Shown here: one piece after another, positions 1 to 64,000 of the stretch | How positions within the stretch are numbered: position 1 is the stretch's first letter | Layout of the letters: every line of letters starts with the position of its first letter | Virus record (IMG/VR): IMGVR_UViG_3300031521_000027 | Span: 32,001-96,000 of that record | Strand: one strand, 5' to 3' | DNA length: 64,000 nucleotides | DNA from: a virus | Made by a program: the position numbers and the translations under genes | Notes under the pieces: generated by a model | Told to the model about the DNA's origin: nothing | The model's database searches: none | Seen by the model: the letters and a program-made list of their open reading frames with translations, nothing else

Positions 1-189
1 ATCGTGACCATCCCCAACGAGCGCGGAGCGATCCCGGTGGCTGGCACCTTCGAGATCCGCTCGATCCCTGACGAGGTCGTGGCCTTCGCCGACAGGCACC
101 ACATCGAGGTCCAGATCATCGAGACCGGTCAGGAGCTGACCGGCGAGAACTGGCCGTCCGAAGAGCCCATTGAGGACTTCGTCCCATGA
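1..189 (+). CDS. 3' end of head-closure/head-tail adaptor-like protein (partial)
   Basis: Open frame entering the window; ATGA overlap with next gene; position upstream of gp10-like gene. Confidence 0.5.
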   Translation: MVTIPNERGAIPVAGTFEIRSIPDEVVAFADRHHIEVQIIETGQELTGENWPSEEPIEDFVP

Positions 190-563
190 TCGAGGTCACC
201 ACCGACTGGTCCGACGTGGAGCGCGAGCTGGACCGCCTCATGATGATGCCCACCATGAAGGCCAAGGCGGCACTGCACGCTGTGCTCGACTTCGGCTTCG
301 CCCAGACTCAGGCCGCTGTCCACGTGGAGTCCGGAGCCCTGAAGGCGTCCGGCAAGATCTCAGTCTCAGGAGGCGGAGAGACGTGGGAGGGTGAGATCCA
401 GTACGGCGGAGCTGGCCCGGTCGACTACGCCATCTACGAGAAGCGCCGGGGCACCCACTGGGTGGGGAAGTCCGCAGCCCGTGGCGACCACGACTTTATG
501 AGACCATTGGCTGACTTGCACCCCCTGTGGGTGGAAGCGATGCTGGAAGGACTCCGGAAGTGA
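186..563 (+). CDS. HK97 gp10-like head-tail/neck protein
   Basis: VHVESGALKASG, YAIYE and FMRP motifs typical of the family; synteny. Confidence 0.65.
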   Translation: MIEVTTDWSDVERELDRLMMMPTMKAKAALHAVLDFGFAQTQAAVHVESGALKASGKISVSGGGETWEGEIQYGGAGPVDYAIYEKRRGTHWVGKSAARGDHDFMRPLADLHPLWVEAMLEGLRK

Positions 564-1045
564 AGCGCTGCACCATGTGTGGTGCGGTCAAGGACCTGAC
601 CGAGTTCTACAAGTACCGCAAGGGCTACCGAGCTGAGTGCATCAGCTGTTGCAACAGGAGGTCATCGGCTCAGTACGAGAGCACGCGAGAGGCCACGGCG
701 GAGACTCATGCCAAGTGGCGCAGGGGCAACCCTGACTACCTCCACGGATACCACCTGCTCTCCAAGTACGGCCTCACCCCTGCCCAGTACGACGCGCTGC
801 TCGAATCCCAGAACGGGTGCTGTGCGGTCTGTAAGGAGCCGGAGACAGCCGTCCACCAGAAGACCGGCCTTCCCCGTCGGTTGGCAGTAGATCATGACCA
901 TTCCTGTTGCCCCGGAGAGCGTTCCTGTGGGGCCTGTGTTCGAGGCCTACTGTGCTACTCGTGCAATACCGGACTGGGGGCTTTCCGGGACTCAGTGAGC
1001 AGGATTCAGTCCGCGCTCCGATACTTGGAAGGACTCCGGAAATGA
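544..1045 (+). repeat. 16-bp direct repeat TGGAAGGACTCCGGAA (544-559 and 1026-1041) bracketing the EndoVII gene
   Basis: Identical 16-mers, each followed by RTGA; both proteins end LEGLRK. Confidence 0.9.
560..1045 (+). CDS. Endonuclease VII-family (HNH) free-standing homing endonuclease
   Basis: CxxC...CxxC N-terminus, KYGLT..Y..LL..Q.G.CAVC, LAVDHDH...VRGLLC..CN.GLG; GTG start overlaps upstream TGA. Confidence 0.9.
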   Translation: MKRCTMCGAVKDLTEFYKYRKGYRAECISCCNRRSSAQYESTREATAETHAKWRRGNPDYLHGYHLLSKYGLTPAQYDALLESQNGCCAVCKEPETAVHQKTGLPRRLAVDHDHSCCPGERSCGACVRGLLCYSCNTGLGAFRDSVSRIQSALRYLEGLRK

Positions 1046-1551
1046 CCGACCTCTCTCTGGCCATCCGCAACTACCTCGCGCAGGACGCTGGGCTGCGGGA
1101 GCTGCTGGGCCGCTCGATCAGCTGGGACACGTGGATCTTCGACGAGAACCCGATCAACGTGAAGGTGGAGAACACCGGCAAGTGCCTGCTCGTGATCAAT
1201 GAGGACGGCACGTGGACGTCCCCCAACGACCACAACACGATGCGCTTCCCCCGGGTCTACATCGACATCTGGGCCGACCCCACCCGCAACGAGGACCGCT
1301 CGGTCAAGGTCAACGACGCCAAGTCCAAGATCGAGCGCATCCAGAAGCTCCTCGACAAGCACCTGCACCTCACCGACGCAGGCACCCGGCAGGGGATGCC
1401 ATACATCTGGGGCACCACCGATCAGGTGGCCTCCAAGACGGGCGTGGTGGTCGCTGGGAGCCACCGCGTGGACGGACCCACCCTGTCTCCCATCCGGGAC
1501 ACCGACGGGGCCTACATGGGCCGCATGACCTACGGCGTGAACGTACCCTAA
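1042..1551 (+). CDS. tail terminator/tail completion protein
   Basis: ATG at 1042 after RBS GGAAGGA; size and position between gp10-like and major tail genes. Confidence 0.6.
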   Translation: MTDLSLAIRNYLAQDAGLRELLGRSISWDTWIFDENPINVKVENTGKCLLVINEDGTWTSPNDHNTMRFPRVYIDIWADPTRNEDRSVKVNDAKSKIERIQKLLDKHLHLTDAGTRQGMPYIWGTTDQVASKTGVVVAGSHRVDGPTLSPIRDTDGAYMGRMTYGVNVP

Positions 1552-1587
1552 GCAGTTTCCAAAAAGAGAGACCCAAGGAGGTCCAAG

Positions 1588-2748
1588 ATGAAGGTGTTGC
1601 TCCGCACACCGATGAGTCGGTACTCCGGCTATGGCAACGATGGGATCGGACTGGCGCAGGCATTGATGCGCGCCGGAGCCGACGTCTACCTACAGGCCAC
1701 CTCAGTGGACGCCCCCCTCCCGCAGGACGTGGCCAACCTGCTGACCAAGGAGCTGGCCGCTCCGTTCGACCTCTACATCAACCACGTCGACCCGGCCAAC
1801 CTCCAGTGCCCCGACGAGGTCGTACCCCACGCAGCGGTCAAGGTCGCATGGACCATGTGGGAGTACTCCAACCTGCTCAACCTCGCCAAGAAGTCTCGCA
1901 AGGACCTGCGCAAGCGGCTGAAGAACTTCGACGCCTTCATCGGCTACTCCGACGTCGACCCGGACTGCTTCCGGCCCTACTTCGACGGCCCGCTGTTCGT
2001 CCTTCAGGGCGGCTTCGACCCCGCCGAGTGGCCCCACATGTTCGACCGGGAGTGGGACACCAAGGAGTTCCACTTCGCCCAGATCGGTGTGCTCAGCGAG
2101 CGCAAGGATCCCTTCCGCACCATCGAGGCGTTCCGGCTCGCGCGCACCATGGACGCGGAGTTCTGGCGCTGGGCCCGGCTCAGCCTGAAGACCACTGCCC
2201 CCGGCCTGCACCACAAGATCGAGGACCTGTACCGGGACATCGACCCGGAGACCGGTGACGAGTTCTCCTCCCTGCGGATCTTCTACGACATCTGGCCGAC
2301 CGAGGTGGTCCGCCAGTTCTACAAGGTCCAGCACTGCCTGCTGGCCCCGTCCCGGGGTGAGGGCAAGAACGTCCCGGCGCTGGAGTTCATGAGCACCGGA
2401 GGCACGGTCATCGCCACCAACTGGGCAGGCCACACCCAGTGGCTCGACCCTGCCTACTCCTACCCGCTGGCCTACACGCTGGAGCCGGTCAGCTCTGATT
2501 TTCCAGAAACGTTCAACGCTCGGGCGTCCATCGAAGACCTCGCCCGGCTGATGATCCACGTCTTCCAGCACCGCAACGAGGCCCACGAGAAGGGCGAGCT
2601 GGCTGCCCGCATCATCCCGCAGGCACACAGCTGGGATGCCGTCGTGGCGAAGCTCTTCCTGAAGCTCAAGGACAACCTCCCCGCCGCTCAGGGCGAACGC
2701 CTGTGGACCTTGGCCCAGATCGCGAGAAGCGAACATGCAGATCGTTGA
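1588..2748 (+). CDS. GT-B fold (GT4-like) glycosyltransferase
   Basis: SGYG N-terminal motif, ERKD, PSRGEGKNVPALE (E-x7-E), SWDAV C-terminus; RBS AAGGAGG. Confidence 0.88.
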   Translation: MKVLLRTPMSRYSGYGNDGIGLAQALMRAGADVYLQATSVDAPLPQDVANLLTKELAAPFDLYINHVDPANLQCPDEVVPHAAVKVAWTMWEYSNLLNLAKKSRKDLRKRLKNFDAFIGYSDVDPDCFRPYFDGPLFVLQGGFDPAEWPHMFDREWDTKEFHFAQIGVLSERKDPFRTIEAFRLARTMDAEFWRWARLSLKTTAPGLHHKIEDLYRDIDPETGDEFSSLRIFYDIWPTEVVRQFYKVQHCLLAPSRGEGKNVPALEFMSTGGTVIATNWAGHTQWLDPAYSYPLAYTLEPVSSDFPETFNARASIEDLARLMIHVFQHRNEAHEKGELAARIIPQAHSWDAVVAKLFLKLKDNLPAAQGERLWTLAQIARSEHADR

Positions 2749-2959
2749 GCTTCGCTGCCCAGTGGGACCACGCCGCCTGCTGGCCAAGACCGTTGTGGCC
2801 GGAGGACACCCCAAGATCGTGGACGGCAACCTCGTGGAGCTGTCCTGTGATGACTGCAAGAAGACCATGCGGCGGGAGGGGAAGCCGGTGCTGCGAGTGC
2901 TCCACCGGTTCAACCTGATCGGCGATCTGGTGGAGTCGGAGGCCGTCTACCAGCCCTGA
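2735..2959 (+). CDS. small Zn-binding protein resembling Mu Com family
   Basis: ELRCP..RRLLAK...VELSCDDCKK pattern. Confidence 0.5.
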   Translation: MQIVELRCPVGPRRLLAKTVVAGGHPKIVDGNLVELSCDDCKKTMRREGKPVLRVLHRFNLIGDLVESEAVYQP

Positions 2960-2967
2960 GGGCTGAG

Positions 2968-2977
2968 GCCGATCTTC
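2968..2977 (+). promoter_or_regulatory. putative late promoter GCCGATCTTC upstream of major tail gene
   Basis: Same 10-mer precedes lysis genes; resembles sigma-28 -10 GCCGATAA. Confidence 0.65.
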
Positions 2978-3036
2978 AGAGGTAGGCAAGAACTCGAACC
3001 TGTTCACTTGCCAACTCGTTCTGAAGGAGATCGACC

Positions 3037-3615
3037 ATGGGCAACCCGACAGTTGAGGGTTTCAGCATCTCTCACGCCGCCATCCTTGACGGGGCCACCG
3101 GTCTCGAAGAGGAGTTTGGTGACATCTACGGCATCCGGTCTGGCTCCATGGAGCTTGATCAGGACAGCTACGACAACACCGGCGACGACACCATCCTGTC
3201 GACGTGGTACTGGGCCAACAAGGTCAACGTGACGGTGCAGGGCGGCTACATCCCGTTCCAGACCCTGTCGCTGATCTCCGGCTCGGTCGTGGCCAGCTCC
3301 GGCACGGGCGCGAACCAGACCTTCACTCTCCCCCTGTGGGAAGAGAACACGATGAACACCAAGCCGCGACCGATGGTCGTGCGGGTGCCGTCCAAGGACG
3401 CCGACGGTGTCGTGCGCCTGCTGGACTTCGTGCTCTACAAGGTCCAGTTCCAGCCCTTCAGCTTTGACGGCCCGTCGTACAAGGAAGGCCTGCTGCTGAA
3501 CTACAACGGTTCCGCACTGTTCTCCTCGACCGACGAGAAGGGCAACCCGGTCCTCGACAGCCGCACCGGCCAGCCGACCAAGCGCATCGGACACCTGCTG
3601 AGCCGTCCGCTCTGA
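3037..3615 (+). CDS. major tail tube protein
   Basis: Size, position before chaperones and tape measure, strong RBS, beta-rich sequence. Confidence 0.8.
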   Translation: MGNPTVEGFSISHAAILDGATGLEEEFGDIYGIRSGSMELDQDSYDNTGDDTILSTWYWANKVNVTVQGGYIPFQTLSLISGSVVASSGTGANQTFTLPLWEENTMNTKPRPMVVRVPSKDADGVVRLLDFVLYKVQFQPFSFDGPSYKEGLLLNYNGSALFSSTDEKGNPVLDSRTGQPTKRIGHLLSRPL

Positions 3616-3660
3616 CGCTGGAGCTGATTCCAAAAACAACTAAGTAGGAGAGAGAGTCGC

Positions 3661-4194
3661 ATGACGACCGGAAACACTGACATCGACACCTTGGCACCGG
3701 AGGCAACCCCGGTGGCTTTGGTGTCCGGCACCCAGATCAAGGTCGAGCGTCTCAAGACGCGGGCCCTGATGTCCCTGCTGAAGATCCTCACCCGAGGCGC
3801 ATCGGAGGTCTTGCCCACCCTGAGCTTCGACCCGAACACCTCCACCGAGGCGTTCACCGGCCAGCTGCTGGGGGCGGTCATCATCGCCATCCCGGAGGCG
3901 GAGGACGAGGCCGTCGAGTTCATCAACCGGATGGTCTTCCCGGCAGGTCTCCACGACGGGGCCCGCCTGACTGCCATCGAGAAGGCCGAGAACGAGCAGG
4001 CCGAAGCCGAGCTTCGTCTGGAGCTGGTTGACCCGGAGATCGATGACCTCGTCACCATCTTGGAGCAGATCATCAAGGTCGAGGCACCCCACATCGTGGC
4101 ACTGGGAAAACGTCTAGCTCTTCTGCTGAAGGTCCAGCAGACGAGCGCAGTCGCGAAGCAGGGCGCATCCTCGAAGAGAAGCTCGCGGTCCTAG
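3661..4194 (+). CDS. tail assembly chaperone (G)
   Basis: Synteny; in-frame slippery G GGA AAA at 4104-4110. Confidence 0.85.
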   Translation: MTTGNTDIDTLAPEATPVALVSGTQIKVERLKTRALMSLLKILTRGASEVLPTLSFDPNTSTEAFTGQLLGAVIIAIPEAEDEAVEFINRMVFPAGLHDGARLTAIEKAENEQAEAELRLELVDPEIDDLVTILEQIIKVEAPHIVALGKRLALLLKVQQTSAVAKQGASSKRSSRS

Positions 4195-4664
4195 ACCCCG
4201 ATGGCCTCCTCGGTGGGTTCTCAGCTGCCTTCGACCTCGTGTCGGCGGAGTACGGCTGGGCCGACGAGGTCATCTGGGAGCTTCCCCTCGCACGCTTCCG
4301 GCAGATCACCGCAGCCATCCAGCAGCGGCGCTTCTTCCAGAAACGAGATGAGGATGGCCGCTTCTCATGGCTGGCACGGAACCTCGCGGGGTTCATCGTC
4401 AACGGATACATGGCGGATGCGAAGGACAAGAAGGAGCCTCTGGCTCAGGCAGGGTCCCTCGCGTACGACGACATCGAGGCCGCAATGCTCGGGGCCACTC
4501 CCGACAGGCAGACCTCACCCTCTGTTCCGACAGAGAACGGCAAGGCACCTGACATCGATCCGAACGAGGCCATCGCTCGGGCACTAGCGAAGAACAGCAA
4601 CGGGTCCTTCGAGAGGCTCCGGGGCATGGTAGGGGGCCTCGACCAGCGGGGAAAGATGCTCTAG
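4110..4664 (+). CDS. tail assembly chaperone GT extension via programmed -1 frameshift
   Basis: -1 frame is open from 4110 (TSSSSAEGPADERS...AEYGWADEVIWELPL) to TAG 4664. Confidence 0.8.
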   Translation, partial: TSSSSAEGPADERSREAGRILEEKLAVLDPDGLLGGFSAAFDLVSAEYGWADEVIWELPLARFRQITAAIQQRRFFQKRDEDGRFSWLARNLAGFIVNGYMADAKDKKEPLAQAGSLAYDDIEAAMLGATPDRQTSPSVPTENGKAPDIDPNEAIARALAKNSNGSFERLRGMVGGLDQRGKML

Positions 4665-4682
4665 GCACAAAGGAGGTGGGCA

Positions 4683-7600
4683 ATGGCTGAGAACGAGACT
4701 CGGGTCATCTACAAGGCCATTGCCGACTTCTCCGCTGTTGCCCGGGAGGCACGCAAGGCCAAGGCTGAGATCGCGGCTCTGAAGGCCGAGGAGGCTGGCC
4801 TCAACGCCGCGTCCGTCTCGGGGGCCAAGGCGTCCACAGCGGCCACGCAGGGCCACACCAAGGCCATCAGCAACGACACCAACGCCGTGCACGAGAGTGC
4901 CAACGCGCACCGGGATCACAACACCGTCCTCAAGGAGGGTGGAGCTGCTGCGAGCGCCCTCGGGAATGCCACCTCGAAGGCTGACACCGTCCTCAAGAGC
5001 GCCACCTCCACGATCTCCAAGCACGCTGGTGAGGCGCGGAGGATGGCCACCGAGACCGAGCGCGTCGGGGCGGCGCTGACTCCGGCAGCCTCCAAGATGA
5101 CCAACTTCCAGCGCGGGGTGCAGCGCGCGGTCCCGTGGGTCGAGAAGATCAACAACGGCTTCGACAAGCTCGGCAAGTGGCGACCCAAGCTGACGCCGCC
5201 TTTCATCGCGTTGGTCCCGATCATCGCTGGCCTGCTGTCCCTGATGAACCCTCTGGTGGCAGGCATCGGCGCACTGGGCGGCGCGGGCATCGGGCTGGCC
5301 TCCAGCCTCGGTCAGGTCGCCGGAGCGGCCCTCGCAGCCATCCCGGCACTGTTCTCCCTGCTCTCCATCGTCGGGGCCCTCAAGGTGGCCTTCAGCGGCA
5401 TCGGAGGGGTGTTCTCGGCCTTCAAGGCAGCGAAGAAGGCTGGAGCCTCAGGTGGGGGTGGCGGAGGCGGCGGTGGAAGCTCACAGGCCGAGATCTCGCA
5501 GGCCGAGAAGGTCGCCCGCGCCCGGGAGAACCTGCGCCGCGCCACGGAGAACCTGAAGTGGGCTGAAGAGGATCTCGCCGACGCCCGCAAGGACTACCTC
5601 CAGAGGCTGAAGGATCTGGAGCAGACCGCCAAGGATGCAGCTGCCTCGGAGAAGCGCCTCACCGCCCAGCGGGAGAACGCGGAGAAGAACCTCGCTCGGA
5701 TCTTGGCCGACCCGAACTCGACCAAGGCCGAGAAGATGGCCGCGCAGGCAGCCGTCGAGGACGCCAAGACCGCCGAGCAGAAGGCCAAGGACAACAACGC
5801 GAAACTTCAGGATGACCTGAAGGACATGAAGAAGAAGGGCATGAAGGGTGACCGGGCGGTCATCATGGCCCAGCGTGCCCTGACCGATGCCATCTGGGCT
5901 CAGCGGGACGCACAGATCGCGCTGATCAACGCCAAGAAGGGCGACGCCAAGGCCTCCGGTGGTGGGGCCTCCGCCAACAACGCGCTCGCCGCCGCACTGG
6001 CCAAGCTCTCCCCCTCGGCTCGCAAGTTCGTCGAGGCGATCCTCGCCATGGACAAGGCGTGGACCAAGGTCAAGAGGACCGTGCAGGAGTCCTTCTTCTC
6101 CAAGATCGTCAACGACACCGGCAAGCTGCGCTCGATGCTGCCCACCATCCAGAGCCTGCTGTCTGACACCGCAGGTGCGCTCGGCGACGTCGCCCACGAG
6201 TTCATCGGGATGATCTCCTCCCCGGAGTGGAAGAGCGACCTGATCCTGCTGGGCAAGCAGAACGTCCCTCTGATCCACGCCATCGGTGGCGGGCTGAACG
6301 TCCTGTGGGGCGTCTTCAAGGACCTCACCGTCATCGCGATGCCATTCCTGATCGAACTCGCCAAGGGGTTCAAGAAGGGTGCCGAGAACATCGCGGCCAT
6401 GGTCAAGGAGGCCCGCAAGAGCGGGTCCCTCAGCAAGTGGCTGATGGGTGACAAGGAGACCGGGTCGAAGGGTGTCCTCGGGACGCTGCGCCAGTGGTGG
6501 CAGATCATCAAGAACATCGCCAAGACCCTGTTCAACTTCGCCAAGGCGGCGGAGGCGTTCGGTGGTTGGATCACCGACGGTATCCAGAAGACCACCGAGG
6601 GCTGGCTGGCGTCCTCCGAGGCAGCCACCAAGAAGGGATCTCCTTTCAAGAAATGGCTTGAGGACATCAAGCCCCTCCTGTCCGAGATCTCCCGGATGTT
6701 CGGCACCTTCTTCAAGTGGTTCGGCAAGCAGGCTGCCGACCCGAAGAACATCAAGCAGATGACGGAGATCTTCAAGAAGATCACCGACGATCTTGGTCCC
6801 AAGCTGGCGTCACTGTTCGATGCCCTGAGCAAGGCCAACATTGGCCCCAAGTTCGTGGACTCGCTGATCAAGATCGTCGACCTGATCACCACACTGGTGG
6901 ATGGCCCCGGCACTGCGGTCTTCTTCGACACCCTGAACGGGCTCCTCGACATCCTGCTGACCGTCATCAAGATGCCAGTCATCGGCCCCGTCCTCCAGAT
7001 GCTCATCGGAGCCGCCGCAGCTATCGGAGCCATGTCCTTCGTGGCCAAGTTCACCGGCCTTGAGAACCTCATCGGGTGGCTGATCAAGCTCTACAAGACC
7101 GGTGGCATCCTCAAGTTCTTCGAGTCGCTGAAGACCGTCCTGATGAAGCTCTTCGGCATCACCGGGAAGCGGTACACCGGACTCAGCTTCATCAAGGCGA
7201 TGTTCTATGGGATCGCCGACGGAGCCAAGTTCCTTTTCGGAAAGCTCGGCAAGCTGTTCGGCCTGTTCAAGGGGCTGCCCAAGCTCCTCAGTGGGCTGAA
7301 GGGCTTCAAGTGGCTAGGCAGCCTGCTCGATGGCTTCAAGGTCCTCCTCTCCGGGGGAGGTCTGAAGGGCTTCTCCACCCTGATCAAGGGGTTCGGTAGC
7401 CTCAAGGGGTTCGCGTCGATCCTGAAGGGTGCAGGTGGCCCGCTCGCGGCCATCGCGTCGATTCTGGGCACCATCGTGGGCGACGTCATCTCGAACAACG
7501 CCCCCGAGGGCAAGGACGGATCCGGCCAGCGGCTCGGAGGCAACACCCTCTCCGGGGCAGCCACAGGCGCAGGCATCGGTGGCTCTGTCGGCCTGCTGTT

Positions 7601-9098
7601 CGGTGGCATCGGGGCAGTCCCCGGCGCGATCATCGGTGGGCTCATCGGAGCCCTCGTGGGATTCTTCGGCTCCGCCAAGGAGGACATCGACCAGTTCTTC
7701 ACCGACTTCGTCAAGGGGTGGAACGAGTTCTGGGGCACCACCCTCCCCAAGTGGTGGAACGACCTCACCGGGGGCATCAGCAAGTGGTTCGGCGACTTCG
7801 GCAAGCTGTGGGATGAGTACTGGGGGGTGCAGGTCCCCAAGTTCTGGAACGACCTCACCGGGGGCATCAGCAAGTGGTTCGGCGACTTCGGCAAGCTGTG
7901 GGATGAGTACTGGGGGGTGCAGGTCCCCAAGTTCTGGAACGACCTCGGCGCTGGGGCCACCAAGTGGTTCGACGACCTTGGCACCTCGTGGACCGACTTC
8001 TGGACCAAGACGTTCCCCTACTGGGCGGGGTACGCCTTGGGAGCCACCGTCAAGTGGTTCGAGGGCATCGGCCCGGCATGGACCACCTTCTGGACCGAGA
8101 CCTTCCCGAAGTGGGTCACCAGCGCCACGCTGGCAGTGGGTCAGTGGTTCGCAGGCATCGGAGCGGCGTGGACCACCTTCTGGACGGTCACCTTCCCGCT
8201 GTGGGTCACGCAGGCATCCGCAGCCGTCACCCAGTGGTTCGCAGGTATCGGGGTGGCATGGACCACCTTCTGGACGGTCACCTTCCCCGCGTGGATCTCC
8301 AGCGCGTCGGCTGCCGTCCGCTCGTGGATCTCCAGCATCGGCCCAGCGTGGAACAACTTCTGGGCAGTCACCTTCCCGAAGTGGCTGGCCAACGCCAAGG
8401 CGCAGATCCAGAAGTGGGTCTCCGGCATTGGTCCCATGTGGGACAAGTTCTGGAACGTGACGCTCCCCGGCTTCGGCAGGGATCTGGCCAAGATCGCCAC
8501 CGACTTCGTCGACAGTGTGAGCACCGCGTGGGGCCGTTGGTGGGACGGCGTCAAGAACACCATTGGCAAGTGGTGGACGGACTTCTGGGGCAACGCCGGA
8601 GCAGGGTTCGGTGCAGGGCATGGCGACGGTACCCAGACGCCCCACAACGGCGGAGAGATCCACCGTGCGGGTGGTGGCGGCGTCCCCGGACATGGCAACA
8701 GCGACACCGTGGCAGCACGACTCACTCCCGGTGAGTTCGTCGTCCGCAAGGGCATCGTCGACAGGGTCGGGATCGACAACCTCGTCAAGCTCAACTCGGG
8801 CGTCATGTCCTACGCCCAGCTGCTCGCGGCAGCCGCCAGCTCCTCGCGCAAGCCCAAGGACGGTGGCAGCCAGCTGGTCTTCAACGGTGGCGGTCTCGTG
8901 CCGACCATGGCACCCACCAACTCACCCGGTGGCGGCAGGGGCCCGAGTTTCGGGGGCGGTGGCAACACCACGGTCAACAGCGTGACCTTCGGCGACGTCA
9001 TCATCCAGAACCCGGTGCCTGAGCGTGCGACCAACTCGCTGACGACCAAGACCCAGCAGCTCGCCCATCTCGGACTGAACGCAGGTGACTTCAAGTGA
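4683..9098 (+). CDS. tape measure protein (1471 aa)
   Basis: Length, Ala/Gly-rich helices, Trp-periodic repeats, C-terminal GGG.VPG.GNSDTV.ARLTPGEFV motif. Confidence 0.95.
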   Translation: MAENETRVIYKAIADFSAVAREARKAKAEIAALKAEEAGLNAASVSGAKASTAATQGHTKAISNDTNAVHESANAHRDHNTVLKEGGAAASALGNATSKADTVLKSATSTISKHAGEARRMATETERVGAALTPAASKMTNFQRGVQRAVPWVEKINNGFDKLGKWRPKLTPPFIALVPIIAGLLSLMNPLVAGIGALGGAGIGLASSLGQVAGAALAAIPALFSLLSIVGALKVAFSGIGGVFSAFKAAKKAGASGGGGGGGGGSSQAEISQAEKVARARENLRRATENLKWAEEDLADARKDYLQRLKDLEQTAKDAAASEKRLTAQRENAEKNLARILADPNSTKAEKMAAQAAVEDAKTAEQKAKDNNAKLQDDLKDMKKKGMKGDRAVIMAQRALTDAIWAQRDAQIALINAKKGDAKASGGGASANNALAAALAKLSPSARKFVEAILAMDKAWTKVKRTVQESFFSKIVNDTGKLRSMLPTIQSLLSDTAGALGDVAHEFIGMISSPEWKSDLILLGKQNVPLIHAIGGGLNVLWGVFKDLTVIAMPFLIELAKGFKKGAENIAAMVKEARKSGSLSKWLMGDKETGSKGVLGTLRQWWQIIKNIAKTLFNFAKAAEAFGGWITDGIQKTTEGWLASSEAATKKGSPFKKWLEDIKPLLSEISRMFGTFFKWFGKQAADPKNIKQMTEIFKKITDDLGPKLASLFDALSKANIGPKFVDSLIKIVDLITTLVDGPGTAVFFDTLNGLLDILLTVIKMPVIGPVLQMLIGAAAAIGAMSFVAKFTGLENLIGWLIKLYKTGGILKFFESLKTVLMKLFGITGKRYTGLSFIKAMFYGIADGAKFLFGKLGKLFGLFKGLPKLLSGLKGFKWLGSLLDGFKVLLSGGGLKGFSTLIKGFGSLKGFASILKGAGGPLAAIASILGTIVGDVISNNAPEGKDGSGQRLGGNTLSGAATGAGIGGSVGLLFGGIGAVPGAIIGGLIGALVGFFGSAKEDIDQFFTDFVKGWNEFWGTTLPKWWNDLTGGISKWFGDFGKLWDEYWGVQVPKFWNDLTGGISKWFGDFGKLWDEYWGVQVPKFWNDLGAGATKWFDDLGTSWTDFWTKTFPYWAGYALGATVKWFEGIGPAWTTFWTETFPKWVTSATLAVGQWFAGIGAAWTTFWTVTFPLWVTQASAAVTQWFAGIGVAWTTFWTVTFPAWISSASAAVRSWISSIGPAWNNFWAVTFPKWLANAKAQIQKWVSGIGPMWDKFWNVTLPGFGRDLAKIATDFVDSVSTAWGRWWDGVKNTIGKWWTDFWGNAGAGFGAGHGDGTQTPHNGGEIHRAGGGGVPGHGNSDTVAARLTPGEFVVRKGIVDRVGIDNLVKLNSGVMSYAQLLAAAASSSRKPKDGGSQLVFNGGGLVPTMAPTNSPGGGRGPSFGGGGNTTVNSVTFGDVIIQNPVPERATNSLTTKTQQLAHLGLNAGDFK
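7755..7946 (+). repeat. perfect 90-bp tandem duplication in tape measure gene
   Basis: 7755-7844 is identical to 7845-7934 (WNDLTGGISKWFGDFGKLWDEYWGVQVPKF x2). Confidence 0.9.
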
Positions 9099-9934
9099 CC
9101 AACACGACCCCGGTCTACTGGGATGTGGACGGCGTCTCGATCCAGAACTTCGCATGGAACATCCGCACCCTCACAGGCCGCAGCGGCGTCGCCAACTTCC
9201 GGGGCTCCAACGTGAACCTCGCCTACTACCCGGGCACCTTCCACAAGGCCAAGACCATCGATTCCAAGGCCTTGTCGCTGTCCATGTGGGTACAGGGCTC
9301 CACGGCTGACGGCGGGGCTCCTACGGCCCGCAGCACCGAGCTGGAGTTCCAGAAGAACTGGAGGGCCCTGCGCCAGCTCTTCTGGAGGGACGACTCGATG
9401 CCCTTCACGTTGACCAAGCGCTGGATCGATCCGGACACCTTCGAGGTCATGTCCGCCTCCGCACTGGTGGAGAACACCGGGGTCATGGCCCCCACCATGC
9501 AGGGCAACGCGCACGCCACCTTCTCCGTCGACCTGCTCATGCTGGAGGGCCTGTTCTTCGGTGAGGAGCAGACCACCGTGGTCGAGGCGGGGGAGACGGT
9601 CGTGATCGCCAACCCCGGGGACGCGCGCACCCACAAGATCACGATGGACTTCGAGGGTCAGCTGACCAACCCGGTCCTCACCAATGCAACATTCGCCCCC
9701 CAGAACTGGGTCAAGTTGGGGTCTTCGGTCGCTATTGCCGATACAGTGACCTTGGACGTGGACAAGATGTCTGCAAGACGCGATTCCGACGGGGCGAACC
9801 TGATTGGAGCGGTCACGCGTTCGGGTATGCGGCAATGGTTCGGACTCGCCTCCGGAAGCAACATTGTGACACTGACCCGGGATGCTGGCTCCGGTCAGGC
9901 AATCATCAAGTGGCGTCCCGCGTACTTCGACTAG
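9095..9934 (+). CDS. distal tail (Dit-like) protein
   Basis: Directly after tape measure; W..LASGSN.V C-terminal motif. Confidence 0.8.
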   Translation: MTNTTPVYWDVDGVSIQNFAWNIRTLTGRSGVANFRGSNVNLAYYPGTFHKAKTIDSKALSLSMWVQGSTADGGAPTARSTELEFQKNWRALRQLFWRDDSMPFTLTKRWIDPDTFEVMSASALVENTGVMAPTMQGNAHATFSVDLLMLEGLFFGEEQTTVVEAGETVVIANPGDARTHKITMDFEGQLTNPVLTNATFAPQNWVKLGSSVAIADTVTLDVDKMSARRDSDGANLIGAVTRSGMRQWFGLASGSNIVTLTRDAGSGQAIIKWRPAYFD

Positions 9935-9944
9935 GAGATCCGAC

Positions 9945-10796
9945 ATGGCAGGCAACTACGCCGACGTGCCCTCGTGGCGCATGGCATACGACCGCGACGG
10001 CACGCAGGGCTTCAAGATGAACTCCGGCGTTCTGACGCAGCTGACCAACGCCAATCTCATCACGATCAACAACGAAGCTGACGACTACATCAACATCGGC
10101 ATCAGCCAGAATCAGGCTGGGTACCTGATCCTCCTGTTTCCTGAAAAGAGAGACCTCGACGGATACTGGATCACGGGCAGTGACAGGGACAACTTCAGCG
10201 CGCAGGTGCAGACCTCGACGAACACCACGAACGGGTCCGATGGCACGTGGACGAACCTCGGCGGCACCTACAGCGTGGTCGAGGCGGTTGTACCGAACTA
10301 CCGGCTCCACGCTCAGTCGGCCACAGCCCTCGGGATCCGGGGCGTCCGGATCTCCGCAGGAGCTGGGCTGGGCACTGGGTTCAACCCCGCAGCTGTCCAC
10401 CTCTACGGTGAGATTTCCGCAGGCCAGAGCATCGACCGGCTCGCGCTGTGGCACCCCACCCTTGATGAGCGCATCACCCCGGCGTACTTCGACTGGGGCA
10501 ACGTCCCCCGTAACACCTCTGCCTCCCGCACCTTCCGGGTGAAGAACCTCGCCGCAGCGAAGACGGCGAACACCGTCCGGGTGGCCATGGAGTCCTTGAC
10601 CGATGGATCCCCCTCGGTACCGGCACAGCACACCTTGTCCATCGGCGGCGGGTCCTACCTGCCACAGCAGACCATCGCCACGCTGGCCCCCGGAGCCCTC
10701 TCCGACGTCCTCACCCTCCGCAGGATCACCCCCGCCAACGCACAGCTGAGTCTCAGCGCCTTCCGGGTGTTCGCCGAAGCAGCGACGTGGAGCTGA
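9945..10796 (+). CDS. minor tail protein, paralog 1
   Basis: ATG 9945 after AGGAG; MAGNY..SWRM..D.DGTQ; FDWGNVPR...FRVKN Ig-like C-terminus. Confidence 0.8.
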   Translation: MAGNYADVPSWRMAYDRDGTQGFKMNSGVLTQLTNANLITINNEADDYINIGISQNQAGYLILLFPEKRDLDGYWITGSDRDNFSAQVQTSTNTTNGSDGTWTNLGGTYSVVEAVVPNYRLHAQSATALGIRGVRISAGAGLGTGFNPAAVHLYGEISAGQSIDRLALWHPTLDERITPAYFDWGNVPRNTSASRTFRVKNLAAAKTANTVRVAMESLTDGSPSVPAQHTLSIGGGSYLPQQTIATLAPGALSDVLTLRRITPANAQLSLSAFRVFAEAATWS

Positions 10797-10802
10797 TGAG
10801 CC

Positions 10803-11657
10803 ATGGCAGGTAACTACCCGAACGCGCCGTCATGGCGCATGGGATACGACACGGACGGCACTCAGGGCTACCGCGTCGTGCGCGGGGTGGTCACACCCCT
10901 CAGCGGGACCGACTTGGTGAACCTGAACAACGAGGCCACCGGGGATGCCGTCTTGACTGCCTTCGGCATGTTCGATTACGGGGAGGTCGTCCTCATCTTC
11001 CCGGAGAAGCGGGATCTCGACGCCTTCTTCGGTAAGGGCAGGACGGGAGGTCTCGGAGGAGGCACCGCCACGGTCACAACCTCAGTCGACTCCACCAATG
11101 GGGTGGATGGGACATGGACCACCGCAGGCACCTTCGCCATCGGAACGTTCAGCGACGGCAACGCCAAGGTGGCTCCGGACTACCGCGAAGCTGTCAGCAC
11201 CACCAAGCTGGGCATTCAAGCAGTGAAGTTCGCCGGAGCCTCCGCCCTGATGGCCATCCACATCTACGGAGAGATCACCGCAGGTCAGACGCTGGACCGC
11301 CTCCTCGTGTGGCACCCCACCCTCGACGAGCGGGTCTCTCCCTCGTGGTTCGACTGGGGTGATGTGCCCCGCAACTCTTCGGACACCCGGCAGTTCCGGA
11401 TCAAGAACATGTCCCCCACCAAGACGGCGACCAACGTCCGGGTGGCCATGGAGGTGCTGACCAACCAGAGCCCGTCGGTACCGGGCCAGCACGCCCTGTC
11501 CCTCAACGGAGGGTCCTACACGGCGCAGCAGACGATCTCCACGCTGGCCCCCGGCGCAGTCTCTGGCATCCTCACCCTCCGGAGGCTCACCCCCGCCAAT
11601 GCCCAGCTGGGTGCCGGATCCTTCCGGGTGTTCTCGGAGGCCCAGTCATGGGCCTGA
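10803..11657 (+). CDS. minor tail protein, paralog 2
   Basis: Clear paralogy with flanking genes. Confidence 0.8.
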   Translation: MAGNYPNAPSWRMGYDTDGTQGYRVVRGVVTPLSGTDLVNLNNEATGDAVLTAFGMFDYGEVVLIFPEKRDLDAFFGKGRTGGLGGGTATVTTSVDSTNGVDGTWTTAGTFAIGTFSDGNAKVAPDYREAVSTTKLGIQAVKFAGASALMAIHIYGEITAGQTLDRLLVWHPTLDERVSPSWFDWGDVPRNSSDTRQFRIKNMSPTKTATNVRVAMEVLTNQSPSVPGQHALSLNGGSYTAQQTISTLAPGAVSGILTLRRLTPANAQLGAGSFRVFSEAQSWA

Positions 11658-11669
11658 CAGGAGACGGCT

Positions 11670-12473
11670 ATGGCCGGTAACTACCCCGATGCCACCTCGT
11701 GGCGGATGGCCATCGACAAGGACGGCACACAGGTCTACCGGTTGTCCGGCGACACCCTCTCGCAGCTGTCCGCAGCCGATCTGGTGAACCTGAACAACGA
11801 GACCGTGCAGACGGCTGTGTCCGGAGGCGACGAGCTGATCGTCATCTTCCCGCAGAAGCGTGACCTCGACGGCTACTTCCTGCGGTCCTCAGGAGGCGTG
11901 ATCGGGGTGAAGACCTCGGTCGACTCCACCAATGGGGTGGACGGCACGTGGGTCACTGGAGTGTCCACCGCTGGCGGCGGCTCCACCATCAGCCCGGACT
12001 ACCGCGCATACTCCAGCACCACCAAGCTGGGCATCAAGGCTGTGAAGTTCACAGCTCCCGGGAGCCTCACCGCACTTCACCTGTACGGAGAGAACACGGT
12101 GGGTCAGAGCCTTGACCAGTTGATCCTGTGGAGCGCCTTCGGAGACGAGCGGGTCTCCCCCTCCAACTTCGACTGGGGCAACGTCCCGAGGTCCTCGACC
12201 GATGACCGCTACTTCCGGGTGAAGAACACCTCCACCCTGCTGACGGCGCGCAACGTCGTGGTGGCCATGGAGTCCCCGACAGACTCCACTCCGTCGGCCC
12301 AGCTGGAGCACATCATCGCGAAGGACACCCTGTTCCTTGCCCAGCAGACCATCGGAGCCATCGGACCCGGAGCCATCTCCGGGGTCCTCACCCTCCGGAG
12401 GATCACCCCATCCAACGCACAGCTGGGACTGCACACGTTCCGCCTGTATGCCGAAGCAGAGTCTTGGAGCTGA
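11670..12473 (+). CDS. minor tail protein, paralog 3
   Basis: Clear paralogy with the two preceding genes. Confidence 0.8.
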   Translation: MAGNYPDATSWRMAIDKDGTQVYRLSGDTLSQLSAADLVNLNNETVQTAVSGGDELIVIFPQKRDLDGYFLRSSGGVIGVKTSVDSTNGVDGTWVTGVSTAGGGSTISPDYRAYSSTTKLGIKAVKFTAPGSLTALHLYGENTVGQSLDQLILWSAFGDERVSPSNFDWGNVPRSSTDDRYFRVKNTSTLLTARNVVVAMESPTDSTPSAQLEHIIAKDTLFLAQQTIGAIGPGAISGVLTLRRITPSNAQLGLHTFRLYAEAESWS

Positions 12474-12476
12474 CCG

Positions 12477-12887
12477 ATGTCCACTGTGAACGCCCGCAAC
12501 ATCTCGCTCCGCTCCCACTTCGGGGCAGACAAGAGCGCCGTCGCCCTGCCCACCCTGTACTTCGCCCTCTTCAACGGCGACCCCGAAGGAGCCGGTGTCG
12601 AGCCGACCTCCACAGGTGGGTACGCCCGCAAGGCCGTGACCAACGACATCGCCCTCTGGGGCACCATCGGTGGGTCGGCGGTCTCGGTGACCAACGCCAC
12701 CGACATCGTCTTCGCCACGGCCACAGGGGTCTACTCGCAGGCCAGCCTGACCCACTGGGCAGCCTTCGACAACTCAGCAGGAGGAGTCCTGACATATGCA
12801 GGACCCCTGACCGCCACCGTCGCCGTGAGCGGTGCAGGGGATGTCCCCCGCATCGTCGCCGGGGGCCTGACCATCACCCAGCAGTAG
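12477..12887 (+). CDS. minor tail/baseplate fibre-associated protein
   Basis: YFALF..DP...EPT..GYAR..V...I.F..AT...THWA.FD...G pattern common in phage tail-fibre proteins. Confidence 0.7.
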   Translation: MSTVNARNISLRSHFGADKSAVALPTLYFALFNGDPEGAGVEPTSTGGYARKAVTNDIALWGTIGGSAVSVTNATDIVFATATGVYSQASLTHWAAFDNSAGGVLTYAGPLTATVAVSGAGDVPRIVAGGLTITQQ

Positions 12888-12897
12888 GAGTCGGACC

Positions 12898-13812
12898 ATG
12901 GCCTTCTTGGACACCGGAGGAACCGGAGCGCTACGCAAGCTCACTGGCGTAGCGACTGTTGCCGTGTCCGCGTGGGCCGTCTCCCAGATCGAGCCATCCG
13001 ATACCACCACCAGCCCGACCACCACGGTCACCCTGAAGGTGCTGGTCTCCTCCTCCGACGCCAGCAACACCGACGTGCAGATTCAGGTGGCGACAGAGAA
13101 CACCTTCTCCTCCCCCGTGGTGGATGTGACCCTCACCAACAAGCCGGACGGCTTCGTGACGGCGCTGGCGTCCGGTCTGGTCAACCTGACCAACTACTAC
13201 TGGCGAGCCCGAGCTGCCCAGACCGGCACCACCGCGTGGACTGTGTGGAGCCCGATCTGGTCCTTCGGCATCAACACAGTGGTCGGAGCTGCCTGCTCCT
13301 ACGTGTACTCCAACTTCGGCATCGACCCGGCCATGGTCGGCTCAGACGCTGAGTACGTTTTCCAGAACTTCGGCATCGAGCAGGTCCACGAGGATGTCGC
13401 ACAGGAGTACGTCAACTACAACCATGGCGTGGAGGTCACCCGCAGGTCGGTCGCGGTCGAGTACGTCCACGAGGGAGACGTCAACACAGGCACCCCTGAC
13501 CCCCGGATCTGGTTCGTCACTCCCGACAACGGCAGGGCGGGGGACGGCATCCGAATCTTCGGCTTCGGCTTTGGCGATCTTCAGAGTCAGTACGCCGGAT
13601 CGCTGGAGTGGAGGAATGGTGTGGAGTGGGATCCGCTCAGCGTCACGTCGTGGCAGACCTTCCCCCCGACCGTGAACGCCTACACAGCCGCCCGGCAGAT
13701 GGACATGCTCTCGGGTGAGATGGACATGCAGCACACCGTGATCGAAGTCCAGATCCCCGTCGAGGCTGTCCCCCCGGGCGTCTCCTTCCGCTTGGTTACG
13801 GACGGCTCCTGA
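12898..13812 (+). CDS. minor tail protein with FN3/IPT-like domains
   Basis: SGL...TNYYWRARA (FN3-like); P..GRAGD.IRIFGFGFG (IPT-like). Confidence 0.7.
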   Translation: MAFLDTGGTGALRKLTGVATVAVSAWAVSQIEPSDTTTSPTTTVTLKVLVSSSDASNTDVQIQVATENTFSSPVVDVTLTNKPDGFVTALASGLVNLTNYYWRARAAQTGTTAWTVWSPIWSFGINTVVGAACSYVYSNFGIDPAMVGSDAEYVFQNFGIEQVHEDVAQEYVNYNHGVEVTRRSVAVEYVHEGDVNTGTPDPRIWFVTPDNGRAGDGIRIFGFGFGDLQSQYAGSLEWRNGVEWDPLSVTSWQTFPPTVNAYTAARQMDMLSGEMDMQHTVIEVQIPVEAVPPGVSFRLVTDGS

Positions 13813-16800
13813 TGACCATCCGCATCTCGAACACCGTCTGGGTCACGGTCAAGCCCCCGGTCCCGCTGGAGAACACCGGCTGGGAGTTCGTGATCCTGAG
13901 CCCGGACGACTGGGCCACCGTCATCGCGCGGATCAACACCTTCTCGGACATGTCCTACGGCGACTCCTCCGCCGAGCAGGGCTCTGGGTCGATCACCCTT
14001 GACGCGGGCGCTCCCGTCCTGACCGAGCCCCTGCCGTCGGGTATCGCGGGCACGATCCTCGACCGTGAGTACCTGTGGAAGGTCTACGAGAACGGAGCCT
14101 TCCGGGGCGAGTGGCTCGGGCAGGATGTCGAGAAGGACGTCGTCGCAGGTGAGGACGGCGGTGAGCAGGTCACCATCGCTGGGCAGGGCACCCTGTCCGT
14201 CCTCCAGTGGGGCGTCATGGTCCCGATGCTGGCCTTCGATGATGAGGCCCTGACCGATGCCTTCGTGTCCAAGGACTTCCTCGGGGTGCACGCAGCGACT
14301 GCTCTGGTGTGGCTGATCGGCCACATTCAGGGTCGCGGGGGACTCATGTTCCTCGACCTGACATTTGACGAGTACACGGACTCCAAGGGTCAGCCGTGGA
14401 CCGACCTTCAGGACGTCAGCGTTAGCCCCGGAGAGACCCCTCTGGACCTCCTCCAGAGGTTCTCTGACTCCTTCGGGTGGGAGTTCACGATGATGGAGGG
14501 CTTCCGGCTCTTCATCTCGCAGGATTCCGTCGGCTCCCACCGGGAGTCGGAGATCAAGTTCTTCATCGGCGGAGACCAGAAGAGTCACACCTACAAGTCC
14601 TCCACCCGGACGATTGCCAACCACATCTACACCCCGGCTGCCGACGGCTCCATGGCCACCGCAGTGGGCACCTCCGACGCCACCCCGCACATCCGTGAGG
14701 GCTGGGCTGAGGGTGGCAGCGAGACCTCCGCAACGGCAGCGGCAGCCGTCGCTGAGTCCAACCTTGAGATGTTCCAGAACAAGCTGGTGGGACGGACCCT
14801 CTCCATCGTCGCCCGCGAGGGTCGGATCCCCTTTGACGACTTCGGGATCAACGACTGGGTCACGGTCGAGAACGGCGACAAGGACCCCGTCACGGGTGAG
14901 TACCAGACCGAGGTCGTGCAGGTCTCCAGCCTCAGCATCGGGATCAACTCCAACACCGAGGTCACCTACGAGCTGACCGTGATGACCAAGTTCGAGACGG
15001 TCGCGCTCCGGCTCACCCGGCTGCTCGACAAGATGGGAGGCTCGGCGCTGGGAGGCACCTCCTCCACCCCGATCTCCTCCGGCAGCGAAGCACAGGCCAC
15101 CGTCGCCTTCGCCCTGCTCAAGGACGTGCACCTCGCCTCCGCGCTGGGTGGGGACGTCCTGACCTACTCACAGGCCGGGGGAGTCTTCCCCGTGACACTG
15201 GGGCTCGACTACCTCAAGGACGTCGACACCGCCACGGTCGCTCCCGTCTCCGGGCAGGTCCTGAAGTGGAACGGCATCCAGTGGGTCCCCGGCGTCGGCG
15301 CAGCTGGCCCCACCACTCTTGCCACCCAGACGGACGTCACTGTCGTCGGGCTGGCCAACGGTCAGGTCTTGGTGTGGAACTCCACCACCGGCAAGTGGAC
15401 CCCCGCCACGCCATCGTCCGGAGTCACCACGCTGGCAGCCCTCACTGACGTGATCACCACCGGGATCGCCTCCGGCAAGGTCCTGACGTGGAACGGCACC
15501 AAGTGGGCCCCGGCAACCCCCGCCACCGTGATCACCGCGCTCGCGGGCTTGACCACTGATGTGGACACCACCGGAGCTGTTTCCGGAAAGGTGCTCGCCT
15601 ACAACGGCACCAAGTGGGTGCCCACCACCCCGACAGGTGGAGGCACCACCGCCCTCGCTGGCCTCACCACCGACGTCGACACTTCCGGAGTTGTTTCCGG
15701 AAAGGTGCTTGGCTTCAACGGCACCAAGTGGGTACCTGTCTCCCAGACAGGGGGCGGAGGCGCACTCCCCATAGGCGGCGCTGTCGGAGACGCCCTCCGG
15801 AAGAACTCGGTCACCGACGGGGACGCCCTGTGGACATCCGGAGGGGTGTTCTACGAGAACGGCTACACCCCCGGCAAGACGTACCTGCCCGGCCAGATCA
15901 TGCTCCGCAACGGGATCCTCTGGTTGTGTGTCACCTCGAACATGACCGACCCGTTGAACTCCGGCTCGGCGAGCACCACCACCGGGGTCGACGGCACCGC
16001 CTTCACTCGGAACAACTGTGCATCGGTGGACACCACCAACCATGTGGTCACCCTGATCAACAACGCGGGCAGTGCTGTCGCCTCGGTGATCAGCAACGAG
16101 ACCTTCATATTCGCCACCCCCCTGACCCTGAAGTGGCGAGGCAGCACCACTACTGTGGCGGACGCCCTTGCCATCGGCATCGTCTCCTCCACCCAGTCAG
16201 CCACGGTCGCGACCACCGTGGAGGCCCTCCCCTCGTTCTACGGGGTGGTGTGGGACGTCTTCAACAACCTCCTGAAGTGCTACGTCGCAGGGGTCGTTCT
16301 GGCTGACACCATGGCGCTGGCGTCCGACACCAACGACGACGTCTGGGAGATCCGGTACGCCGCCACTTCGATCAGCCTCTACTCCTCAGCGGGTCTCCTG
16401 ATCAAGACGTGGACGGTCGGCAACTACGCCGCTATGGGAGCCACCTTCCGACCGGCTGCGGGAGCCCGCACAGGCGGCTCCGCTGGAGTCTTCAAGATCT
16501 ACGGGTCCCCTGTCATGCCGGGCACCGCATCCGACTGGGTCTCCGTCGGCAAGGCCGTTGTCGGTGCTCCGGCCACGGTGGTTCAGCCCGTCGCCATTGG
16601 CGACCTCGTCACAGCTAGTGCCACAGGGACGCAGTACACACCGACCGTCGTGGGAGTCACGGCAGCCACAGTCATTGACGCCAACCCAGCCAATCAGGCC
16701 AGCAACGCTTTCGACGGCAACTCGGCCACCTACTGGCACAGCACCAACGCGATGCCCCAGTGGATCGCCGCTCAGTTCTCCGCCATCGCCAAGGTGGTGT

Positions 16801-18524
16801 CCGTCTCGATCCGCATCTACACCTTCTCGGCCAACCGCAGCCCCCGAGACTTCATGATTCAGGGGTCGAGCGACGGCACCACGTGGGTGGACCTGACGAC
16901 CTACACCGGCATCACGTGGCTCATCGGACAGACCCAGTCCTTCGCGGTCACCACAACGACCGCCTACCTCCACTACCGGATCTACATCAGTGCAAGCAAC
17001 GGCGACAACTACCAGACCATCCCGGAGATCGTCTTCACGGCAGCGATGCCGGGGGCCACCACGCTTCCTGTGGCAGCTACGGCGGGCAAGGTCTTGACCT
17101 CCGACCCCACCGCAGCTACGGGGATGAAGTGGGATACCGCCACAGGTGGTGGGGCATCCACCCTTGACTCCCTCACCGACGTCGCCACCGCTGGAGCTGT
17201 TTCTGGAAAGGTGCTGGGATACACCGGCACCCAGTGGGAGCCAGTCACCCCCTCAGGTGGCAGCGGAGGCAGCAGCGATGGGATGAAGGCTGTCTGGACG
17301 AAGAGGCTGGACGCGTCCGGGATGGCCGACCTCACCGGGTGGACATCGCGCTCAGGCACGTGGACCTCCGGTGGTGCGTATGGCGTGAACCAGACCTCAA
17401 CCTTGCAGGACAGCTGGCTGGAGTTCAACACCGATCTGGGGGTCAAGGCCCGTGCGGTGCAGTGCACCGTCCGGATCACCGCCGACGGGACCGGGCTCGG
17501 CGTCGGGTTCTACTCCTCCGGAGCGTGGGCAGCTGGCGGGCTGGGTATCGGTCTCCAGCGGGCAGGCGCAGTGTCCAAGATCTGGTGGGACAGGTACGGG
17601 GTCGGGGGCTCGACGTTCACGATGGCGACATCACTCGCGCTGGACACCGACTACGTCCTGTCGGTCTACCAGTCCGTTGTGCTCCCCACTCTGTTCGACG
17701 TCTACGTCGACCACGTCTATCAGGTCACGATCACGGCTGCCGGAGCAGTCAACACGGGGCGGGTCGGTCTCTACTCGCGGACGGAGACCGGATGGATCCG
17801 CAACGTCACTGTCTGGACAGGCGAACTGTCCGGGTCGAATCCCGAGACCCCCGTGGTTGCCCCAGCCGCTGGAATCGGCGACCGCCGCTGGAACGTCCCG
17901 GTTGGCTGGACGTCCTTTGATGAGTTCAACAACGCCTCACTGGACGCCGCGTGGGTGCGAGTCGACAAGTCGGGAGGCACCGCCCGAGCGGTCTGGACTG
18001 AGGCTGCTGACGTCCTGTCTGTGTTCAACAACGGAGAGGACGCAGCCTCCGAACTGCACGCCATGATGCGCCCCCTGTCTGGTGTGGGGGGAAGTCTGAT
18101 CGCCGGAGACGCGTTCGTGACCCACCTGAGCCTGAACGGCTCTAACGGCGCTTACGTCATGGGGGGACTCGTCCTCGCCGACGGAGTCACATCGGGGGCT
18201 GGAACCCAGCTCATCACGCTGTCGTTCACCAACAATGGGGCCCTCAGCGTGGATACCCGAGTGATGACGAACTATCAGGTAGCCGGGGCGCAGTCCACAA
18301 CGGTTGGGTACCCCCATGGTCCGCTGTACGAGCGGCTGGTCTTCCTTGGGGGTACTACGTGGCGGACAGACATCTCTCCTGATGGAGTGTCGTGGGTGCC
18401 CGGGACCACCGTGTCGTGCGCGATCACCCCCACCCATGTCGGGGTGCACTGTTCCTCGTGGGGGAGTGGGATCAAGGGAGTCTCGTCGTACGAGTTCATC
18501 CGGCGTGTGGCCGGAGTGACCTGA
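13812..18524 (+). CDS. large tail tip/fibre (Tal-like N-terminus, L..LTDV...SGKVL.WNGT.W.P shaft repeats, F5/8-type and lectin-like domains)
   Basis: 1570 aa; repeated fibre motif; NAFDGNSATYWHS...PQWI...SPRDF.IQGSSDG discoidin signature. Confidence 0.85.
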   Translation: MTIRISNTVWVTVKPPVPLENTGWEFVILSPDDWATVIARINTFSDMSYGDSSAEQGSGSITLDAGAPVLTEPLPSGIAGTILDREYLWKVYENGAFRGEWLGQDVEKDVVAGEDGGEQVTIAGQGTLSVLQWGVMVPMLAFDDEALTDAFVSKDFLGVHAATALVWLIGHIQGRGGLMFLDLTFDEYTDSKGQPWTDLQDVSVSPGETPLDLLQRFSDSFGWEFTMMEGFRLFISQDSVGSHRESEIKFFIGGDQKSHTYKSSTRTIANHIYTPAADGSMATAVGTSDATPHIREGWAEGGSETSATAAAAVAESNLEMFQNKLVGRTLSIVAREGRIPFDDFGINDWVTVENGDKDPVTGEYQTEVVQVSSLSIGINSNTEVTYELTVMTKFETVALRLTRLLDKMGGSALGGTSSTPISSGSEAQATVAFALLKDVHLASALGGDVLTYSQAGGVFPVTLGLDYLKDVDTATVAPVSGQVLKWNGIQWVPGVGAAGPTTLATQTDVTVVGLANGQVLVWNSTTGKWTPATPSSGVTTLAALTDVITTGIASGKVLTWNGTKWAPATPATVITALAGLTTDVDTTGAVSGKVLAYNGTKWVPTTPTGGGTTALAGLTTDVDTSGVVSGKVLGFNGTKWVPVSQTGGGGALPIGGAVGDALRKNSVTDGDALWTSGGVFYENGYTPGKTYLPGQIMLRNGILWLCVTSNMTDPLNSGSASTTTGVDGTAFTRNNCASVDTTNHVVTLINNAGSAVASVISNETFIFATPLTLKWRGSTTTVADALAIGIVSSTQSATVATTVEALPSFYGVVWDVFNNLLKCYVAGVVLADTMALASDTNDDVWEIRYAATSISLYSSAGLLIKTWTVGNYAAMGATFRPAAGARTGGSAGVFKIYGSPVMPGTASDWVSVGKAVVGAPATVVQPVAIGDLVTASATGTQYTPTVVGVTAATVIDANPANQASNAFDGNSATYWHSTNAMPQWIAAQFSAIAKVVSVSIRIYTFSANRSPRDFMIQGSSDGTTWVDLTTYTGITWLIGQTQSFAVTTTTAYLHYRIYISASNGDNYQTIPEIVFTAAMPGATTLPVAATAGKVLTSDPTAATGMKWDTATGGGASTLDSLTDVATAGAVSGKVLGYTGTQWEPVTPSGGSGGSSDGMKAVWTKRLDASGMADLTGWTSRSGTWTSGGAYGVNQTSTLQDSWLEFNTDLGVKARAVQCTVRITADGTGLGVGFYSSGAWAAGGLGIGLQRAGAVSKIWWDRYGVGGSTFTMATSLALDTDYVLSVYQSVVLPTLFDVYVDHVYQVTITAAGAVNTGRVGLYSRTETGWIRNVTVWTGELSGSNPETPVVAPAAGIGDRRWNVPVGWTSFDEFNNASLDAAWVRVDKSGGTARAVWTEAADVLSVFNNGEDAASELHAMMRPLSGVGGSLIAGDAFVTHLSLNGSNGAYVMGGLVLADGVTSGAGTQLITLSFTNNGALSVDTRVMTNYQVAGAQSTTVGYPHGPLYERLVFLGGTTWRTDISPDGVSWVPGTTVSCAITPTHVGVHCSSWGSGIKGVSSYEFIRRVAGVT

Positions 18525-18587
18525 GTTGCGACACGCCGGGCGTGACCTACGACACTAGGTAGTAGGTTTCTTGATACGATCTGCTCC

Positions 18588-18746
18588 GTGCCAGAGTCCT
18601 TGCTCGAACGCCTCCGCCCCATGTGGGCTGCTGCTGTATCGGCTTTTCTCTCTGACCCGTCGTATGCCATTGAGATGGCCACCGTCGGGAGCCAGCAGGC
18701 AGTAGTTGTCGCCCGTTCTGAGGACATGGAGTTCAGCGGCGTATAA
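18588..18746 (+). CDS. possible 52-aa leaderless ORF
   Basis: TACGAT -10-like hexamer 7 nt before GTG; atypical codon usage. Confidence 0.3.
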   Translation: MPESLLERLRPMWAAAVSAFLSDPSYAIEMATVGSQQAVVVARSEDMEFSGV

Positions 18747-18748
18747 GT
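18718..18748 (+). promoter_or_regulatory. putative middle promoter (CTGAG-N15-GGCGTATAAGT) for helicase-sigma operon
   Basis: Matches bipartite consensus seen at 8 other sites. Confidence 0.6.
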
Positions 18749-18767
18749 GGTCAGGAGGAATAATCCC

Positions 18768-20498
18768 TTGCCACTCAACTTTGACGTCCGGAACTTCACC
18801 GAAGCTCGCCGTGAGCAGCTCGCGTGGAGGATCCACCAGTCCGTGAACTGGAAGCTCCCGCCCCTGAAGGTGTGGAACTACGACCTGTGCCGCATCCATG
18901 CGCGCGGGTGGGTCGAGGAGATCCGTGACACCGACGGTGAGGTCAAGACCCACACCGTCTACGACCGGCCCAAGCCCGGCTGCCGGGACTGTGGGATCCA
19001 CTTCCGCAGGCACCAGCACATCGGGGTGGCGTGGCTCTATTTCAAGAAACACGCCCTGCTGGCTGACACCATGGGATCGGGCAAGACCACCGAGGCTGGC
19101 GGGCTGATCGCCATGCTGATCGAGACCGGGGAGCTGTCCCTCTTCCGTGACAGATCCAGCGCCCACGGTGGCAAGGGTCGAGTCATCATCGTGCCCCGGT
19201 CCCCCGCCCTCCACCAGTGGCGCACCGAGCTTCTCCGGATGATGCCCAGCCTGAACATCCTCGTCTCCGAAGGCACCCGCAAGCAGCGCACCCAGTTCTA
19301 CCTCCAGCCGTGGCAGGTCCTCCTGATCGGGCCTGAGATGCTGCGCAACGACTACCAGCTGCTGGAGAACTTCGACCTCTCCCTCTTCCTCACCGACGAC
19401 ATCGACGCCCTCCGCAACCCCACCACCGAGACCTCCTACGTGCTGGACCGGATGGGTGCCCGGGGGGTCGAGGGCCTGCGTCCCGGCACCGACCGCTACG
19501 TCATCATGACCGGCACCCCCCTCCAGAAGCGCCTGCCCGAGCTGCACGCGGTGCTGGACGGCATCGGGGGCACCCTCGCGCTGGGCAGCATGGACTCCTT
19601 CGTCCACCGCCACGTCCGCAAGGCCACCATCACCGAGTACGACCGGAAGTCAGGCAAGGACATCCGCAAGGAGGTCGTGGTCGGCTACCGGGACCTCGGT
19701 ACGGTCAAGGCCCGGATCGCCCCGCTCGTGCTCCGCCGCACCGCCGCCGACCTCGACGACGTCGACCTGCCCACGATCATCCCCAACGACGTCATGCTCG
19801 ACCTCTACCCCGTGCAGCGGGCCAAGTACACCGAGCTGCGCAAGGGCGTGCTGAAGATCATCCGCGAGGAGGGCACGCAGGTGAAGCGCCCCAACGCGCT
19901 GGCCAAGATCCACTACGGTGCGGCCATCTGTGCAGGGCTCGCCGCGCTTGGGGAAGAGGACGGCCCCGGGACCAGCGTCAAGCTCGACTGGGTGGTCAAC
20001 CAGCTCACCGAGGGTGGGCTCAGCGAGCGCGGCGAGAAGGTGGTCGTGTTCGCCAACCTGAAGAACACCGTCAGGGCCCTCCAGATCCGGCTCAAGGAGG
20101 AGGGTGTGGGCTTCGTCACGGTGTGGGGGCAGGAGAACGACAAGGTCAAGCGCGCAGCCTCACAGGAGCGGTTCTGGACCGACCCGAAGTGCAAGGTGCT
20201 GATCGGCACCAAGGCCATCGAGCAGTCCCTGAACCTTCAGGTCTCCCGGCACCTCGTCAACATTGACATGATCTTGAACCCAGCGAGAATGGAGCAGTTG
20301 GCCGGACGTATTCGCCGCGACGGCTCGGCCTTCCAGCACGTCTACGTGCACAACCTCCTGACCATCAATACGCAGGAGGAGAAGTACCTCCCCCTGCTGG
20401 AGCGTGAAGCAGCGCTGGCCGCGCACATCTGGGACGAGGATTCCCAGCTGTTCACTGCCCTCTCACCCTTGGCCCTTCTACAGCTCATTTCCGGATGA
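18768..20498 (+). CDS. SNF2-family helicase/ATPase
   Basis: LLADTMGSGKT, MTGTPLQ, VLRRT, MEQLAGRIRR; Walker B is atypical (DDID); TTG start after AGGAGG. Confidence 0.9.
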   Translation: MPLNFDVRNFTEARREQLAWRIHQSVNWKLPPLKVWNYDLCRIHARGWVEEIRDTDGEVKTHTVYDRPKPGCRDCGIHFRRHQHIGVAWLYFKKHALLADTMGSGKTTEAGGLIAMLIETGELSLFRDRSSAHGGKGRVIIVPRSPALHQWRTELLRMMPSLNILVSEGTRKQRTQFYLQPWQVLLIGPEMLRNDYQLLENFDLSLFLTDDIDALRNPTTETSYVLDRMGARGVEGLRPGTDRYVIMTGTPLQKRLPELHAVLDGIGGTLALGSMDSFVHRHVRKATITEYDRKSGKDIRKEVVVGYRDLGTVKARIAPLVLRRTAADLDDVDLPTIIPNDVMLDLYPVQRAKYTELRKGVLKIIREEGTQVKRPNALAKIHYGAAICAGLAALGEEDGPGTSVKLDWVVNQLTEGGLSERGEKVVVFANLKNTVRALQIRLKEEGVGFVTVWGQENDKVKRAASQERFWTDPKCKVLIGTKAIEQSLNLQVSRHLVNIDMILNPARMEQLAGRIRRDGSAFQHVYVHNLLTINTQEEKYLPLLEREAALAAHIWDEDSQLFTALSPLALLQLISG

Positions 20499-21241
20499 AA
20501 GCAGTGACAATGACCGCCGCCACCCCCGTCCCCCTCTCCGACTACCAGAGCGAGTTGGTCAGGACCCACGTGGGCCTTGCCCAGAGCATTGCAATGTCTT
20601 TCTGGAAACGAGCCGCATCGGAAGTGGACCGCGACGAGATCGTGGCCATCGCCTATCAGGGGCTGATCACCGCCGCCCAGAGGTACGAACCCAACATCGT
20701 CCCGGAGAACGACCCGGACGTGGCGCTGCCCCCTGTTGCACTGACGTTCGGCCAGTACGCCAAGCGCCGCATCGGGGGAGCCATTCAGGACTGGATGCGC
20801 CAGCTGGACCACGTCCCCCGCAGGCAGCGCACCATCTACAAGGACATGCAGGAGCTGGCCCCCGGCAGGAGCCCTGAGGAGACCGCAGAGATCCTCGGGA
20901 TCGACGTCAACCGGGTCCGTGCGATCACCCACGCAGTCGAGTGCCCCCCGGTCTCACTGGACGACATGGCAGGCGACAGCGACCGGGGCAACATGGCTCC
21001 CCCAGCTGAGGGAGGCACCGAGGGATCAGTCGCAGCCCACATGCTTCAGGAGGCCATGGTCGAGGTCATGGAGGGGATGCCGTCGTTCGAGAAGTCGGTC
21101 ATCGTCCTGCGGTACTACATGGGCATGAGCTTCCCCCAGATCGCCGCCGAGCTGGGCTCCAGCGTGTCCACCGTCAAGGTCACCCACCAGCAGCAGATCC
21201 TGCTGATCCACGCCGCCATGGTCCAGACTGCGCGCTCCTGA
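20495..21241 (+). CDS. phage sigma factor, FliA/WhiG (sigma-28)-like
   Basis: GLI.AA.RY.P, F..YAKRRI.GAI.DW.R..D.VPR, VSLDD, VI.LRYY..MSF.QIA.ELG. Confidence 0.9.
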   Translation: MKAVTMTAATPVPLSDYQSELVRTHVGLAQSIAMSFWKRAASEVDRDEIVAIAYQGLITAAQRYEPNIVPENDPDVALPPVALTFGQYAKRRIGGAIQDWMRQLDHVPRRQRTIYKDMQELAPGRSPEETAEILGIDVNRVRAITHAVECPPVSLDDMAGDSDRGNMAPPAEGGTEGSVAAHMLQEAMVEVMEGMPSFEKSVIVLRYYMGMSFPQIAAELGSSVSTVKVTHQQQILLIHAAMVQTARS

Positions 21242-21245
21242 TCAC

Positions 21246-21276
21246 CTGCGTCTGGGACCTCCTCAGGCGTACCAGT
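21246..21276 (+). promoter_or_regulatory. putative middle promoter CTGCG-N15-GGCGTACCAGT
   Basis: Consensus match upstream of the DnaB operon. Confidence 0.75.
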
Positions 21277-21298
21277 AAGTGAAGCCCGAAGGAGCCCC

Positions 21299-21493
21299 AT
21301 GACCGATCCGCAGTACGACCTGTCCCCCGACGATGCCGTCATCCAGATGCACGCCAACCTGACGGCCATGAAGGCGGACCCGAACCGGAAGCAGCTGACC
21401 GGCATGACTCCCGACGACGCCTTCGACCTCGGGTACGGCGCGTGCCTGCTCGACTACTCCGCCCTCACCGGGCCCAAGCCTGAAGAGAACTGA
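21299..21493 (+). CDS. hypothetical protein
   Basis: RBS AAGGAG; typical codon usage. Confidence 0.65.
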   Translation: MTDPQYDLSPDDAVIQMHANLTAMKADPNRKQLTGMTPDDAFDLGYGACLLDYSALTGPKPEEN

Positions 21494-21494
21494 C

Positions 21495-21746
21495 ATGGCT
21501 CACATCCCCAAGCCCTTCTCCCGTCCCAGCATCAGCCTCAACACCTCGGGCAGGCGCTGGGTCCAGACCCGCGCGTGGGACCTCGACACAGGGGACATCG
21601 TGCAGGACATGGGCATGGTCAAGGAGATCGAGAAGCACGTGACCACGACCAAGATCTCCTTCGCCTCCGGGCTGTCGTTCGTTTTCACAAACGACACCGT
21701 CATGCGCGCCTTCACGCTTGGAGAGTCCGTTGGCATCAGCCTCTGA
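21495..21746 (+). CDS. hypothetical protein
   Basis: Tightly packed ORF with typical codon usage. Confidence 0.65.
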   Translation: MAHIPKPFSRPSISLNTSGRRWVQTRAWDLDTGDIVQDMGMVKEIEKHVTTTKISFASGLSFVFTNDTVMRAFTLGESVGISL

Positions 21747-23199
21747 ACACTCCCAGATCGTCCTCTCGGCCATCTTGGCGGGCAGGCGCGATCTGCTGGA
21801 GAAGGCTGTCGCCCACCTGACGCCAGCCCACTTCCCGGAGAAGGTCCACGCCGACCTCTTCACCATGCTCATGCGCTTCTCGGACTACACCGGGGGCGCG
21901 GTCATGCCGCTGAAGTACCTCGACGACAACCTCCGTGGCCGCATGGAGCCGGGCAAGGCTCAGCTGTTCACCGAGACCTACGAGATGCTGTCGGAGACCA
22001 CGACAGAAGATTCTGAGTTCGCGTGGTCCCTCCAGCAGCTGCGCGAGCTGGCTGCCGACAAGACCACAGGCGAAGCCCTGACTGAGGCCATGGAGATCCT
22101 GCGCCGAGGCAAGACCATCGACAACCAGACCTATCAGGGCCACAACGATGCCCGCGCTCGCCTGCTGGAATCGTTTCAGGAAATCGACCGTGAGCTGGTT
22201 CGGCAGGACGCGCCGGAGGGGGACCTCGCAGACGAGGCCACCGAGATGAAGGCCGACTACGCCGAGCGGAAGAACGCGCGCCTCAAGGGTGTGTCCTCCG
22301 GCATCCGGTTCGGCATCGACGAGCTGGACCGCAAGATCGGTGGGCTCCAGCCGGGAGAGCTGGTGCTGCTCGCGGGCTACTCCAGCGACGGCAAGTCCTC
22401 CCTGTGCGTCCAGCTCGCGTGGAGCGCCGCCGTGGAGCAGGGACAGAACGTGGTCTTCCTGACCACCGAGACCCTGCGTCCCCAGATCCGCCGCAAGATC
22501 ATCGCCCGCCACTCCAAGCTGCCGATCTTCGAGACACCCGAGGGCCTTAACACCCGGGATCTGAAGGCAGGCACCTTGACGGATGAGCAGGAACTCATCC
22601 TCCCCCGGGTGATCGACGACCTCGCCAAGAACCCCGCCTACGGCAAGATCTACATCGCGCAGGTCCCTCGGGCGGCAGGCATCGCCAGCATCGAGCAGAG
22701 GCTGCTGCGGATCCAGCGGAAGTTCAACATCAAGCTGGTCATCGCCGACTACCTCGCGCTGCTGATCGCCGAGCGCAGACGCACCACGGCCCGGGAGGAG
22801 TACGCCGAGGTGCTGAAGAACGCCAAGCTCCTGTCGGTCGCCTTCGACAACGGGCGGGGAGTGGCCTTCGTGTCCCCGTGGCAGGTCTCCAGACAGCACA
22901 GGGAGGCCGCAGAGAACCTCGGGCAGTACACGTCCGCCGCGCTCTCCGAGACGGCTGAGGCGACGAACTCCTCCGACGTGATCGTCAGCCTGCTGGCCCC
23001 CACCGACAACACCGACCGGCACGCCGACGTCACCTTCCAGATCCTGAAGAACCGGGACGGCGAGACGGCCAACGGCATGATCGTCGAGGTCGACTACGCC
23101 ACCTGTCACTTCCGCAGCAAGCGGATGCTGGGAGCCCTCGGTACGGGTGGTCTCGACTACTCCACCAACGGCACCATGGAAAGCCTGCTGAGCGCCTGA
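21730..23199 (+). CDS. dnaB: DnaB-like replicative helicase
   Basis: LDRKIGGLQPGEL..LAGYSSDGKS, ADYL.L, KNRDG; start uncertain (21718 or 21730). Confidence 0.9.
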   Translation: MASASEHSQIVLSAILAGRRDLLEKAVAHLTPAHFPEKVHADLFTMLMRFSDYTGGAVMPLKYLDDNLRGRMEPGKAQLFTETYEMLSETTTEDSEFAWSLQQLRELAADKTTGEALTEAMEILRRGKTIDNQTYQGHNDARARLLESFQEIDRELVRQDAPEGDLADEATEMKADYAERKNARLKGVSSGIRFGIDELDRKIGGLQPGELVLLAGYSSDGKSSLCVQLAWSAAVEQGQNVVFLTTETLRPQIRRKIIARHSKLPIFETPEGLNTRDLKAGTLTDEQELILPRVIDDLAKNPAYGKIYIAQVPRAAGIASIEQRLLRIQRKFNIKLVIADYLALLIAERRRTTAREEYAEVLKNAKLLSVAFDNGRGVAFVSPWQVSRQHREAAENLGQYTSAALSETAEATNSSDVIVSLLAPTDNTDRHADVTFQILKNRDGETANGMIVEVDYATCHFRSKRMLGALGTGGLDYSTNGTMESLLSA

Positions 23200-23219
23200 G
23201 CTGAGGCGTATCAATAGGT

Positions 23220-23348
23220 ATGAGCGATTACGACGACGGCGAGGGAGGCCTTGAGGCCATCTTCTCGATTCTCTACGGCATGGTGTACCTCTTCATCGTG
23301 CTCCCACTCGCATGGCTGGCCAAGAAGATGGGACTACTGGATGACTGA
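23220..23348 (+). CDS. 42-aa membrane peptide, leaderless
   Basis: ATG 4 nt after GGCGTATCAAT (middle promoter 23185-23215); single hydrophobic helix; overlaps next start. Confidence 0.55.
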   Translation: MSDYDDGEGGLEAIFSILYGMVYLFIVLPLAWLAKKMGLLDD

Positions 23349-23781
23349 CGTGGAGCGGGTCAACTGGCACGCGGACCTGCTCAACGTGGTCGACGAGCCG
23401 ATGATCCTCTCCCTGATCCGCTACGACATGGACGCGGATCGTCAGCCTCACCCAGAGGGGGAGCTGGTCTCCTCCTACCTGCTGGGCACCCGCCAGCACG
23501 CGCCGATCATCGACCTCGACTTCCCCCACCACTACGTGCCGAGCACCAACGGTGGGCACGGTCACCTCTACATCGACACCCCCATGTCCCAGCCGAAGAT
23601 GATGCTCCTGCTGTGGGCCCTGCGGGTGACCGGTGTGATCGAGCAGGGCAACTTCTGGTGGTCACTGCGCCGGGGCGGGACCTTCGTCCGCCGACCCGAG
23701 GTGAAGAAGACCGAGGCTGAGAACACCCACTACACCTTCGGGATGTTCTTCAAGCTGAGGAACCATCGTGGAGAGAGCTGA
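23341..23781 (+). CDS. small AEP/prim-pol-like protein (paralog of 38243-38764)
   Basis: HAPIIDLD ... PST.GGHGHLYI (DxD and sxH-like motifs). Confidence 0.5.
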   Translation: MTDVERVNWHADLLNVVDEPMILSLIRYDMDADRQPHPEGELVSSYLLGTRQHAPIIDLDFPHHYVPSTNGGHGHLYIDTPMSQPKMMLLLWALRVTGVIEQGNFWWSLRRGGTFVRRPEVKKTEAENTHYTFGMFFKLRNHRGES

Positions 23782-24331
23782 GCTGCTCCGGATCGCCAAC
23801 GAGAGAGTCTCGATCACCAAGGCCTGCAACATGATCGGGATGAACGTCAGCGACTACGCCGCCGCGTCGATGAAGGTCTACTGCCCCTTCGGCGAGATCT
23901 TCCATCAGGACGGTGGAATGTCGAAATCCATGCGGATCTACGCCGAGTCCAACAGCGCCTTCTGCTTCGCTGGGTGCGGCTACTACGACCCGGTCAAGCT
24001 CATCTCCACCAGTAGGGACATCTCCGAGGAAGATGCAGCGGAGGCCCTGCTGGAGGAGACTGGGTACGTAGCACCCAACTATCAGGATCAGTGGGACGCG
24101 CTGATGTCCGAGAAGCCAGTGGTCGACACGGCAGACTTGGCCGAAGCCCTCAAGGTTGCGTGCGCCAGAATGGTCCCGAACTGGGAGGAACGCCAGTTCG
24201 ATGAAGCGGTCTCGCACAAGCTCACCCAATGCCTCGCTCTCCTCCGCAAGGTCCACACCGATGATGACGCCACGAACTGGCTGAGCATCACCAAGAAGGT
24301 CATGAAGGCAACGATGGAGGCACGGGCATGA
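23768..24331 (+). CDS. CHC2 zinc-finger (primase Zn-binding domain) protein
   Basis: CPFG..FH.D...S..IY......CFAGC. Confidence 0.75.
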   Translation: MERAELLRIANERVSITKACNMIGMNVSDYAAASMKVYCPFGEIFHQDGGMSKSMRIYAESNSAFCFAGCGYYDPVKLISTSRDISEEDAAEALLEETGYVAPNYQDQWDALMSEKPVVDTADLAEALKVACARMVPNWEERQFDEAVSHKLTQCLALLRKVHTDDDATNWLSITKKVMKATMEARA

Positions 24332-24570
24332 GCACGGACGAGAAGCTGGGGAACCTCCCCCAGCTGGAGGGCTGGGTCAACCTCACCGAGGCCGCAGAGA
24401 TCTTGGGCATCTCCCGACAGCACGCGTACCGACGTGCACGTTTGGCCAATGAGGGCAAAATGGGTGGCTGGAAGACGGTGTGTCGCATTGGCACCAAACC
24501 GAGTTATGTGGTAGCTCTTTCCGAGCTTCAGGAGGAGCTGCTTGTGACACGCCCGGATCGCAGACGTTAG
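24328..24570 (+). CDS. HTH DNA-binding protein (excisionase-like)
   Basis: LTEAAEILGISRQHAYR. Confidence 0.75.
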   Translation: MSTDEKLGNLPQLEGWVNLTEAAEILGISRQHAYRRARLANEGKMGGWKTVCRIGTKPSYVVALSELQEELLVTRPDRRR

Positions 24571-24619
24571 TTGCATATGTCACCCCTCAGGGCTATGGTC
24601 AGACACAGCTTCACTCCCG

Positions 24620-24649
24620 TTGCCACTACGCCTCATGGTCGGATATACT
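24620..24649 (+). promoter_or_regulatory. host sigma-A-type promoter TTGCCA-N18-TATACT upstream of ECF-like sigma gene
   Basis: Near-consensus hexamers; a second candidate TTGCAT-N17-TATGGT lies at 24571-24599. Confidence 0.6.
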
Positions 24650-24796
24650 TCGTCTTGCAGCTGGAGGGTTCACGCCCTTCACCTCCTGCCTAAGTTGACC
24701 GCTTAGCGAGTGACGGGCTCCCATTAAGGAGTCCGTCACTTGGCGTTTTACGAGAAACAAGCGGTCAACTTATCGGTCACCCCATGGAGGATTTCT

Positions 24797-25465
24797 GTGC
24801 CCAGTCTTACCGTTTCCCCCCGCACCATCACGCAGGCCGGAAGGCCCTCATCGTCGAGGTATCCGGACTTCGTCCCAGCCAACTACACCGAGCTGTTCGA
24901 CCACTACTACCCTTACGTCCGGGGCATCGTCTTCAAGTCCGGCATCGACTCCCAGAGCTGTGCGGACGTGACCATGTCCATCCTTGAGAAGTTCTTCGCC
25001 CACGACGTGCTGGCCGACTTCAACCCCGAGTTCACCTCCACCCATGGTGGGGTCACCCGCAAGGCCATGTTCCGGACCTTCCTGTCCGGCTTCGTCAAGA
25101 TCTACGTCCGGCACCACCGGGACCGCCAGATCATCACCAAGGCTCGCGAGGCCATCTCGCTCGACGCACCAGCCGGTGACGACAACACGTGGATGGACTA
25201 CTACGGGGAGACCCACGTCGACACCTACGATCAGCTGATGATCGAGGATGCCGTCCTCACCGTGCAGGACCACCTTGCCACCCTCTCCGACCCCCGGGGC
25301 CGCTGCGAGATGCTGGACCTGTTCAACATGACCTTGGAGCACTCGGTCACCTACGGCAGCCCCAACGTTGAAATCCTGTCCCAGTACTTCGAGGTCTCCG
25401 AGACCACGATCCGGAACCGGCTGAAGGCCCTGCGCGCCGAGATCCATGAGGTCTTCGAGTCATGA
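24797..25465 (+). CDS. phage sigma factor, ECF-like
   Basis: ELF..YYPYV..IV, D.T.....KF, FRTFL region 2; SLDAP; C-terminal HTH LSQYFEVSETTIRNRL; GTG after GGAGG. Confidence 0.7.
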   Translation: MPSLTVSPRTITQAGRPSSSRYPDFVPANYTELFDHYYPYVRGIVFKSGIDSQSCADVTMSILEKFFAHDVLADFNPEFTSTHGGVTRKAMFRTFLSGFVKIYVRHHRDRQIITKAREAISLDAPAGDDNTWMDYYGETHVDTYDQLMIEDAVLTVQDHLATLSDPRGRCEMLDLFNMTLEHSVTYGSPNVEILSQYFEVSETTIRNRLKALRAEIHEVFES

Positions 25466-26238
25466 TCAAGATGCCCGTCACGGTGCTGGGCATGTTCGAT
25501 GACCTGCCGCCGATCTCGCTCTTCGTCGGGCCTGCGTCGGTCGGCAAGTGGACCATCGCTGAAGCCCTCGGTCGCCACTTCTACAACTCCTTCGGCGTCA
25601 TCCGGGTCCGGGCCCTCACCATGGACGCCGCCCGGGACCTCACCGTGCTGTCCAACTTCTCCTCCCCCCGGCTGGTCATCGCCCGGCTCACCCGGTCCAC
25701 GGAGGCAGCCCAGAACGTGCTGCTGAAGACGCTGGAGGAGTGCTCGACCACGGCCACCAAGTTCATCCTGATCGACACTGAGCTGCCCCCTGAGACGATC
25801 ACCTCGCGGTGCACCGTCTACCGCTTCCCGCTGCTCACCGACGCGGCTGTGGAGGAGATCCTGCTGAACCGGAACTTCAGCGCGGTCGAGGCCAAGAGGC
25901 TGGCACTGGCTGCCGGGGGGCAGATGCGCAACGCCCTCAATCGAGGCGATACGGTCGACACCAAGCAGGTCGTGCTGTCGGCCCTGCGTGCGATCACCGA
26001 GAGGGACCCCGACACTCTGGACGACCTCGCCGTGAAGTGGAGCGACGAGCACTCCGAACTCATGGTGACGCTATGCACCGAGGCCATCTCCGGGCGCTAC
26101 CGGATCTTCAACTCTGAGGAGATCGAGGGCATCGGCAGGAAGCTGCCCCTGCGGATCCTGATCGCGCTAGGCCCCGGGATACGTCCGAGGCTGGTCGTAC
26201 GCTCCAGCTTGATGGGCGTGCTGAGGAGCGAGTGGTGA
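25462..26238 (+). CDS. clamp-loader delta'-like (HolB) AAA+ protein
   Basis: LFVGPASVGK, AAQNVLLKTLEE, LPPETITSRC sensor motif. Confidence 0.8.
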   Translation: MIKMPVTVLGMFDDLPPISLFVGPASVGKWTIAEALGRHFYNSFGVIRVRALTMDAARDLTVLSNFSSPRLVIARLTRSTEAAQNVLLKTLEECSTTATKFILIDTELPPETITSRCTVYRFPLLTDAAVEEILLNRNFSAVEAKRLALAAGGQMRNALNRGDTVDTKQVVLSALRAITERDPDTLDDLAVKWSDEHSELMVTLCTEAISGRYRIFNSEEIEGIGRKLPLRILIALGPGIRPRLVVRSSLMGVLRSEW

Positions 26239-26522
26239 GCGAAGAGCTGTGCGAGAAGACCGACATGCCGAAGTATTCGTGCGCCCACTGTCAGGGCATC
26301 AAGGAGGAACCCGTGGCTGTTTTCGGAAACGCTGATGTGCAGGAGTTCGAGCTGATCGGACGCCGCTTTCAGGCTGTCTACGGCGGGGTGTGCACGATCA
26401 ACTTCGACCACATCGTCAAGCGGCAGGACTGGGTCTCCAAGGTCCAGTTCTCCGACAACCCGATGCTGCCGGTGAGCGGTGTGGCCTGCGCCCAGTGCGT
26501 CCGGGTCCTGCCGCACGCCTGA
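26235..26522 (+). CDS. Cys-rich hypothetical protein
   Basis: C..TDMP..SCAHC, CAQC; coupled to neighbours. Confidence 0.65.
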   Translation: MSEELCEKTDMPKYSCAHCQGIKEEPVAVFGNADVQEFELIGRRFQAVYGGVCTINFDHIVKRQDWVSKVQFSDNPMLPVSGVACAQCVRVLPHA

Positions 26523-26989
26523 TGAGACCTACACAGGAAATCCGGCGCTTCTTCGCCAAGACCCTTGATGAAGACCGGGGGTACATCACTCCCTGCGTGA
26601 TCTGGACCGGCAGGAAGGTGAATGGGTACGGGGTGTTCGATCTCCAGCGCGATGACAACTCCGGCCCGCGTGCTGTGAAGGCCCACCGGTACTCCTACGG
26701 ACTGCTTCACGGAGAGCAGCACATCCGCAGCGCCGTGGTGGGTCGCGAGGACGAGATTGACCACCTCTGCTTGCAGCGGGACTGCGTCAGGGAAGGTCAT
26801 CTTGAACTCGTGACCCTGAAGGTCAACCGCCAGCGGATGCACGACGTCCACCGGACAGAGATGTGCAAGAGAGGTCTCCACCTTCGCGCTGAGTTCGAGC
26901 GGATCAAGTCGACCGGCGCTCCGTACTGCTTGGGGTGTCAGAGGATCAACGATGCTAAGCGTCGTCCTCGTAAGAAGAGGGAGGTCTGA
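26522..26989 (+). CDS. HNH homing endonuclease
   Basis: C.IWTG...GYG, AHRYSY, DHLC...CV...HLE.VT..VN. Confidence 0.9.
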   Translation: MRPTQEIRRFFAKTLDEDRGYITPCVIWTGRKVNGYGVFDLQRDDNSGPRAVKAHRYSYGLLHGEQHIRSAVVGREDEIDHLCLQRDCVREGHLELVTLKVNRQRMHDVHRTEMCKRGLHLRAEFERIKSTGAPYCLGCQRINDAKRRPRKKREV

Positions 26990-26990
26990 C

Positions 26991-27986
26991 ATCGCCACCT
27001 TCAGTGGCTGGCTGACCGGGACCAAGAAGACCCCTGAGCCCCGGCAGATCACGTGGGTGTGCGGGCCGGAGGTCGTGCTTGTGGAGGAGGTCGTCCGGAG
27101 CGTCTCGGAGTTCCTCGCCCCCGAGCCGTGGAACCGGGTCAGCCTCGTGGCCGGAGATGATTCTGAGCGGGACATCTGGGCCGCGCTGGACCAGCACCCG
27201 ATGGACACCTCACCCCGGCTGGTGATCGTCCGGCACGTCGAGAAGATCCATGAGTGGGACCGCTTCGTGCAGTGGGTCAAGGACCGCTCGCGCAACCCCC
27301 GGACCTACGTGGTCATGGTCTCCTCCGAGGCGGCTGTTCCGAAGACCGAGCCCACCCCGGAGGAGCGCAGACACGGTACCCGCCCGGAGCCCCTCCCGCA
27401 CATAGCCTGTATCGGATCCAAGGGCCACGTGGTGGAGTGCAAGCCGTTCACCTCGGCCACCGCGCTGCGCTCCGTGGAGTGGGTCCAGTCGAAGGCCCCC
27501 ATGCGGGACGGCATCGCCCGGCACCTGCTCACCCGCTCGAACTGGAACCTGCGGCTGGTCCGCGACATCTGCCTGAAGCTCGCCGTGTTCCCCGGTGAGA
27601 TCACCATCTCAGTGGTCAACACCCTGCTGGCCGAGCAGCCCCGGGACAGCTTCACCGACGCCCTGCTGGCGCTGGACCGCAAGACCGCACTGCTCGCCGC
27701 CGAGTCGATCCCTCGCGAGGAGGTCGGGCGCATCATCGGCCTGCTGGACGCGAAGCTCGACAAGGCTGGGATGATCCATGACATGCAGGTGGACCACAAG
27801 TCACCCGGCGACATGGCCAAGGCTCTGGGTCCGCAGGCGTTCCTGCTCACCGAGCTGATGAACGTCTCCAAGCACTACAACGCCAAGCGCAGGCTCGCGA
27901 TCCGCAGGACGCTGGCCGTGGTCGACGAGGCCTACCGCTCCGGGCAGACAACGGGTCTGCTCGAAGTTGTCGTGGCGTTCTGGTGA
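26991..27986 (+). CDS. clamp-loader delta-like (HolA) protein; probable ATC start
   Basis: W.CGPE.VLVEE, RLVIVR.VEK, helical C-terminus; GGAGG 6 nt before ATC GCC ACC. Confidence 0.65.
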   Translation: MATFSGWLTGTKKTPEPRQITWVCGPEVVLVEEVVRSVSEFLAPEPWNRVSLVAGDDSERDIWAALDQHPMDTSPRLVIVRHVEKIHEWDRFVQWVKDRSRNPRTYVVMVSSEAAVPKTEPTPEERRHGTRPEPLPHIACIGSKGHVVECKPFTSATALRSVEWVQSKAPMRDGIARHLLTRSNWNLRLVRDICLKLAVFPGEITISVVNTLLAEQPRDSFTDALLALDRKTALLAAESIPREEVGRIIGLLDAKLDKAGMIHDMQVDHKSPGDMAKALGPQAFLLTELMNVSKHYNAKRRLAIRRTLAVVDEAYRSGQTTGLLEVVVAFW

Positions 27987-28031
27987 GGCGTACCAGTAAG
28001 TGGAGCACCCCGCAGATCAAGGAGAACTGAC

Positions 28032-28223
28032 ATGGACTGGGCAACGTACTGGATCCTGCTGGCGCAGGCAGGCATCGCTCTCGTAGCGCTGGCCGTGCCG
28101 CTGTCGTTCGCCATCGCGGTGGCAGGAGCAGGTGTCAAGGCAGCCATGAAGAGTGCGGGCTCAGCTGAGGTCCCGCAGGCTCCCCTGACCCAGAACACCT
28201 ACACCTTCCCGCCGACCAAGTGA
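28032..28223 (+). CDS. small membrane protein
   Basis: RBS; hydrophobic N-terminus; follows middle-type -10 at 27987-27997. Confidence 0.6.
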   Translation: MDWATYWILLAQAGIALVALAVPLSFAIAVAGAGVKAAMKSAGSAEVPQAPLTQNTYTFPPTK

Positions 28224-30829
28224 CCACTCGCAACTACGGAGCCCTCCGGGAGGCCTACGGGTCCAAGGGTGCGGTCTCCTTCATCGACCGGATCACAGCC
28301 AGCGGTAAGCCCTTCGACTTCGACATCGAGGCGGGCTACACCGGGGACGACAAGAAGGGTGTCTCCCTCCAGCAGTACCACCCCGACTACCTCGTGGTCG
28401 GCATCTCCTTCACGGTCTCCACCGAGTGGGCCCGCTACATCCCCTTCGCCCACGACAGCGGCGGCAACATCGACGACATCGTCCCGGTGGCCCGCGCCTT
28501 GTGGCGGCTGCTCAGCTCCGGGCAGGGGATCGCCCACAACGCAGCCTACGAACTCAAGGGCATGTCCCGGTGGTTTCGTGAAACGTTGTGGAACGACGAC
28601 GAGCTGGGCGAAGAGATCCGACGCACCAAGGGCATGTTCCCGATCCTCGCTGACACGATGCTGCTGGTCTGGCTCGCCGCCTGCTACGACCCGCTCCGCG
28701 TCGGCAAGGACCTGAAGTCGGTGGCCAAGGCCGCGTTCGGCATGGAGATGACCCACTTCGACGACCTCTTCCCCACCACTGACACCGACCTCGGCCCGGC
28801 CATGAAGCGGGGTGGCAAGCCGTACATCCGGTTCAACACCCGCAACTCCTACAGCCCCGTGATCGTGGGCTACGCCTGTGAGGACTCCGTCGCCTCCTTC
28901 ATGGTCTGGGAGAAGCACTACGAGGCCCTCAAGGACACGTTCATCTTCAAGACCGAGATGGCCCTGCTCCCGGGACTGGTGGAGATGGAGGCCGGGGTCA
29001 TCGATCCGGAGACCGGGGTCGCCTCCGGCAACATGTTCTTCCACTGGCCCAACGTCCGCAAGAAGTCCGAGGAGGCCCTGCGCTTCGCCACCCTCATGGG
29101 TGAGGAGATTCAGGACCAGCTGGGCAAGCGGCTGAACAAGACCATCAACATCAACCTGAACTCGGTCCCGCAGCTGGCCAAGGTCCTGTTCGACGAGAAG
29201 CCCGACGGCCTCGGCCTGCCAGTGAAGGTGCGCTCGGAGAAGACCGGGGCACCCAGCACCAGCGACGACGCCCTGAAGGTGATTGCCAAGTCCGACCCGA
29301 TCATCAAGATGATCCTTGAGTACCGGCAGGTGGTGAAGCTCAACGGGTCCTACCTGACCAAGTTCATCAACGAGCTGGGCTACTCCGGCACCGGCTACGT
29401 CTTCCCCAACCACAACCAGTTCGGTGCCCTCACCGGGCGGCTCTCGGTGGATCAGGTCAGCTACCAGCAGTGGCCCAAGCCGTACCACTTCCAGCTGCTG
29501 TCCGGGCTCACCTTCGACCTCAACTTCCGGGACCTGTTCATCTCCCCGGACCACTTCCGGATCGTCGGCTTCGACTACGCCAACGTGGAGATGCGGATCG
29601 CCGGGGCCCTGTCCGGTGAGCGCAAGATCATCGACGCCTTCAACAACGGGCTCGACCTCCACAAGTCCACCGCCTCGGCCACCTTCAAGGTCAGCCTCGA
29701 AGATGTCACCAAGAAGCAGCGGCAGTCGGCCAAGACCCTGAACTTCGCCACCCTCTTCGGGTCCGGTGCAGGGAACATCGCCGAGATGCTGACCAGCCCC
29801 TCCGACCCGGTGACCAAGGAGGACGCCGAGCAGATGCTGGAGGACTACTTCGCTGGGTACCCAGCGCTGGCCGATTGGATCGCCAGCCAGAAGGCGCACG
29901 GTCGTGAGTCCAAGGAGGTCCGCACCCACTTCGGTCGGCTCTACACCATCTGGGAGCACTACCAGCCCAAGGAGTGGATCAAGGCCAAGGGTGACCGGAT
30001 GTCGGTCAACGCACCGATTCAGGGCACCGCCGCCGACATCCTCAAGATCGCCATGGTCCGTGCCAAGAAGGCCATCAAGGAGGCCGGGCTGGAGGACCTC
30101 GTCCGGATGACCCTGACCGTCCACGACGCGCTGGAGTTCCTCGTCCACGAGTCCGTCTCCACCCAGCAGGTCATCGACCTGATCGAGCCCTGCGTCAACT
30201 TCCCGGTGCCCGGCTTCCCGCTGGAGATCCGGGCGGACTGGCACGAGGGCTACCAGTGGGGTGCCCAGACCGAGGTCCGGCTCGACGAGAACAAGCAGAT
30301 CAAGAGCTTCGACATCGAGGTGGAGCTGCCGTGGCTGAAGGAGTCCCACTACTGGGAGGGCTCCACGCTGCACGAGGTGCTGGACCAGTACTACGCGTGG
30401 GAGGCAGGCTTCTTCGGCTTCTCCGCCCCGTACTACGCCACCCGCAACCCAGACTTCTCCCTGCCCGAACCCGCAGATGCCTCCCAGCAGCCCGACGTTG
30501 CCGCTGTGGAGCCTGAGGAGGAGGACCCGGGGTGGTTCCACAGCGCGGAGCACAACGCCGCACTGCTGCCCCCCAAGACCGCCACGGTGACCATCTCCGA
30601 GATGCCCGACGAGGAGCAGTGGCTGAAGTTCACCACCTACCTCGACTTCCGGCAGGGTGTGGACACGGTCAAGGTCGAGACCCCGGAGGGTGTCGTCACG
30701 CTCGACGGCACGTTCCGGATCTCCCCGGACGATCAGCCAGCCATCAGCCTCATCCTCGGAGGGGCCGGTCTGGTGATCGCTGACGACGTGGCCGACGCCG
30801 ACGACGTGATGGCAGGGATGCTGGTATGA
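28220..30829 (+). CDS. polA: DNA polymerase family A with 3'-5' exonuclease
   Basis: FDIE, HNAAYE, DYANVEMR (motif A), RQSAKTLNF (B), NAPIQGTAAD, VHD (C). Confidence 0.95.
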   Translation: MTTRNYGALREAYGSKGAVSFIDRITASGKPFDFDIEAGYTGDDKKGVSLQQYHPDYLVVGISFTVSTEWARYIPFAHDSGGNIDDIVPVARALWRLLSSGQGIAHNAAYELKGMSRWFRETLWNDDELGEEIRRTKGMFPILADTMLLVWLAACYDPLRVGKDLKSVAKAAFGMEMTHFDDLFPTTDTDLGPAMKRGGKPYIRFNTRNSYSPVIVGYACEDSVASFMVWEKHYEALKDTFIFKTEMALLPGLVEMEAGVIDPETGVASGNMFFHWPNVRKKSEEALRFATLMGEEIQDQLGKRLNKTININLNSVPQLAKVLFDEKPDGLGLPVKVRSEKTGAPSTSDDALKVIAKSDPIIKMILEYRQVVKLNGSYLTKFINELGYSGTGYVFPNHNQFGALTGRLSVDQVSYQQWPKPYHFQLLSGLTFDLNFRDLFISPDHFRIVGFDYANVEMRIAGALSGERKIIDAFNNGLDLHKSTASATFKVSLEDVTKKQRQSAKTLNFATLFGSGAGNIAEMLTSPSDPVTKEDAEQMLEDYFAGYPALADWIASQKAHGRESKEVRTHFGRLYTIWEHYQPKEWIKAKGDRMSVNAPIQGTAADILKIAMVRAKKAIKEAGLEDLVRMTLTVHDALEFLVHESVSTQQVIDLIEPCVNFPVPGFPLEIRADWHEGYQWGAQTEVRLDENKQIKSFDIEVELPWLKESHYWEGSTLHEVLDQYYAWEAGFFGFSAPYYATRNPDFSLPEPADASQQPDVAAVEPEEEDPGWFHSAEHNAALLPPKTATVTISEMPDEEQWLKFTTYLDFRQGVDTVKVETPEGVVTLDGTFRISPDDQPAISLILGGAGLVIADDVADADDVMAGMLV

Positions 30830-31332
30830 GCAACGAGTCCGACTTCGAGGCCCAGATCATGGCGTGGGTCACTGAGACGCTGGAGCTTCGCCACGGTGAG
30901 GCAGGGGACCCCAAGGGCAGGCTGCGCGGTGCTGAGCAGGAGAGCATCGCGGAGATGACCGACCTGCTGCTGCGGGTCAGGGCACGCGCCGACCGGGTCG
31001 ACGAGCTGCTGAGCAAGGTCACCCTCGCTCGGGGCCGGGCACGTAGGGCCAAGGAGGAGGCAGCCTTCACCGCTGACCGAGCCCTGATGCAGGCCACCCA
31101 GATCCGGGGGGCGAAGAGGACCGAGTTCTCCTCCGCCGCCGAGCGGGCAGCCGACGCCAAGCTGGATTCGTTTGAGGAAAGAAGGGTGGCTTATCTTAGG
31201 GACAGATTGGTATCGGTTACCAATGATGCCCACGAAGTGATTTCACAGGTTCACTGGCAGCTGGACGCCATCCGCAAGGACCTGCGCGCCTCGCTCCACG
31301 CCCTCCAGTTCGAGTCCTCGCTGGAACGGTGA
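30826..31332 (+). CDS. coiled-coil protein, possibly UvsY-like recombination mediator
   Basis: All-helical; lies beside SSB and RecA. Confidence 0.45.
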   Translation: MSNESDFEAQIMAWVTETLELRHGEAGDPKGRLRGAEQESIAEMTDLLLRVRARADRVDELLSKVTLARGRARRAKEEAAFTADRALMQATQIRGAKRTEFSSAAERAADAKLDSFEERRVAYLRDRLVSVTNDAHEVISQVHWQLDAIRKDLRASLHALQFESSLER

Positions 31333-31339
31333 CGTCATT

Positions 31340-31370
31340 CTGCGGATTGTCAGTGCTGATCCGTACCATT
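31340..31370 (+). promoter_or_regulatory. putative middle promoter CTGCG-N15-TCCGTACCATT
   Basis: Consensus match upstream of SSB-RuvC-RecA. Confidence 0.65.
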
Positions 31371-31427
31371 AGTTAGAAGCCAACGAGTCCGGAACTATCC
31401 GGCTCCCGGGAAACAAGAAAGAGACAG

Positions 31428-32552
31428 ATGCCCAGAGTCACATTCGAGGAAGAGAACAGGGTTGCAGTCACGAACTACGACTACCCGAAGCTCAAGCTCA
31501 AGAACGGGGAGCGCGCCCGCATCCTCGTTGGTCTGGAGAACCCCGTCATGGAGTTCGTCCACACCCTCCGCAAGCCGCAGATCATCAACGGCGTCGTGCA
31601 GATGGAGACCAAGGAGCGCAAGGACAAGTCCACGTTCGAGGACTACAAGACCGACTTCATCACCAAGGCGATCTGCATGGGCGACGCCACCATCCTCGGC
31701 GAGAAGGGCAGCGACCCCAAGAACTGCCCGATGTGCAAGCTGGCCAAGGACTTCCCCGACTACGCGCAGGAGCCGCAGCGCCGCTACGCCATGCACGTGA
31801 TCCGCTACCGCACCAAGGCCGGGACCACCACGCTCCAGACGCCGTACTCGGTCGAGGTCCTCGTGTGGGGCTTCGCCGACAAGGTGTTCAACAAGCTGAT
31901 CGACGCCAAGAAGGAGTGGACCGACCTGCGCAAGCACGACCTGCTCCTCGGCCCGTGCTCCAGCGAGAACTTCCAGCAGTTCGACATCGCCGTCGCGGCG
32001 AACGCCGAGTGGCTGGGCGACAAGGAGCGTCAGACCATGACGGCGCTCTCCTTCCGCGAGAACCAGATCCCCGATCTGACCATCGCCTGCGGTTCGCCGA
32101 AGCAGCTCCAGTGGGTCCAGCAGGACATCGCCGCCGTCATGGAGGCGTGGAATCAGGTCAAGGGTGTGGCTGCTCAGGCTGCATCCACCGAGGGTCTGGA
32201 AGACGACCTCAACGGCCTGCTGGATGGCATCGGCGGCGTTGGCATCAGCGACGACGAGGTCAACCTCGACACGGGGGAGATGCTCGATGAGCTGCCCGAC
32301 GTGCTGACCGACGACCTGCTCGCAGGCATCGGCGACGACCCGGCTGAGGAGCCGGTCGAAGAGCCCGCTGAGGAGCTGGCTGAGGAAGCCACCGAGGAAA
32401 CCTCCGACGACCTCCTTGCGGGGCTGGAGGAGACCAAGGTGGCAGAGCCGGTCAAGAAGGCCCCCGCCAAGGCTGCAACCAAGGCCCCTGCCAAGGCTGC
32501 TGCCGAGCCCGCCGTCGACAACTTCGACGACCTGCTCGCTGGTCTGGTGTGA
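31428..32552 (+). CDS. single-stranded DNA-binding protein (gp32-like)
   Basis: LKLK.GE..RI, CPMC, long acidic tail ending FDDLLAGLV. Confidence 0.75.
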   Translation: MPRVTFEEENRVAVTNYDYPKLKLKNGERARILVGLENPVMEFVHTLRKPQIINGVVQMETKERKDKSTFEDYKTDFITKAICMGDATILGEKGSDPKNCPMCKLAKDFPDYAQEPQRRYAMHVIRYRTKAGTTTLQTPYSVEVLVWGFADKVFNKLIDAKKEWTDLRKHDLLLGPCSSENFQQFDIAVAANAEWLGDKERQTMTALSFRENQIPDLTIACGSPKQLQWVQQDIAAVMEAWNQVKGVAAQAASTEGLEDDLNGLLDGIGGVGISDDEVNLDTGEMLDELPDVLTDDLLAGIGDDPAEEPVEEPAEELAEEATEETSDDLLAGLEETKVAEPVKKAPAKAATKAPAKAAAEPAVDNFDDLLAGLV

Positions 32553-33148
32553 GCCTGATCCTCTCGGTGGATCTCGCCGCCAAGCTCTCCGCAGTGATCC
32601 TGCGGGGGGCTGGTGGTGGGGTCACCGCCCAGTTCGACTCCCGGGACAAGCCCCCACTGCGCTTCCTCCGGGAGATCGCGTACGCCGCCGACGAAGCTGA
32701 CATCGTGGTCGTGGAGGACGTGCCCTACGGCATCTCCAACCAGATGATGATCAAGCCCGTGCTGCGGTTGCAGGGAGCCCTGCTGTCCTACCTGTCGGTC
32801 ACCCAGAGCGTGAGCAAGACCCTGTTCATGGGTCCCTCCGTGTGGATGAAGGACTACCCGGGCATTCAGGTAGCGACCACCAAGGGCCTGACGAAATCCG
32901 CCTCCGACAAAGAGCGAATCGAGACGGCAAGAATCCACGCTGAAAGGCTGGGCTACACACCCCCGGATCTTGTTTCCGAATACGTCTCCGGATTGCCGGA
33001 AGGCAAGAAGGTCCTCAAGAAGAACACCAACGTCTTGGAGAAGTCGATGACCGACTACATCTCCGCATTCCTGATGGCTGAGTTCTGTAGCCGGTTCACA
33101 TTCGAGGAGCTGTCGGGAATGCCCGGCGTCTCCACCGCCTCACTCTGA
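32549..33148 (+). CDS. RuvC-like Holliday junction resolvase
   Basis: ILSVDLA, VVVED, PSVW motifs. Confidence 0.7.
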   Translation: MSLILSVDLAAKLSAVILRGAGGGVTAQFDSRDKPPLRFLREIAYAADEADIVVVEDVPYGISNQMMIKPVLRLQGALLSYLSVTQSVSKTLFMGPSVWMKDYPGIQVATTKGLTKSASDKERIETARIHAERLGYTPPDLVSEYVSGLPEGKKVLKKNTNVLEKSMTDYISAFLMAEFCSRFTFEELSGMPGVSTASL

Positions 33149-33157
33149 GAAGGATTC

Positions 33158-34423
33158 ATGGCTGTCGCAAAACCGAAGGTCTCCGGCCTCGCCCTCCTGC
33201 TGGCCCAGTCCGAGAAGAAGTACAACCTCGCGGTGGGCACGCTGGACTCCATCGCCACGGACACCGTGTTCATCTCCACCGGGAACATCGCCATCAACCA
33301 CGCCATCGGTGGCGGCGTCCCCATGGGGCGCACGGTGGAGTTCTACGGGCCTCCCAGCTCGGGCAAGACAACACTGGGCATCCAGACCGCTGTGGAGATG
33401 CAGCGGGTCATCCTGAGCGGCGGAGACCCCTCCCGTGGGATCGGCCCGGACGACTCGATCATCTACCTCGACTACGAGCAGGCCTTCGACGCCGGGTACG
33501 CCCATGCGCTGGGGCTCGACACCAGCCACAAGTCCTTCCTCTTCGGCCAGCCCGACATGCTGGAGGAGGGCGCGGACTTCCTGATGGAGGCGTTCAAGAC
33601 CGGTGAGGTCCGGCTGGCCATCGTCGACTCCGTCGCGGCCATGACCCCCTCCGCGCAGGCTGAGGCCGACTCGGTGGGCAAGTCCCTCCCGGCGGTGCAG
33701 GCCAAGCTGATGAAGGTGTTCGGCACCAACCTGAACGCCGTGCTGAAGAACAACAACGGCACGGTCATCTTCATCAACCACGAGATCGAGACCATGGAGA
33801 TGGGTGGCAACCGTCGGCCCGGGATGCCCGCCCCCACCTCCACCCCGGGGGGCAAGGCGCTGAAGTTCTTCGCCAGCGTCCGGCTCCAGTTCCGCCAGAT
33901 CCGCAACGTCAAGGGCAAGATGATCGACGCCCTCACCAAGCAGGAGATCGAGATCCCGGTGGCCACCGACGTCAAGGTCAAGGTGGTCAAGAACAAGGTC
34001 GCTCCGCCGTTCCGGGAGTGCATCGTGCGGGTCCGCTTCGGCAGGGGCTTCGACGACTTCTGGACCGCCATGCAGATCCTGCTGGCCAACAAGAAGATCA
34101 TCTACGCCAACGGCAGGTACTACTTCCACAACCTGATCGAGGAGATCCCCGCCGAGTGGATGGGCCGGGAGACCACCGGGACCAAGCGCCCCTACCTCCA
34201 CGGGGAGGCTCGGGTCTTCTCCAGCGCCGACGCCCACACCGAGTGGAGGACCGCGATGATCGACCTCGCCAAGGTGGTCGCACTGGAGAACGTGGCCTCA
34301 CTTGCGTCCGTGGCCAAGTTGGGCGTACCAGAGAGTGAGGACGATGACGAAGATGGCATCGACGGCGCTGAGCTGGACGAGCTGGTCGGGGCCTCAACGG
34401 CAGGCAACAGGATCGACATCTAG
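33158..34423 (+). CDS. recA: RecA-like recombinase
   Basis: ISTG, GGGVPMGR.VEFYGPPSSGKTT, IVDSVAAM, PGGKALKF, KNKVAPPF. Confidence 0.95.
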   Translation: MAVAKPKVSGLALLLAQSEKKYNLAVGTLDSIATDTVFISTGNIAINHAIGGGVPMGRTVEFYGPPSSGKTTLGIQTAVEMQRVILSGGDPSRGIGPDDSIIYLDYEQAFDAGYAHALGLDTSHKSFLFGQPDMLEEGADFLMEAFKTGEVRLAIVDSVAAMTPSAQAEADSVGKSLPAVQAKLMKVFGTNLNAVLKNNNGTVIFINHEIETMEMGGNRRPGMPAPTSTPGGKALKFFASVRLQFRQIRNVKGKMIDALTKQEIEIPVATDVKVKVVKNKVAPPFRECIVRVRFGRGFDDFWTAMQILLANKKIIYANGRYYFHNLIEEIPAEWMGRETTGTKRPYLHGEARVFSSADAHTEWRTAMIDLAKVVALENVASLASVAKLGVPESEDDDEDGIDGAELDELVGASTAGNRIDI

Positions 34424-34516
34424 GCAGGACTTGTTTCTTGAAACAGGTAGTGCTATCGTCCTTTTTAGAAACAGCGGTCACCTAGACAGCTCAAGACAGC
34501 ACGGAAGGAGCCAGTA

Positions 34517-35683
34517 ATGGCCACCGTTACCCTCTCGGACATGGCGCACAAGCTGCTGTCCATCGAAGAGATCACCCAGCAGCTCCAGAAGACGGAGCCG
34601 CTGACCGACGAGCGGATCGACAACGAGTCGAAGGTCCGCTTCCGCTTCACCCCGGACTGGGCCCACGGCATCGAGACCGTCGCCGGTACTGCTCCGGTCG
34701 ACGTCACCATGACCATCAACGGCACCGACCGCCAGATGACCAAGGAGGCCGTCCTTCAGGCCGGTGCCAACTTCGGCCTGCCGGGTGCCTACATGCGCAA
34801 GATCCCGGCCAACTTCGCCGAGGGCCTGCTCAACCACCACTACTCCACCGGCATGGGCTCGGAGGCTTTCAAGGTCCTGTCCGTCGCCGACCGGATCAGT
34901 GCGTTCACCCGTCCGACGCTGGTCCCCTTCTCCAACATCCAGCTGCTCAACAGCGTGGTCGAGGGCATTCAGGAGATCCATGGGGCCAACACCCCGATCT
35001 ACGCCGACTACAAGTACGCCAACTCGCTGCTGCGCACTGACATCCGGCTCATCGTCCCCGAGGCCGAGCGCGTCATGGACGACACCAACATGGACGACAT
35101 CCCCGAGGGCTCGTGGGATACGTGGCTGGCCGGGATCCACCTGTCCAACTCCCTGATCGGCAAGACGCAGACCTCGGAAGAGGCCTTCATGTTCCGCTGG
35201 TGGTGCACCAACGGCTGCACCACGACGCTCGACTCGCTGGGCAGCTGGAGCCGTCGCCGCGACGGTCAGGAGGAGGACGTCTACGAGTGGGCGCGCACCT
35301 CCGTCAACGAGATCCTCGGTGGCATGGAGCACATGTTCGATCAGGTGCAGGCGCTGACCCAGCTCAACGTCACCGGCAACACCCCGGACGTCCTCCGCGA
35401 GATCTTCGCCCAGTACGAGGTGCCGGTCAGCCAGCGCGAGTCGATCATGACGCGGCTGGTGGGCATGGGCGAGATCACGATGTACCACATCATGCAGGCC
35501 ATCACCGAGGTGGCCAACGAGTCCGACATGGAGGACCGTCGCCGGGACCGCTTGATGCGGATCGGCGGAGCCCTTCCGACCACGACCTTCGACACCCTGA
35601 AGGCCCGTGTCTGGCGCGAGGGTCACGCTGCTGACGCCGAGCAGCTGAACCCGTACGAGCCGCTGGTGATGATCGCCAGCTAG
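34517..35683 (+). CDS. DUF932/DUF945-like protein
   Basis: GI.LSNS..G, FR.WCTNG signature. Confidence 0.7.
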   Translation: MATVTLSDMAHKLLSIEEITQQLQKTEPLTDERIDNESKVRFRFTPDWAHGIETVAGTAPVDVTMTINGTDRQMTKEAVLQAGANFGLPGAYMRKIPANFAEGLLNHHYSTGMGSEAFKVLSVADRISAFTRPTLVPFSNIQLLNSVVEGIQEIHGANTPIYADYKYANSLLRTDIRLIVPEAERVMDDTNMDDIPEGSWDTWLAGIHLSNSLIGKTQTSEEAFMFRWWCTNGCTTTLDSLGSWSRRRDGQEEDVYEWARTSVNEILGGMEHMFDQVQALTQLNVTGNTPDVLREIFAQYEVPVSQRESIMTRLVGMGEITMYHIMQAITEVANESDMEDRRRDRLMRIGGALPTTTFDTLKARVWREGHAADAEQLNPYEPLVMIAS

Positions 35684-35689
35684 TCAAGC

Positions 35690-35748
35690 CCGGTGCTGGG
35701 CCCCATCACATCCATCTAGGGGTAGGGGGTGGGGGCCCAGCACCGTTT
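35690..35748 (+). terminator. hairpin CGGTGCTGGGCCCC...GGGGCCCAGCACCG
   Basis: 14-bp perfect stem followed by TTTC. Confidence 0.6.
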
Positions 35749-35768
35749 CATGAATCGAGAGGCACCCG

Positions 35769-36398
35769 ATGTCCAGCAAGTTCCCGACCGCCACCCACTG
35801 CTTCTGGCTGGACGTCGAGTCCACCACCCTGCCCACCGAGCACGACGAGATCATCGACTTCACCGGGGTGCACATCTTGGAGGTGGGGGTCATCCTCACC
35901 GACGTCGGGCTGAACATCATGACCGAGTTCGGCGGTGGTGGGTATCAGGCGGTGACCAAGCTCACCATGGCAGCTGCGGACTCCCTGCGTGCCAACGAGA
36001 TCACCCGGGAGATGCACAAGGAGAACGGTCTGATCGTGGACTGCTCGCGCGCCACCCAGACGCTGGCCGACATCGACACCGAGCTGGACGAGTGGCTCAC
36101 CGAGACGGGCGTGGCCAAGGGCATGTGGGCCATCGCAGGGTCCGGCGTGGCTGCGTTCGACCACCCACTGGTCAAGGCCAAGATGCCCAAGGTCGCCAGC
36201 TGGCTGGCCTACTACCCCTACGACTGGGGCATCTTCCGCAGGTGCATCGCGAGTGCCGCAGGCCAGTACGTGGTGAACCCCCAGCTCGCCAGCTACGGGG
36301 ACGCCAAGGTGCACCGCGCCTTCAACGACGTGGAGGCCCACCTCCGTGAGGCCCAGAGCTACCGTGATTGGGTGAGATCGCTACCAGCCCCTGAGTAG
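35769..36398 (+). CDS. oligoribonuclease-like DEDDh exonuclease
   Basis: WLDVEST, ILEVG.I.TD, MH.ENGL, AGSGV.FD, HRA.ND. Confidence 0.85.
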   Translation: MSSKFPTATHCFWLDVESTTLPTEHDEIIDFTGVHILEVGVILTDVGLNIMTEFGGGGYQAVTKLTMAAADSLRANEITREMHKENGLIVDCSRATQTLADIDTELDEWLTETGVAKGMWAIAGSGVAAFDHPLVKAKMPKVASWLAYYPYDWGIFRRCIASAAGQYVVNPQLASYGDAKVHRAFNDVEAHLREAQSYRDWVRSLPAPE

Positions 36399-36410
36399 AA
36401 ATCATCACGG

Positions 36411-36420
36411 GCCGATCTTC
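36411..36420 (+). promoter_or_regulatory. putative late promoter GCCGATCTTC
   Basis: Repeated 10-mer upstream of lysis-related membrane gene. Confidence 0.65.
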
Positions 36421-36454
36421 TGAGGTGGGAAAGCACATTCAGGAGGGGTCCAAC

Positions 36455-36994
36455 TTGTCCAACATCCCGCAGTGGTTGGCGGACATAACTGTCGGTCAGA
36501 TCTTTGTTGTTCTGGTCGGGATCGGGGCCATCGTGGCTGCGTGGAGGTTCGTTTCCCCGTTGGCTGTGGGACTCAAGCATTTCTTCGAGGACTGGAACGG
36601 AGAGCCTGACCGGAAGGGTGTCGATGGGCGTCCCGGGGTCATGGCCACCCTCAAGGATCACGGCGACGAGATCATCAAGAACACCGCCAAGCTGGAAGCC
36701 ATCGAGTCGCAGGTGACCCCGAACCATGGCTCCGAACTGAAGCTCGCAGAAGAGCTACAGAACCTCCGCAAGGAGGTCGCCACTCTCAATGAAGGAGTGG
36801 CCAAAACACAGGTCGATGTCGCCTCTCTTACTTCCGGGATGAAGGAAACTCAGGGGGCCTTGAACGAGCACTTGGAGAACGTCCCGGTGATCTTGGCCGA
36901 CCTGCTGGAGAAGGCCAGCGACAACGCCGCCGAGATGATCGTCACTGCTCGGGCAGGTCACCTCCAGCCCACTCTCTTCGAGGATCACCGCTGA
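36455..36994 (+). CDS. membrane-anchored coiled-coil lysis accessory protein
   Basis: N-terminal TM, DW.GEP.R.GV..RPGVM, PNHGS motif of actinophage holin-adjacent proteins. Confidence 0.7.
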   Translation: MSNIPQWLADITVGQIFVVLVGIGAIVAAWRFVSPLAVGLKHFFEDWNGEPDRKGVDGRPGVMATLKDHGDEIIKNTAKLEAIESQVTPNHGSELKLAEELQNLRKEVATLNEGVAKTQVDVASLTSGMKETQGALNEHLENVPVILADLLEKASDNAAEMIVTARAGHLQPTLFEDHR

Positions 36995-37044
36995 GTCGAT
37001 CTTCATGGGTGTGAAGGACTGACCACGTACAAGAAGAGGACCCA

Positions 37045-37584
37045 ATGACATCCCTGTCCGTACTGCTCACGCCGGATTTCTGGAAAGGAATCGGCTTCGC
37101 ACTGTTCCGCACCTTCGTGGCGGCAGTGTTCCCCTTCCTGCTGGCCTACTCCGCAGGCATCCCCATCCTCCCGCTGGCGGTGGTGTCGCAGGTCGTTCTG
37201 GTCCTGATCATCACCGTGCTGACCTCCTTCAAGGGGCTCCCTGAACCGGGACCCAATGCGGGCTTCTGGGAGATCCTTGGCAGCAGGTTCATCCGCCAGT
37301 TCACCCAGTTCATGATCGCTGGCATTGGCACCATCCTGTTGGTTGAGAACGTGCCGTGGACGACCCTCCTGCTGGGCGCTTTCGCCTCCGCAGCAGCCAC
37401 TGCCATGCAGGCTTCCCTGATCGTCATCCCCGGTGTGAACGTGGCCTCCTCCCCGGCAGTCGTGGTCGCTCCCGCAGGGACCATCGTCATCACGAACAAC
37501 AGCATCCCTACGGTTGAGATTGTTGAGGACTACGCCCCGGAGCGGGCCGCGTCGGTGGACGAAGAGGACCCCCCACTGACCTGA
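37045..37584 (+). CDS. holin (4 TM, internally duplicated r1t-like)
   Basis: FW....FRTF / FW....IRQF duplicated halves; late-type 10-mer at 36995-37004. Confidence 0.7.
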   Translation: MTSLSVLLTPDFWKGIGFALFRTFVAAVFPFLLAYSAGIPILPLAVVSQVVLVLIITVLTSFKGLPEPGPNAGFWEILGSRFIRQFTQFMIAGIGTILLVENVPWTTLLLGAFASAAATAMQASLIVIPGVNVASSPAVVVAPAGTIVITNNSIPTVEIVEDYAPERAASVDEEDPPLT

Positions 37585-37602
37585 GATTCGCTACCTACAG
37601 GA

Positions 37603-37646
37603 AGAACCGCCCCCGCCCTCGTATGAGGCTGTTCGGGGGCGGTTCT
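37603..37646. terminator. hairpin AGAACCGCCCCCG...CGGGGGCGGTTCT
   Basis: 13-bp stem after holin. Confidence 0.6.
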
Positions 37647-37679
37647 GCGTAATGCACCAAGAGAGGCGTACCAGTGAGT

Positions 37680-38246
37680 ATGAGCAATGAAGACCACCCG
37701 GGGACTGTGACCCCATCCAAGGCCGTGGAAGCAACCGTGGAGAAGGCCGTGGCGGCGGTGGTGGATGCGTCCGTCACCGAGCAGCACGCGGCTGCTGCTG
37801 AGCACGACTCCATGGCCGCTGAGCACACGGTCGCCGCCGACCGGAGCAATGCACTGATTCAGGACAGGGCAGACCGCCGCAAGTTCATGCTGAAGATGGT
37901 CAACCGGATCGGGGTGTGGATCGTCCTGCTGTTCGCCGCGTTCGGAGCTGCGGTCTTCATCCAGTCCGTGCTGGCCACCCTCGACGAGAAGGCCACCCAC
38001 CGCAACGAGTTCGTCTCGGAGTGCGCCACGGGCGGGAACCGTGTCTTCGTCGGCGACAACAACCAGTGGGTCTGCGTCAAGGGCGACGTGATGTCGGTGA
38101 CCAACACCAGCGGCGAACCGGGAACCCCCTCCAAGGCCGACGCACAGGCAGCCTGTGTCACGCTGGGCTTCCTGCCCCTGAGCCCCTTCAACGCCGAGAC
38201 GTGGGTCTACTGCGTCAAGGGTGTTGTCGTGGACGTGCTCCAGTGA
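37680..38246 (+). CDS. membrane protein with Cys-paired extracellular domain, leaderless
   Basis: Middle promoter 37645-37675 then ATG; one TM helix; two C...WV.C repeats. Confidence 0.65.
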   Translation: MSNEDHPGTVTPSKAVEATVEKAVAAVVDASVTEQHAAAAEHDSMAAEHTVAADRSNALIQDRADRRKFMLKMVNRIGVWIVLLFAAFGAAVFIQSVLATLDEKATHRNEFVSECATGGNRVFVGDNNQWVCVKGDVMSVTNTSGEPGTPSKADAQAACVTLGFLPLSPFNAETWVYCVKGVVVDVLQ

Positions 38247-38764
38247 TCCGTACCCTCTCCGACGTTCCCGGTGCTGTGCGCCGCGTCCTGCGCAAGGTTG
38301 ACTTCGTCGCCAAGAAGAAGCTCTCCGATCAGGGCCACGCCTACAACTGCTACGACGAGCCGGTGGTGGCCGAGGTCGAGGAGGCCAACGTCATCACCTC
38401 CGTGATCGAGGCGAAGCTGCCGGAGTTCCTCTACGACGAGGAGCAGGAGTTCGTGGGAGGGGCCTGCCAGCACGCCCCGGTGCTCGACCTCGACATCCCG
38501 TGCATCCTGCTGCCCTCCACCACCCCGGGGCACCACCACCTGATCATCGATCACCCCATGGACTGGGGCCAGTACCTCAACCTGATGGCTGCCATGGTGC
38601 ACGCCGGGATCTTGGAGCAGGGCTACTTCGAGGCCACCAAGGCTCGTGGGTACAGCTCGATCCGGCTGCCGTGGGTGAAGCGGGAGGAGCCCCGCGTCCC
38701 CATCCAGCCAGCTCCGGAACCCGTTTCAGAAAACATCGACTTTGATTGGGAAGGACTGTTCTGA
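38243..38764 (+). CDS. small AEP/prim-pol-like protein (paralog of 23341-23781)
   Basis: QHAPVLDLD...PSTTPGHHHLII...GILEQGY. Confidence 0.55.
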   Translation: MIRTLSDVPGAVRRVLRKVDFVAKKKLSDQGHAYNCYDEPVVAEVEEANVITSVIEAKLPEFLYDEEQEFVGGACQHAPVLDLDIPCILLPSTTPGHHHLIIDHPMDWGQYLNLMAAMVHAGILEQGYFEATKARGYSSIRLPWVKREEPRVPIQPAPEPVSENIDFDWEGLF

Positions 38765-39111
38765 TGAGCAAGAAGCACGCCGAGGAAAACATCCCGCTGG
38801 AGCCTGTCGCATGGCGGGTCCGGGGAGCTGTCTACCCCACCGGCTCGGGCAAGATCGCCAAGACCGACATCACCCTCGGTGACGGCCTGCCTCCCACCAT
38901 CCTGATGCGCTTCGGCACGGACCCAGACGGGGCCACAGTGGTCGACGTCACCGCAGGTGGACTGGCGGCAGGGGACACGCTCCCGGAGAGCCTGAGGGGC
39001 ATTGGAGCCCTCCTGAGGGAGGTCGCAGCGGTCTTCATGGATCAGGAGCCGGTCAAGGTGGTCGTGGCCGAGAAGCCGCTGCCCAACGGCATGGTCAAGG
39101 TGCTGGGCTAG
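38764..39111 (+). CDS. hypothetical protein
   Basis: TGATG coupling; typical codon usage. Confidence 0.6.
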   Translation: MSKKHAEENIPLEPVAWRVRGAVYPTGSGKIAKTDITLGDGLPPTILMRFGTDPDGATVVDVTAGGLAAGDTLPESLRGIGALLREVAAVFMDQEPVKVVVAEKPLPNGMVKVLG

Positions 39112-39133
39112 AGCTAGGTCGATCTTCTATGGC

Positions 39134-39274
39134 ATGTCCATAGACCCTGCACTGAGTCCCGAGCTTGAGCCGGTCGAAGAGATCGAAGACGAAGAGATCT
39201 CCGACGAGGAACTCGAAGCCAACCAGCCGCCTGCCGACCCCTCCATCGAGGGCACCGACGGGATGCCGGAATGA
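39134..39274 (+). CDS. 46-aa highly acidic leaderless peptide coupled to endolysin
   Basis: GTCGATCTTC (39118-39127)-N6-ATG; stop overlaps endolysin ATG. Confidence 0.6.
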   Translation: MSIDPALSPELEPVEEIEDEEISDEELEANQPPADPSIEGTDGMPE

Positions 39275-40632
39275 TCCTCCTCGCGGACGCACAGGCCTTC
39301 TGCCTGCGGCTCGACAAGGTCGCCAACATCGGCTACGACCAAGGCGAACGGTGGGACTTCTACCGCAACGGCAAGCTCGTGCTCGGAGCCACCGAGGGTG
39401 ACTGCTCGACCGTGTGTGGAGCCATCGCCAAGGAGGCCGGTATCCCGGTCGTCCTGTCCGGCACGTTCTACACCGGCAACTACGCCATCAAGATGAAGGC
39501 CGCTGGCTGCAAGGTCATCCGGTTCGAGTCGATGTCGCAGGTCAAGGTCGGCGACTTCCTCCTGACCCCGGGCCATCACGTCGAGTTCGTCTACAGCGAG
39601 ACCAAGATGTTCTCGGCCCATCAGGACGAGCGTGGCCGCGCATCCGGTGGCAAGGCTGGAGACCAGACGGGCAAGGAGGTCGGCTTCAGGACCTTGGCGA
39701 ACCGCCCCGGTGGCTGGACCTACATCATCCGCCCGCAGTACACCACCGTCACCAAGCCGGTGCCTGTCGTGGTCCCCGGCATCGTCATCACCGAGGCCCA
39801 GCTGGCTGCCGCACTCAAGGCTGCCGGTTCGAGCACCGTCCGCGCGAAGGTCTGCACCGGGTACAACGCCAAGGGTGAGCGGGTCTACACCGCCACCTCG
39901 CTGAAGGACCTCGCGGCCATGGCCACTGTGGCGCTGAAGGGTCAGAAGCTGACCCGTCACGGCGTCGCTGCGTGGGTCGGCACGATGCTTCAGGAGTCTG
40001 CATGGCTGGCCACGACCGTCGAGTACGGCGCGGACAAGAAGCGCTACGACCCCTACCGGGGCCGGTCGTTCGAGCAGATCACGTGGAAGGACAACTACGC
40101 GGCGTTCGGGGTCTGGGCCAAGAGCCGGGGTCTCATCACCGACGCCAACCTGTTCGTCGACCACCCGGATGAACTCGGCAAGCTCGGGTGGGCGTGGGTC
40201 GGAGGCATCTGGTACTTCTCAGCGCGCAAGCTGTGGGGCTACGGCAACTCCGGCGACTTCCAGAGGGTCCAGACCGCCGTCAACATGGGCACCGCCTCCG
40301 GCGAGAAGTACCCGGCTGGCTGGGACGCTCGACTGTCGGCCTACCGGGCGTTCCTGTCGGCCTACGGCAAGCCCGCCGCACTCGCGGTGGACGGTGACTT
40401 CGGCACCAAGTCGTGGAAGCGGGTGCAGGAGTTCCTCGGGGTCGAGATCGATGGCCAGACCGGGGGCCAGACCTACCGCGCGCTCCGCAAGTGGCTCGGC
40501 TACAGCGACGGTGACGTCCTGAACTCCGGTGTCATCGGAGCGTTGCAGTCCAAGATCGGTGTGTCCAAGGACGGCGACTGGGGTCCCAAGACCTCGACTG
40601 CTTTCCAGAAGTACCTGAACGCTCATCGGTAG
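39271..40632 (+). CDS. endolysin: NlpC/P60-like amidase + GH19 + peptidoglycan-binding repeats
   Basis: GYDQ..R...GDCS...GHHVE; LQES...EY...YRGR..QITWKDNY; VDG.FG..T repeats. Confidence 0.9.
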   Translation: MILLADAQAFCLRLDKVANIGYDQGERWDFYRNGKLVLGATEGDCSTVCGAIAKEAGIPVVLSGTFYTGNYAIKMKAAGCKVIRFESMSQVKVGDFLLTPGHHVEFVYSETKMFSAHQDERGRASGGKAGDQTGKEVGFRTLANRPGGWTYIIRPQYTTVTKPVPVVVPGIVITEAQLAAALKAAGSSTVRAKVCTGYNAKGERVYTATSLKDLAAMATVALKGQKLTRHGVAAWVGTMLQESAWLATTVEYGADKKRYDPYRGRSFEQITWKDNYAAFGVWAKSRGLITDANLFVDHPDELGKLGWAWVGGIWYFSARKLWGYGNSGDFQRVQTAVNMGTASGEKYPAGWDARLSAYRAFLSAYGKPAALAVDGDFGTKSWKRVQEFLGVEIDGQTGGQTYRALRKWLGYSDGDVLNSGVIGALQSKIGVSKDGDWGPKTSTAFQKYLNAHR

Positions 40633-40658
40633 GTAATAGTTGCCGTAGACTAATCGCG

Positions 40659-40700
40659 AGCCCTGACTCCCCTAATCCCCCCCGTAGGGGAGTCAGGGCT
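40659..40700. terminator. bidirectional terminator AGCCCTGACTCCCCT...AGGGGAGTCAGGGCT
   Basis: 15-bp perfect stem between convergent genes. Confidence 0.75.
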
Positions 40701-40842
40701 TAGCTGCGCCTACGAGGAGCGGGGCTGTGTCCCATTCCCACAGTCGGTCGGACCAGTAGGCCTGATGGGAGCCGGGGTGGCCTGCCTTCTGGTGGCAGAC
40801 GAGCGTCCATCCACAGGCGGGGGTTCCTTCGTGGTTGCACAT
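40693..40842 (-). CDS. 49-aa Cys/His-rich leaderless protein
   Basis: Minus-strand GTCGATCTTC (40858-40849)-N6-ATG; C...C....GH...H...W.W pattern also seen in 54783-54956. Confidence 0.6.
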   Translation of the reverse strand: MCNHEGTPACGWTLVCHQKAGHPGSHQAYWSDRLWEWDTAPLLVGAAKP

Positions 40843-40892
40843 GTCTCTGAAGATCGACTGCGGATCCCCGGTTCTGCGGCGTACCAGTAGGT

Positions 40893-41357
40893 ATGGCACA
40901 TCCTGCAACCCTCAACATCGTCATGACCGTCGAGAACCCTCCGCTCTTTGCCGCTGAGATCGCCGACGCCGTCGCCGCCAAGCTCTCCCGCGCCGCCATC
41001 TGGGACGAGGTCCAGAAGACACTGGTGGAGTGGGTCGCGCTCTACGCCACGCACACCACCGCCCAGCCCGAGCTGAAGCTGCCCGAGGAGGTCACCGAGT
41101 TCCTTGAGGCCGAGCACGACACCGACGAGAAGCTGAAGGAAGCCGCCGACGTGCTCATCGTGCTGGCGTCCCAGCTGACCTTCGAGGGCTACACCATCGA
41201 GGACCTCGCCAACGCCGTGCAGGAGAAGCTGCTGGTCAACCTCGCCCGGACGTGGCAGCTCAACGACACCGGCACCATCTCCCACGTCAAGGACGTTTCC
41301 GAAAACGATGAGTCCGGCGTGGTCAGCGACATCGACATCCTGCTGGACGAACTCTGA
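40893..41357 (+). CDS. MazG-like (DUF550-type) nucleotide pyrophosphohydrolase
   Basis: KLPEEV.EF...KEAADVLI...EKL.VN.AR.W; leaderless from middle promoter 40858-40888. Confidence 0.75.
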   Translation: MAHPATLNIVMTVENPPLFAAEIADAVAAKLSRAAIWDEVQKTLVEWVALYATHTTAQPELKLPEEVTEFLEAEHDTDEKLKEAADVLIVLASQLTFEGYTIEDLANAVQEKLLVNLARTWQLNDTGTISHVKDVSENDESGVVSDIDILLDEL

Positions 41358-41845
41358 TGGCTAGCTTCACCGAGTCTGGGTTCCGGGGTGACTACTTCTT
41401 CCTGTCGAACTTCTACGAGCAGCCCCTGTGGATAGGCAGGCTGGGCATGATGGCTCCCACAGGGGAGCACGCCTACAACGCCCTGAAGACGGTCGATACG
41501 GCCACCCGTGAGGCCATCCTGAAGGCAACGACCCCGGGGCAGGCCAAGGGGCTGGGCCGGAAGGCACCCCTGCGGGAGGGCTGGGAAGCAGGTGGCCGTG
41601 TGGCAGCCATGTCCATGGTCATCTCGGCCAAGTTCAGCCTCCCCTTCCGCCCCATCCTGCCCAACCTCGCGGCCATGCTCATCGACACGGACAGCACCAT
41701 GCTGATCGAGATCAACGACTGGCACGACAACTTCTGGGGGAGCTGCCTGTGCACCCGGCGCACCTGTGGCGGCAAGGGCATCAACATGCTGGGCGAGCTG
41801 CTCATGGCCCGGCGCACCATCCTCCAGCACCCGAAGGACTTCTGA
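41357..41845 (+). CDS. NADAR (YbiA-like) protein
   Basis: FLSNFY, T.EHAY.A.K, P..AK.LGR, AKF, L.E.N.W.D.FWG, G.N.LG.LLM. Confidence 0.9.
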   Translation: MASFTESGFRGDYFFLSNFYEQPLWIGRLGMMAPTGEHAYNALKTVDTATREAILKATTPGQAKGLGRKAPLREGWEAGGRVAAMSMVISAKFSLPFRPILPNLAAMLIDTDSTMLIEINDWHDNFWGSCLCTRRTCGGKGINMLGELLMARRTILQHPKDF

Positions 41846-43179
41846 TGGCCGAGGGATTCGAGGCAGCTCAGCTGCACCACAGGGACACCCACTTGCCTCA
41901 GGGCTTCGTCTCGGCACAGCCCCCGATCAGGGGCCTGAGCCTGACCATGGAGATCCTCTTGGAAGACGGCAAGGTGGCCCTCCTCGCCGCTCCGAACGCC
42001 ACCATGGTGTACCGGGACGCCCAGCTGTCGGACCTCGACCTGCGCCGGGACACGATCTGCGCCGCCCCCGTGTTCGGCTCCGGCGAGCAGTGGATCCGGC
42101 TCGATGGCCAGTACACGATCACCGTCAACACCGAAGATGATTCTGAGGAGGCCTGATGGCCAACTACTCCGAGCGCATCGAGCGCTCCACCCAGAAGGTC
42201 TTCTTCCTGCCGACACCCAGCAACTGGGCTGAGGTGTCCAAGATGCTCGCTGGGGTCCAGCAGTACCTGATTGCTGCGAGCATCCCGAACCGCACGTTCG
42301 ACGACGTGGTCACGGTCGAGTCTGACGGTGAGGAGATCCGCTTCATCGTGGATCTCGGAACTGAGGTGGTCGTATGATCCGGGTCGTGGTCAGGGGCCGC
42401 GCCGGAGGCAAGACCTCCGAGATGATCAAGCTGACCGCAGCCGATCCCGATGCCATCATGATCGTCGCCAACTCACCGCAGGCCGGGTGGGTCAAGAGGC
42501 AGGCCACCCTGATGGGGGTTCGCCTCAGGCCTGAGCAGATCATCACCTTGGGGCAGTTGCAGAATGGGGAGCTTCAGGGGCATGGGCGGCACCCACGCTA
42601 CGGGGTGGTGGACAACGCCGACATCGTGCTGGAGATGCTGCTGGGGATCCCCGTCGGAGCCATCTCCCTCAACGGTGCAGAGCTGGACGTCAAGCCGATC
42701 TCCGATGAGGAGGCGTGCCAGCCGAGGCCCGACATCCGCGCCGCCGCACAGGACATGCCCAAGCGCGAGCCGAACCTGCTCGCCGACACCGACTGCGTCT
42801 GATGCTGAGATCAGCATGGTCAGAGTCCCATGCTGGTACCCTTGGCTTCGGTCGGGTGACCCCAGAGGGGGTGCTCGCAGCCGCTGTCCACACCGGACGC
42901 GACTGCGTCCCCACACAGAGAGAAGACACCATGGCCATCACCGCGAGGTTCTACGTTTCCGAGGTCACCAAGTACGCCGGACGCGACGATCAGGGCACCG
43001 TCAGGCTGCGCCCGTCCTACGCCAACGGCGCGAACAAGGAGTGGGCGTCGGCGACACCGACTGGCGAGATCACGATGGGAGTCAACAACCCGGAGGCGTT
43101 CGCCGAGTTCGACGCAGCCCGGCTGGCCAGCGATGACATCCACATCACCTTCGAGCGTCACCCGAGGGCTACTGTCTGA
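41845..43179 (+). CDS. four small genes: 41845-42156, 42156-42377, 42374-42802 (P-loop RGRAGGKT), 42931-43179
   Basis: Overlapping start/stop coupling; typical codon usage. Confidence 0.6.
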
Positions 43180-43353
43180 GGCACGAGTGGGCCGGGCACC
43201 GTCACGTACCTGACGGTGGGAAGGTGGAGACGTCCACCGAGTTGGTTGATCCCCGGGAGCGAGAGGTGGTACCTCGCACTTAGCTTGACTTGGGACATCT
43301 CCATGGCCTAAGCTAGAGACATCAAGCGGTCAGCTTGCACAACAGGAGGAACC

Positions 43354-46300
43354 ATGGCCAGCATCCAGATCACCGAGCCCGCAGCCTCATCCGAGCAGGC
43401 CCGGCACGAGATCCTCGCCGTCGCCCTCGGCACCATCCCCACGGAGAACGGTGAGCTGTCCGACGCGGCAGCCAAGACCATCGCGTCGTGGTGGCAGTCC
43501 TCCGGCACTGTCGGCAGCGCCCTCGCCTCACTGGCCTCCGGCGCAGCGGTGGATCGCGACTACCTCTACGAGGACATCGGCGCGACCGGGCGCACGGCCA
43601 TGCCTATGTGGCCCCGCGAGCTGGAGATGATGGCGACGTGGTGCCTGAACCATGCCTGAGCTTCCCCCGGTCACCGAGGACGAGTGGTGGCCGCTGGTGG
43701 GGGAGCTGGTAGAGACCACGGTCTACGGACACAAGCGCCTCCTGCCGGTGGTCCAGCCCTTCACTGTGAACGAGCGCCCCATCCGCCTGTACGGGCGGGT
43801 CTTCAACATCGGAGACTTGGTCATCGAGCTGTCAGCGGGTGGGCCCAAGAGGCTCCGGTTCATCTACCGCCTGCCAAGGGAGCTGAGGCTCGTTTCCTGA
43901 AACGTGTTGACATCTGCCCAACCTAGTCCTAAGATAGAGACATGAACCGCACCGACACCGTCGCCGCCCACGAGGTGGCAGCCGAGATCAGCCGCCTGAT
44001 CCAGACCGGCGTGAAGATGAGCCTCGGCTTCCACTCCGCTGCCGTCTCGTCCAACGAGCCCGGCACTGGGCTCTTCCTCCCCGGCTACACCTTCCTCGCC
44101 AAGATCATCGCCTTCCGCAAGGACGGCACTCGGGGCTCCTCCGCCCGGATCATGCGGGTCACGGTCACCCTGAACTCCAACGACCTCTACAACATCGACG
44201 TGCGCTACGCCGCCCGCCGCTCCGTGGTCGGCGACACCGTCCACTTCCAGCTGGACGACATCTACGCCTCCATGCTGAACAAGTTCCTGCTGGCCCTCGA
44301 CTACGACGGCGACGCCGTCCTCAACCCCCGGATTGTGGGCTAACCATGGACCTCAACGAAGCACAGACCATCCTCGCCGAGCGCGAGATCCGCGCCCTCG
44401 CCTCCACCATGCTCAGCCGGGTCAGCAACCGCAGGGACCACCCCAGCTACGGGGTGTCCAAGGCGGCGATCCGTGAGGCCTACAGCATGATGACCGGAGC
44501 CATCGCCCTCTACGGGATGCTCACCAGCCAGATCGGGAGCCCCCTCGTGTGGCACATGGTGACCTTCAAGCTGCCCGGTACGGCCACCCGTGTCGACGCC
44601 GCCACCACAGCCTTCAAGGCGCTCTGACATGATCGACGGACCCAAGATGCACGTCGAGGTCGGGCAGGTCATCTACGCCTACGACGACATGGGGCGCAAG
44701 ATGAATGCCGAGAGGCTGATCGTCAGCAGGGTCTCCCGGGTGTACTTCTACGCCAGCTCCACCGGCAAGGCAGACAAGTGGAGTGAGCACGCCTTCACCA
44801 TCGCTGGTGGTGACGAGCGGGTCAAGTTCGGCTCCTCCCGCACGGCCTACACCGAGCAGGGGTGGGCCGAGTACGCCGCCTCACAGGAGGTTCGCGACGA
44901 GCTTCGCACGTTGGGGGTCGAGCACAACTACGGGCTCAAGGCCTACGCTCGTGCGTCCCTCAGCCAGCTCACCCGCATCCGCGACATCCTCAAGGAGGGG
45001 TTGTGAGCATCTTCGACAGCCCGCACTGGTCCAACGTCTGGGGACTCATCCTCTGGACCGGGACTGCTGAGGAGGCCGAGCAGCTGCTCGCTGAGACCCC
45101 AGCCGGGATCGAGCGGCGCTTCCTCAAGGAGGCCACCTTCGCCCTGCGCTGGGCTACGAGCAGGGACCGGACTCCACCCCACGAGTGGGATGAGGCTGAC
45201 GAGGTTTGGCTGCACGACCTGCTGGAGACCATCCAGAGGTCCAAGCGCAGGTACGTCCCCCCGACCCCTGAGCAGGCTCGCGAGGCTCTCCGGCAGTGGG
45301 AGCTGGTCAAGGCCAAGTGGCTGGAAGAGCACTCCGCCCTGACTGCACAGTGGGGAGCATCCCCCAAGAAGGGGCAGCCGGGACGCTACGACTACACCAC
45401 GGGTCGGGACGAGGATCGCTGCAAGGTCTGCGGGAAGCTCCAGTGCCGCAACGACGATCACCTCTTTCCCGAAACTACTTGACATAAGGTAGAGACAGGT
45501 CCTAAGATAGAGACATGACGAACCACGTGTACCAGACGCTTGTGACCACCCCCGCCTTCCTCGCGGGCAGGTCCGCTGCCATCACCGACATGCTGCGTGT
45601 GCAGGGCTCGGTCACCCCCTACGGTCCCCTGCTGGACACGCAGGGCTCCGAGTTCAAGTCCGGCTACCTCATGGAGGTCGACGAGTTCGACGCCCTCCCC
45701 GAAGACATCCAGAAGACCCAGCTCACCAGCTGGGAAGCCCAGCGCAGCTCCAAGGGGAACTGACCATGAACGAGCCGATCACCGAGTACCTCGACGAGGG
45801 CCGGGACTACGCCAAGGACATGGCTGCCGAGGCGCGCGAGCGCCGTACCGAGGACGCCCGCCGCTCCAAGTGGTCCAAGAAGAAGGTGCGTTGATGTTCA
45901 TCCGGATCACTGCCACCCACATCCACGGCCAGCAGACCACCCGGGAGCTGACCTTCCGGAGCAAGGACGTCGTGGACAAGATGGTCCTCGACGCCTTCGC
46001 CGATCCCAACATCGCGAGCTTCGACCTGAAGGTCTGGAACACTCGCAAGGGTGCTGGGCTGGTCAAGGTCGATGGCCAGCTGGTCCCCACCGAAGGACCG
46101 GACTACCACGCCGCCAAGCACTCCGACGGAACCTTCACCAGCTTCACCAAGATCGGCTGAGAGATGATTCTGAGCATCCCGCCCGAGCAGTGCACCCACC
46201 ACCCGGTCGACCGCGCCTTCGTGGCTCACGCCGGGGAGCACCCTCCGTTCGCGTGGTGCGTCGAGTGCCGGGAGTACGTGGAGATCGACGTCGACTACGC

Positions 46301-46472
46301 CCTGAAGTTCCACCACGACCACGCATTGGAGGAGGTCTTCCGCCACAAGGTGGTCAGCAAGGCCGGAGCAGGGGCATGGGAGGCATGGCAGGCCGAGAAC
46401 TGGGCCACCGTGCTCCAGCGCCTCGCCGACCGCCCACGGGGCAAGGCACCCAAGCTGTTGACACCGCACTGA
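43354..46472 (+). CDS. cluster of small early hypothetical genes (43354-43659, 43652-43900, 43942-44343, 44346-44627, 44629-45006, 45003-45482, 45515-45763, 45894-46160, 46164-46472)
   Basis: Follow early promoters; two are leaderless (43942, 45515); coupled start/stop. Confidence 0.65.
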
Positions 46473-46579
46473 TTCGTGTCCTAAGATAAGGACACACCCC
46501 GAGCCGAGATTCATTCACGCAGCCGAGCAGCCCGTGCTCGGCTCGGGGACCACCATCGTTTCGACAAAGAGAGCCAACC

Positions 46580-47491
46580 ATGGCCAAGATCAAGTACGAG
46601 AACTGGAACCCCACCGGCACCTCTCTCGCCCTCATCCAGACCGCCAACCAGATCTGCGCCGACTACCGCGCGCAGGGCTACGACCTGACGCTCCGGCAGC
46701 TCTACTACCAGTTCGTCTCCCGGGGCGAGATCCCGAACAACCAGCGCCAGTACAAGATGCTGGGCACGGTCATCGACAAGGCCCGTCGCGCCGGTCTGCT
46801 GGACTGGAACTACATCGTGGACCGCACCCGGTACCTCGCAGGCAACCAGACCTACGACGACCCGGCAGCCATCATCGAGTCCGTCGTGGACAAGTTCTAC
46901 ATCGACCTGTGGGAGACGCAGGACACCCGCGTCGAGGTGTGGGTGGAGAAGGAAGCCCTCGCTGGAGTCATCGAGCGCGCCGCCAAGGCCCGGGGCTGCA
47001 ACTACTTCTCCTGCCGTGGCTACGTCTCCCAGTCGGAGATGCACGCCGCCGCCATGCGCCACCGGTACTGGGAGAACGAGGGGCAGGACATGGTTGTCGT
47101 CCACCTCGGTGACCACGACCCCAGCGGCATCGACATGACCCGGGACATCCGGGACCGCCTTCGGCTCTTCGGGGCCAGCACCACGGTCAAGCGGATCGCG
47201 CTCAACTATGACCAGATCGAGCAGTACAGCCCGCCGCCGAACCCGGCCAAGCTCACCGACTCCCGCGCCGAGGGCTACATCGAGCGCTTCGGGGACGAGA
47301 GCTGGGAGCTGGACGCTCTTGATCCGGCCACGCTGAACGCCCTGATCACCGAGGAGATCGACACCTACATCCACCGGCCCACCTTCCAGCTCCGGCAGGA
47401 CGAGCAGTCCGAGGGCCGCGACAAGCTCCGGATGGTCTCCAGCCTGTGGGATGAGGTCTCCGACTTCGTCGAGGAACGCTCCGCCGAGTAG
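46580..47491 (+). CDS. Toprim protein, TopoVI-A/Spo11/JetD-like
   Basis: TLRQLYY winged helix; VEVWVEK, RGY.S, LGDHDPSG.DM, RIAL, WELDAL. Confidence 0.8.
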   Translation: MAKIKYENWNPTGTSLALIQTANQICADYRAQGYDLTLRQLYYQFVSRGEIPNNQRQYKMLGTVIDKARRAGLLDWNYIVDRTRYLAGNQTYDDPAAIIESVVDKFYIDLWETQDTRVEVWVEKEALAGVIERAAKARGCNYFSCRGYVSQSEMHAAAMRHRYWENEGQDMVVVHLGDHDPSGIDMTRDIRDRLRLFGASTTVKRIALNYDQIEQYSPPPNPAKLTDSRAEGYIERFGDESWELDALDPATLNALITEEIDTYIHRPTFQLRQDEQSEGRDKLRMVSSLWDEVSDFVEERSAE

Positions 47492-47537
47492 TACCCAGTA
47501 CGTTTTAGAAAACAAGGTCAACGCAACAGGAGGCACC

Positions 47538-48023
47538 ATGTCCAATCCCTACTACACCCTGCCCGAACCAGCTCCCAAGAAGCCGATGAGTGGCGGTGTC
47601 AAGCTCGCCCTCGGGGTGGTGCTCGCTGCCCTGCTCATGGGAGCAGGCTCCCTCATGGGCAGGCCCACCACGGCCCCTGTCACCGCTGCGGTGACAGCCC
47701 CCGCAGTGCCTGCCACCACGGCTGCGGCAGCTCCTGTCGAGGACGCCACCGTCGAGTCTGAGAGCCCCGACGACAGGTTCGATGCACTGATCCCGATCCT
47801 GTCCAAGGAGACGCCGACGGCAGCCGAGATGGCCTCCCTGCGCACACTGGGCCACACCACGTGCAGCTCCATCGACAAGGGCGTGACCAAGGACAACATG
47901 ATCGCCGTCATGCTCGGGCAGGACATCAGCCCGACCTCCCGTACCGGGATGCTCGTGATGGCTGCCATGGTTGCGGCCACGGGAACGTACTGCTCCGAGC
48001 ACGAGGGATTCTTCTCCGCCTGA
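47538..48023 (+). CDS. secreted/membrane DUF732-like protein
   Basis: TM helix, Ala/Pro linker, G...C..I..G...A...YC. Confidence 0.6.
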   Translation: MSNPYYTLPEPAPKKPMSGGVKLALGVVLAALLMGAGSLMGRPTTAPVTAAVTAPAVPATTAAAAPVEDATVESESPDDRFDALIPILSKETPTAAEMASLRTLGHTTCSSIDKGVTKDNMIAVMLGQDISPTSRTGMLVMAAMVAATGTYCSEHEGFFSA

Positions 48024-48123
48024 GGCGGGTTTCCGGAAACAGTTGACACGCCCGCCTTGATGGTCCTAAGATAGAGACATCAAGGCGGGCACCCCCCGCC
48101 TACCAGACGAGAGAGAGCCAGTC

Positions 48124-48906
48124 ATGGCCAGAATCACCCGGGTCGCCAAGGCCCAGCCCCGCTTCAAGATGGTCCCCGTCATCGACGAGGCGACCGGCGA
48201 GCAGAAGGTCACGCCCGTCATGGTCAAGGGCCGCGACGGTGAGCTGCGCCAGAAGACCACGAAGACCGGCAAGCCGGTGGTCATGAAGGTCACCGTCACC
48301 GACAAGACCCAGCCGCTGCCCGCCCGGAAGTGCGGGAAGTGCGGCAAGGACATCGAGATCGGCCAGCCCTACAAGCACGTGACTCCGAAGTCCGGCCCCT
48401 ACGGTGGCACCACCCGGTACCGCTGCGCCACCTGCCCCGACTGGCAGGTCTGGGAGCTGTCCAACAGCCTCTCCGCCCGCTGCGCCCAGATCGTCTACGA
48501 CGCCGAGGAGCAGGAGATCACCTCCGAGTCCGAGGTGGACGACGTGCAGGAGATCCTGAACGACGCCGCCGCCTCGTTCCGCGAGTTGGCCGAGGAGAAG
48601 CGGGAGTCCGCCCAGAACATCGAGGACGGCTTCCAGCACGCCACCTCCGCCAGCGACGAGCTGAACGAGCAGGCCGACGAGCTGGAGAGCTTCGCCGATG
48701 AGCTGGAGAGCACTGACATCACCGACAAGCCCGACGAGCCCTCCGAGGGTGAGCCCGGTGACGAGCCGGACGATCAGGACTCCGACGACTGGCGCGACTG
48801 GGAGCAGACCCGCGACGAGTGGGACACCTACCAGACCGAGCTGGAGGAGTGGGTCGACACCGTGAAGAGCGAGGTCAGTGAGGCTCTGGGAGGGAGCCCG
48901 TTCTGA
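48124..48906 (+). CDS. Zn-finger protein with very acidic helical C-terminus
   Basis: CGKC..I..GQPY, CATC; D/E-rich tail. Confidence 0.7.
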   Translation: MARITRVAKAQPRFKMVPVIDEATGEQKVTPVMVKGRDGELRQKTTKTGKPVVMKVTVTDKTQPLPARKCGKCGKDIEIGQPYKHVTPKSGPYGGTTRYRCATCPDWQVWELSNSLSARCAQIVYDAEEQEITSESEVDDVQEILNDAAASFRELAEEKRESAQNIEDGFQHATSASDELNEQADELESFADELESTDITDKPDEPSEGEPGDEPDDQDSDDWRDWEQTRDEWDTYQTELEEWVDTVKSEVSEALGGSPF

Positions 48907-49075
48907 CCTGAGACAGCTGGGGACATCATGGGGGTGGAGCCTCCAGCCAGTACCGAGAGCACCGGCCACCTACCTGACCGGTGCTCTTGTTGTTTTCGGA
49001 AACGAGTTGACACCGAGCAGCCCATGGTCCTATACTAGAGACATCAAGCGGTCAACGCCCAAGCAGGAGAACACC

Positions 49076-49609
49076 ATGAGCACCACCACCCGGACCCTCG
49101 CCCCGATCACCCCCCGCCAGCTGAGCTGGCTCCAGACGCTGGTCGTCGAGCGCGACACCACCGGGCTCGTGACCGAGGCCCTCGACCGGTTCACCGCCCG
49201 TCAGGCCCACACCCTGATCGACACCCTGCTGGCCCGCCCCCGCGTCGCCGTCCTCGCCCCCACCACGGGAGCCCTGTTCGACGTCGCGCCCGACGCCGAC
49301 ATCCCCGCTGGCTACTACGCCGTCTCCGTCCCCGGGGACACGCAGGCCGTCGCGTTCTTCCAGCTGGACCGCCCCACCGAGGGCCGCTGGGCAGGCCGCA
49401 CGTTCCTCTCCCAGCTCGCCAGCGACGAGCGGTACTCCGTCCGTGGCGCACGCCGCGACGTGGTCATGGCCCTGATCGCCGAGGACATCCACGAGGCGGG
49501 CTTCCGCTTCGGTCGCGAGATCGGTCGCTGCTGCCGCTGCCACCGCACGCTCACCGACGAGTCCAGCCGCGCCGCTGGCATCGGCCCGGACTGCGCAGGG
49601 CGGTTCTGA
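49076..49609 (+). CDS. DUF6011-like protein
   Basis: T.RQL..L..L N-terminus; GRCCRC.R.LTD..S...GIGPDC. Confidence 0.7.
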   Translation: MSTTTRTLAPITPRQLSWLQTLVVERDTTGLVTEALDRFTARQAHTLIDTLLARPRVAVLAPTTGALFDVAPDADIPAGYYAVSVPGDTQAVAFFQLDRPTEGRWAGRTFLSQLASDERYSVRGARRDVVMALIAEDIHEAGFRFGREIGRCCRCHRTLTDESSRAAGIGPDCAGRF

Positions 49610-49738
49610 GATGCCCCGCCCGTCCAAGCTCCGTCTCGCCGTCGAGTGCCTGATCCTCTTCGGCGGGACCACCGCCTTCACCGTCATCACCGCCGCCGTC
49701 TCCAACGCCCTCCACTGAGTTTCAAGAAAGAGCACACC

Positions 49739-50894
49739 ATGACCGCACCCGCATCCCACTTCGAGATCACCGACCTCCTGCACGGCTCCTGTGGCGACTG
49801 CCGCAAGTGCGCCGAGGACGCCGCCGTCAACGCCTCCGTCTCCGGCTCCGTCGGGGCCACCTCCTCCGTAGAGCGCAGGGACCCCAGCACTGACCGCCTC
49901 GTGGTCGAGCACAGGGCCACCGTCCGCCGCGTCCCTGAGGCTCGTGTGATCGTCCTGCACGACCCGCAGACCCTCGCCCTCGACGACATCCGGGAGCTGC
50001 TCAGCCACGTCGGGCGCACCTACGTGTTCAACTCCGAGCTGGTCGACATCCTTCGCCGCTTCGACCTCATCAAGGAGTCCTGACCCATGGCAGACAAGCC
50101 CCTCGCCCACGTCGAGCCCAACCAGCGGGGTCTGCTCGCAGCCCGCGCCGCCTCCCGCTGGTACCTCGGTGACTCCAGCTGGGCCGAGATCCTGATCAAC
50201 GCCTACCTCAACCCCGACGCGGCACTCGCCGCCGTCCGCAACGAGAAGGAGTCCTGACCATGGACATCACGACCACCGACACGGACATCACCACGACCTC
50301 CCCCGAGTCCAGCTACCGCGTCGTCTTCATCTTCGTGGACCGCTTCGGCTTCAACCAGCGCGTCACCTCCGAGACCATCCCCACTGTCGGGGAGGCCCGC
50401 GACTTCGCCACCGAGAAGTTCGCCGAGCAGAAGCCCGACGCGTGGTGGATCACCGAGGAGCGTGTGGTCGAGTACCACGACTGCACCCCGGTCCCGCCCA
50501 AGCCCCTGTACGGGATGCGCCGGATGAACAACGAGGTCCGGGTCTTCACGTCCAAGACCGCCGCCGTCAAGTACAACCGCGAGCTGCCACCGCTGGCCCT
50601 CCAGTACCGCAAGGGCGTCCTCGTGAGCCACGACGAGGGTAAGACGTGGGAGTGGTTCTCGTGACCGCCCCACGGAAGCTCCGCGCCCGCTTCGGCATGG
50701 ACCGCCTCCCCGAGCCCCGCACCCCACAGGGCAAGAGCAGGTTCGTCGCCTACTGCCGCCAGCTCGGGGTCAACCTCCAGCCGTACCAGCAGCGCTGGCT
50801 GGAGGCCTACGACAAGGACTACCCACCCACCACCCGGATCGTCTTCAACACCCGCGCGCACACCGCCGAGATCAGCCGCCTCAACCGGACATGA
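49739..50894 (+). CDS. small hypothetical genes (49739-50083, 50087-50257, 50260-50664, 50661-50894)
   Basis: RBS AAGGAG; two genes share the AAGGAGTCCTGA(C)CCATGG junction. Confidence 0.6.
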
Positions 50895-51002
50895 TTCTGA
50901 GGGGCCCCATCGTGTTTCTCGAAAATGCGATTCGGCCCCTCACTCAGATTCCGAAAATAGCTGTGCACTCACCCCGGCAAACGTGTGTGTAGACTCCCCC
51001 AC

Positions 51003-51293
51003 ATGTCTTTCTCAAAACAACCGCAGCGCGTCTCCATCGCCATGGTCATGCAATCCCTCCGCGAGCAGGCAGAGACCGTCACCGACGCCCGTAACGCCCT
51101 CACTGACGCCATTGCGGACCGGGACGCCATGATGGTCGAGCTGAAGGCCGCAGGGGTCCCTGAACGCAACATCATGAAACTCACCGGACTCAGCAGGGAC
51201 TCCGTCGCCCGGATCACACAGGGAGCCCGTACCGCCGCCGCACTGGACGCAGAGGCACTCCTCGCCATCCCTGCACCCGGCAAGCTGCGCTAG
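51003..51293 (+). CDS. HTH DNA-binding protein, leaderless
   Basis: GVPERNIMKLTGLSRDSVARI; TAGACT -10 at 50990; three TTTC-NN-GAAA-like sites around start. Confidence 0.7.
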   Translation: MSFSKQPQRVSIAMVMQSLREQAETVTDARNALTDAIADRDAMMVELKAAGVPERNIMKLTGLSRDSVARITQGARTAAALDAEALLAIPAPGKLR

Positions 51294-51319
51294 AGCCTCC
51301 CAGCGGCGTACCAGTAGCT

Positions 51320-52405
51320 ATGGCAGCAACCATCCACCGCCTCCGGGTCCGCAACTTCCAGAGCCTGCACGACATCGAGCTGGAGCTTCTCCCGTTCACC
51401 GTGATCGTCGGGCCCTCCTCCTCGGGCAAGTCGGCACTCACCCGGGCCCTGCGCACCCTCGTGTCCAACAGGCGGGGTACCGAGTGGATCACCCACGGGG
51501 AGCGGACGGCATCCATCACCGCAGAGACCGACGCAGGCACGGTCACACTCACCCGCAGCCGCTCCTCCGCATCGTCGGACAACGCGTACACCCTGACGCC
51601 CGCAGACAACCCGGAAGCCCAGCGGACCTACGCCAAGCTCGGTGGCGACACCCCGGAGGACGTTTCGAGATTCCTCGGCATCAACTCCGGCACCACGGCC
51701 ACCCCGCCGATCAACTTCGCAGGCCAGTTCGACAAGCCGTTCCTCCTCGCCGACTCCACCGCCGACGTCGCCCGCACACTGGGGGCCCTCACGAACGTCA
51801 ACATCATCTTCGAGGGAGCCCGGGAGTCCAACAGGCAGAAGCTGGCCAACGCGGTCACCCTGCGCACCAGAGCAGCAGACCTTGAAGCGGTCAAGGCACG
51901 GGTCCCCGAGTTCCGAGCCCTGAAGGCACAGGACGTGGCCCTCACCGCAGCCGAGCAGATCATCGAGCACGCCCGCCAGCTGGAGCGCCAGATCGCCCGG
52001 CTCTCACAGGCACTGGACATCGTCACCGTGATCGAGCCGTCCCTGCCACGCCTCCAGCGCCTCGCAGACATCGTGGTCCCTGACGAAACATCGATCCTCC
52101 GGGCCCAGAGCGCCCTCTCCAGCTTCCAGCAGGCTCTCACCCGGATACCGACCCTCGCCCGAGCCCAGCAGGCCGCACAGCAGGCGTACGACGTCATCGA
52201 CACACAGGAGGCCAAGCTCCTCGCCGACTATGCCGAGTTCACCGGGGAGATCACCGACTCCCTGCACGGGTGGATCGGGGGCATGACCCTGAGGGGGGAC
52301 ACCCGGATCGAGTTCTCCGAGACCGGCATCGAGGTCGAGTGGATTCAGACCGACGTGGCCGTGAGTCTCTTCCTGAAGTATCTCGAAACGAAGGCCAGTT
52401 CGTGA
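51320..52405 (+). CDS. SbcC/Rad50-like ATPase, N-terminal half only
   Basis: RNFQS, VIVGPSSSGKSA..RAL, NF.GQFD.PFLL, coiled coil; no signature or Walker B; middle promoter 51285-51315. Confidence 0.8.
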   Translation: MAATIHRLRVRNFQSLHDIELELLPFTVIVGPSSSGKSALTRALRTLVSNRRGTEWITHGERTASITAETDAGTVTLTRSRSSASSDNAYTLTPADNPEAQRTYAKLGGDTPEDVSRFLGINSGTTATPPINFAGQFDKPFLLADSTADVARTLGALTNVNIIFEGARESNRQKLANAVTLRTRAADLEAVKARVPEFRALKAQDVALTAAEQIIEHARQLERQIARLSQALDIVTVIEPSLPRLQRLADIVVPDETSILRAQSALSSFQQALTRIPTLARAQQAAQQAYDVIDTQEAKLLADYAEFTGEITDSLHGWIGGMTLRGDTRIEFSETGIEVEWIQTDVAVSLFLKYLETKASS

Positions 52406-52683
52406 CCGGCTTCTCCCTCCCCGCGTGGACCGGTCGCTCCGCGCCCCCACCGGGAGAAGATTCTGAGCGGGCCCTCTCCCTCACCGACGCGTGGGCTGCA
52501 CTGGTCCGCATCCGCAACAGGTCCATGACCCAGACGGAGCTGGCCGAACGTGCGGGGCTGCACCGCTCAGCCGTATCAAAGATGGAGGCCGTCGGTTATC
52601 TTCCGACCCTGCGCACCATGGCCACCTATGCCGACGCCCTCGACATCGAGCTGAACCTCACTTTACGAAAGAAGGCTTCATGA
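52402..52683 (+). CDS. XRE-family HTH regulator
   Basis: MTQTELAERAGLHRSAVSKME...PTLRT. Confidence 0.85.
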   Translation: MTGFSLPAWTGRSAPPPGEDSERALSLTDAWAALVRIRNRSMTQTELAERAGLHRSAVSKMEAVGYLPTLRTMATYADALDIELNLTLRKKAS

Positions 52684-54956
52684 TCACGCCCCGCAGGTTC
52701 CTCATCCGCTCCCGGGACAACCTCGCCCAGATCCTCGCCGAGGGAGTCGTGTGGTCCAACGGCGGGGTCAGCACCGTCCGCCACCCGTGCCGCTGGTTCA
52801 AGGACTCCCGTGGGCTCGCCCTCGCGCTGCCCGAGGAGCTGGGACTCCCGACCCCACAGAACCTCGCCCAGCTGGAGAACCTCGCCGCAGCCGTGTGGGG
52901 AGAGCTGGACTGGCTCGACAAGTCCGAGGAGGAGATCGCCGCAGCAGCTGCACAGGCGCAGGCCAAGATCGACGAGGCATGGCGGGATGCGCAGGTGGAC
53001 ATGCACAAGATCCTCTTCGCCGCCCGGAAGCTCGACTGGCGGGACCCGGTCGCCGTCGCACAGGAGCAGCGCACTTCCCGTGGCCTCGACGAGGTTTCAG
53101 GAAACGAGCCCGCCCCCGAGGAAGATTCTGAGCTGCCCTTCGTCGGCTACCGGGTGGCACAGGCCGCTCCCGGTGACTTCCTCATCTCCGGTGACTTCTC
53201 CGCGCAGCAGGCAGCGCAGGACGAGGAGGACATCGACACCCTCAAGAGCTGGTGGCCCCACCGGACCTTGACCGTCCACATCCCTGAGCCCAGCAGGCTT
53301 CTCTCGACGCTGCTGCTGGGCCATGACCCGTGGGCCGAGGTCATCGTCGGCAAGGACACCACCATCAACGGGATGCTCGGCGACCTCGTATTTCGTCCGT
53401 ACGGGCCCAGCAGCTCCGAACCCGTACCAGTACCCGCAGAAGGTGCTGCTGAGCCCGTGGACCCCCCACAGGGCCCCGCTGAGCAGCCGATCCAGTCGTG
53501 AGGGTCGCGATCACCGAGGCAGATCTTGTCTCCCTCGCTCCCGACAGCGTCATCCTGCTCACCTCGTGGGGTAGTTACTCGAAACGAACCGACGGCTTCT
53601 GGCAGCGCGCGGGTGGACTCCCGCTGAGTTCCCGGCACATGGCCTCGGGCAAGCCCCTGCTGGTCATCTTCGACGCGGGCCGGATGGAACAGACCATTCG
53701 GGTACTGGAGGCCGACGCCCTGTGCACCCTCCAGCTCTCGGGTGGGGAAGCCCTGCACGCACTGGCCGAGATCGACTTCGTGAACTGCTGGCGCAAGCAT
53801 CATCCGAGGGTGGAAGATTCTGAGCGCCCCCCTGCGCAGCCGACCGGCTGAGGCGTACCAGTGAGTGGGGGAGATCATGGCCGAGTTGTTCCTGACTGGT
53901 GCAGCTTCTGTGGCTCTCTTCTGCTTGACCATCACCGGCATCCGCTACGCAGTGAGGAAGATCCGTGTCCGACGTTTCCAATAACGAGCCCGACGAACTC
54001 CGTGGCAGCAGGCGTCTCTCGCCGCACGGCACCATCGCCGCAGTCCGCAGGCATCACCGTCACCACGAGCAGCTCTGTGAGCCCTGTGCGGTCGTCTCCA
54101 AGGCTGACCGGGCCAAGCGGTACCGGGAGGACCACGAGAAGTCCAAGAGCGCCATCGAGACCGCGCGCCGCACCGCCAAGGCCCGTGCCTACCGCATCCT
54201 CGCCGAACGGCACTACGTCGAGTGGATCGACTTGCTCGACGACACCACCGCCGAGGAGCTGGAGTCCAAGGGACTGACCGGGTGAGCGACTTCGAGCAGC
54301 CCGTCTTCGGGGACTACGACCAGTTCGTCACCTTCGCTGACGACCGGGTGATCGCCACCTACCAGCTGCCTGTTGAGCCCGATCCTGAGCTTCCCGTGGC
54401 CAAGCCCAAGAGCCCGTACCAGCAGGCCCTGTCACTGGCCAACAGCGTGCTCCCACACCCCCTCGACGACGATCAGGCGACTGCTCTCGCAGCGGTGTAC
54501 GCACAGCTGGCAATAGCCGACAGGCTCGAACGGGTGGAGACTGGAATCCTGAAGTCTCTCGCAAGTCCCCTTCCGGGTGACACGGGAGACGTGGAGGGCG
54601 GGCCTTGATGGGCACAGACGAGCTTTCGACGTACATGACGCGCCTGCGGATCAGGCTCAACCGGGCGAACATCCCCGAGCGGTACTTCATGGAGCGGGGT
54701 CACCCGTGGATCAACACCCCGAAGGGCAGAATCCTGCGCCCTTCGCTCGGCCACGCCTTCCATGGCACCGGGGTCTGACCCTGTGACGTCCGCCCTTGTC
54801 CCCGAGCCCACTGAACGCTGCGCAGTCCCCCGCAGTGCAGGCAGCGTCGTGGTGTGTGAGCTGGCCCACGGACACGGGCCTGACATCCCCGGTGAAGCCC
54901 GGGTGCACCGAGGCCGGGACAAGGGTGGGCACTGGCACGACTGGCCGTCGCAGTGA
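52680..54956 (+). CDS. hypothetical genes (52680-53501, 53498-53851, 53877-53984, 53965-54285, 54282-54608, 54608-54778, 54783-54956)
   Basis: Coupled ORFs; middle promoter 53832-53862; HGT...H....C.PC Zn motif in 53965. Confidence 0.55.
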
Positions 54957-55041
54957 GTGAAGGAAGATTCTGAGCCTGCTGGCGCATCGAGGCGAAGACT
55001 GATAGCGTGAACGCTGTCAGTACGGCAACTGGACACAAAGC

Positions 55042-55075
55042 AAAGGAACCCGAGGACGAGATCCTCGGGTCCTTC
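55042..55075. terminator. bidirectional terminator AAGGAACCCGAGGA...TCCTCGGGTCCTT
   Basis: Stem-loop between convergent genes. Confidence 0.7.
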
Positions 55076-55087
55076 TGTGTTGTTGGG

Positions 55088-56366
55088 TCAGTAGCGCTTG
55101 ACTGTCTCCCCCCTCTTCAGGCGGTTCAGCTCGAACGGGCGGAGCTTGCGGCAGTACTTCCAGCTCCGACGGGACAGGCCGTGGTCGGTGCAGTAGATGA
55201 AGCCGGACTCATCGATCATCGTGATCGGCTTCACGCAGTCGGTCTTCATGTCGCAGTGCAGCTCCACGACCACCGGGGCCGGGGGAGTGCCCCAGCCGCA
55301 GTGGGAGCAGACCCCGTTGTGGATCGTGCCCTTCCGACGCCTGCCGGTGCACTGGGCCATGGTGAGGCACGGGTCCACGCTGGCGTGCACTGGGCAGATG
55401 AAGGTGGTGACCGAGCCGTCGAGGTGACGAGCGCACACGCAGGTCATGATCACAGCGCCTTCGCGGAGTAGGTGATCGACTGCATGACCCCGGTGCCCCA
55501 GCTGCGCGTGCTGTGCACGACGAGGGAGAAGGACAGGCCGGGGTACTGCTTGAGGATCACCCGGCGCACGCGGGCCTTGATCGCGTCAACGTGGCGGTCG
55601 AAGTTGCGGACGCCTGCGTTGCCCCAGCCTGCCTCACTGGACACGGTCACGAGGAGCCGGGTGGTGGAGGGATCGATGCTGGTGGTCACGGTCCAGTCCT
55701 TGCGGGTGGCGCGGAGTTCGGAGAGTTCGCGGGGAGATTCGTACATGGCTGGTGCCCTTCGGTGTGGTTGTTCCGGCTTGATGTCTCAAGTTTACCCCAC
55801 CCCTGTCCCTACGTCAAGTCATTTCCAGAAACAATCGAGATCACTCCCGGGCTCAGAATCTTGATACGCCAAAGAGCCCCTCCCCCCGAAGGGGGAGGGG
55901 ACATCCTCCGGTGTGAAGATCAGTCGGTCACCACCACCTTCGCGTGGCGAGCAGCCTCGGTGTCCATCTCCGCGCCACAGCTGCACTCGAAGTGGTAGGG
56001 GTAGACGAAGTCCCAGCGGTGGCGGCGGTGGGTCTCCGGGCCCGTGAGGGTGTCGAAGCGGCCACACGTGGCTTCCTTGAAGGCTGCGTAGGTCTTGTAG
56101 ACCCCGATGATGGCCTCCGGGTCGAGGGTGAACAGGGTGTCGATGAAGATGCCCCACTCGTCCCACTGGGCGGCGTGCTCGTCGCCGTTGCCTGCACCGA
56201 AGTTCGGACGGCTCGCGCTGTTGCCGGTCAGGCGGATGTCAAAGGAACGCTTCCGGGAGCGGGAGCCCTTCGTCTCGCAGTCGGCCAGCTTGACGCCGAC
56301 CATGCCCCTCGCGTGGACCGCCTGCACGAGGTCGGAGTACTTGATGACGTCGGAGTGGATCTTCAT
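55088..56366 (-). CDS. leftward early genes (55088-55453 Cys-rich, 55450-55746, 55920-56366)
   Basis: Each unit starts with a minus-strand early promoter and GAAGGGCA.CAGCC ATG leader. Confidence 0.7.
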
Positions 56367-56558
56367 GGCTGTTGCCCTTCCTTACGGGTACCGGGTTGTT
56401 CCGGCTTGATGTCTCAAGTTTAGGACACACTGCCACTCGATGTCAAGCGAAACTGGCAGGAGTTATTTTCGGAAACGAGTTGACACACGTCCCAAGGTAG
56501 GTACATAATAGAGACATAGCCGGACGCACCGGCTCCTCGAAAGAGAAGGGCATAAGCC

Positions 56559-56867
56559 ATGAGCATCCAACTCACCCACGAGTTCATCGTCTGCAACTGC
56601 TGCAACGCGATGATCGCCAACAACGAGAGCTGCGACTGCACCCCCGATCAGCACCCCGACGGCCTCGCCGCCTTCACCGGGCTCGCTCCCAACGTCAACG
56701 TCGTCCCCGGCGACGAGGACTACGGCTTCTGCGACTGGAACCGCTGCGCCGGGTGCGGCTCCACCCTCGCGGGTGACCGTGTCGGGGCCTACGGGCTCAC
56801 CGACACCGGCTGGGCTCCCGAGTCCACCTTCGATGACCCGGACGTGGACTGGAGTGAGGGCCTGTGA
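56559..56867 (+). CDS. Cys-rich hypothetical protein
   Basis: Early promoter 56480; RBS GAAGGG. Confidence 0.65.
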   Translation: MSIQLTHEFIVCNCCNAMIANNESCDCTPDQHPDGLAAFTGLAPNVNVVPGDEDYGFCDWNRCAGCGSTLAGDRVGAYGLTDTGWAPESTFDDPDVDWSEGL

Positions 56868-57058
56868 GGCGCTACGCGGCCCTTGCAGCCTCGCTGGAGG
56901 CGCAAGGGTGCCGGATGAAGCGGAAGCGCTCCGGCTGGTGGGTGGGCTTCCCCAACGGGGCCACAACCGCCTTCCACCTCACCCCCAGTGACCACCGGGC
57001 AGACCTCAACCTCCGCGCCACCATCCGGCGCAACGGGCTGGTGTGGCCCTTCGACTGA
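56864..57058 (+). CDS. HicA-like small protein
   Basis: LEAQG..MKRKRSGW....PNG....H.TPSD.RA..NLR..IRR.G. Confidence 0.6.
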   Translation: MRRYAALAASLEAQGCRMKRKRSGWWVGFPNGATTAFHLTPSDHRADLNLRATIRRNGLVWPFD

Positions 57059-57302
57059 AGCTAGGCTGGTCGAGCCCCTCGTTCCCCTTCGACCGGGAGC
57101 GGGGGGTTTCCTCATGCCCGGACTTGGAGCGTCGAGCCGAACATCCAAGTCGAGGTGGGGTCGAGTGGGACCGTGGGAAGATTCTGAGCGTCCGAGCGCA
57201 GCGACACCACCGCTGACTACGCCTTCGACAACAGCTGGTCGGGGCACTCAGAACAAGCAAGAGCCCCCCGCTCCCGAAGGAACGAGGGGCTGAGCTGGTC
57301 GA

Positions 57303-57554
57303 TCAGACTGCGGGCGTTCCCCACAGCGTGCCGTTCGCGCCAGCGCGGATCATGTACCGCGCCCACTTCCGGGCCTCGGCCTTCAGGCCGCACTTGCCGC
57401 CGTCCATCCCGTTGGCGGGGCCACTGGTCACGACCCAGATCCAGACCCGGCGAATGCCGCCCTTGGCACACGGGCTCCAGATGTCCCTGCGGATCAGGCG
57501 GTAGGTCTCGCCCTTGTAGGTCTCTGTCCCTGCAACGTCTGTGTATCCGGTCAT
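57303..57554 (-). CDS. leftward early hypothetical gene
   Basis: Minus-strand promoter and conserved leader. Confidence 0.65.
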   Translation of the reverse strand: MTGYTDVAGTETYKGETYRLIRRDIWSPCAKGGIRRVWIWVVTSGPANGMDGGKCGLKAEARKWARYMIRAGANGTLWGTPAV

Positions 57555-57724
57555 GGCTGCTGCCCTTCGGTTGTTGTTCCGGCTTGATGTCTCAAGTATA
57601 GTACACGTGCGCGCGTATAGCAACTCGTTTCCAGAAAAAGATTGATCGAGTATTCGCTTGACACTAGCTAGGTACATGCCTTAAACTTGAGACATCAAGC
57701 CGGATCAACCGAAGGGCACCAGCC

Positions 57725-59964
57725 ATGGCTCAGTTCTCACTCACCATCAACCTCGACGGTGAGGCGTTCTCCGAGGAGACCGAAGACCGTATGGACACCC
57801 AGCTCGCTCCCGAGTACGAGCTGCACCGCCTTCTGACCGACATCGCCGTGACCGTGAAGTACGGGACCTTCGAGGGCTCCATCATCGACATCAACGGTCA
57901 CAAGGTCGGGCAGTTCGCGATCAACACCGAGGACCCCCAGACCTTCTCCCTCGCACAGGTGCAGGACCGCAACGAGCACTTCGCCAAGGACGCACGCTTC
58001 GTGCAGGTGAACTGACATGACCCGCTTCTACGGTGGCCTGATCAACAGGCTTCAGGAGGGCGCTACGGTGCGCGAGGTCCCCAAGGTGGGGGACGGGGCC
58101 ACCATGTACCTCTACAGCGACAGGCACGCCTACACGGTGCGCGAGGTGAAGGTCAGCCCCAGTGGGAAGACCATCACGATCAAGGCCACCCGGGACCACG
58201 CAGTGCGTACCGACGGCGGGGGCTTCAGTGAGTCCCAGACCTACGACTTCACCACGGTGGGGGAGCCCGAGGACGGGCAGACCTTCAAGAGCGTTTCAGG
58301 AAAGCCGTTCCGCTCCGTCTACTGGGACCACGAGGCCAACGGCTACCGGATGTCCGAGACCATCCTGCGGGTCGGTCACCGCGACGAGTACTACGACTTC
58401 ACCAAGTAGCCAGCTGGGCTCCCGGTCCTCGTGATCGGGAGCCCACACGCACGAGAGGAACAACTAATGGACACCTTCATCCGCGTCGCCGTCCCCGAGG
58501 CTGTCACGCTCCGCACCAAGGAGCTGCTCAGTGGACTGGGCATCGAGGCCAAGTTCGTGGACGACCTTGCCGAGGTCACCGCCCGCGACATCCTCGCCAC
58601 CTACGCCGGGTGTGCGGGGGTAGATGATTCTGAGCGGTTCGCTCCCGGCGACCGCTTCATCACCATCGGCACCGACCCGGGACGCAAGGGCATCGTCGTC
58701 AGGCTCGAACGCAACCTCCGGGTCAATACCACGGTGTGTGTCGTGCTCGACGGTGAGGACAAGGTGATGAGCTTCGGAGCCAGCGTGATGCAGCTCATCG
58801 AAGACGCCCTGCCCGAGGACGAGGAGATCCTCGACGACATCCCCCCGCTCCGGCAGGAGAACGAGGAGCTGAACGAGGACATGGTCTACCGGGCCCTGCG
58901 CGCTACACCCAGCACTGCCACAGCACAGTCCCAGCACGCAGCTGCGGGAGCCTTGTTCGCCATGCTGCGCTCCCGGCCCTACTCGGCACCACGGCTGAAC
59001 GAGCGTCAGGTCTGCAACTTCGTGGAGGTCATGGTCGGCCTCCCCTGCATCACCGGGGCACAGGCAGCCGCCGTGCTCGCACTCGTTTACGGAAAGGAAG
59101 TCCAGTCATGACCGCACTCGACCGCATCGTTCGTTTCTACGGGATCGGTGAGACCATCATCCTCGCCGAGTTCAAGGCAGCCGAGAAGCTGATCAAGGAG
59201 TACGTGGACGACACCATCGCAGGCATCCGGGCACGTATTTCCTGAAACAGTTGACAGGAGAGCTGCTGTGTCCTAAGCTAGAGACATGAACACAGCAGCT
59301 TCCCTGAACTACACACTCAACCCCGAGTGCATCAAGGTCGACCGCTTCATGGGCCTGAACATCGTGTTCGTACCCGCAGGCATGGTCTACCGGGTCACCG
59401 ACGTCAACGGGATCAGTTACTTCGAGTCCACCCCTGACCGGCTCATCGCCTTGATGAAGCAGCACGGGCGCAAGCACCTCAAGAGGAAGGCACGTTAGAT
59501 GGGCAAGTGGGAGATCGCCAACAACGGCAGCGGGAAGCGTATCTACTTCCTCTTCAAGGACACCCCCACGGGCACGGAGTACCACTGGAGTGCAGGAGGT
59601 AACCTCGTCCGCTACGCATCACACATCACTGCACAGAAGGCGGCAGACAAGCTCAACGCCTGACCCCAAGCCACTGTGGCCTCGTTCCTCCGGGAGCGGG
59701 GCCACTTGACTTTGTGTCCCTAACATGAGACAATAGACGTATGAGCTACCCAGACCCTCGGAAGGAGGCCACCTCATGGAATACCGGATCTACCGCAGCA
59801 CCATCGCTCCCGAGAACGTCATGCCTGAGCGGGCTGACTCCCAGCTGGAGGCCAGCTTGCTGGCACAGAAGCTCTCCTACCTCGAACCCAGCATCCGCTT
59901 CATCGTGAGTGACCGGGACATGAACTACCTGTCCAGCTACCTCGACGGCACCTACATCCAGTGA
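57725..59964 (+). CDS. early hypothetical genes (57725-58015, 58017-58409, 58467-59111, 59108-59245, 59286-59498, 59499-59663, 59776-59964)
   Basis: Early promoters 57658 and 59251; RBSs and coupling. Confidence 0.62.
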
Positions 59965-60044
59965 TCACGAGCCCTCGTTCCTTCGGGAGCGGGGGCACTC
60001 GTGTGTGGGTGGGATGAAGATTCTGAGCGGGCTCGCGCAGCGCC

Positions 60045-60092
60045 AACGAACGCTTGCCTTAACCGCTCTAGTGCAAACGAACGCTTGCCTTA
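60045..60092 (+). repeat. 17-bp direct repeat AACGAACGCTTGCCTTA x2 (31-bp period)
   Basis: 60045-60061 and 60076-60092, upstream of deacetylase promoter. Confidence 0.85.
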
Positions 60093-60184
60093 TTCACCTG
60101 TCCTCAACTTGTGTCAGTGTCCCAAGTCTGGTACAGTAGAGCTATCGAGGTCGCAAGGACCTCTTCGCAGTAGGAAGTACCCGC

Positions 60185-61414
60185 ATGACCTCAATCATCA
60201 TTGGCTACACCCCCAGCTACCTCGGCTGGAAGGGCAGCTACGCCTCCCCCCGCCGTGCCCACCTCGCCGTCGAGCACATCATCGCTCGCGCCGAAGAGGA
60301 GGGCGTGGACATCGAGATCATCGAGCCCACGTTCAACCGGATGCAGGTGGCCAAGGAGCTGTCCCGCGTGCACTCCAAGTCCTACGTGGCCAACGTGCTG
60401 CGCGGAGCCCATAAGGAGCACCCCGGCCAGCAGGGACAGATCGCAGCGCTCATGTTCGAGGGCACCCGCGTGCTCGTGGACAAGATCATCGCCGACGGCT
60501 TCATCCCGCAGGTGTACTTCAACCCGCAGGGTGCCAAGCACCACGCCGGGTACGACGACAGCTCGGGCTTCTGCGTGTTCAACGACATGGCCTACGCCGC
60601 CACGGTCTTCACTGACCGTGGCCTGAAGGTGGCCTACCTCGACTGGGACGTGCACCACGGCGACGGGGTGGAAGCGCTCACCCGCAACAACCCCAACGTG
60701 CTCACCGCGTCGATCCACCAGTTCGGCATCTTCCCGGGCACTGGGCTGAAGAGCCAGTGGAAGAACAGCGTGTTCAACTTCCCCATGGCAGCTGGAGACG
60801 GTGACGAGGAGTTTCTCGAAACTGTGGCCATCGCCCTTGAGGCCATCAAGGACTTCGAGCCGGACGTGTTCCTGCTCGCAGCAGGGGCTGACGGCCTCAA
60901 CGAGGACCCGCTGGGCAGCCTGCGCTACACCCTCGACGGCATCGAGACCGCAGCCACCATGGTGGGCAAGCTCGCCAAGGAGCTGAACATCCCCGTGCTG
61001 ATCGGCGGGGCGGGCGGCTACACCCCGTTCACGTTCACCCCGCTGGCATGGCACACCACTGTGTGGGCCATCCACGACGAGCTGAAGAAGGCTGTCAAGA
61101 GCATCGACGAGGAGGCGTTCGACTGGTCGGGCTCCCGCTACGACTGGGACCGCACGGATGGCCACAGCGAGGGCGAGAAGCCCGCTCTGGACGAGGCAAT
61201 CGAGGAGGGCTACAGCAACGACCGTGCAGCTCACATCGACGCCATCATGGACGGACTGGAGGGCATCCCCAGTGACTGCTGGGAGGACGTCCTCACCCGC
61301 GAGGAGTACGACCTCGTGGCATCCAAGATCGAGCCGATCATCCTCGCCGACGCACAGCGTGCAGCAGCCGAGGTCTCCAAGCCCCGGCGCAAGGGCAAGC
61401 GGGGTCGCCGCTGA
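60185..61414 (+). CDS. Zn-dependent histone deacetylase/AcuC-family protein
   Basis: G.KHHA....SGFCVFND, LDWDVHHGDG, SIHQ..IFPGTG, GADG...DPLG, GGGY. Confidence 0.95.
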   Translation: MTSIIIGYTPSYLGWKGSYASPRRAHLAVEHIIARAEEEGVDIEIIEPTFNRMQVAKELSRVHSKSYVANVLRGAHKEHPGQQGQIAALMFEGTRVLVDKIIADGFIPQVYFNPQGAKHHAGYDDSSGFCVFNDMAYAATVFTDRGLKVAYLDWDVHHGDGVEALTRNNPNVLTASIHQFGIFPGTGLKSQWKNSVFNFPMAAGDGDEEFLETVAIALEAIKDFEPDVFLLAAGADGLNEDPLGSLRYTLDGIETAATMVGKLAKELNIPVLIGGAGGYTPFTFTPLAWHTTVWAIHDELKKAVKSIDEEAFDWSGSRYDWDRTDGHSEGEKPALDEAIEEGYSNDRAAHIDAIMDGLEGIPSDCWEDVLTREEYDLVASKIEPIILADAQRAAAEVSKPRRKGKRGRR

Positions 61415-61544
61415 TCAAGATTCTGAGGAGGACCGGGGGCAACCTCGGTCCTCTTTAGTTTTCGGAAACAGTTGACACAAGGTAGGTACATGCCCTAAAC
61501 TTGAGACATCAAGCCGGAACAAACCACACCGAAGGGCACCAGCC

Positions 61545-62498
61545 ATGGACATCACCACTCCCGAGAACATCACCGTCGAGAGCTTCACCTCCCCCGTCCT
61601 CACCGGCAGGGACCAGCGCAGCCTCAAGGCGTTCGTGCTCGCAGGCATCCTCCCCAACGGTGACCAGCACCGGGTCAGCCTCACGGTCAGCCACGACGCC
61701 GACCGCAAGTCCTTCCGTGTCAGCGTCAGCCGCTACACCCGGGAAGCCAGCACGGACCACGGGTTCGTCGTCGAGCACTACGCCCTCATGGAGGACATCG
61801 CATCGCTGGGCGGGATCAAGGTCGCCCGGTACAGCTTCAAGGCCCTGAACGCCACCTTCCTCGACGCTCTCCCGGTCGCGGTCGCAGCCCTCAAGGATCA
61901 GCTGGCTGACTTCCTGCTCACCCCGACCACGGCCCGCTGATCATGAAGAGCGGCATCGCACTGATCGTGCTGGGCGTTCTCCTGCTCGCCACTGGAGTCA
62001 TCACTCCCGGCCTGCTCGGGATCTCCATGGGCCTCCTGATCGCCATCAAGTCCAAGGCCACCCACCGGGTGCCCGTGGTCCCCCATGCTCCGCAGCGGAT
62101 GATCCAGCCGCAGGAGCAGGCACCCATGGACTGGAGGGTGGCCCTGTCTGACGTACGCACCCACGTGAAGGACACCGGGTGCCTCGTGCGCAGGAGCGAC
62201 TTCGAGAGCAAGAACGGGTTCTGCCCGAACGGGGGGAGCTACTGGGAGCACGACTGATCCAGACCCAAGAGCACTCGGCTTGTTTCTCGAAAGAGTTGAC
62301 AGGTCGAGTGCTCTGTCCTATACTTGAGACATGAGCAACGGTATCAGCGGTCAACCAGCCACCCCCTACAAGCACACCTTCGCCACCGGCACCGAGTGCT
62401 ACAGGGCCCGTGCAGCAGCCATCCGCAGGGGTGAGTCCGTGAGTGGGGCCCACCGCACGAAGGAGACCTTCTGGTTCAAGAGCAACGTCAAGGACTGA
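61545..62498 (+). CDS. early hypothetical genes (61545-61940, 61943-62257, 62331-62498)
   Basis: Promoters 61472 and 62296. Confidence 0.62.
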
Positions 62499-62506
62499 AC
62501 AGCAAG

Positions 62507-62537
62507 AAGCCCCCGACTCCACAGTGAGTCGGGGGCT
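62507..62537. terminator. bidirectional terminator AGCCCCCGACTC...GAGTCGGGGGCT
   Basis: 12-bp perfect stem between convergent genes. Confidence 0.75.
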
Positions 62538-62587
62538 CTGCTATGCCCGGGAGGGAGGGGGGAAGATTCTGAGCCTCCCCAGCGGGA

Positions 62588-62881
62588 TCACACCGTGGGT
62601 TCGACGGGCGGCTCCTGCGGATCGGCGGCGTTGGCGGCGGTGTCCAGTGCATCTGCCGACCCGGTCAGCGTTGCGGTGATCGCGTCGATGTCAGCCTGCT
62701 GGAGAGTGCCAGCGTCGAGCTTGGCCTTGAGGTCTTCGAGTGCGGCGATGGCTTCCTGTACCTCCGAGGAGACACGGGTAGCTGCGGCTTGCAGGGCTTC
62801 GAGAGCGGCCATGATGAGATCCAGCTTTCTGTCGATGGAGTGTGGGTAGTCGTGATGGACGTGGACGTGGATTGTCGCCAC
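62588..62881 (-). CDS. coiled-coil protein with HVHVHH N-terminus
   Basis: RBS AGAGGG; Ala-rich heptads. Confidence 0.65.
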   Translation of the reverse strand: MATIHVHVHHDYPHSIDRKLDLIMAALEALQAAATRVSSEVQEAIAALEDLKAKLDAGTLQQADIDAITATLTGSADALDTAANAADPQEPPVEPTV

Positions 62882-63046
62882 TTGTGCGCCCCTCTGGGTT
62901 GAAGTGCAGGGAGTCCCGCAGGCATCACGCTACAAGCACTCACAGTGCGGCTGGCAAGGAGCAAACTTGCCCCAAAGTCGTTTCGACTTGTTTCTCAAAA
63001 CAGTTGACAACCAGTGCCCAATGACCTAAGCTAGGTACATAAGCAA

Positions 63047-63144
63047 GAGAGAGCCCCGAAGGGCACTGGCAGCAAGGCACGGATGCTGAGCTGGAACCCT
63101 GAGACTGATCAACAGCGCAGGGTGCAGAGCGAAGGGGCTCTCTC
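63047..63144 (+). ncRNA. candidate structured leader RNA
   Basis: 11-bp closing stem GAGAGAGCCCC/GGGGCTCTCTC enclosing two hairpins, right after early TSS. Confidence 0.45.
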
Positions 63145-63167
63145 AATATCGAGGAAGGCTCCTCCCC

Positions 63168-64000
63168 ATGAACATCCAGTTCACCTGCCCCCAATGCGGG
63201 CGGATCGAGAACATCGCCACCGCAGTCCACACGTTCCCCTCCTACTCCAAGGCCGTCACGGTCATCTGCTCCACCTGCACGGAAGGCAAGTAGTCATGAG
63301 CAACACCCTCCCCCCGGCCCTGATCAAGGCCATCGACGCCAAGTTCGTCACACTGGGCACCCAGCTGGACGAGGCACGCGCCATGCTGAAGGAGGGCAGG
63401 TACGCCAACACCAAGAACTCCCGCCGCCAGCTCATGCAGAGCATCCAGTACCTCGAAGCCCGGTTGGCTGGCCAGCTGGACATCATGCAGCTCACCCACA
63501 ACTTCACTGCACAGGCCCTCACACGCGAGGAGCTGTACCACGGCACCGGCTTCGCTCCCGGCGCGCTCTTCATCCAGATCAACTGATCCAACACTCACGG
63601 CCCGTGTTTCTCGAAAGAGTTGACACGGGCCTCTGTGTGTCCTAAGATAGAGACATGAAGTTCATTGCTGGCGGAATCGCCCTGTACGCGCTGGGCCTGT
63701 ACCTCGCATCCACCCACTTCGGCGGATGGGCGTTCCTCTGCCTGATCGTCGGCACCATCCTGATCCTGAACGCACACGAGTGATCGAGGCACTGGTCGTC
63801 GCCCCCACCGTCTCCCTGATCGGGATGATCGTGTGGGGCATCGTGTACGCCGTGCTCGACGCCATCGCCCCCCACCTACCCACAACAAGATTCTGAAAAG
63901 GAGCATCACCATGGTCTTCGGTATCCCCGCCGCTGTGCGCCTCACCATCGTCGAGGCCATTGGCCCCTTCGTGATCATCGAGGTGGGCAAGAGCGACATC
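63168..64000 (+). CDS. small early genes (63168-63293 Zn ribbon, 63296-63586, 63655-63783 membrane, further partial ORFs)
   Basis: CPQC/CSTC; leaderless ATG at 63655 after promoter 63620. Confidence 0.58.

Follow-up and report, generated by a model that had tools for sequence, protein, structure and literature searches.

A 10-base palindrome, TTTCNNGAAA (TTTC-NN-GAAA), is strongly enriched across the high-GC genome of this large, uncultured actinophage, occurring within protein-coding regions, where it is conserved at synonymous positions, and, with fixed spacing, upstream of the -35 box of early promoters. We judge the chances to be about evenly balanced that it is the site for a symmetric dimer of a phage regulator, most likely the product of the gene at 51003-51293, controlling its own operon as well as the early promoters.

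The window, the 64-kb stretch analysed here, comprises bases 32001-96000 of a 104,213-bp IMG/VR record whose GC content is 64.4%, rather than the approximately 66% given in an earlier note on this DNA. It contains 25 exact copies of the palindrome, at precisely the positions reported in that note, where 0.17 were expected (100 dinucleotide-preserving shuffles; largest count in any shuffle, 2), and the whole record contains 35, together with 10 copies of the frame-keeping N1 variant TTTTCNGAAA. One-mismatch sites were also over-represented in the window (22, compared to approximately 5.8 expected); they include 10 of the 11 near matches for which the note gave positions, while the remaining one, at 47503, has two mismatches and retains the GTTT-N4-AAAC frame. 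This looser frame occurs 14 times in the window (0.03 expected). The impression that many copies extend to the 12-mer GTTTCNNGAAAC proved overstated, with only 6 full 12-mers found, and with G preceding 20 and C following 15 of the 35 sites. Enrichment of TTTC..GAAA was confined to the N2 (35) and N1 (10) spacers, every other spacer yielding 0-1 copies, and the inverted order GAAA..TTTC showed no enrichment at any spacer (0-1 copies), a restriction in orientation and spacing that fits a symmetric dimer. Our best explanation of the fuller site, with the same even confidence as the reading as a whole, is yGTTTCNNGAAACr, in which changes of C4 to T and of G7 to A would be tolerated, the TTT-N4-AAA frame being preserved.

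The copies within genes comprise 22 sites in plus-strand coding sequences (63% of copies), in all three reading frames, compared to 0.43 under synonymous shuffles (maximum of 4 in 1000) and 0.06 under codon-order shuffles; 60 peptide contexts are able to encode the motif, of which 22 do. In comparison with the close relatives G004/G002 (approximately 85% nucleotide identity), 111 of 112 core bases were unchanged and all third-codon core positions (36/36) were identical, against 77% genome-wide (P about 9e-5). The NN spacer drifts (24/28 identical), and the flanks are 88.8% identical. The codon-shuffle enrichment and the synonymous-site conservation, both proposed as checks in the earlier note, thus show selection on the motif at the DNA level.

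Coding sites in the window lie in genes for a glycosyltransferase (2500-2509, F-P-E-T; retained in G004/G002), the tape-measure protein (6644-6653, P-F-K-K; retained in G004, with the spacer changed from AA to CA), a minor-tail protein (10137-10146), a FliA/WhiG-like sigma factor (20599-20608), a DnaB-like helicase (22174-22183), DNA polymerase I (28574-28583, the full GTTTCGTGAAAC) and a histone-deacetylase-like protein (60812-60821), as well as in the coding sequences 37045-37584 (37077-37086), 49646-50083 (49720-49729), 52491-53501 (53095-53104) and 58017-58409 (58294-58303). The site in an SNF2-type helicase gene (19040-19049) is the sole one shared with the distant relative G003: Y-F-K-K is encoded by TAT TTC AAG AAA in this phage (G000) and G003, which both bear the motif, and ends in AAG in G006 and Magritte. 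Codon usage in the tail-fibre gene was as the earlier note had described, with three V-S-G-K repeat units (15580-15589, 15694-15703 and 17200-17209) reading GTT TCN GGA AAG and sibling units using GTC TCC GGG and GCC TCC GGC; the first two of these sites share one 114-nt tandem duplication and are therefore not fully independent. Around the coding sites we detected no further conserved flank, nor was a -10 box present at the spacing of a promoter, leaving them without a promoter partner.

The early promoters form a conserved family of 19, of the form TTGACA-N17/18-TAAGAT-agagacATG, that are SigA-type and often leaderless. In 12 window promoters on both strands (11 plus, 1 minus), as previously noted, the motif or a one-mismatch or N1 variant ends 3-4 nt before the -35 box, its position being fixed relative to the -35 and not the -10. 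The distance is 4 nt for the exact sites at 43893-43902 (TTGACA at 43907, leaderless), 45465-45474 (-35 at 45479), 55822-55831 (minus-strand promoter, TTGACG at 55817) and 57628-57637 (TTGATC at 57642, followed by a TTGACA promoter at 57658), and for the variant TTTTCGGAAA at 48993-49002 (-35 at 49007) and 56466-56475 (TTGACA at 56480, in a divergent promoter region). It is 3 nt for the exact sites at 48030-48039 (-35 at 48043; kept in G004 with an altered spacer), 59238-59247 (59251, leaderless), 62283-62292 (62296) and 63607-63616 (63620, leaderless), for TTTTCGGAAA at 61459-61468 (61472) and for the one-mismatch form TTTCTCAAAA at 62991-63000 (63004). The same layout occurs in G004 and, more loosely, in G010 and Magritte. 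A further exact site is intergenic (34434-34443), upstream of gene 34517, with a one-mismatch site 28 nt downstream (34462).

Contacts of the alpha C-terminal domain are expected directly upstream of the -35 box, and the motif constitutes an AT-rich block at just this position. It could therefore serve RNA polymerase as a contact resembling an UP element, or act through intrinsic DNA shape, with no dedicated factor and with the intragenic copies as by-products. However, such an element would not account for the near-invariant C4 and G7, the strict symmetry and the strict spacer length, for 22 promoter-less intragenic copies conserved at synonymous sites, or for six equally good promoters that carry no site, and we consider this reading most improbable.

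Comparison within the clade links the palindromes to one small gene. This gene (51003-51293, plus strand), encoding a 96-aa candidate binder with a long helix and a C-terminal helix-turn-helix (HTH), belongs to a family present in 10/10 clade genomes examined, always adjoining the gene for an SMC/RecN/OLD-type Walker-A ATPase (51320-52405, plus strand, in this phage). Having defined each genome's top palindrome before looking at the regions upstream of the small-HTH gene, we found that genome's own palindrome 30-130 nt upstream in 6/6 genomes that carry a dispersed palindrome (G000, G003, G010, Magritte, G006 and G008), whether TTTC-N2-GAAA, TTTC-N1-GAAA, GTTA-N5-TAAC (G006) or TATT-N6-AATA (G008). 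Among approximately 50 shared gene families scored, the small-HTH family alone reached 6/6, the next best reached 3/6 (the score of the gene 34517 family) and 37 scored 0/6. In this phage an exact site, a putative auto-operator, lies at 50915-50924, 79 nt upstream of the gene's start, and a one-mismatch site, TTTCTCAAAA, covers codons 2-5 (51008-51017). Of the three HTH proteins that the earlier note had put forward, the 51003 product thus emerges as the best candidate; no DNA-binding domain could be recognised in the one at 52402.

The association has exceptions: the top palindrome of G007, TTGCANNTGCAA, is absent upstream of its small-HTH gene, and G005, G011 and G022 carry the gene and lack a dispersed motif. 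The residues of the recognition helix do not track the motif, differing between genomes with the same motif (SRDSVARIT in G000, SRDRISTIA in G003) and agreeing between G007 and G008 (SRDRLYTI) despite different palindromes, which counts against this protein as the binder. The AF2 model of the 51003 product shows a 38-residue helix and an HTH (pLDDT 84.5) with weak fold matches (E at least 0.5), and the protein matches no Pfam or NCBIfam family at threshold. Site 50915 is also placed differently from the early-promoter sites, and the HTH-ATPase operon, one of few clade-conserved operons of the early region, could have been conserved as a target that the regulator acts on rather than as its source.

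The regulator could instead be a transcription factor or nucleoid protein of the host, whose sites the phage has gathered to exploit it. The motif's distribution is patchy, being strong in G000, G004 and G003 as well as in G010, a distant relative, whereas G006 and Magritte, although closer, lack it; the strongly positive genomes all have 63.5-65.3% GC; and the endolysin of this phage is common only to G010, hinting at related hosts. Nevertheless, five unrelated IMG/VR phages carried the motif at control level only, and the palindrome differs among relatives yet keeps its place upstream of a single phage HTH gene, as expected of a co-evolving phage regulator, making a host factor unlikely.

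We regard as quite unlikely that the binder is instead the 80-aa product of 24328-24570 (plus strand), a weaker candidate that would be made with the replication genes and would shut off early promoters mid-infection. This protein, another of the HTH candidates of the earlier note, is a genuine MerR/Xis-type winged HTH with a weak link to the motif. Its HTH_17 match (23.6 bits) falls under the Pfam threshold, and the best fold neighbours of its AF2 model (pLDDT 77), the RacA DNA-binding domain, BldC, Xis and MerR, match at E about 0.1; RacA itself recognises dispersed copies of a compact palindrome. Homologues are encoded in all strongly TTTC-N2-GAAA-enriched genomes (G004, G003, G010) and are missing from G006, Magritte, G011 and G005, but are also found in the motif-less G007, G008, G009 and G012, and the association is not significant (Fisher-type count, about P 0.14, shared ancestry uncorrected). 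Moreover, G003 and G007, whose motifs differ, have the same recognition helix, Magritte has promoter-linked ATTTCNGAAAT sites without a homologue, and no motif copy lies near the protein's own gene.

The constant pairing of the small-HTH gene with an SMC/RecN-type ATPase gene, the occurrence of sites every 1-3 kb (median 1.7 kb, N1 forms counted) and the identity of the GTTTC half-site with that of parS would suit sites at which a ParB-family or condensin-like system for genome organisation or partition is loaded, a kinship with parS being raised in the earlier note. The parS and NBS sites of ParB and Noc likewise consist of dispersed inverted GTTTC/ATTTC half-sites, but with a central spacer of 4 bp compared to 2 bp here, and TTTC-N4-GAAA, with their spacing, had 0 copies. 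Approximately 80 proteins scanned included none with a ParB/ParBc domain (one faint RepB match, E 0.0085), and neither an integrase nor ParA was recognised, so that nothing suggests a plasmid prophage. The fixed position at -35 boxes, which sets the motif apart from parS and NBS, points to transcription, and we consider a parS-like role very unlikely; genome coating, compaction, protection or partitioning through the motif is conjecture.

In the phage-regulator model that we favour, TTTCNNGAAA on double-stranded DNA would be bound by a symmetric dimer of the 51003 product, which would dimerise via its long N-terminal helix and read both half-sites with its C-terminal HTH, controlling its own operon (the HTH and SMC/RecN-like ATPase genes) through the copy at 50915. 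Since the promoter sites end 3-4 nt before the -35 box, a bound dimer would abut sigma region 4 and the alpha C-terminal domain, and because these promoters are already near-consensus at -35 and -10, the likeliest effect would be feedback shut-off of early transcription, with activation as the alternative. The approximately 22 intragenic copies, fixed by synonymous codon choice, would act without a promoter, probably in an accessory role such as roadblocking, titration or looping. In Magritte, the equivalent protein, gp154, would bind ATTTCAGAAAT.

The motif fits a known kind of element, which includes KorA-type 12-bp operators and the dispersed operators and dyad repeats of actinophages, namely the stoperators of cluster A and the 17-mers of cluster O. 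KorA operators recur at several promoters on a mobile element, overlapping the -10, and their regulator is encoded in an autoregulated operon with an ATPase gene; they are not known to have intragenic copies. In KorA, a global repressor, the HTH is N-terminal and the dimerisation domain C-terminal, the reverse of the order in the 51003 model, and the 51003 product has no match to the KORA Pfam family, the sole link being an ESM-atlas lead at 0.87. In the IncP-1 plasmid RK2, the operator GTTTAGCTAAAC is read by a dimer of this 101-aa HTH protein (PMC2680271), a precedent for an HTH dimer reading the GTTT-N4-AAAC frame seen here.

Cluster A stoperators (L5, Bxb1, the TipsytheTRex repressor), at which a phage HTH protein blocks both initiation and elongation, similarly comprise at least 20 copies of one operator sequence, some lying at early promoters and others scattered through the genome (PMC9283540). 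However, these 13-mers are asymmetric, follow the direction of transcription, lie mostly in short gaps between genes, are bound by a monomer and serve lysogenic immunity, whereas the element described here is a mostly intragenic palindrome in a phage with no integrase or immunity repressor seen. The 17-bp dyad repeat of cluster O mycobacteriophages (Corndog), TGTTCGGNNNCCGAACA, shares with it a short dyad form in which the arms are invariant and the spacer is free, a copy number above 30 per genome, a genome-wide distribution that is denser in the early arm and partly in coding regions, and apparently non-temperate actinophage carriers (PMC4351075). The two differ in sequence, phage lineage and length (10-12 bp here, 17 bp there), as well as in the proportion of intragenic copies (63% here, about one third there), and the motif described here additionally lies 3-4 nt from the -35 box at 12 promoters and has a candidate cognate gene. 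For dispersed operators, both the sequence and the clade are new, as is the candidate binder encoded at 51003-51293.

All 25 exact copies of the palindrome TTTC-N2-GAAA listed in the earlier note are present in the window, where 0.17 would be expected, and the whole record carries 35, among which each spacer dinucleotide class is represented. The eight specified bases of the site form a perfect palindrome. When spacer lengths were scanned across the record, enrichment was confined to TTTC-N2-GAAA (35 copies) and TTTC-N1-GAAA (GTTTTCGGAAAC; 10 copies), with 0-1 copies each for spacers N0 and N3-N8 and for the reversed order GAAA..TTTC at any spacing. All 10 N1 copies contain one extra T or A (TTTTCNGAAA or TTTCNGAAAA) and therefore preserve the outer TTT-N4-AAA frame. 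One-mismatch sites number 22 in the window versus ~5.8 expected, the changes being mostly C4 to T or G7 to A, and the GTTT-N4-AAAC frame (GTTTNNNNAAAC) occurs 14 times in the window versus 0.03 expected. We use yGTTT(C>T)NN(G>A)AAACr as working consensus. The statement in the earlier note that many copies extend to GTTTCNNGAAAC was generous, since only six do so. No paper in the literature library that we searched contains the string TTTCNNGAAA.

The record (G000; 104,213 bp, linear, 64.4% GC, estimated completeness 84%), of which the window covers bases 32001-96000, has nearly all of its genes on the + strand, ordered as virion genes, replication genes and then a long 'early' block of small ORFans. 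It is syntenic with Microbacterium phage Magritte (OR553905, 133 kb), its nearest and only isolated relative, at 30-77% amino-acid identity. Its uncultured IMG/VR relatives comprise G004, G002 and G001 (~85% nucleotide identity), the complete 128-kb G003 (~70%) and the more distant G005, G006, G007, G008, G009, G010, G011 and G012. A near-identity search of 12 kb of sequence against 50,697 phage records returned no match, and an endolysin search of genome contigs for a host found nothing. Among the other genes, a 303-aa protein (46580-47491) with a PHROG 'DNA topoisomerase' match (5.9e-104) and no Pfam hit is common only to G004, and an early-region histone-deacetylase-family protein (60185-61414; Pfam Hist_deacetyl, 3.8e-51) has homologues in Magritte, G006 and G003. 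Four further proteins make up an RNA-repair or ADP-ribose-related accessory set: a phage ProQ C-terminal-like domain protein (44590-45006), a NADAR-domain protein (41357-41845), an RlaP RNA-repair nucleotidyltransferase (L102:6288-7109) and a PNKP-phosphatase-like protein (L100:2532-3041).

Selection on the palindrome acts at the DNA level. Twenty-two copies lie within + strand genes, in all three frames, where they encode F-x-E-x, V/L/I-S-G-K/N or x-F-K/W-K, and the motif is present in 22/60 peptide contexts able to encode it. Synonymous shuffles that preserve each protein and each gene's codon usage yielded 0.43 copies (at most 4 in 1000 shuffles), and codon-order shuffles 0.06. We then aligned 43.8 kb to G004/G002 (84.9% identity overall, 77.3% at third codon positions), in which 14 sites could be compared. 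The third-codon positions of the core were identical in 36/36 cases (P about 9e-5) and core bases in 111/112, versus 24/28 for the NN spacer and 88.8% for the flanks; three sites differ in the spacer only. Relative to the distant G003, only the site encoding helicase Y-F-K-K is retained in place, although G003 holds 11 + 7 + 3 copies of its own, and sites therefore turn over. This peptide is written TAT TTC AAG AAA in G000 and G003 and ends in AAG in G006 and Magritte, both without the motif. As the earlier note described, three tail-fibre repeat units use codons that form the palindrome where sibling units do not, but two of the three are a 114-nt tandem duplication (15533-15751; 1.9 copies, 81% identity) in the 1570-aa tail-fibre gene, with the palindrome in both copies. 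The palindrome is real, strongly selected and regulatory in appearance, and it is very probably a protein-binding site on duplex DNA.

Record-wide, we found 19 promoters of the form TTGACA-N17/18-(gtcc)TAAGAT/TATACT-agagacAT, a conserved SigA-type early family that spans 43285-63660 in the window. In several of them the first gene starts with an ATG only 6 nt past the -10 (e.g. 43942, 45515, 59286, 63655), which suggests leaderless mRNAs. The earlier note had placed the motif just upstream of 12 early promoters, and in 12 window promoters the motif or a close variant of it indeed stops 3-4 nt short of the -35, eleven on the + strand (-35 at 43907, 45479, 48043, 49007, 56480, 57642, 59251, 61472, 62296, 63004 and 63620) and one on the minus strand (55817). 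This distance holds for any -35/-10 spacer, so the centre of the site falls near -44 and is locked to the -35. Six promoters of equal quality lack the site, which is therefore no basic promoter component and more likely has a regulatory role. The same layout occurs in G004, and some copies in G010 (ATTTCNNGAAAT) and Magritte (ATTTCAGAAAT) lie 3-4 nt before a -35-like hexamer. A search for the motif-promoter module across IMG/VR gave 37 single hits, at chance level, with G004 as the sole kin. We also observed a second conserved element, c(t/a)AGGTAGGTACAtg, which fills the -35/-10 spacer in a subset of promoters (56486, 57664, 61478), recurs beyond the window (64244, 65239, 68193) and may be the operator of another factor. 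Two motif-adjacent divergent promoters serve the sole clear minus-strand gene block (55088-56366); one of its products, 121 aa long, has 11 cysteines and belongs to no known family.

A second class of sites consists of the intragenic copies (63% of all copies) and a few non-promoter intergenic ones. Late, middle and early genes all carry intragenic sites, roughly one every 2-3 kb, with no additional conserved flank, oriented or otherwise. Cryptic intragenic promoters were rejected on this ground and because a TANNNT box lies at promoter distance in only 1/22 coding sites. The motif could also have been the -35 element of phage sigma factors, GAAAC resembling an ECF -35, but it has no downstream partner and is strictly symmetric. 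An UP element, which is AT-rich, non-symmetric and found only upstream of promoters, does not fit a site with strict symmetry and invariant C and G that is mostly intragenic and there lacks a promoter. WhiB7-like AT-hook recruitment was discarded for want of a WhiB-like Cys pattern or Pfam hit, and an RNA hairpin by reasoning, a 4-bp stem with a 1-2 nt loop being unable to form. The record also contains a polar repeat, (A/T)GATTCTGAG, in 20 copies, 19/20 on the + strand and many intragenic (e.g. 22009, 27159, 42139, 50893, 53124 and 55860(-)); we found no consistent distance between this repeat and the palindrome, and a link between the two was rejected.

Scanning about 80 proteins with Pfam, PHROGs and NCBIfam turned up few DNA-binding candidates, namely a sigma factor, a sigma-like protein, an HTH_17 protein and the ORF at 51003, and neither ParB nor WhiB was among them. 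The sigma factor (20495-21241) is FliA/WhiG-like (NCBIfam 1.3e-21; Pfam Sigma70_r2 + r4), the sigma-like protein (24740-25465) gives only a faint sigma-70 signal (E 0.005), and the Magritte homologues of both are annotated 'DNA binding protein'. The 96-aa protein at 51003-51293 has no Pfam or NCBIfam family hit, and the extended frame 50985-51293 gives only a faint RepB hit (E 0.0085).

Before inspecting the region upstream of the 51003-family gene, we scanned every relative de novo for gapped palindromes, and several genomes proved to carry their own dispersed AT-rich palindrome: TTTC-N2-GAAA in G000, G004, G003 and G010, ATTTC-N1-GAAAT in Magritte, GTTA-N5-TAAC in G006 (8 copies), TATT-N6-AATA in G008 and TTGCA-N2-TGCAA in G007 (18 copies), with none in G005, G009, G011 and G012. 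Further dispersed palindromes are ATTGCAAT (12 in G003, 14 in G007) and GTTAC-N4-GTAAC (8 in G010). Several regulator-operator sets seem to be evolving in the clade. The 51003-family gene is present in all scanned relatives, always just before an SMC/RecN-type ATPase gene, and in six genomes (G000, G003, G010, Magritte, G006 and G008) it has a copy of that genome's own palindrome 30-130 nt upstream. When every gene family common to at least five of these six genomes was scored in the same way, the HTH family reached 6/6, the next best (34517) 3/6, and 37 families 0/6. G007 departs from this pattern: upstream of its HTH gene stand TTTTACGAAATAG and a second ACGAAATAG instead of its top palindrome. 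A search by ATPase alignment gave 57 related loci, with the HTH-ATPase pair in one new record only (G022), which has a local TATTTAGAAAATA upstream and no dispersed motif.

A variable operator in a constant place upstream of one small HTH gene is the pattern that autoregulation by a co-evolving regulator predicts, and we give the 51003 protein, as candidate binder, close to an even chance. Its AF2 model (pLDDT 84.5) has a 38-residue helix followed by a helix-turn-helix, with weak fold matches to TrpR, a resolvase E-helix plus HTH, and Fis; its ESM-atlas neighbours are small actinobacterial HTH proteins, including one cluster with KORA and Fis-type HTH domains (0.87, a lead only). Recognition-helix residues of the family do not track the motif. 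The HTH-ATPase operon, being among the few conserved early operons, might instead be only a conserved target of the regulator. A second candidate binder is the 80-aa HTH_17 protein at 24328-24570, a MerR/Xis-type winged helix that every strongly motif-positive genome encodes and that G006, Magritte, G011 and G005 lack; however, four motif-free genomes encode it too, and its recognition helix shows no co-variation with the motif. Neither HTH showed clean residue-level covariation with the motif, PDB sequence searches with both gave nothing useful, and tblastn of the 24328 protein against the 50,697 phage records found no match.

The palindrome belongs to a known kind of phenomenon, and its candidate binder can be tested. 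In cluster O phages a 17-bp dyad repeat with no assigned function occurs in 34 copies, ~1/3 of them in genes (PMC4351075). Both repeats have dyad symmetry, with arms that do not vary around a spacer that does, and exceed 30 copies per genome (here 35 exact), whereas the cluster O repeat, TGTTCGGNNNCCGAACA, belongs to Corndog-like phages and differs in sequence from that of our record, whose nearest isolate is Magritte. Cluster A stoperators are oriented, asymmetric sites bound by the monomeric immunity repressor of a temperate phage (PMC9283540); they likewise combine promoter sites with dispersed copies of one sequence (here 12 promoter-adjacent and ~22 intragenic), but their orientation follows transcription, whereas our site is a perfect palindrome with no oriented conserved flank. 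None of the about 80 scanned proteins was recognisable as an integrase, immunity repressor or ParAB. Kinship with the parS/Noc boxes to which the earlier note compared the half-site found no support: in parS/ParB and NBS/Noc, inverted half-sites lie 4 central bp apart (16- or 14-bp palindrome), whereas here only N2 and N1 spacers are enriched and TTTC-N4-GAAA has 0 copies. For a ParB-family (ParBc + HTH) protein, the scans gave no ParBc hit and only the faint RepB match on 50985-51293. KorA of RK2, a 101-aa HTH dimer, reads GTTTAGCTAAAC (PMC2680271), a 12-bp operator likewise in a GTTT-N4-AAAC frame. Its inner bases are unlike those of our palindrome. KorA-type operators, like our sites, recur at several promoters, but they overlap the core promoter (-10), whereas at early promoters our sites stop 3-4 nt short of the -35. 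The 51003-51293 protein has no Pfam KORA hit, its domain order in the AF2 model is the reverse of that in KorA, and the ESM-atlas lead is its sole link to KorA. What sets the palindrome apart is its sequence and phage lineage, the large intragenic share held by codon choice, the fixed position abutting the -35, and the lineage-specific operator variants tied to one gene.

Regulation of the early promoters is a probable role of the motif. A centre near -44 is a classic activator position, from which a bound factor could contact sigma region 4, and activation is the less favoured reading. Repression is favoured because the promoters are already near consensus, because the regulator itself lies within the early block, and because in G006 and G008 the palindrome runs into the -35/spacer region of the promoter that drives the HTH gene itself. 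Possible roles of the intragenic copies are roadblocking, titration and looping, none of them favoured over the others. We regard it as an improbable extension that the small HTH protein and the adjacent SMC/RecN-like ATPase form a phage-encoded genome-marking system coupled to early-promoter shut-off. In this reading an HTH dimer would bind lineage-specific palindromes placed every 2-3 kb, also within genes via codon choice, and would bring in the ATPase so that phage genomes are organised, protected or counted, with the sites at -35 boxes coupling marking to shut-off. If true, this would be a lytic-phage counterpart of KorA/KorB/IncC central control, with operators evolving fast between relatives.

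Dispersed dyad repeats have been observed in actinophages for more than 10 years. As of a 2015 paper, neither a function nor a binder had been assigned to the cluster O repeat (PMC4351075). The present clade offers a tractable case: the motif keeps a fixed geometry at early promoters of SigA type, purifying selection on it is clear at synonymous positions, and a single conserved small HTH gene has each genome's own version upstream. As Magritte is cultured, and carries gp154 and six ATTTCAGAAAT sites, both the binder and the role of intragenic sites are directly testable. The case also shows operators diverging fast between related phages, and it illustrates how a regulator's operator can constrain codon choice in structural and replication genes.

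Follow-up and report, generated by a model that had tools for sequence, protein, structure and literature searches.

The window analysed here is a 64,000-nucleotide stretch (positions 32,001 to 96,000 of IMG/VR record IMGVR_UViG_3300031521_000027) from the 104-kb, high-GC contig of an uncultured phage whose nearest isolate is Microbacterium phage Magritte. Two sigma-factor-like genes lie on its plus strand. The first, at 20495-21241, encodes a 248-aa FliA/WhiG-like group-3 sigma with Sigma70_r2 and r4_2 domains. Its best model is TIGR02479 (FliA_WhiG), which aligns over its full length (residues 21-240 against profile positions 1-221 of 224) with 77.4 bits, below the cut-off of 189.6 bits, and phmmer matches the protein to A. 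aeolicus FliA with an E-value of 4.7e-9. The predicted structure (pLDDT 79.6) has three helical blocks, with B. subtilis SigD, sigma-28 and WhiG as the best folds; as in FliA and WhiG, sigma-2, sigma-3 and sigma-4 domains are packed into about 240 aa, and there is no region 1.1. The start of this gene overlaps the stop of an SNF2-type helicase gene (18747-20498, plus strand; Pfam SNF2-rel_dom and Helicase_C).

The second gene (24797-25465, plus strand; 222 aa) begins with GTG behind GGAGGA and is followed by clamp-loader-like genes. Pfam detects no sigma domain (Sigma70_r2 or r4_2) in its product, only helix-turn-helix matches, and the protein falls below every curated sigma threshold: TIGR02937 aligns over the full length with 16.9 bits (E 0.0038), short of its cut-off of 42.9 bits. 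Within the protein's family, 12 of 13 members match TIGR02937 (E up to 0.05; best 2.9e-7) and three of 13 match r4_2. An AlphaFold2 model (pLDDT 74) shows helices at residues 30-118 and 140-221 with a low-confidence linker at 121-128. The model contains what is expected of an ECF sigma, namely a sigma-2 and a sigma-4 domain with a short linker between them and neither region 1.1 nor sigma-3, and the two halves can be aligned in order with sigma-E, SigK, AlgU, SigL and SigH. The best 50 Foldseek matches are all sigma factors, ECF proteins first, one of them a chain of an RNA-guided transcription complex. Superposed on ECF sigma-2 domains, the N-terminal domain fits at 2.2-2.6 Å; against E. coli sigma-E region 2, the VIA Z-score is 9.2 (rmsd 2.6 Å over 82 residues), and scores of this size (about 9) are ones that the tool treats as ambiguous for helical proteins. 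The gene product models as a two-domain ECF-type sigma, divergent in sequence. The earlier note had called these genes two dissimilar sigma factors. Both genes are real: profile and predicted fold bear out the first, predicted fold and weak ECF profile hits the second, and the two show no profile-profile similarity beyond the last helix-turn-helix.

Two tandem sigma-A-type promoter candidates precede the ECF-like gene on the plus strand (24571-24649): TTGCAT-N17-TATGGT at 24571-24599, read from the sequence, and TTGCCA-N18-TATACT at 24620-24649, the one already claimed, which our promoter scan recovered. A relative with 72-90% nucleotide identity (G001) keeps both, as TTGCAT-N17-TAGGGT and TTGCGA-N18-TACACT. 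Between promoters and gene lies a strongly structured 5' leader (24656-24796, plus strand; MFE -70.5 kcal/mol, z -7.8), in which an outer 13-bp stem encloses a hairpin with a T-rich run behind it. This layout recurs in G001, G002 and Magritte, where the inner hairpin differs in sequence.

Three classes of promoter-like motif accompany the two genes, each strand-specific and far above chance, in agreement with the three classes originally described. The middle class is the most elaborate. The pattern CTGCG-N15-GGCGTAYCART has five exact copies in the window against 0.00 expected (100 shuffles), beginning at 21246, 37645, 40858, 51285 and 53832; allowing up to three mismatches yields 12 matches in the window against 1.86 expected, 11 of the 12 on the plus strand. 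Across the 104-kb contig, the core GGCGTAYCART occurs ten times on the plus strand and never on the minus strand (hereafter, counts are given as gene strand/opposite strand), and for the middle core 12/1 were observed against 1.34 expected in 100 Markov simulations. An unguided 9-mer enrichment screen returned CGTACCAGT (10/0), GGCCGATCT (9/1) and TAGAGACAT (10/0) among its top words. The spacer, claimed to be invariant at 15 bp, is so: at all 12 sites selected by GGCGTAYMA alone an upstream TG stands in one fixed register, compared with none of six chance GGCGTAYMA matches in G007. A fuller consensus, yTGcG-N15-GGCGTAYCAGTrrGT, describes about 15 promoter candidates, in which CGTA is invariant, the GGCG directly upstream is nearly so, and conservation of the -10 region spans about 15 nt. 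The -35 position reads yTGcG in 15 of 15 sites, and AAC is absent from this position in all 15.

The middle-class sites described next lie on the plus strand of the window. The first, a variant with CTGAG-N15-GGCGTATAAGT (18718-18748), heads the helicase/FliA-like sigma operon. An exact copy at 21246-21276 leads to genes at 21299 and 21495 and a DnaB-like helicase gene at 21718, and a copy with one mismatch (23185-23215) precedes a leaderless ATG at 23220 opening a 42-aa membrane peptide ORF. Variants follow at 27967-27997 (TTGTC at -35), before gene 28032 and the family A DNA polymerase gene at 28220; at 31340-31370 (TCCGTACCATT, three mismatches), before gene 31428; and at 34302-34332 (two mismatches), upstream of gene 34517, where the RecA gene reaches its 3' end and still covers the site. 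The remaining exact copies lie at 37645-37675, right after a terminator-like hairpin and ahead of a leaderless ATG at 37680; at 40858-40888, with a leaderless ATG at 40893; at 51285-51315, with a leaderless ATG at 51320 that starts an SbcC-like exonuclease gene; and at 53832-53862, where ATG 53877 opens a 35-aa membrane peptide ORF. In G001, the counterpart of the 40858 site is TTGTG-N15-GGCGTATCA, kept despite indels in its flanks. A motif match marks a weak site at 52550, and four further copies fall outside the window (C of CGTA at window coordinates -30873, -26175, -25661 and 65685). Of the six consensus copies first listed, five are exact, while 31340 departs from the pattern; the listed variants at 18718 and 23185 stand, but "27987" marks only the -10 part of the site at 27967-27997. 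The sites at 34302 and 52550 and those outside the window were missing from that list.

In six copies, CGTA stands exactly 13 nt ahead of an ATG lacking a ribosome-binding site. All six ATGs are real ORF starts, two of them outside the window, and the four inside match the number of leaderless copies that the earlier note gave. Other copies lie 30-66 nt 5' of genes with their own ribosome-binding site, and terminator-like hairpins immediately precede some copies. Besides the helicase/FliA-like sigma operon, the class heads replication and recombination genes, as had been suggested: behind its sites stand helicases, DnaB, PolA, the gene after RecA, SbcC/SbcD-like nucleases and an ATPase with the clamp loader.

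Host-type promoter candidates make up the early class, TTGACA-N17/18-TA(A/T)(G/A)(A/C)T followed by AGAGACAT(G). Within 43285-63648, sites start at 43285, 43907, 45479, 46458, 48043, 49007, 57658, 59251, 61472, 62296, 63004 and 63620 on the plus strand and at 56446 and 55817 on the minus strand. Between 38 and 58 kb, ten were seen against 1.4 expected; genome-wide the count is 17/2 against 0.52 expected (100 Markov simulations). The class heads small genes and the ECF-like sigma gene.

The late class, GGCCGATCTTC, was picked out in the present analysis; it counts 9/0 against 0.14 expected (100 Markov simulations) and stands ahead of packaging, head, tail and endolysin genes. Its roughly ten candidates consist of a -10 region only, aGGCCGATCTTCagaGG; among ten aligned sites, no information content such as a TAAA -35 element 15 nt away was found upstream of the late core. 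On the plus strand of the window, AGGCCGATCTTCAGAGGT (2966-2983) lies 67 nt ahead of the tail-region gene 3037; the variant TTGGCGATCTTCAGAGTC (13571-13588) sits inside gene 12898-13812, upstream of the 1570-aa gene 13812; a site at 36409-36426 has a GTG start at 36425, 12 nt past the C of CGAT; GTCGATCTTC (36993-37010) precedes gene 37045; and GGTCGATCTTC (39116-39133) lies upstream of the endolysin gene (39271-40632). The -10 box of sigma-28/sigma-D is GCCGATAA/T, and GCCGAT is common to this box and the late class. GCCGAT or GYCGAT recurs in the late class of five genomes (G000, G001, G002, Magritte and G007), with the forms CGATATCCCTG in Magritte (ten exact on the plus strand, none on the minus strand, mostly in the structural module), GGCCGATAT in G002 (7/0) and CCGATAGTA in G007 (7/1).

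We compared the motifs and the sigma genes across relatives. Magritte, cultured on M. foliorum, has all three motif classes as here, and both of its sigma genes, gp60 being the ECF-like homologue, are annotated only as "DNA binding protein". G001 keeps middle sites at syntenic positions, even where the flanks contain indels. In every two-sigma relative the helicase/sigma operon has a middle-class site at its head, with GGCGTATAA or GGCGTACAA at the syntenic place in G001, G002, G003, G006, G009 and Magritte; this fits the claim that the FliA-like gene sits in an operon behind a middle promoter at 18718, the site being a variant kept in relatives. Genomes that carry the ECF-like gene show a strand bias of GGCGTAYMA: Magritte counts 15/0, G001 7/0, G002 15/3 and G003 10/2, against 0-1 for controls. 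G007 has the FliA-like sigma only: it retains CCGAT-type motifs, shows no strand-biased middle motif, and has no ECF-like gene where synteny with the collinear G003 would place it. Where G003 has GGCGTATAA, G007 has TACACT or TATAGT -10 boxes. In the FliA-like tree, G007 is sister to G003 with moderate support (87/75). Comparative support for the proposed assignment of sigma to promoter class comes from the GCCGAT core in the late class of five genomes and from the pairing of the middle motif with the ECF-like gene, both missing from G007; the evidence from absence rests mainly on G007 as one complete genome (99%; G005, at 74%, and G008, at 51%, are partial).

We regard it as probable that a three-step relay, from host sigma-A through the ECF-like sigma to the FliA-like sigma, times the genes of this phage. 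This reading builds on the observed statistics, strandedness, positions and conservation of the motifs, on the nature of both proteins and on the co-occurrence of sigma genes with motifs; from these, the motifs are predicted to be promoters, with the start sites, timing and sigma partners that follow. Host sigma-A holoenzyme would first read some 20 strong promoters of the form TTGACA-N17/18-TAnnnT in the region of small genes together with the tandem promoters before 24797, so that the ECF-like sigma would be made early. The ECF-like sigma would then direct host core polymerase to about 15 middle promoters, with transcription starting about 13 nt past the C of CGTA, in six cases at the A of a leaderless ATG; among its targets would be the operon with the FliA-like sigma gene at its end. 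Finally, the three-domain FliA-like sigma would read about ten aGGCCGATCTTCagaGG promoters of packaging, head, tail and endolysin genes. The earlier note had proposed this cascade, and each of its computationally checkable parts was borne out. Two features could make the relay less strictly serial by letting the FliA-like sigma be expressed independently of the ECF-like one: a candidate sigma-A extended -10 box, TGATACGAT (18572-18580), which lies before the small ORF 18621-18746 and 140 nt upstream of the 18718 middle site, and a TTGACA-N16-GAGAAT match found by scan at 20263, within the helicase gene.

An unlikely alternative is that host sigma-A, perhaps with a phage activator, reads the middle motif, and that the ECF-like protein is a DNA-binding regulator or appropriator. 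A middle site can be written yTGnnn-N18-TAYCAG, with the 18-bp spacing of early promoters, and the Magritte site before the helicase gene reads TTGTTC-N18-TATAAC; the helix-turn-helix-only Pfam result and the GenBank name of the Magritte homologue also suit this view. Against it, the base in the place of the invariant T at -7 of a sigma-A box is always G or A among the 12 sites here and always C or G among the 15 of G002, the near-invariant upstream GGCG is foreign to sigma-A promoters, the N-terminal domain matches ECF sigma-2 domains in superposition, and where the protein is absent the motif is too, with sigma-A-type boxes instead. It is very unlikely that the specificities are swapped, with the FliA-like sigma reading GGCGTAYCA and the ECF-like sigma the late class (GGCCGATCTTC / GCCGATCT). 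The middle motif does have a geometry like that of the sigma-28 consensus (a short -35 word, N15, and an 8-mer starting G(G/C)CG), and its long -10 region suits a sigma with a sigma-3 domain and resembles a group-3 promoter. G007, however, keeps the FliA-like sigma and CCGAT motifs without the ECF-like gene or GGCGTAYMA, GCCGAT is the sigma-28 core, sigma-A-type promoters precede the ECF-like gene, and a FliA-like gene behind a middle-class site would need another trigger. Least probable is that the motifs are RNA- or translation-level signals, such as the start-associated sequences of mycobacteriophage Cluster K or RNA-processing sites: the short fixed distance to the start codon and the conserved start-linked motifs of unknown role in actinophage clusters (PMC7302621) fit such signals, but the middle sites consist of two parts at a fixed 15-bp spacing, some lie well upstream of genes with their own ribosome-binding site or right behind terminator-like hairpins, motif presence tracks the sigma gene, and the late core is a sigma-28 -10 box.

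With the relay as the preferred reading, the pair G003 and G007 suggests a plausible, if tentative, extension: the ECF-like sigma and its dozen promoters may form a removable middle tier, gained or lost within one phage lineage. The two genomes are collinear, and one has the gene and GGCGTATAA where the other has neither, which would mean that a whole regulatory layer came or went; if so, the lineage switched between a two-step and a three-step programme. The case offers a complete wiring diagram readable from sequence, with two predicted orthogonal sigma/promoter pairs. If confirmed, it would provide high-GC Gram-positive bacteria with new orthogonal parts for gene expression, add a very divergent family of ECF-like sigmas that standard domain searches overlook, and show in nature how a phage lineage gains or loses a regulatory tier. 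The cascade can be tested in the cultured relative Magritte.

Sigma cascades in phages are textbook cases of timed expression, with worked examples from a few Firmicute and enterobacterial phages. Promoters of sigma-28, SigD and WhiG (TAAA-N15-GCCGATAA) have the GCCGAT core in common with the late class, and Magritte's GCCGATAT equals the SigD -10 box; unlike those promoters, the late class has no TAAA -35, and the 3' half of its box is phage-specific (CTTCAGAGG here, ATCCCTG in Magritte). The B. subtilis sigma-W promoter is TGAAAC-N16-CGTA, with CGTA as its -10 box. In the middle class, as in sigma-W-type ECF promoters, a CGTA core stands about 17 nt from a short word on its upstream side, and the candidate sigma has a two-domain fold; unlike ECF promoters, the class has yTGcG rather than AAC at -35 and a conserved -10 region of about 15 nt, and no anti-sigma partner is apparent. 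Phages phiEco32 and 7-11 encode a divergent sigma-like protein of the gp36 type, by which host core polymerase is turned to the middle and late promoters of the phage (PMC8948821). They share with this phage a divergent sigma-like protein, here by prediction, but have one phage sigma and no second tier, and no sequence relation to the proteins here is detectable. The lytic Microbacterium clusters EC and EI combine one sigma gene with an oriented repeat motif, TAGaCTATaGGTgTaAgC, upstream of genes; its function was stated to be unknown, and no sigma-motif link was proposed (PMC7302621). A sigma gene and an oriented motif are common to EC/EI and the present phage, although the motif differs and there is one sigma rather than two. 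Our literature searches found no sigma cascade in phages of Actinobacteria, and the relay proposed here fits a variant of the SPO1-type cascade undescribed for such phages. SPO1 (host sigma-A, gp28, gp33/gp34) has three temporal promoter classes, its first phage sigma expressed from host-type promoters and the next factor from the class read by the first (PMC13401047). Here, too, the first sigma gene lies behind host-type promoters (24571-24649) that are kept in G001. Unlike SPO1, this phage would draw on two sigma subfamilies, an ECF-like two-domain and a sigma-28-like three-domain protein, in a high-GC actinobacterial host and with many predicted leaderless transcripts, and its late factor appears to be a single protein where SPO1 uses a pair.

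The IMG/VR viral contig of which the window covers bases 32001-96000 (104,213 bp; 84% complete by CheckV estimate; 64% G+C) carries nearly all of its genes on the plus strand. A megablast search with an 8 kb query showed no DNA-level similarity to GenBank phages, and the nearest named relative, Microbacterium phage Magritte (a 133 kb singleton and the only cultured relative), was identified by protein-level search only. The published description of the Magritte genome is silent on sigma factors and on promoters (PMC11663251); we found that genes 47 and 60 of its record (OR553905), each labeled merely "DNA binding protein", encode the FliA-like and the ECF-like sigma homologue, respectively. 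An unguided 9-mer screen of our contig, using strand counts and a fourth-order Markov expectation, ranked members of three word families among its strongest hits: TAGAGACAT and CGTACCAGT (each ten on the plus strand, none on the minus) and GGCCGATCT (nine and one). Three promoter classes had been read from the sequence in an earlier note.

The middle class, CTGCG-N15-GGCGTAYCART, occurs exactly at 21246, 37645, 40858, 51285, and 53832 (expected 0.00). With up to three mismatches allowed the count rises to 12 (1.86 expected), all but one on the plus strand, and across the whole contig the core GGCGTAYCART is found ten times on the plus strand and never on the minus. Fifteen sites aligned on CGTA give the consensus yTGcG-N15-(ctga)GGCGTAYCAGTrrGT. 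The site list in the earlier note is accurate for the five exact copies and needs minor amendment elsewhere: 31340 is a three-mismatch variant, the position 27987 marks only the -10 half of a real site at 27967-27997, and a site at 34302 had been left out. Its claim of a fixed 15-bp spacer holds, with an upstream TG in the same register in 12 of 12 sites picked by GGCGTAYMA alone, compared with none of six chance occurrences in G007, a related genome that lacks the ECF-like sigma gene. Where a T would be essential at -7 for sigma-A, none of the 12 sites here has one, nor do any of 15 in the related contig G002. At six middle sites the C of CGTA is separated from a downstream ATG by a constant distance of exactly 13 nt, and no Shine-Dalgarno sequence intervenes. 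Four of these ATGs lie in the window (23220, 37680, 40893, and 51320) and two outside it (-25648, with negative positions lying 5' of the window, and 65698); each ATG opens an ORF with high third-position G+C. The remaining sites lie 30-66 nt 5' of genes with their own GGAGG-type ribosome-binding site. Middle sites precede the genes for DnaB, PolA, and two nucleases, one SbcC-like and one SbcD-like (the latter judged by its N-terminal sequence), the gene after RecA, and, at the left end of the contig, an ATPase and clamp-loader pair. Directly behind putative middle promoters are also two small leaderless ORFs with hydrophobic cores (42 and 35 aa; 23220-23348 and 53877-53984); synonymous-type changes in the related contig G001 suggest that the first is translated.

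The late class, aGGCCGATCTTCagaGG, occurs nine times on the plus strand and never on the minus (0.14 expected), and the aligned sites show no conserved -35 element upstream of the core. The CGAT of these sites lies at -20862, -14442, -7659, -4810, -1463, 2970, 13575, 36413, 36997, and 39120. Late sites precede a small gene ahead of terminase and portal, the gene for a 2096-aa protein, a protease or scaffold gene, and the endolysin gene; others lie after the major capsid gene and in the tail region. On the minus strand, a 49-aa Cys/His-rich ORF (40693-40842, in the region 40693-40856; 82% protein conservation in G001) has a leaderless start behind a late-like GTCGATCTTCAGAGAC, terminates at a hairpin that is bidirectional, and may represent an unusual case of a late gene in antisense orientation.

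The early class, TTGACA-N17/18-TA(A/T)(G/A)(A/C)T followed by AGAGACAT(G), has 17 copies on the plus strand and two on the minus, against 0.52 expected; most fall among the small genes between 43 and 68 kb, and a leader is lacking at many of them. Immediately next to the -35 box, most early promoters have a palindrome, TTTC-NN-GAAA(c)AG (for example at 43890, 45460, 48025, 48990, 59235, 61455, 62280, 62985, and 63600), which may be an operator that shuts off early transcription. We also observed a polar word, GA(A/T)GATTCTGAG, within and between genes across the whole contig (19 on the plus strand, one on the minus, 0.3 expected), with examples at 22009, 27159, 42139, 46166, 50893, 52459, 53124, 53816, 54966, 57180, 58626, 60019, 61419, and 62565. 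This word was not found in the first 50 kb of Magritte. We considered GATTCTGAG as an orphan middle-class -35 element and rejected the idea for lack of any conservation 15 nt downstream.

Two proteins are candidates for reading the middle and late classes. In the product of 20495-21241, Pfam recognizes the domains Sigma70_r2 and r4_2; its best curated model is FliA_WhiG, matched over the full length at 77 bits, under the 189.6 cut-off, and A. aeolicus FliA matches it with an E-value of 4.7e-9. Its structure model (pLDDT 79.6) has B. subtilis SigD, sigma-28, and WhiG as nearest folds. The product of 24797-25465 has no sigma hit in Pfam or PHROG, and a search of 5.8 billion proteins yielded only 13 relatives of it. 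The sigma70-ECF profile (TIGR02937) aligns weakly to it over its full length (E 0.004) and matches 12 of the 13 family members (best E 2.9e-7). The family alignment contains the conserved blocks EDVAMTIL and FRTFLSGFV..Y.RH..DRQ and a C-terminal helix-turn-helix, which, in the light of ECF consensus sequences, we take to be regions 2.2, 2.3-2.4, and 4.2. A Foldseek search with the AlphaFold2 model (pLDDT 74) returned essentially only sigma factors in its best 50 rows, with ECF members first. The N-terminal domain superposes on SigC, SigW, SigK, and E. coli sigma-E region 2, the last with a Z-score of 9.2 (rmsd 2.6 Å over 82 residues, 20% identity), although the tool itself warns that a Z-score of about 9 is not decisive alone for helical proteins. 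Taken together, domains in the right order, a hit list composed of sigma factors, and the matches to profiles make its identification as an ECF-type sigma reasonably secure. A clean ECF reading is weakened by a middle-class -35 element without AAC, an unusually long conserved -10 region, and the protein's failure to pass curated thresholds. Two further searches were too weak for use alone: the family profile against PDB sequences gave only generic helix-turn-helix matches, and phmmer with the single sequence matched RpoE at E 0.27. Comparing the two sigma families with hhalign gave no meaningful profile-level similarity (probability 5%), which bears out their reported dissimilarity and is of no help in identifying either.

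G001 is collinear at 72-90% nucleotide identity and keeps the middle sites at syntenic positions; TTGTG-N15-GGCGTATCA and GGCGTATCA persist at 40880 and 23207 despite divergence or indels in the surrounding sequence. GGCGTAYMA is strongly strand-biased in every relative with the ECF-like gene (gene strand/other: G001, 7/0; G002, 15/3; G003, 10/2; Magritte, 15/0; controls, 0-1), as is the GGCGTAT[AC]A subset counted from listed sites in G006 (6/1) and G009 (7/0). The late word GGCCGATCTTC of our contig and G001 shows no enrichment in more distant relatives (G002, G003, G004, and Magritte). Their late motif differs in its 3' half, and a fresh search gave GGCCGATATCAC in G002 and G(C/T)CGATATCCCTG in Magritte (ten exact copies on the plus strand and no exact copy on the minus, mostly in the structural module); G007 has CCGATAGTAC. 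Across genomes the CGAT core is kept, as GCCGAT in most, while the 3' half varies. Promoters of sigma-28, sigma-D, and WhiG classically carry GCCGATAA/T as their -10 box.

Among contigs carrying the FliA-like sigma, G007 (123.8 kb, 99% complete) has the FliA-like gene as its only sigma-like gene, and no ECF-like homologue was found even when hits were left unfiltered and E-values as high as 10 were accepted. Its GGCGTAYMA matches (6/4) show neither strand bias nor upstream TG. G003, its sister on the FliA-like protein tree (support 87/75), carries the motif together with the ECF-like gene. Gene order is collinear between the pair, and the ECF-like slot between conserved neighbours is empty of that gene in G007 and occupied by TTGACG-N17-TATAGT. 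Before a conserved gene, G003 has GGCGTATAA, whereas G007 has a sigma-A-type TACACT box and a leaderless ATG. Genomes without the ECF-like gene have a TGnTAnnnT extended -10 and a small leaderless ORF, then the helicase/sigma operon, with no middle motif between; those with the gene share this layout and have, in addition, GGCGTAT(A/C)A inserted just before the helicase. A G007 cluster, ATACTGCGATGGTACAC, considered as a replacement middle motif, reads on the other strand as sigma-A-type early promoters. On this comparison, the middle motif goes with the ECF-like sigma, and GCCGAT with the FliA-like one. The argument rests mainly on the G003/G007 pair, because G005 and G008, which lack both the ECF-like gene and the middle motif, are incomplete.

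The layout around the two sigma genes fits the proposed wiring. The ECF-like gene lies behind two sigma-A-type promoters (24571-24599 and 24620-24649), both kept in G001, and a leader with strong secondary structure. The start of the FliA-like gene overlaps the end of a gene for an SNF2 helicase, and the middle-class variant at 18718 sits ahead of that helicase gene; its counterpart immediately 5' of the helicase is GGCGTATAA or GGCGTACAA in G001, G002, G003, G006, G009, and Magritte. The ECF-like leader (24656-24800; MFE -70.5 kcal/mol, z -7.8) has an outer 13-bp stem (AAGTTGACCGCTT / AAGCGGTCAACTT) around a 15-bp hairpin, then a T-rich run. G001, G002, and Magritte share its GTTGACC...hairpin...GGTCAAC layout, though the sequence of the inner hairpin is not the same, and GGTCAAC also lies 3' of several early promoters. 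This layout suggests an attenuator or operator controlling sigma synthesis. Upstream of the helicase/sigma operon is a candidate extended -10 sigma-A promoter, TGATACGAT (18572-18580), 5' of a conserved 41-aa ORF (18621-18746; motif DPSYAIEMA); relatives have a TGnTAnnnT and leaderless ORF version in the same place. That candidate promoter and a TTGACA-N16-GAGAAT match inside the helicase gene, of a kind no commoner in the region than by chance, weigh against a relay that is strictly serial.

That the motifs are promoters, with their start positions and timing, and which protein binds which motif, we infer from sequence. A Microbacterium phage survey reported that other clusters have sigma genes as well as repeated motifs and left their function open (PMC7302621), and in the literature searched we came across no account of such a cascade in phages of Actinobacteria. 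SPO1 (sigma-A, then gp28, then gp33/34) follows the same cascade logic as proposed here, and phiEco32 and phage 7-11 likewise use a divergent sigma. The proposed system differs from all three in that its two phage sigmas come from different subfamilies, its late class would require nothing beyond a -10 region built on a sigma-28 core, leaderless starts would be widespread, the host is actinobacterial, and the middle tier has apparently been gained or lost within the clade.
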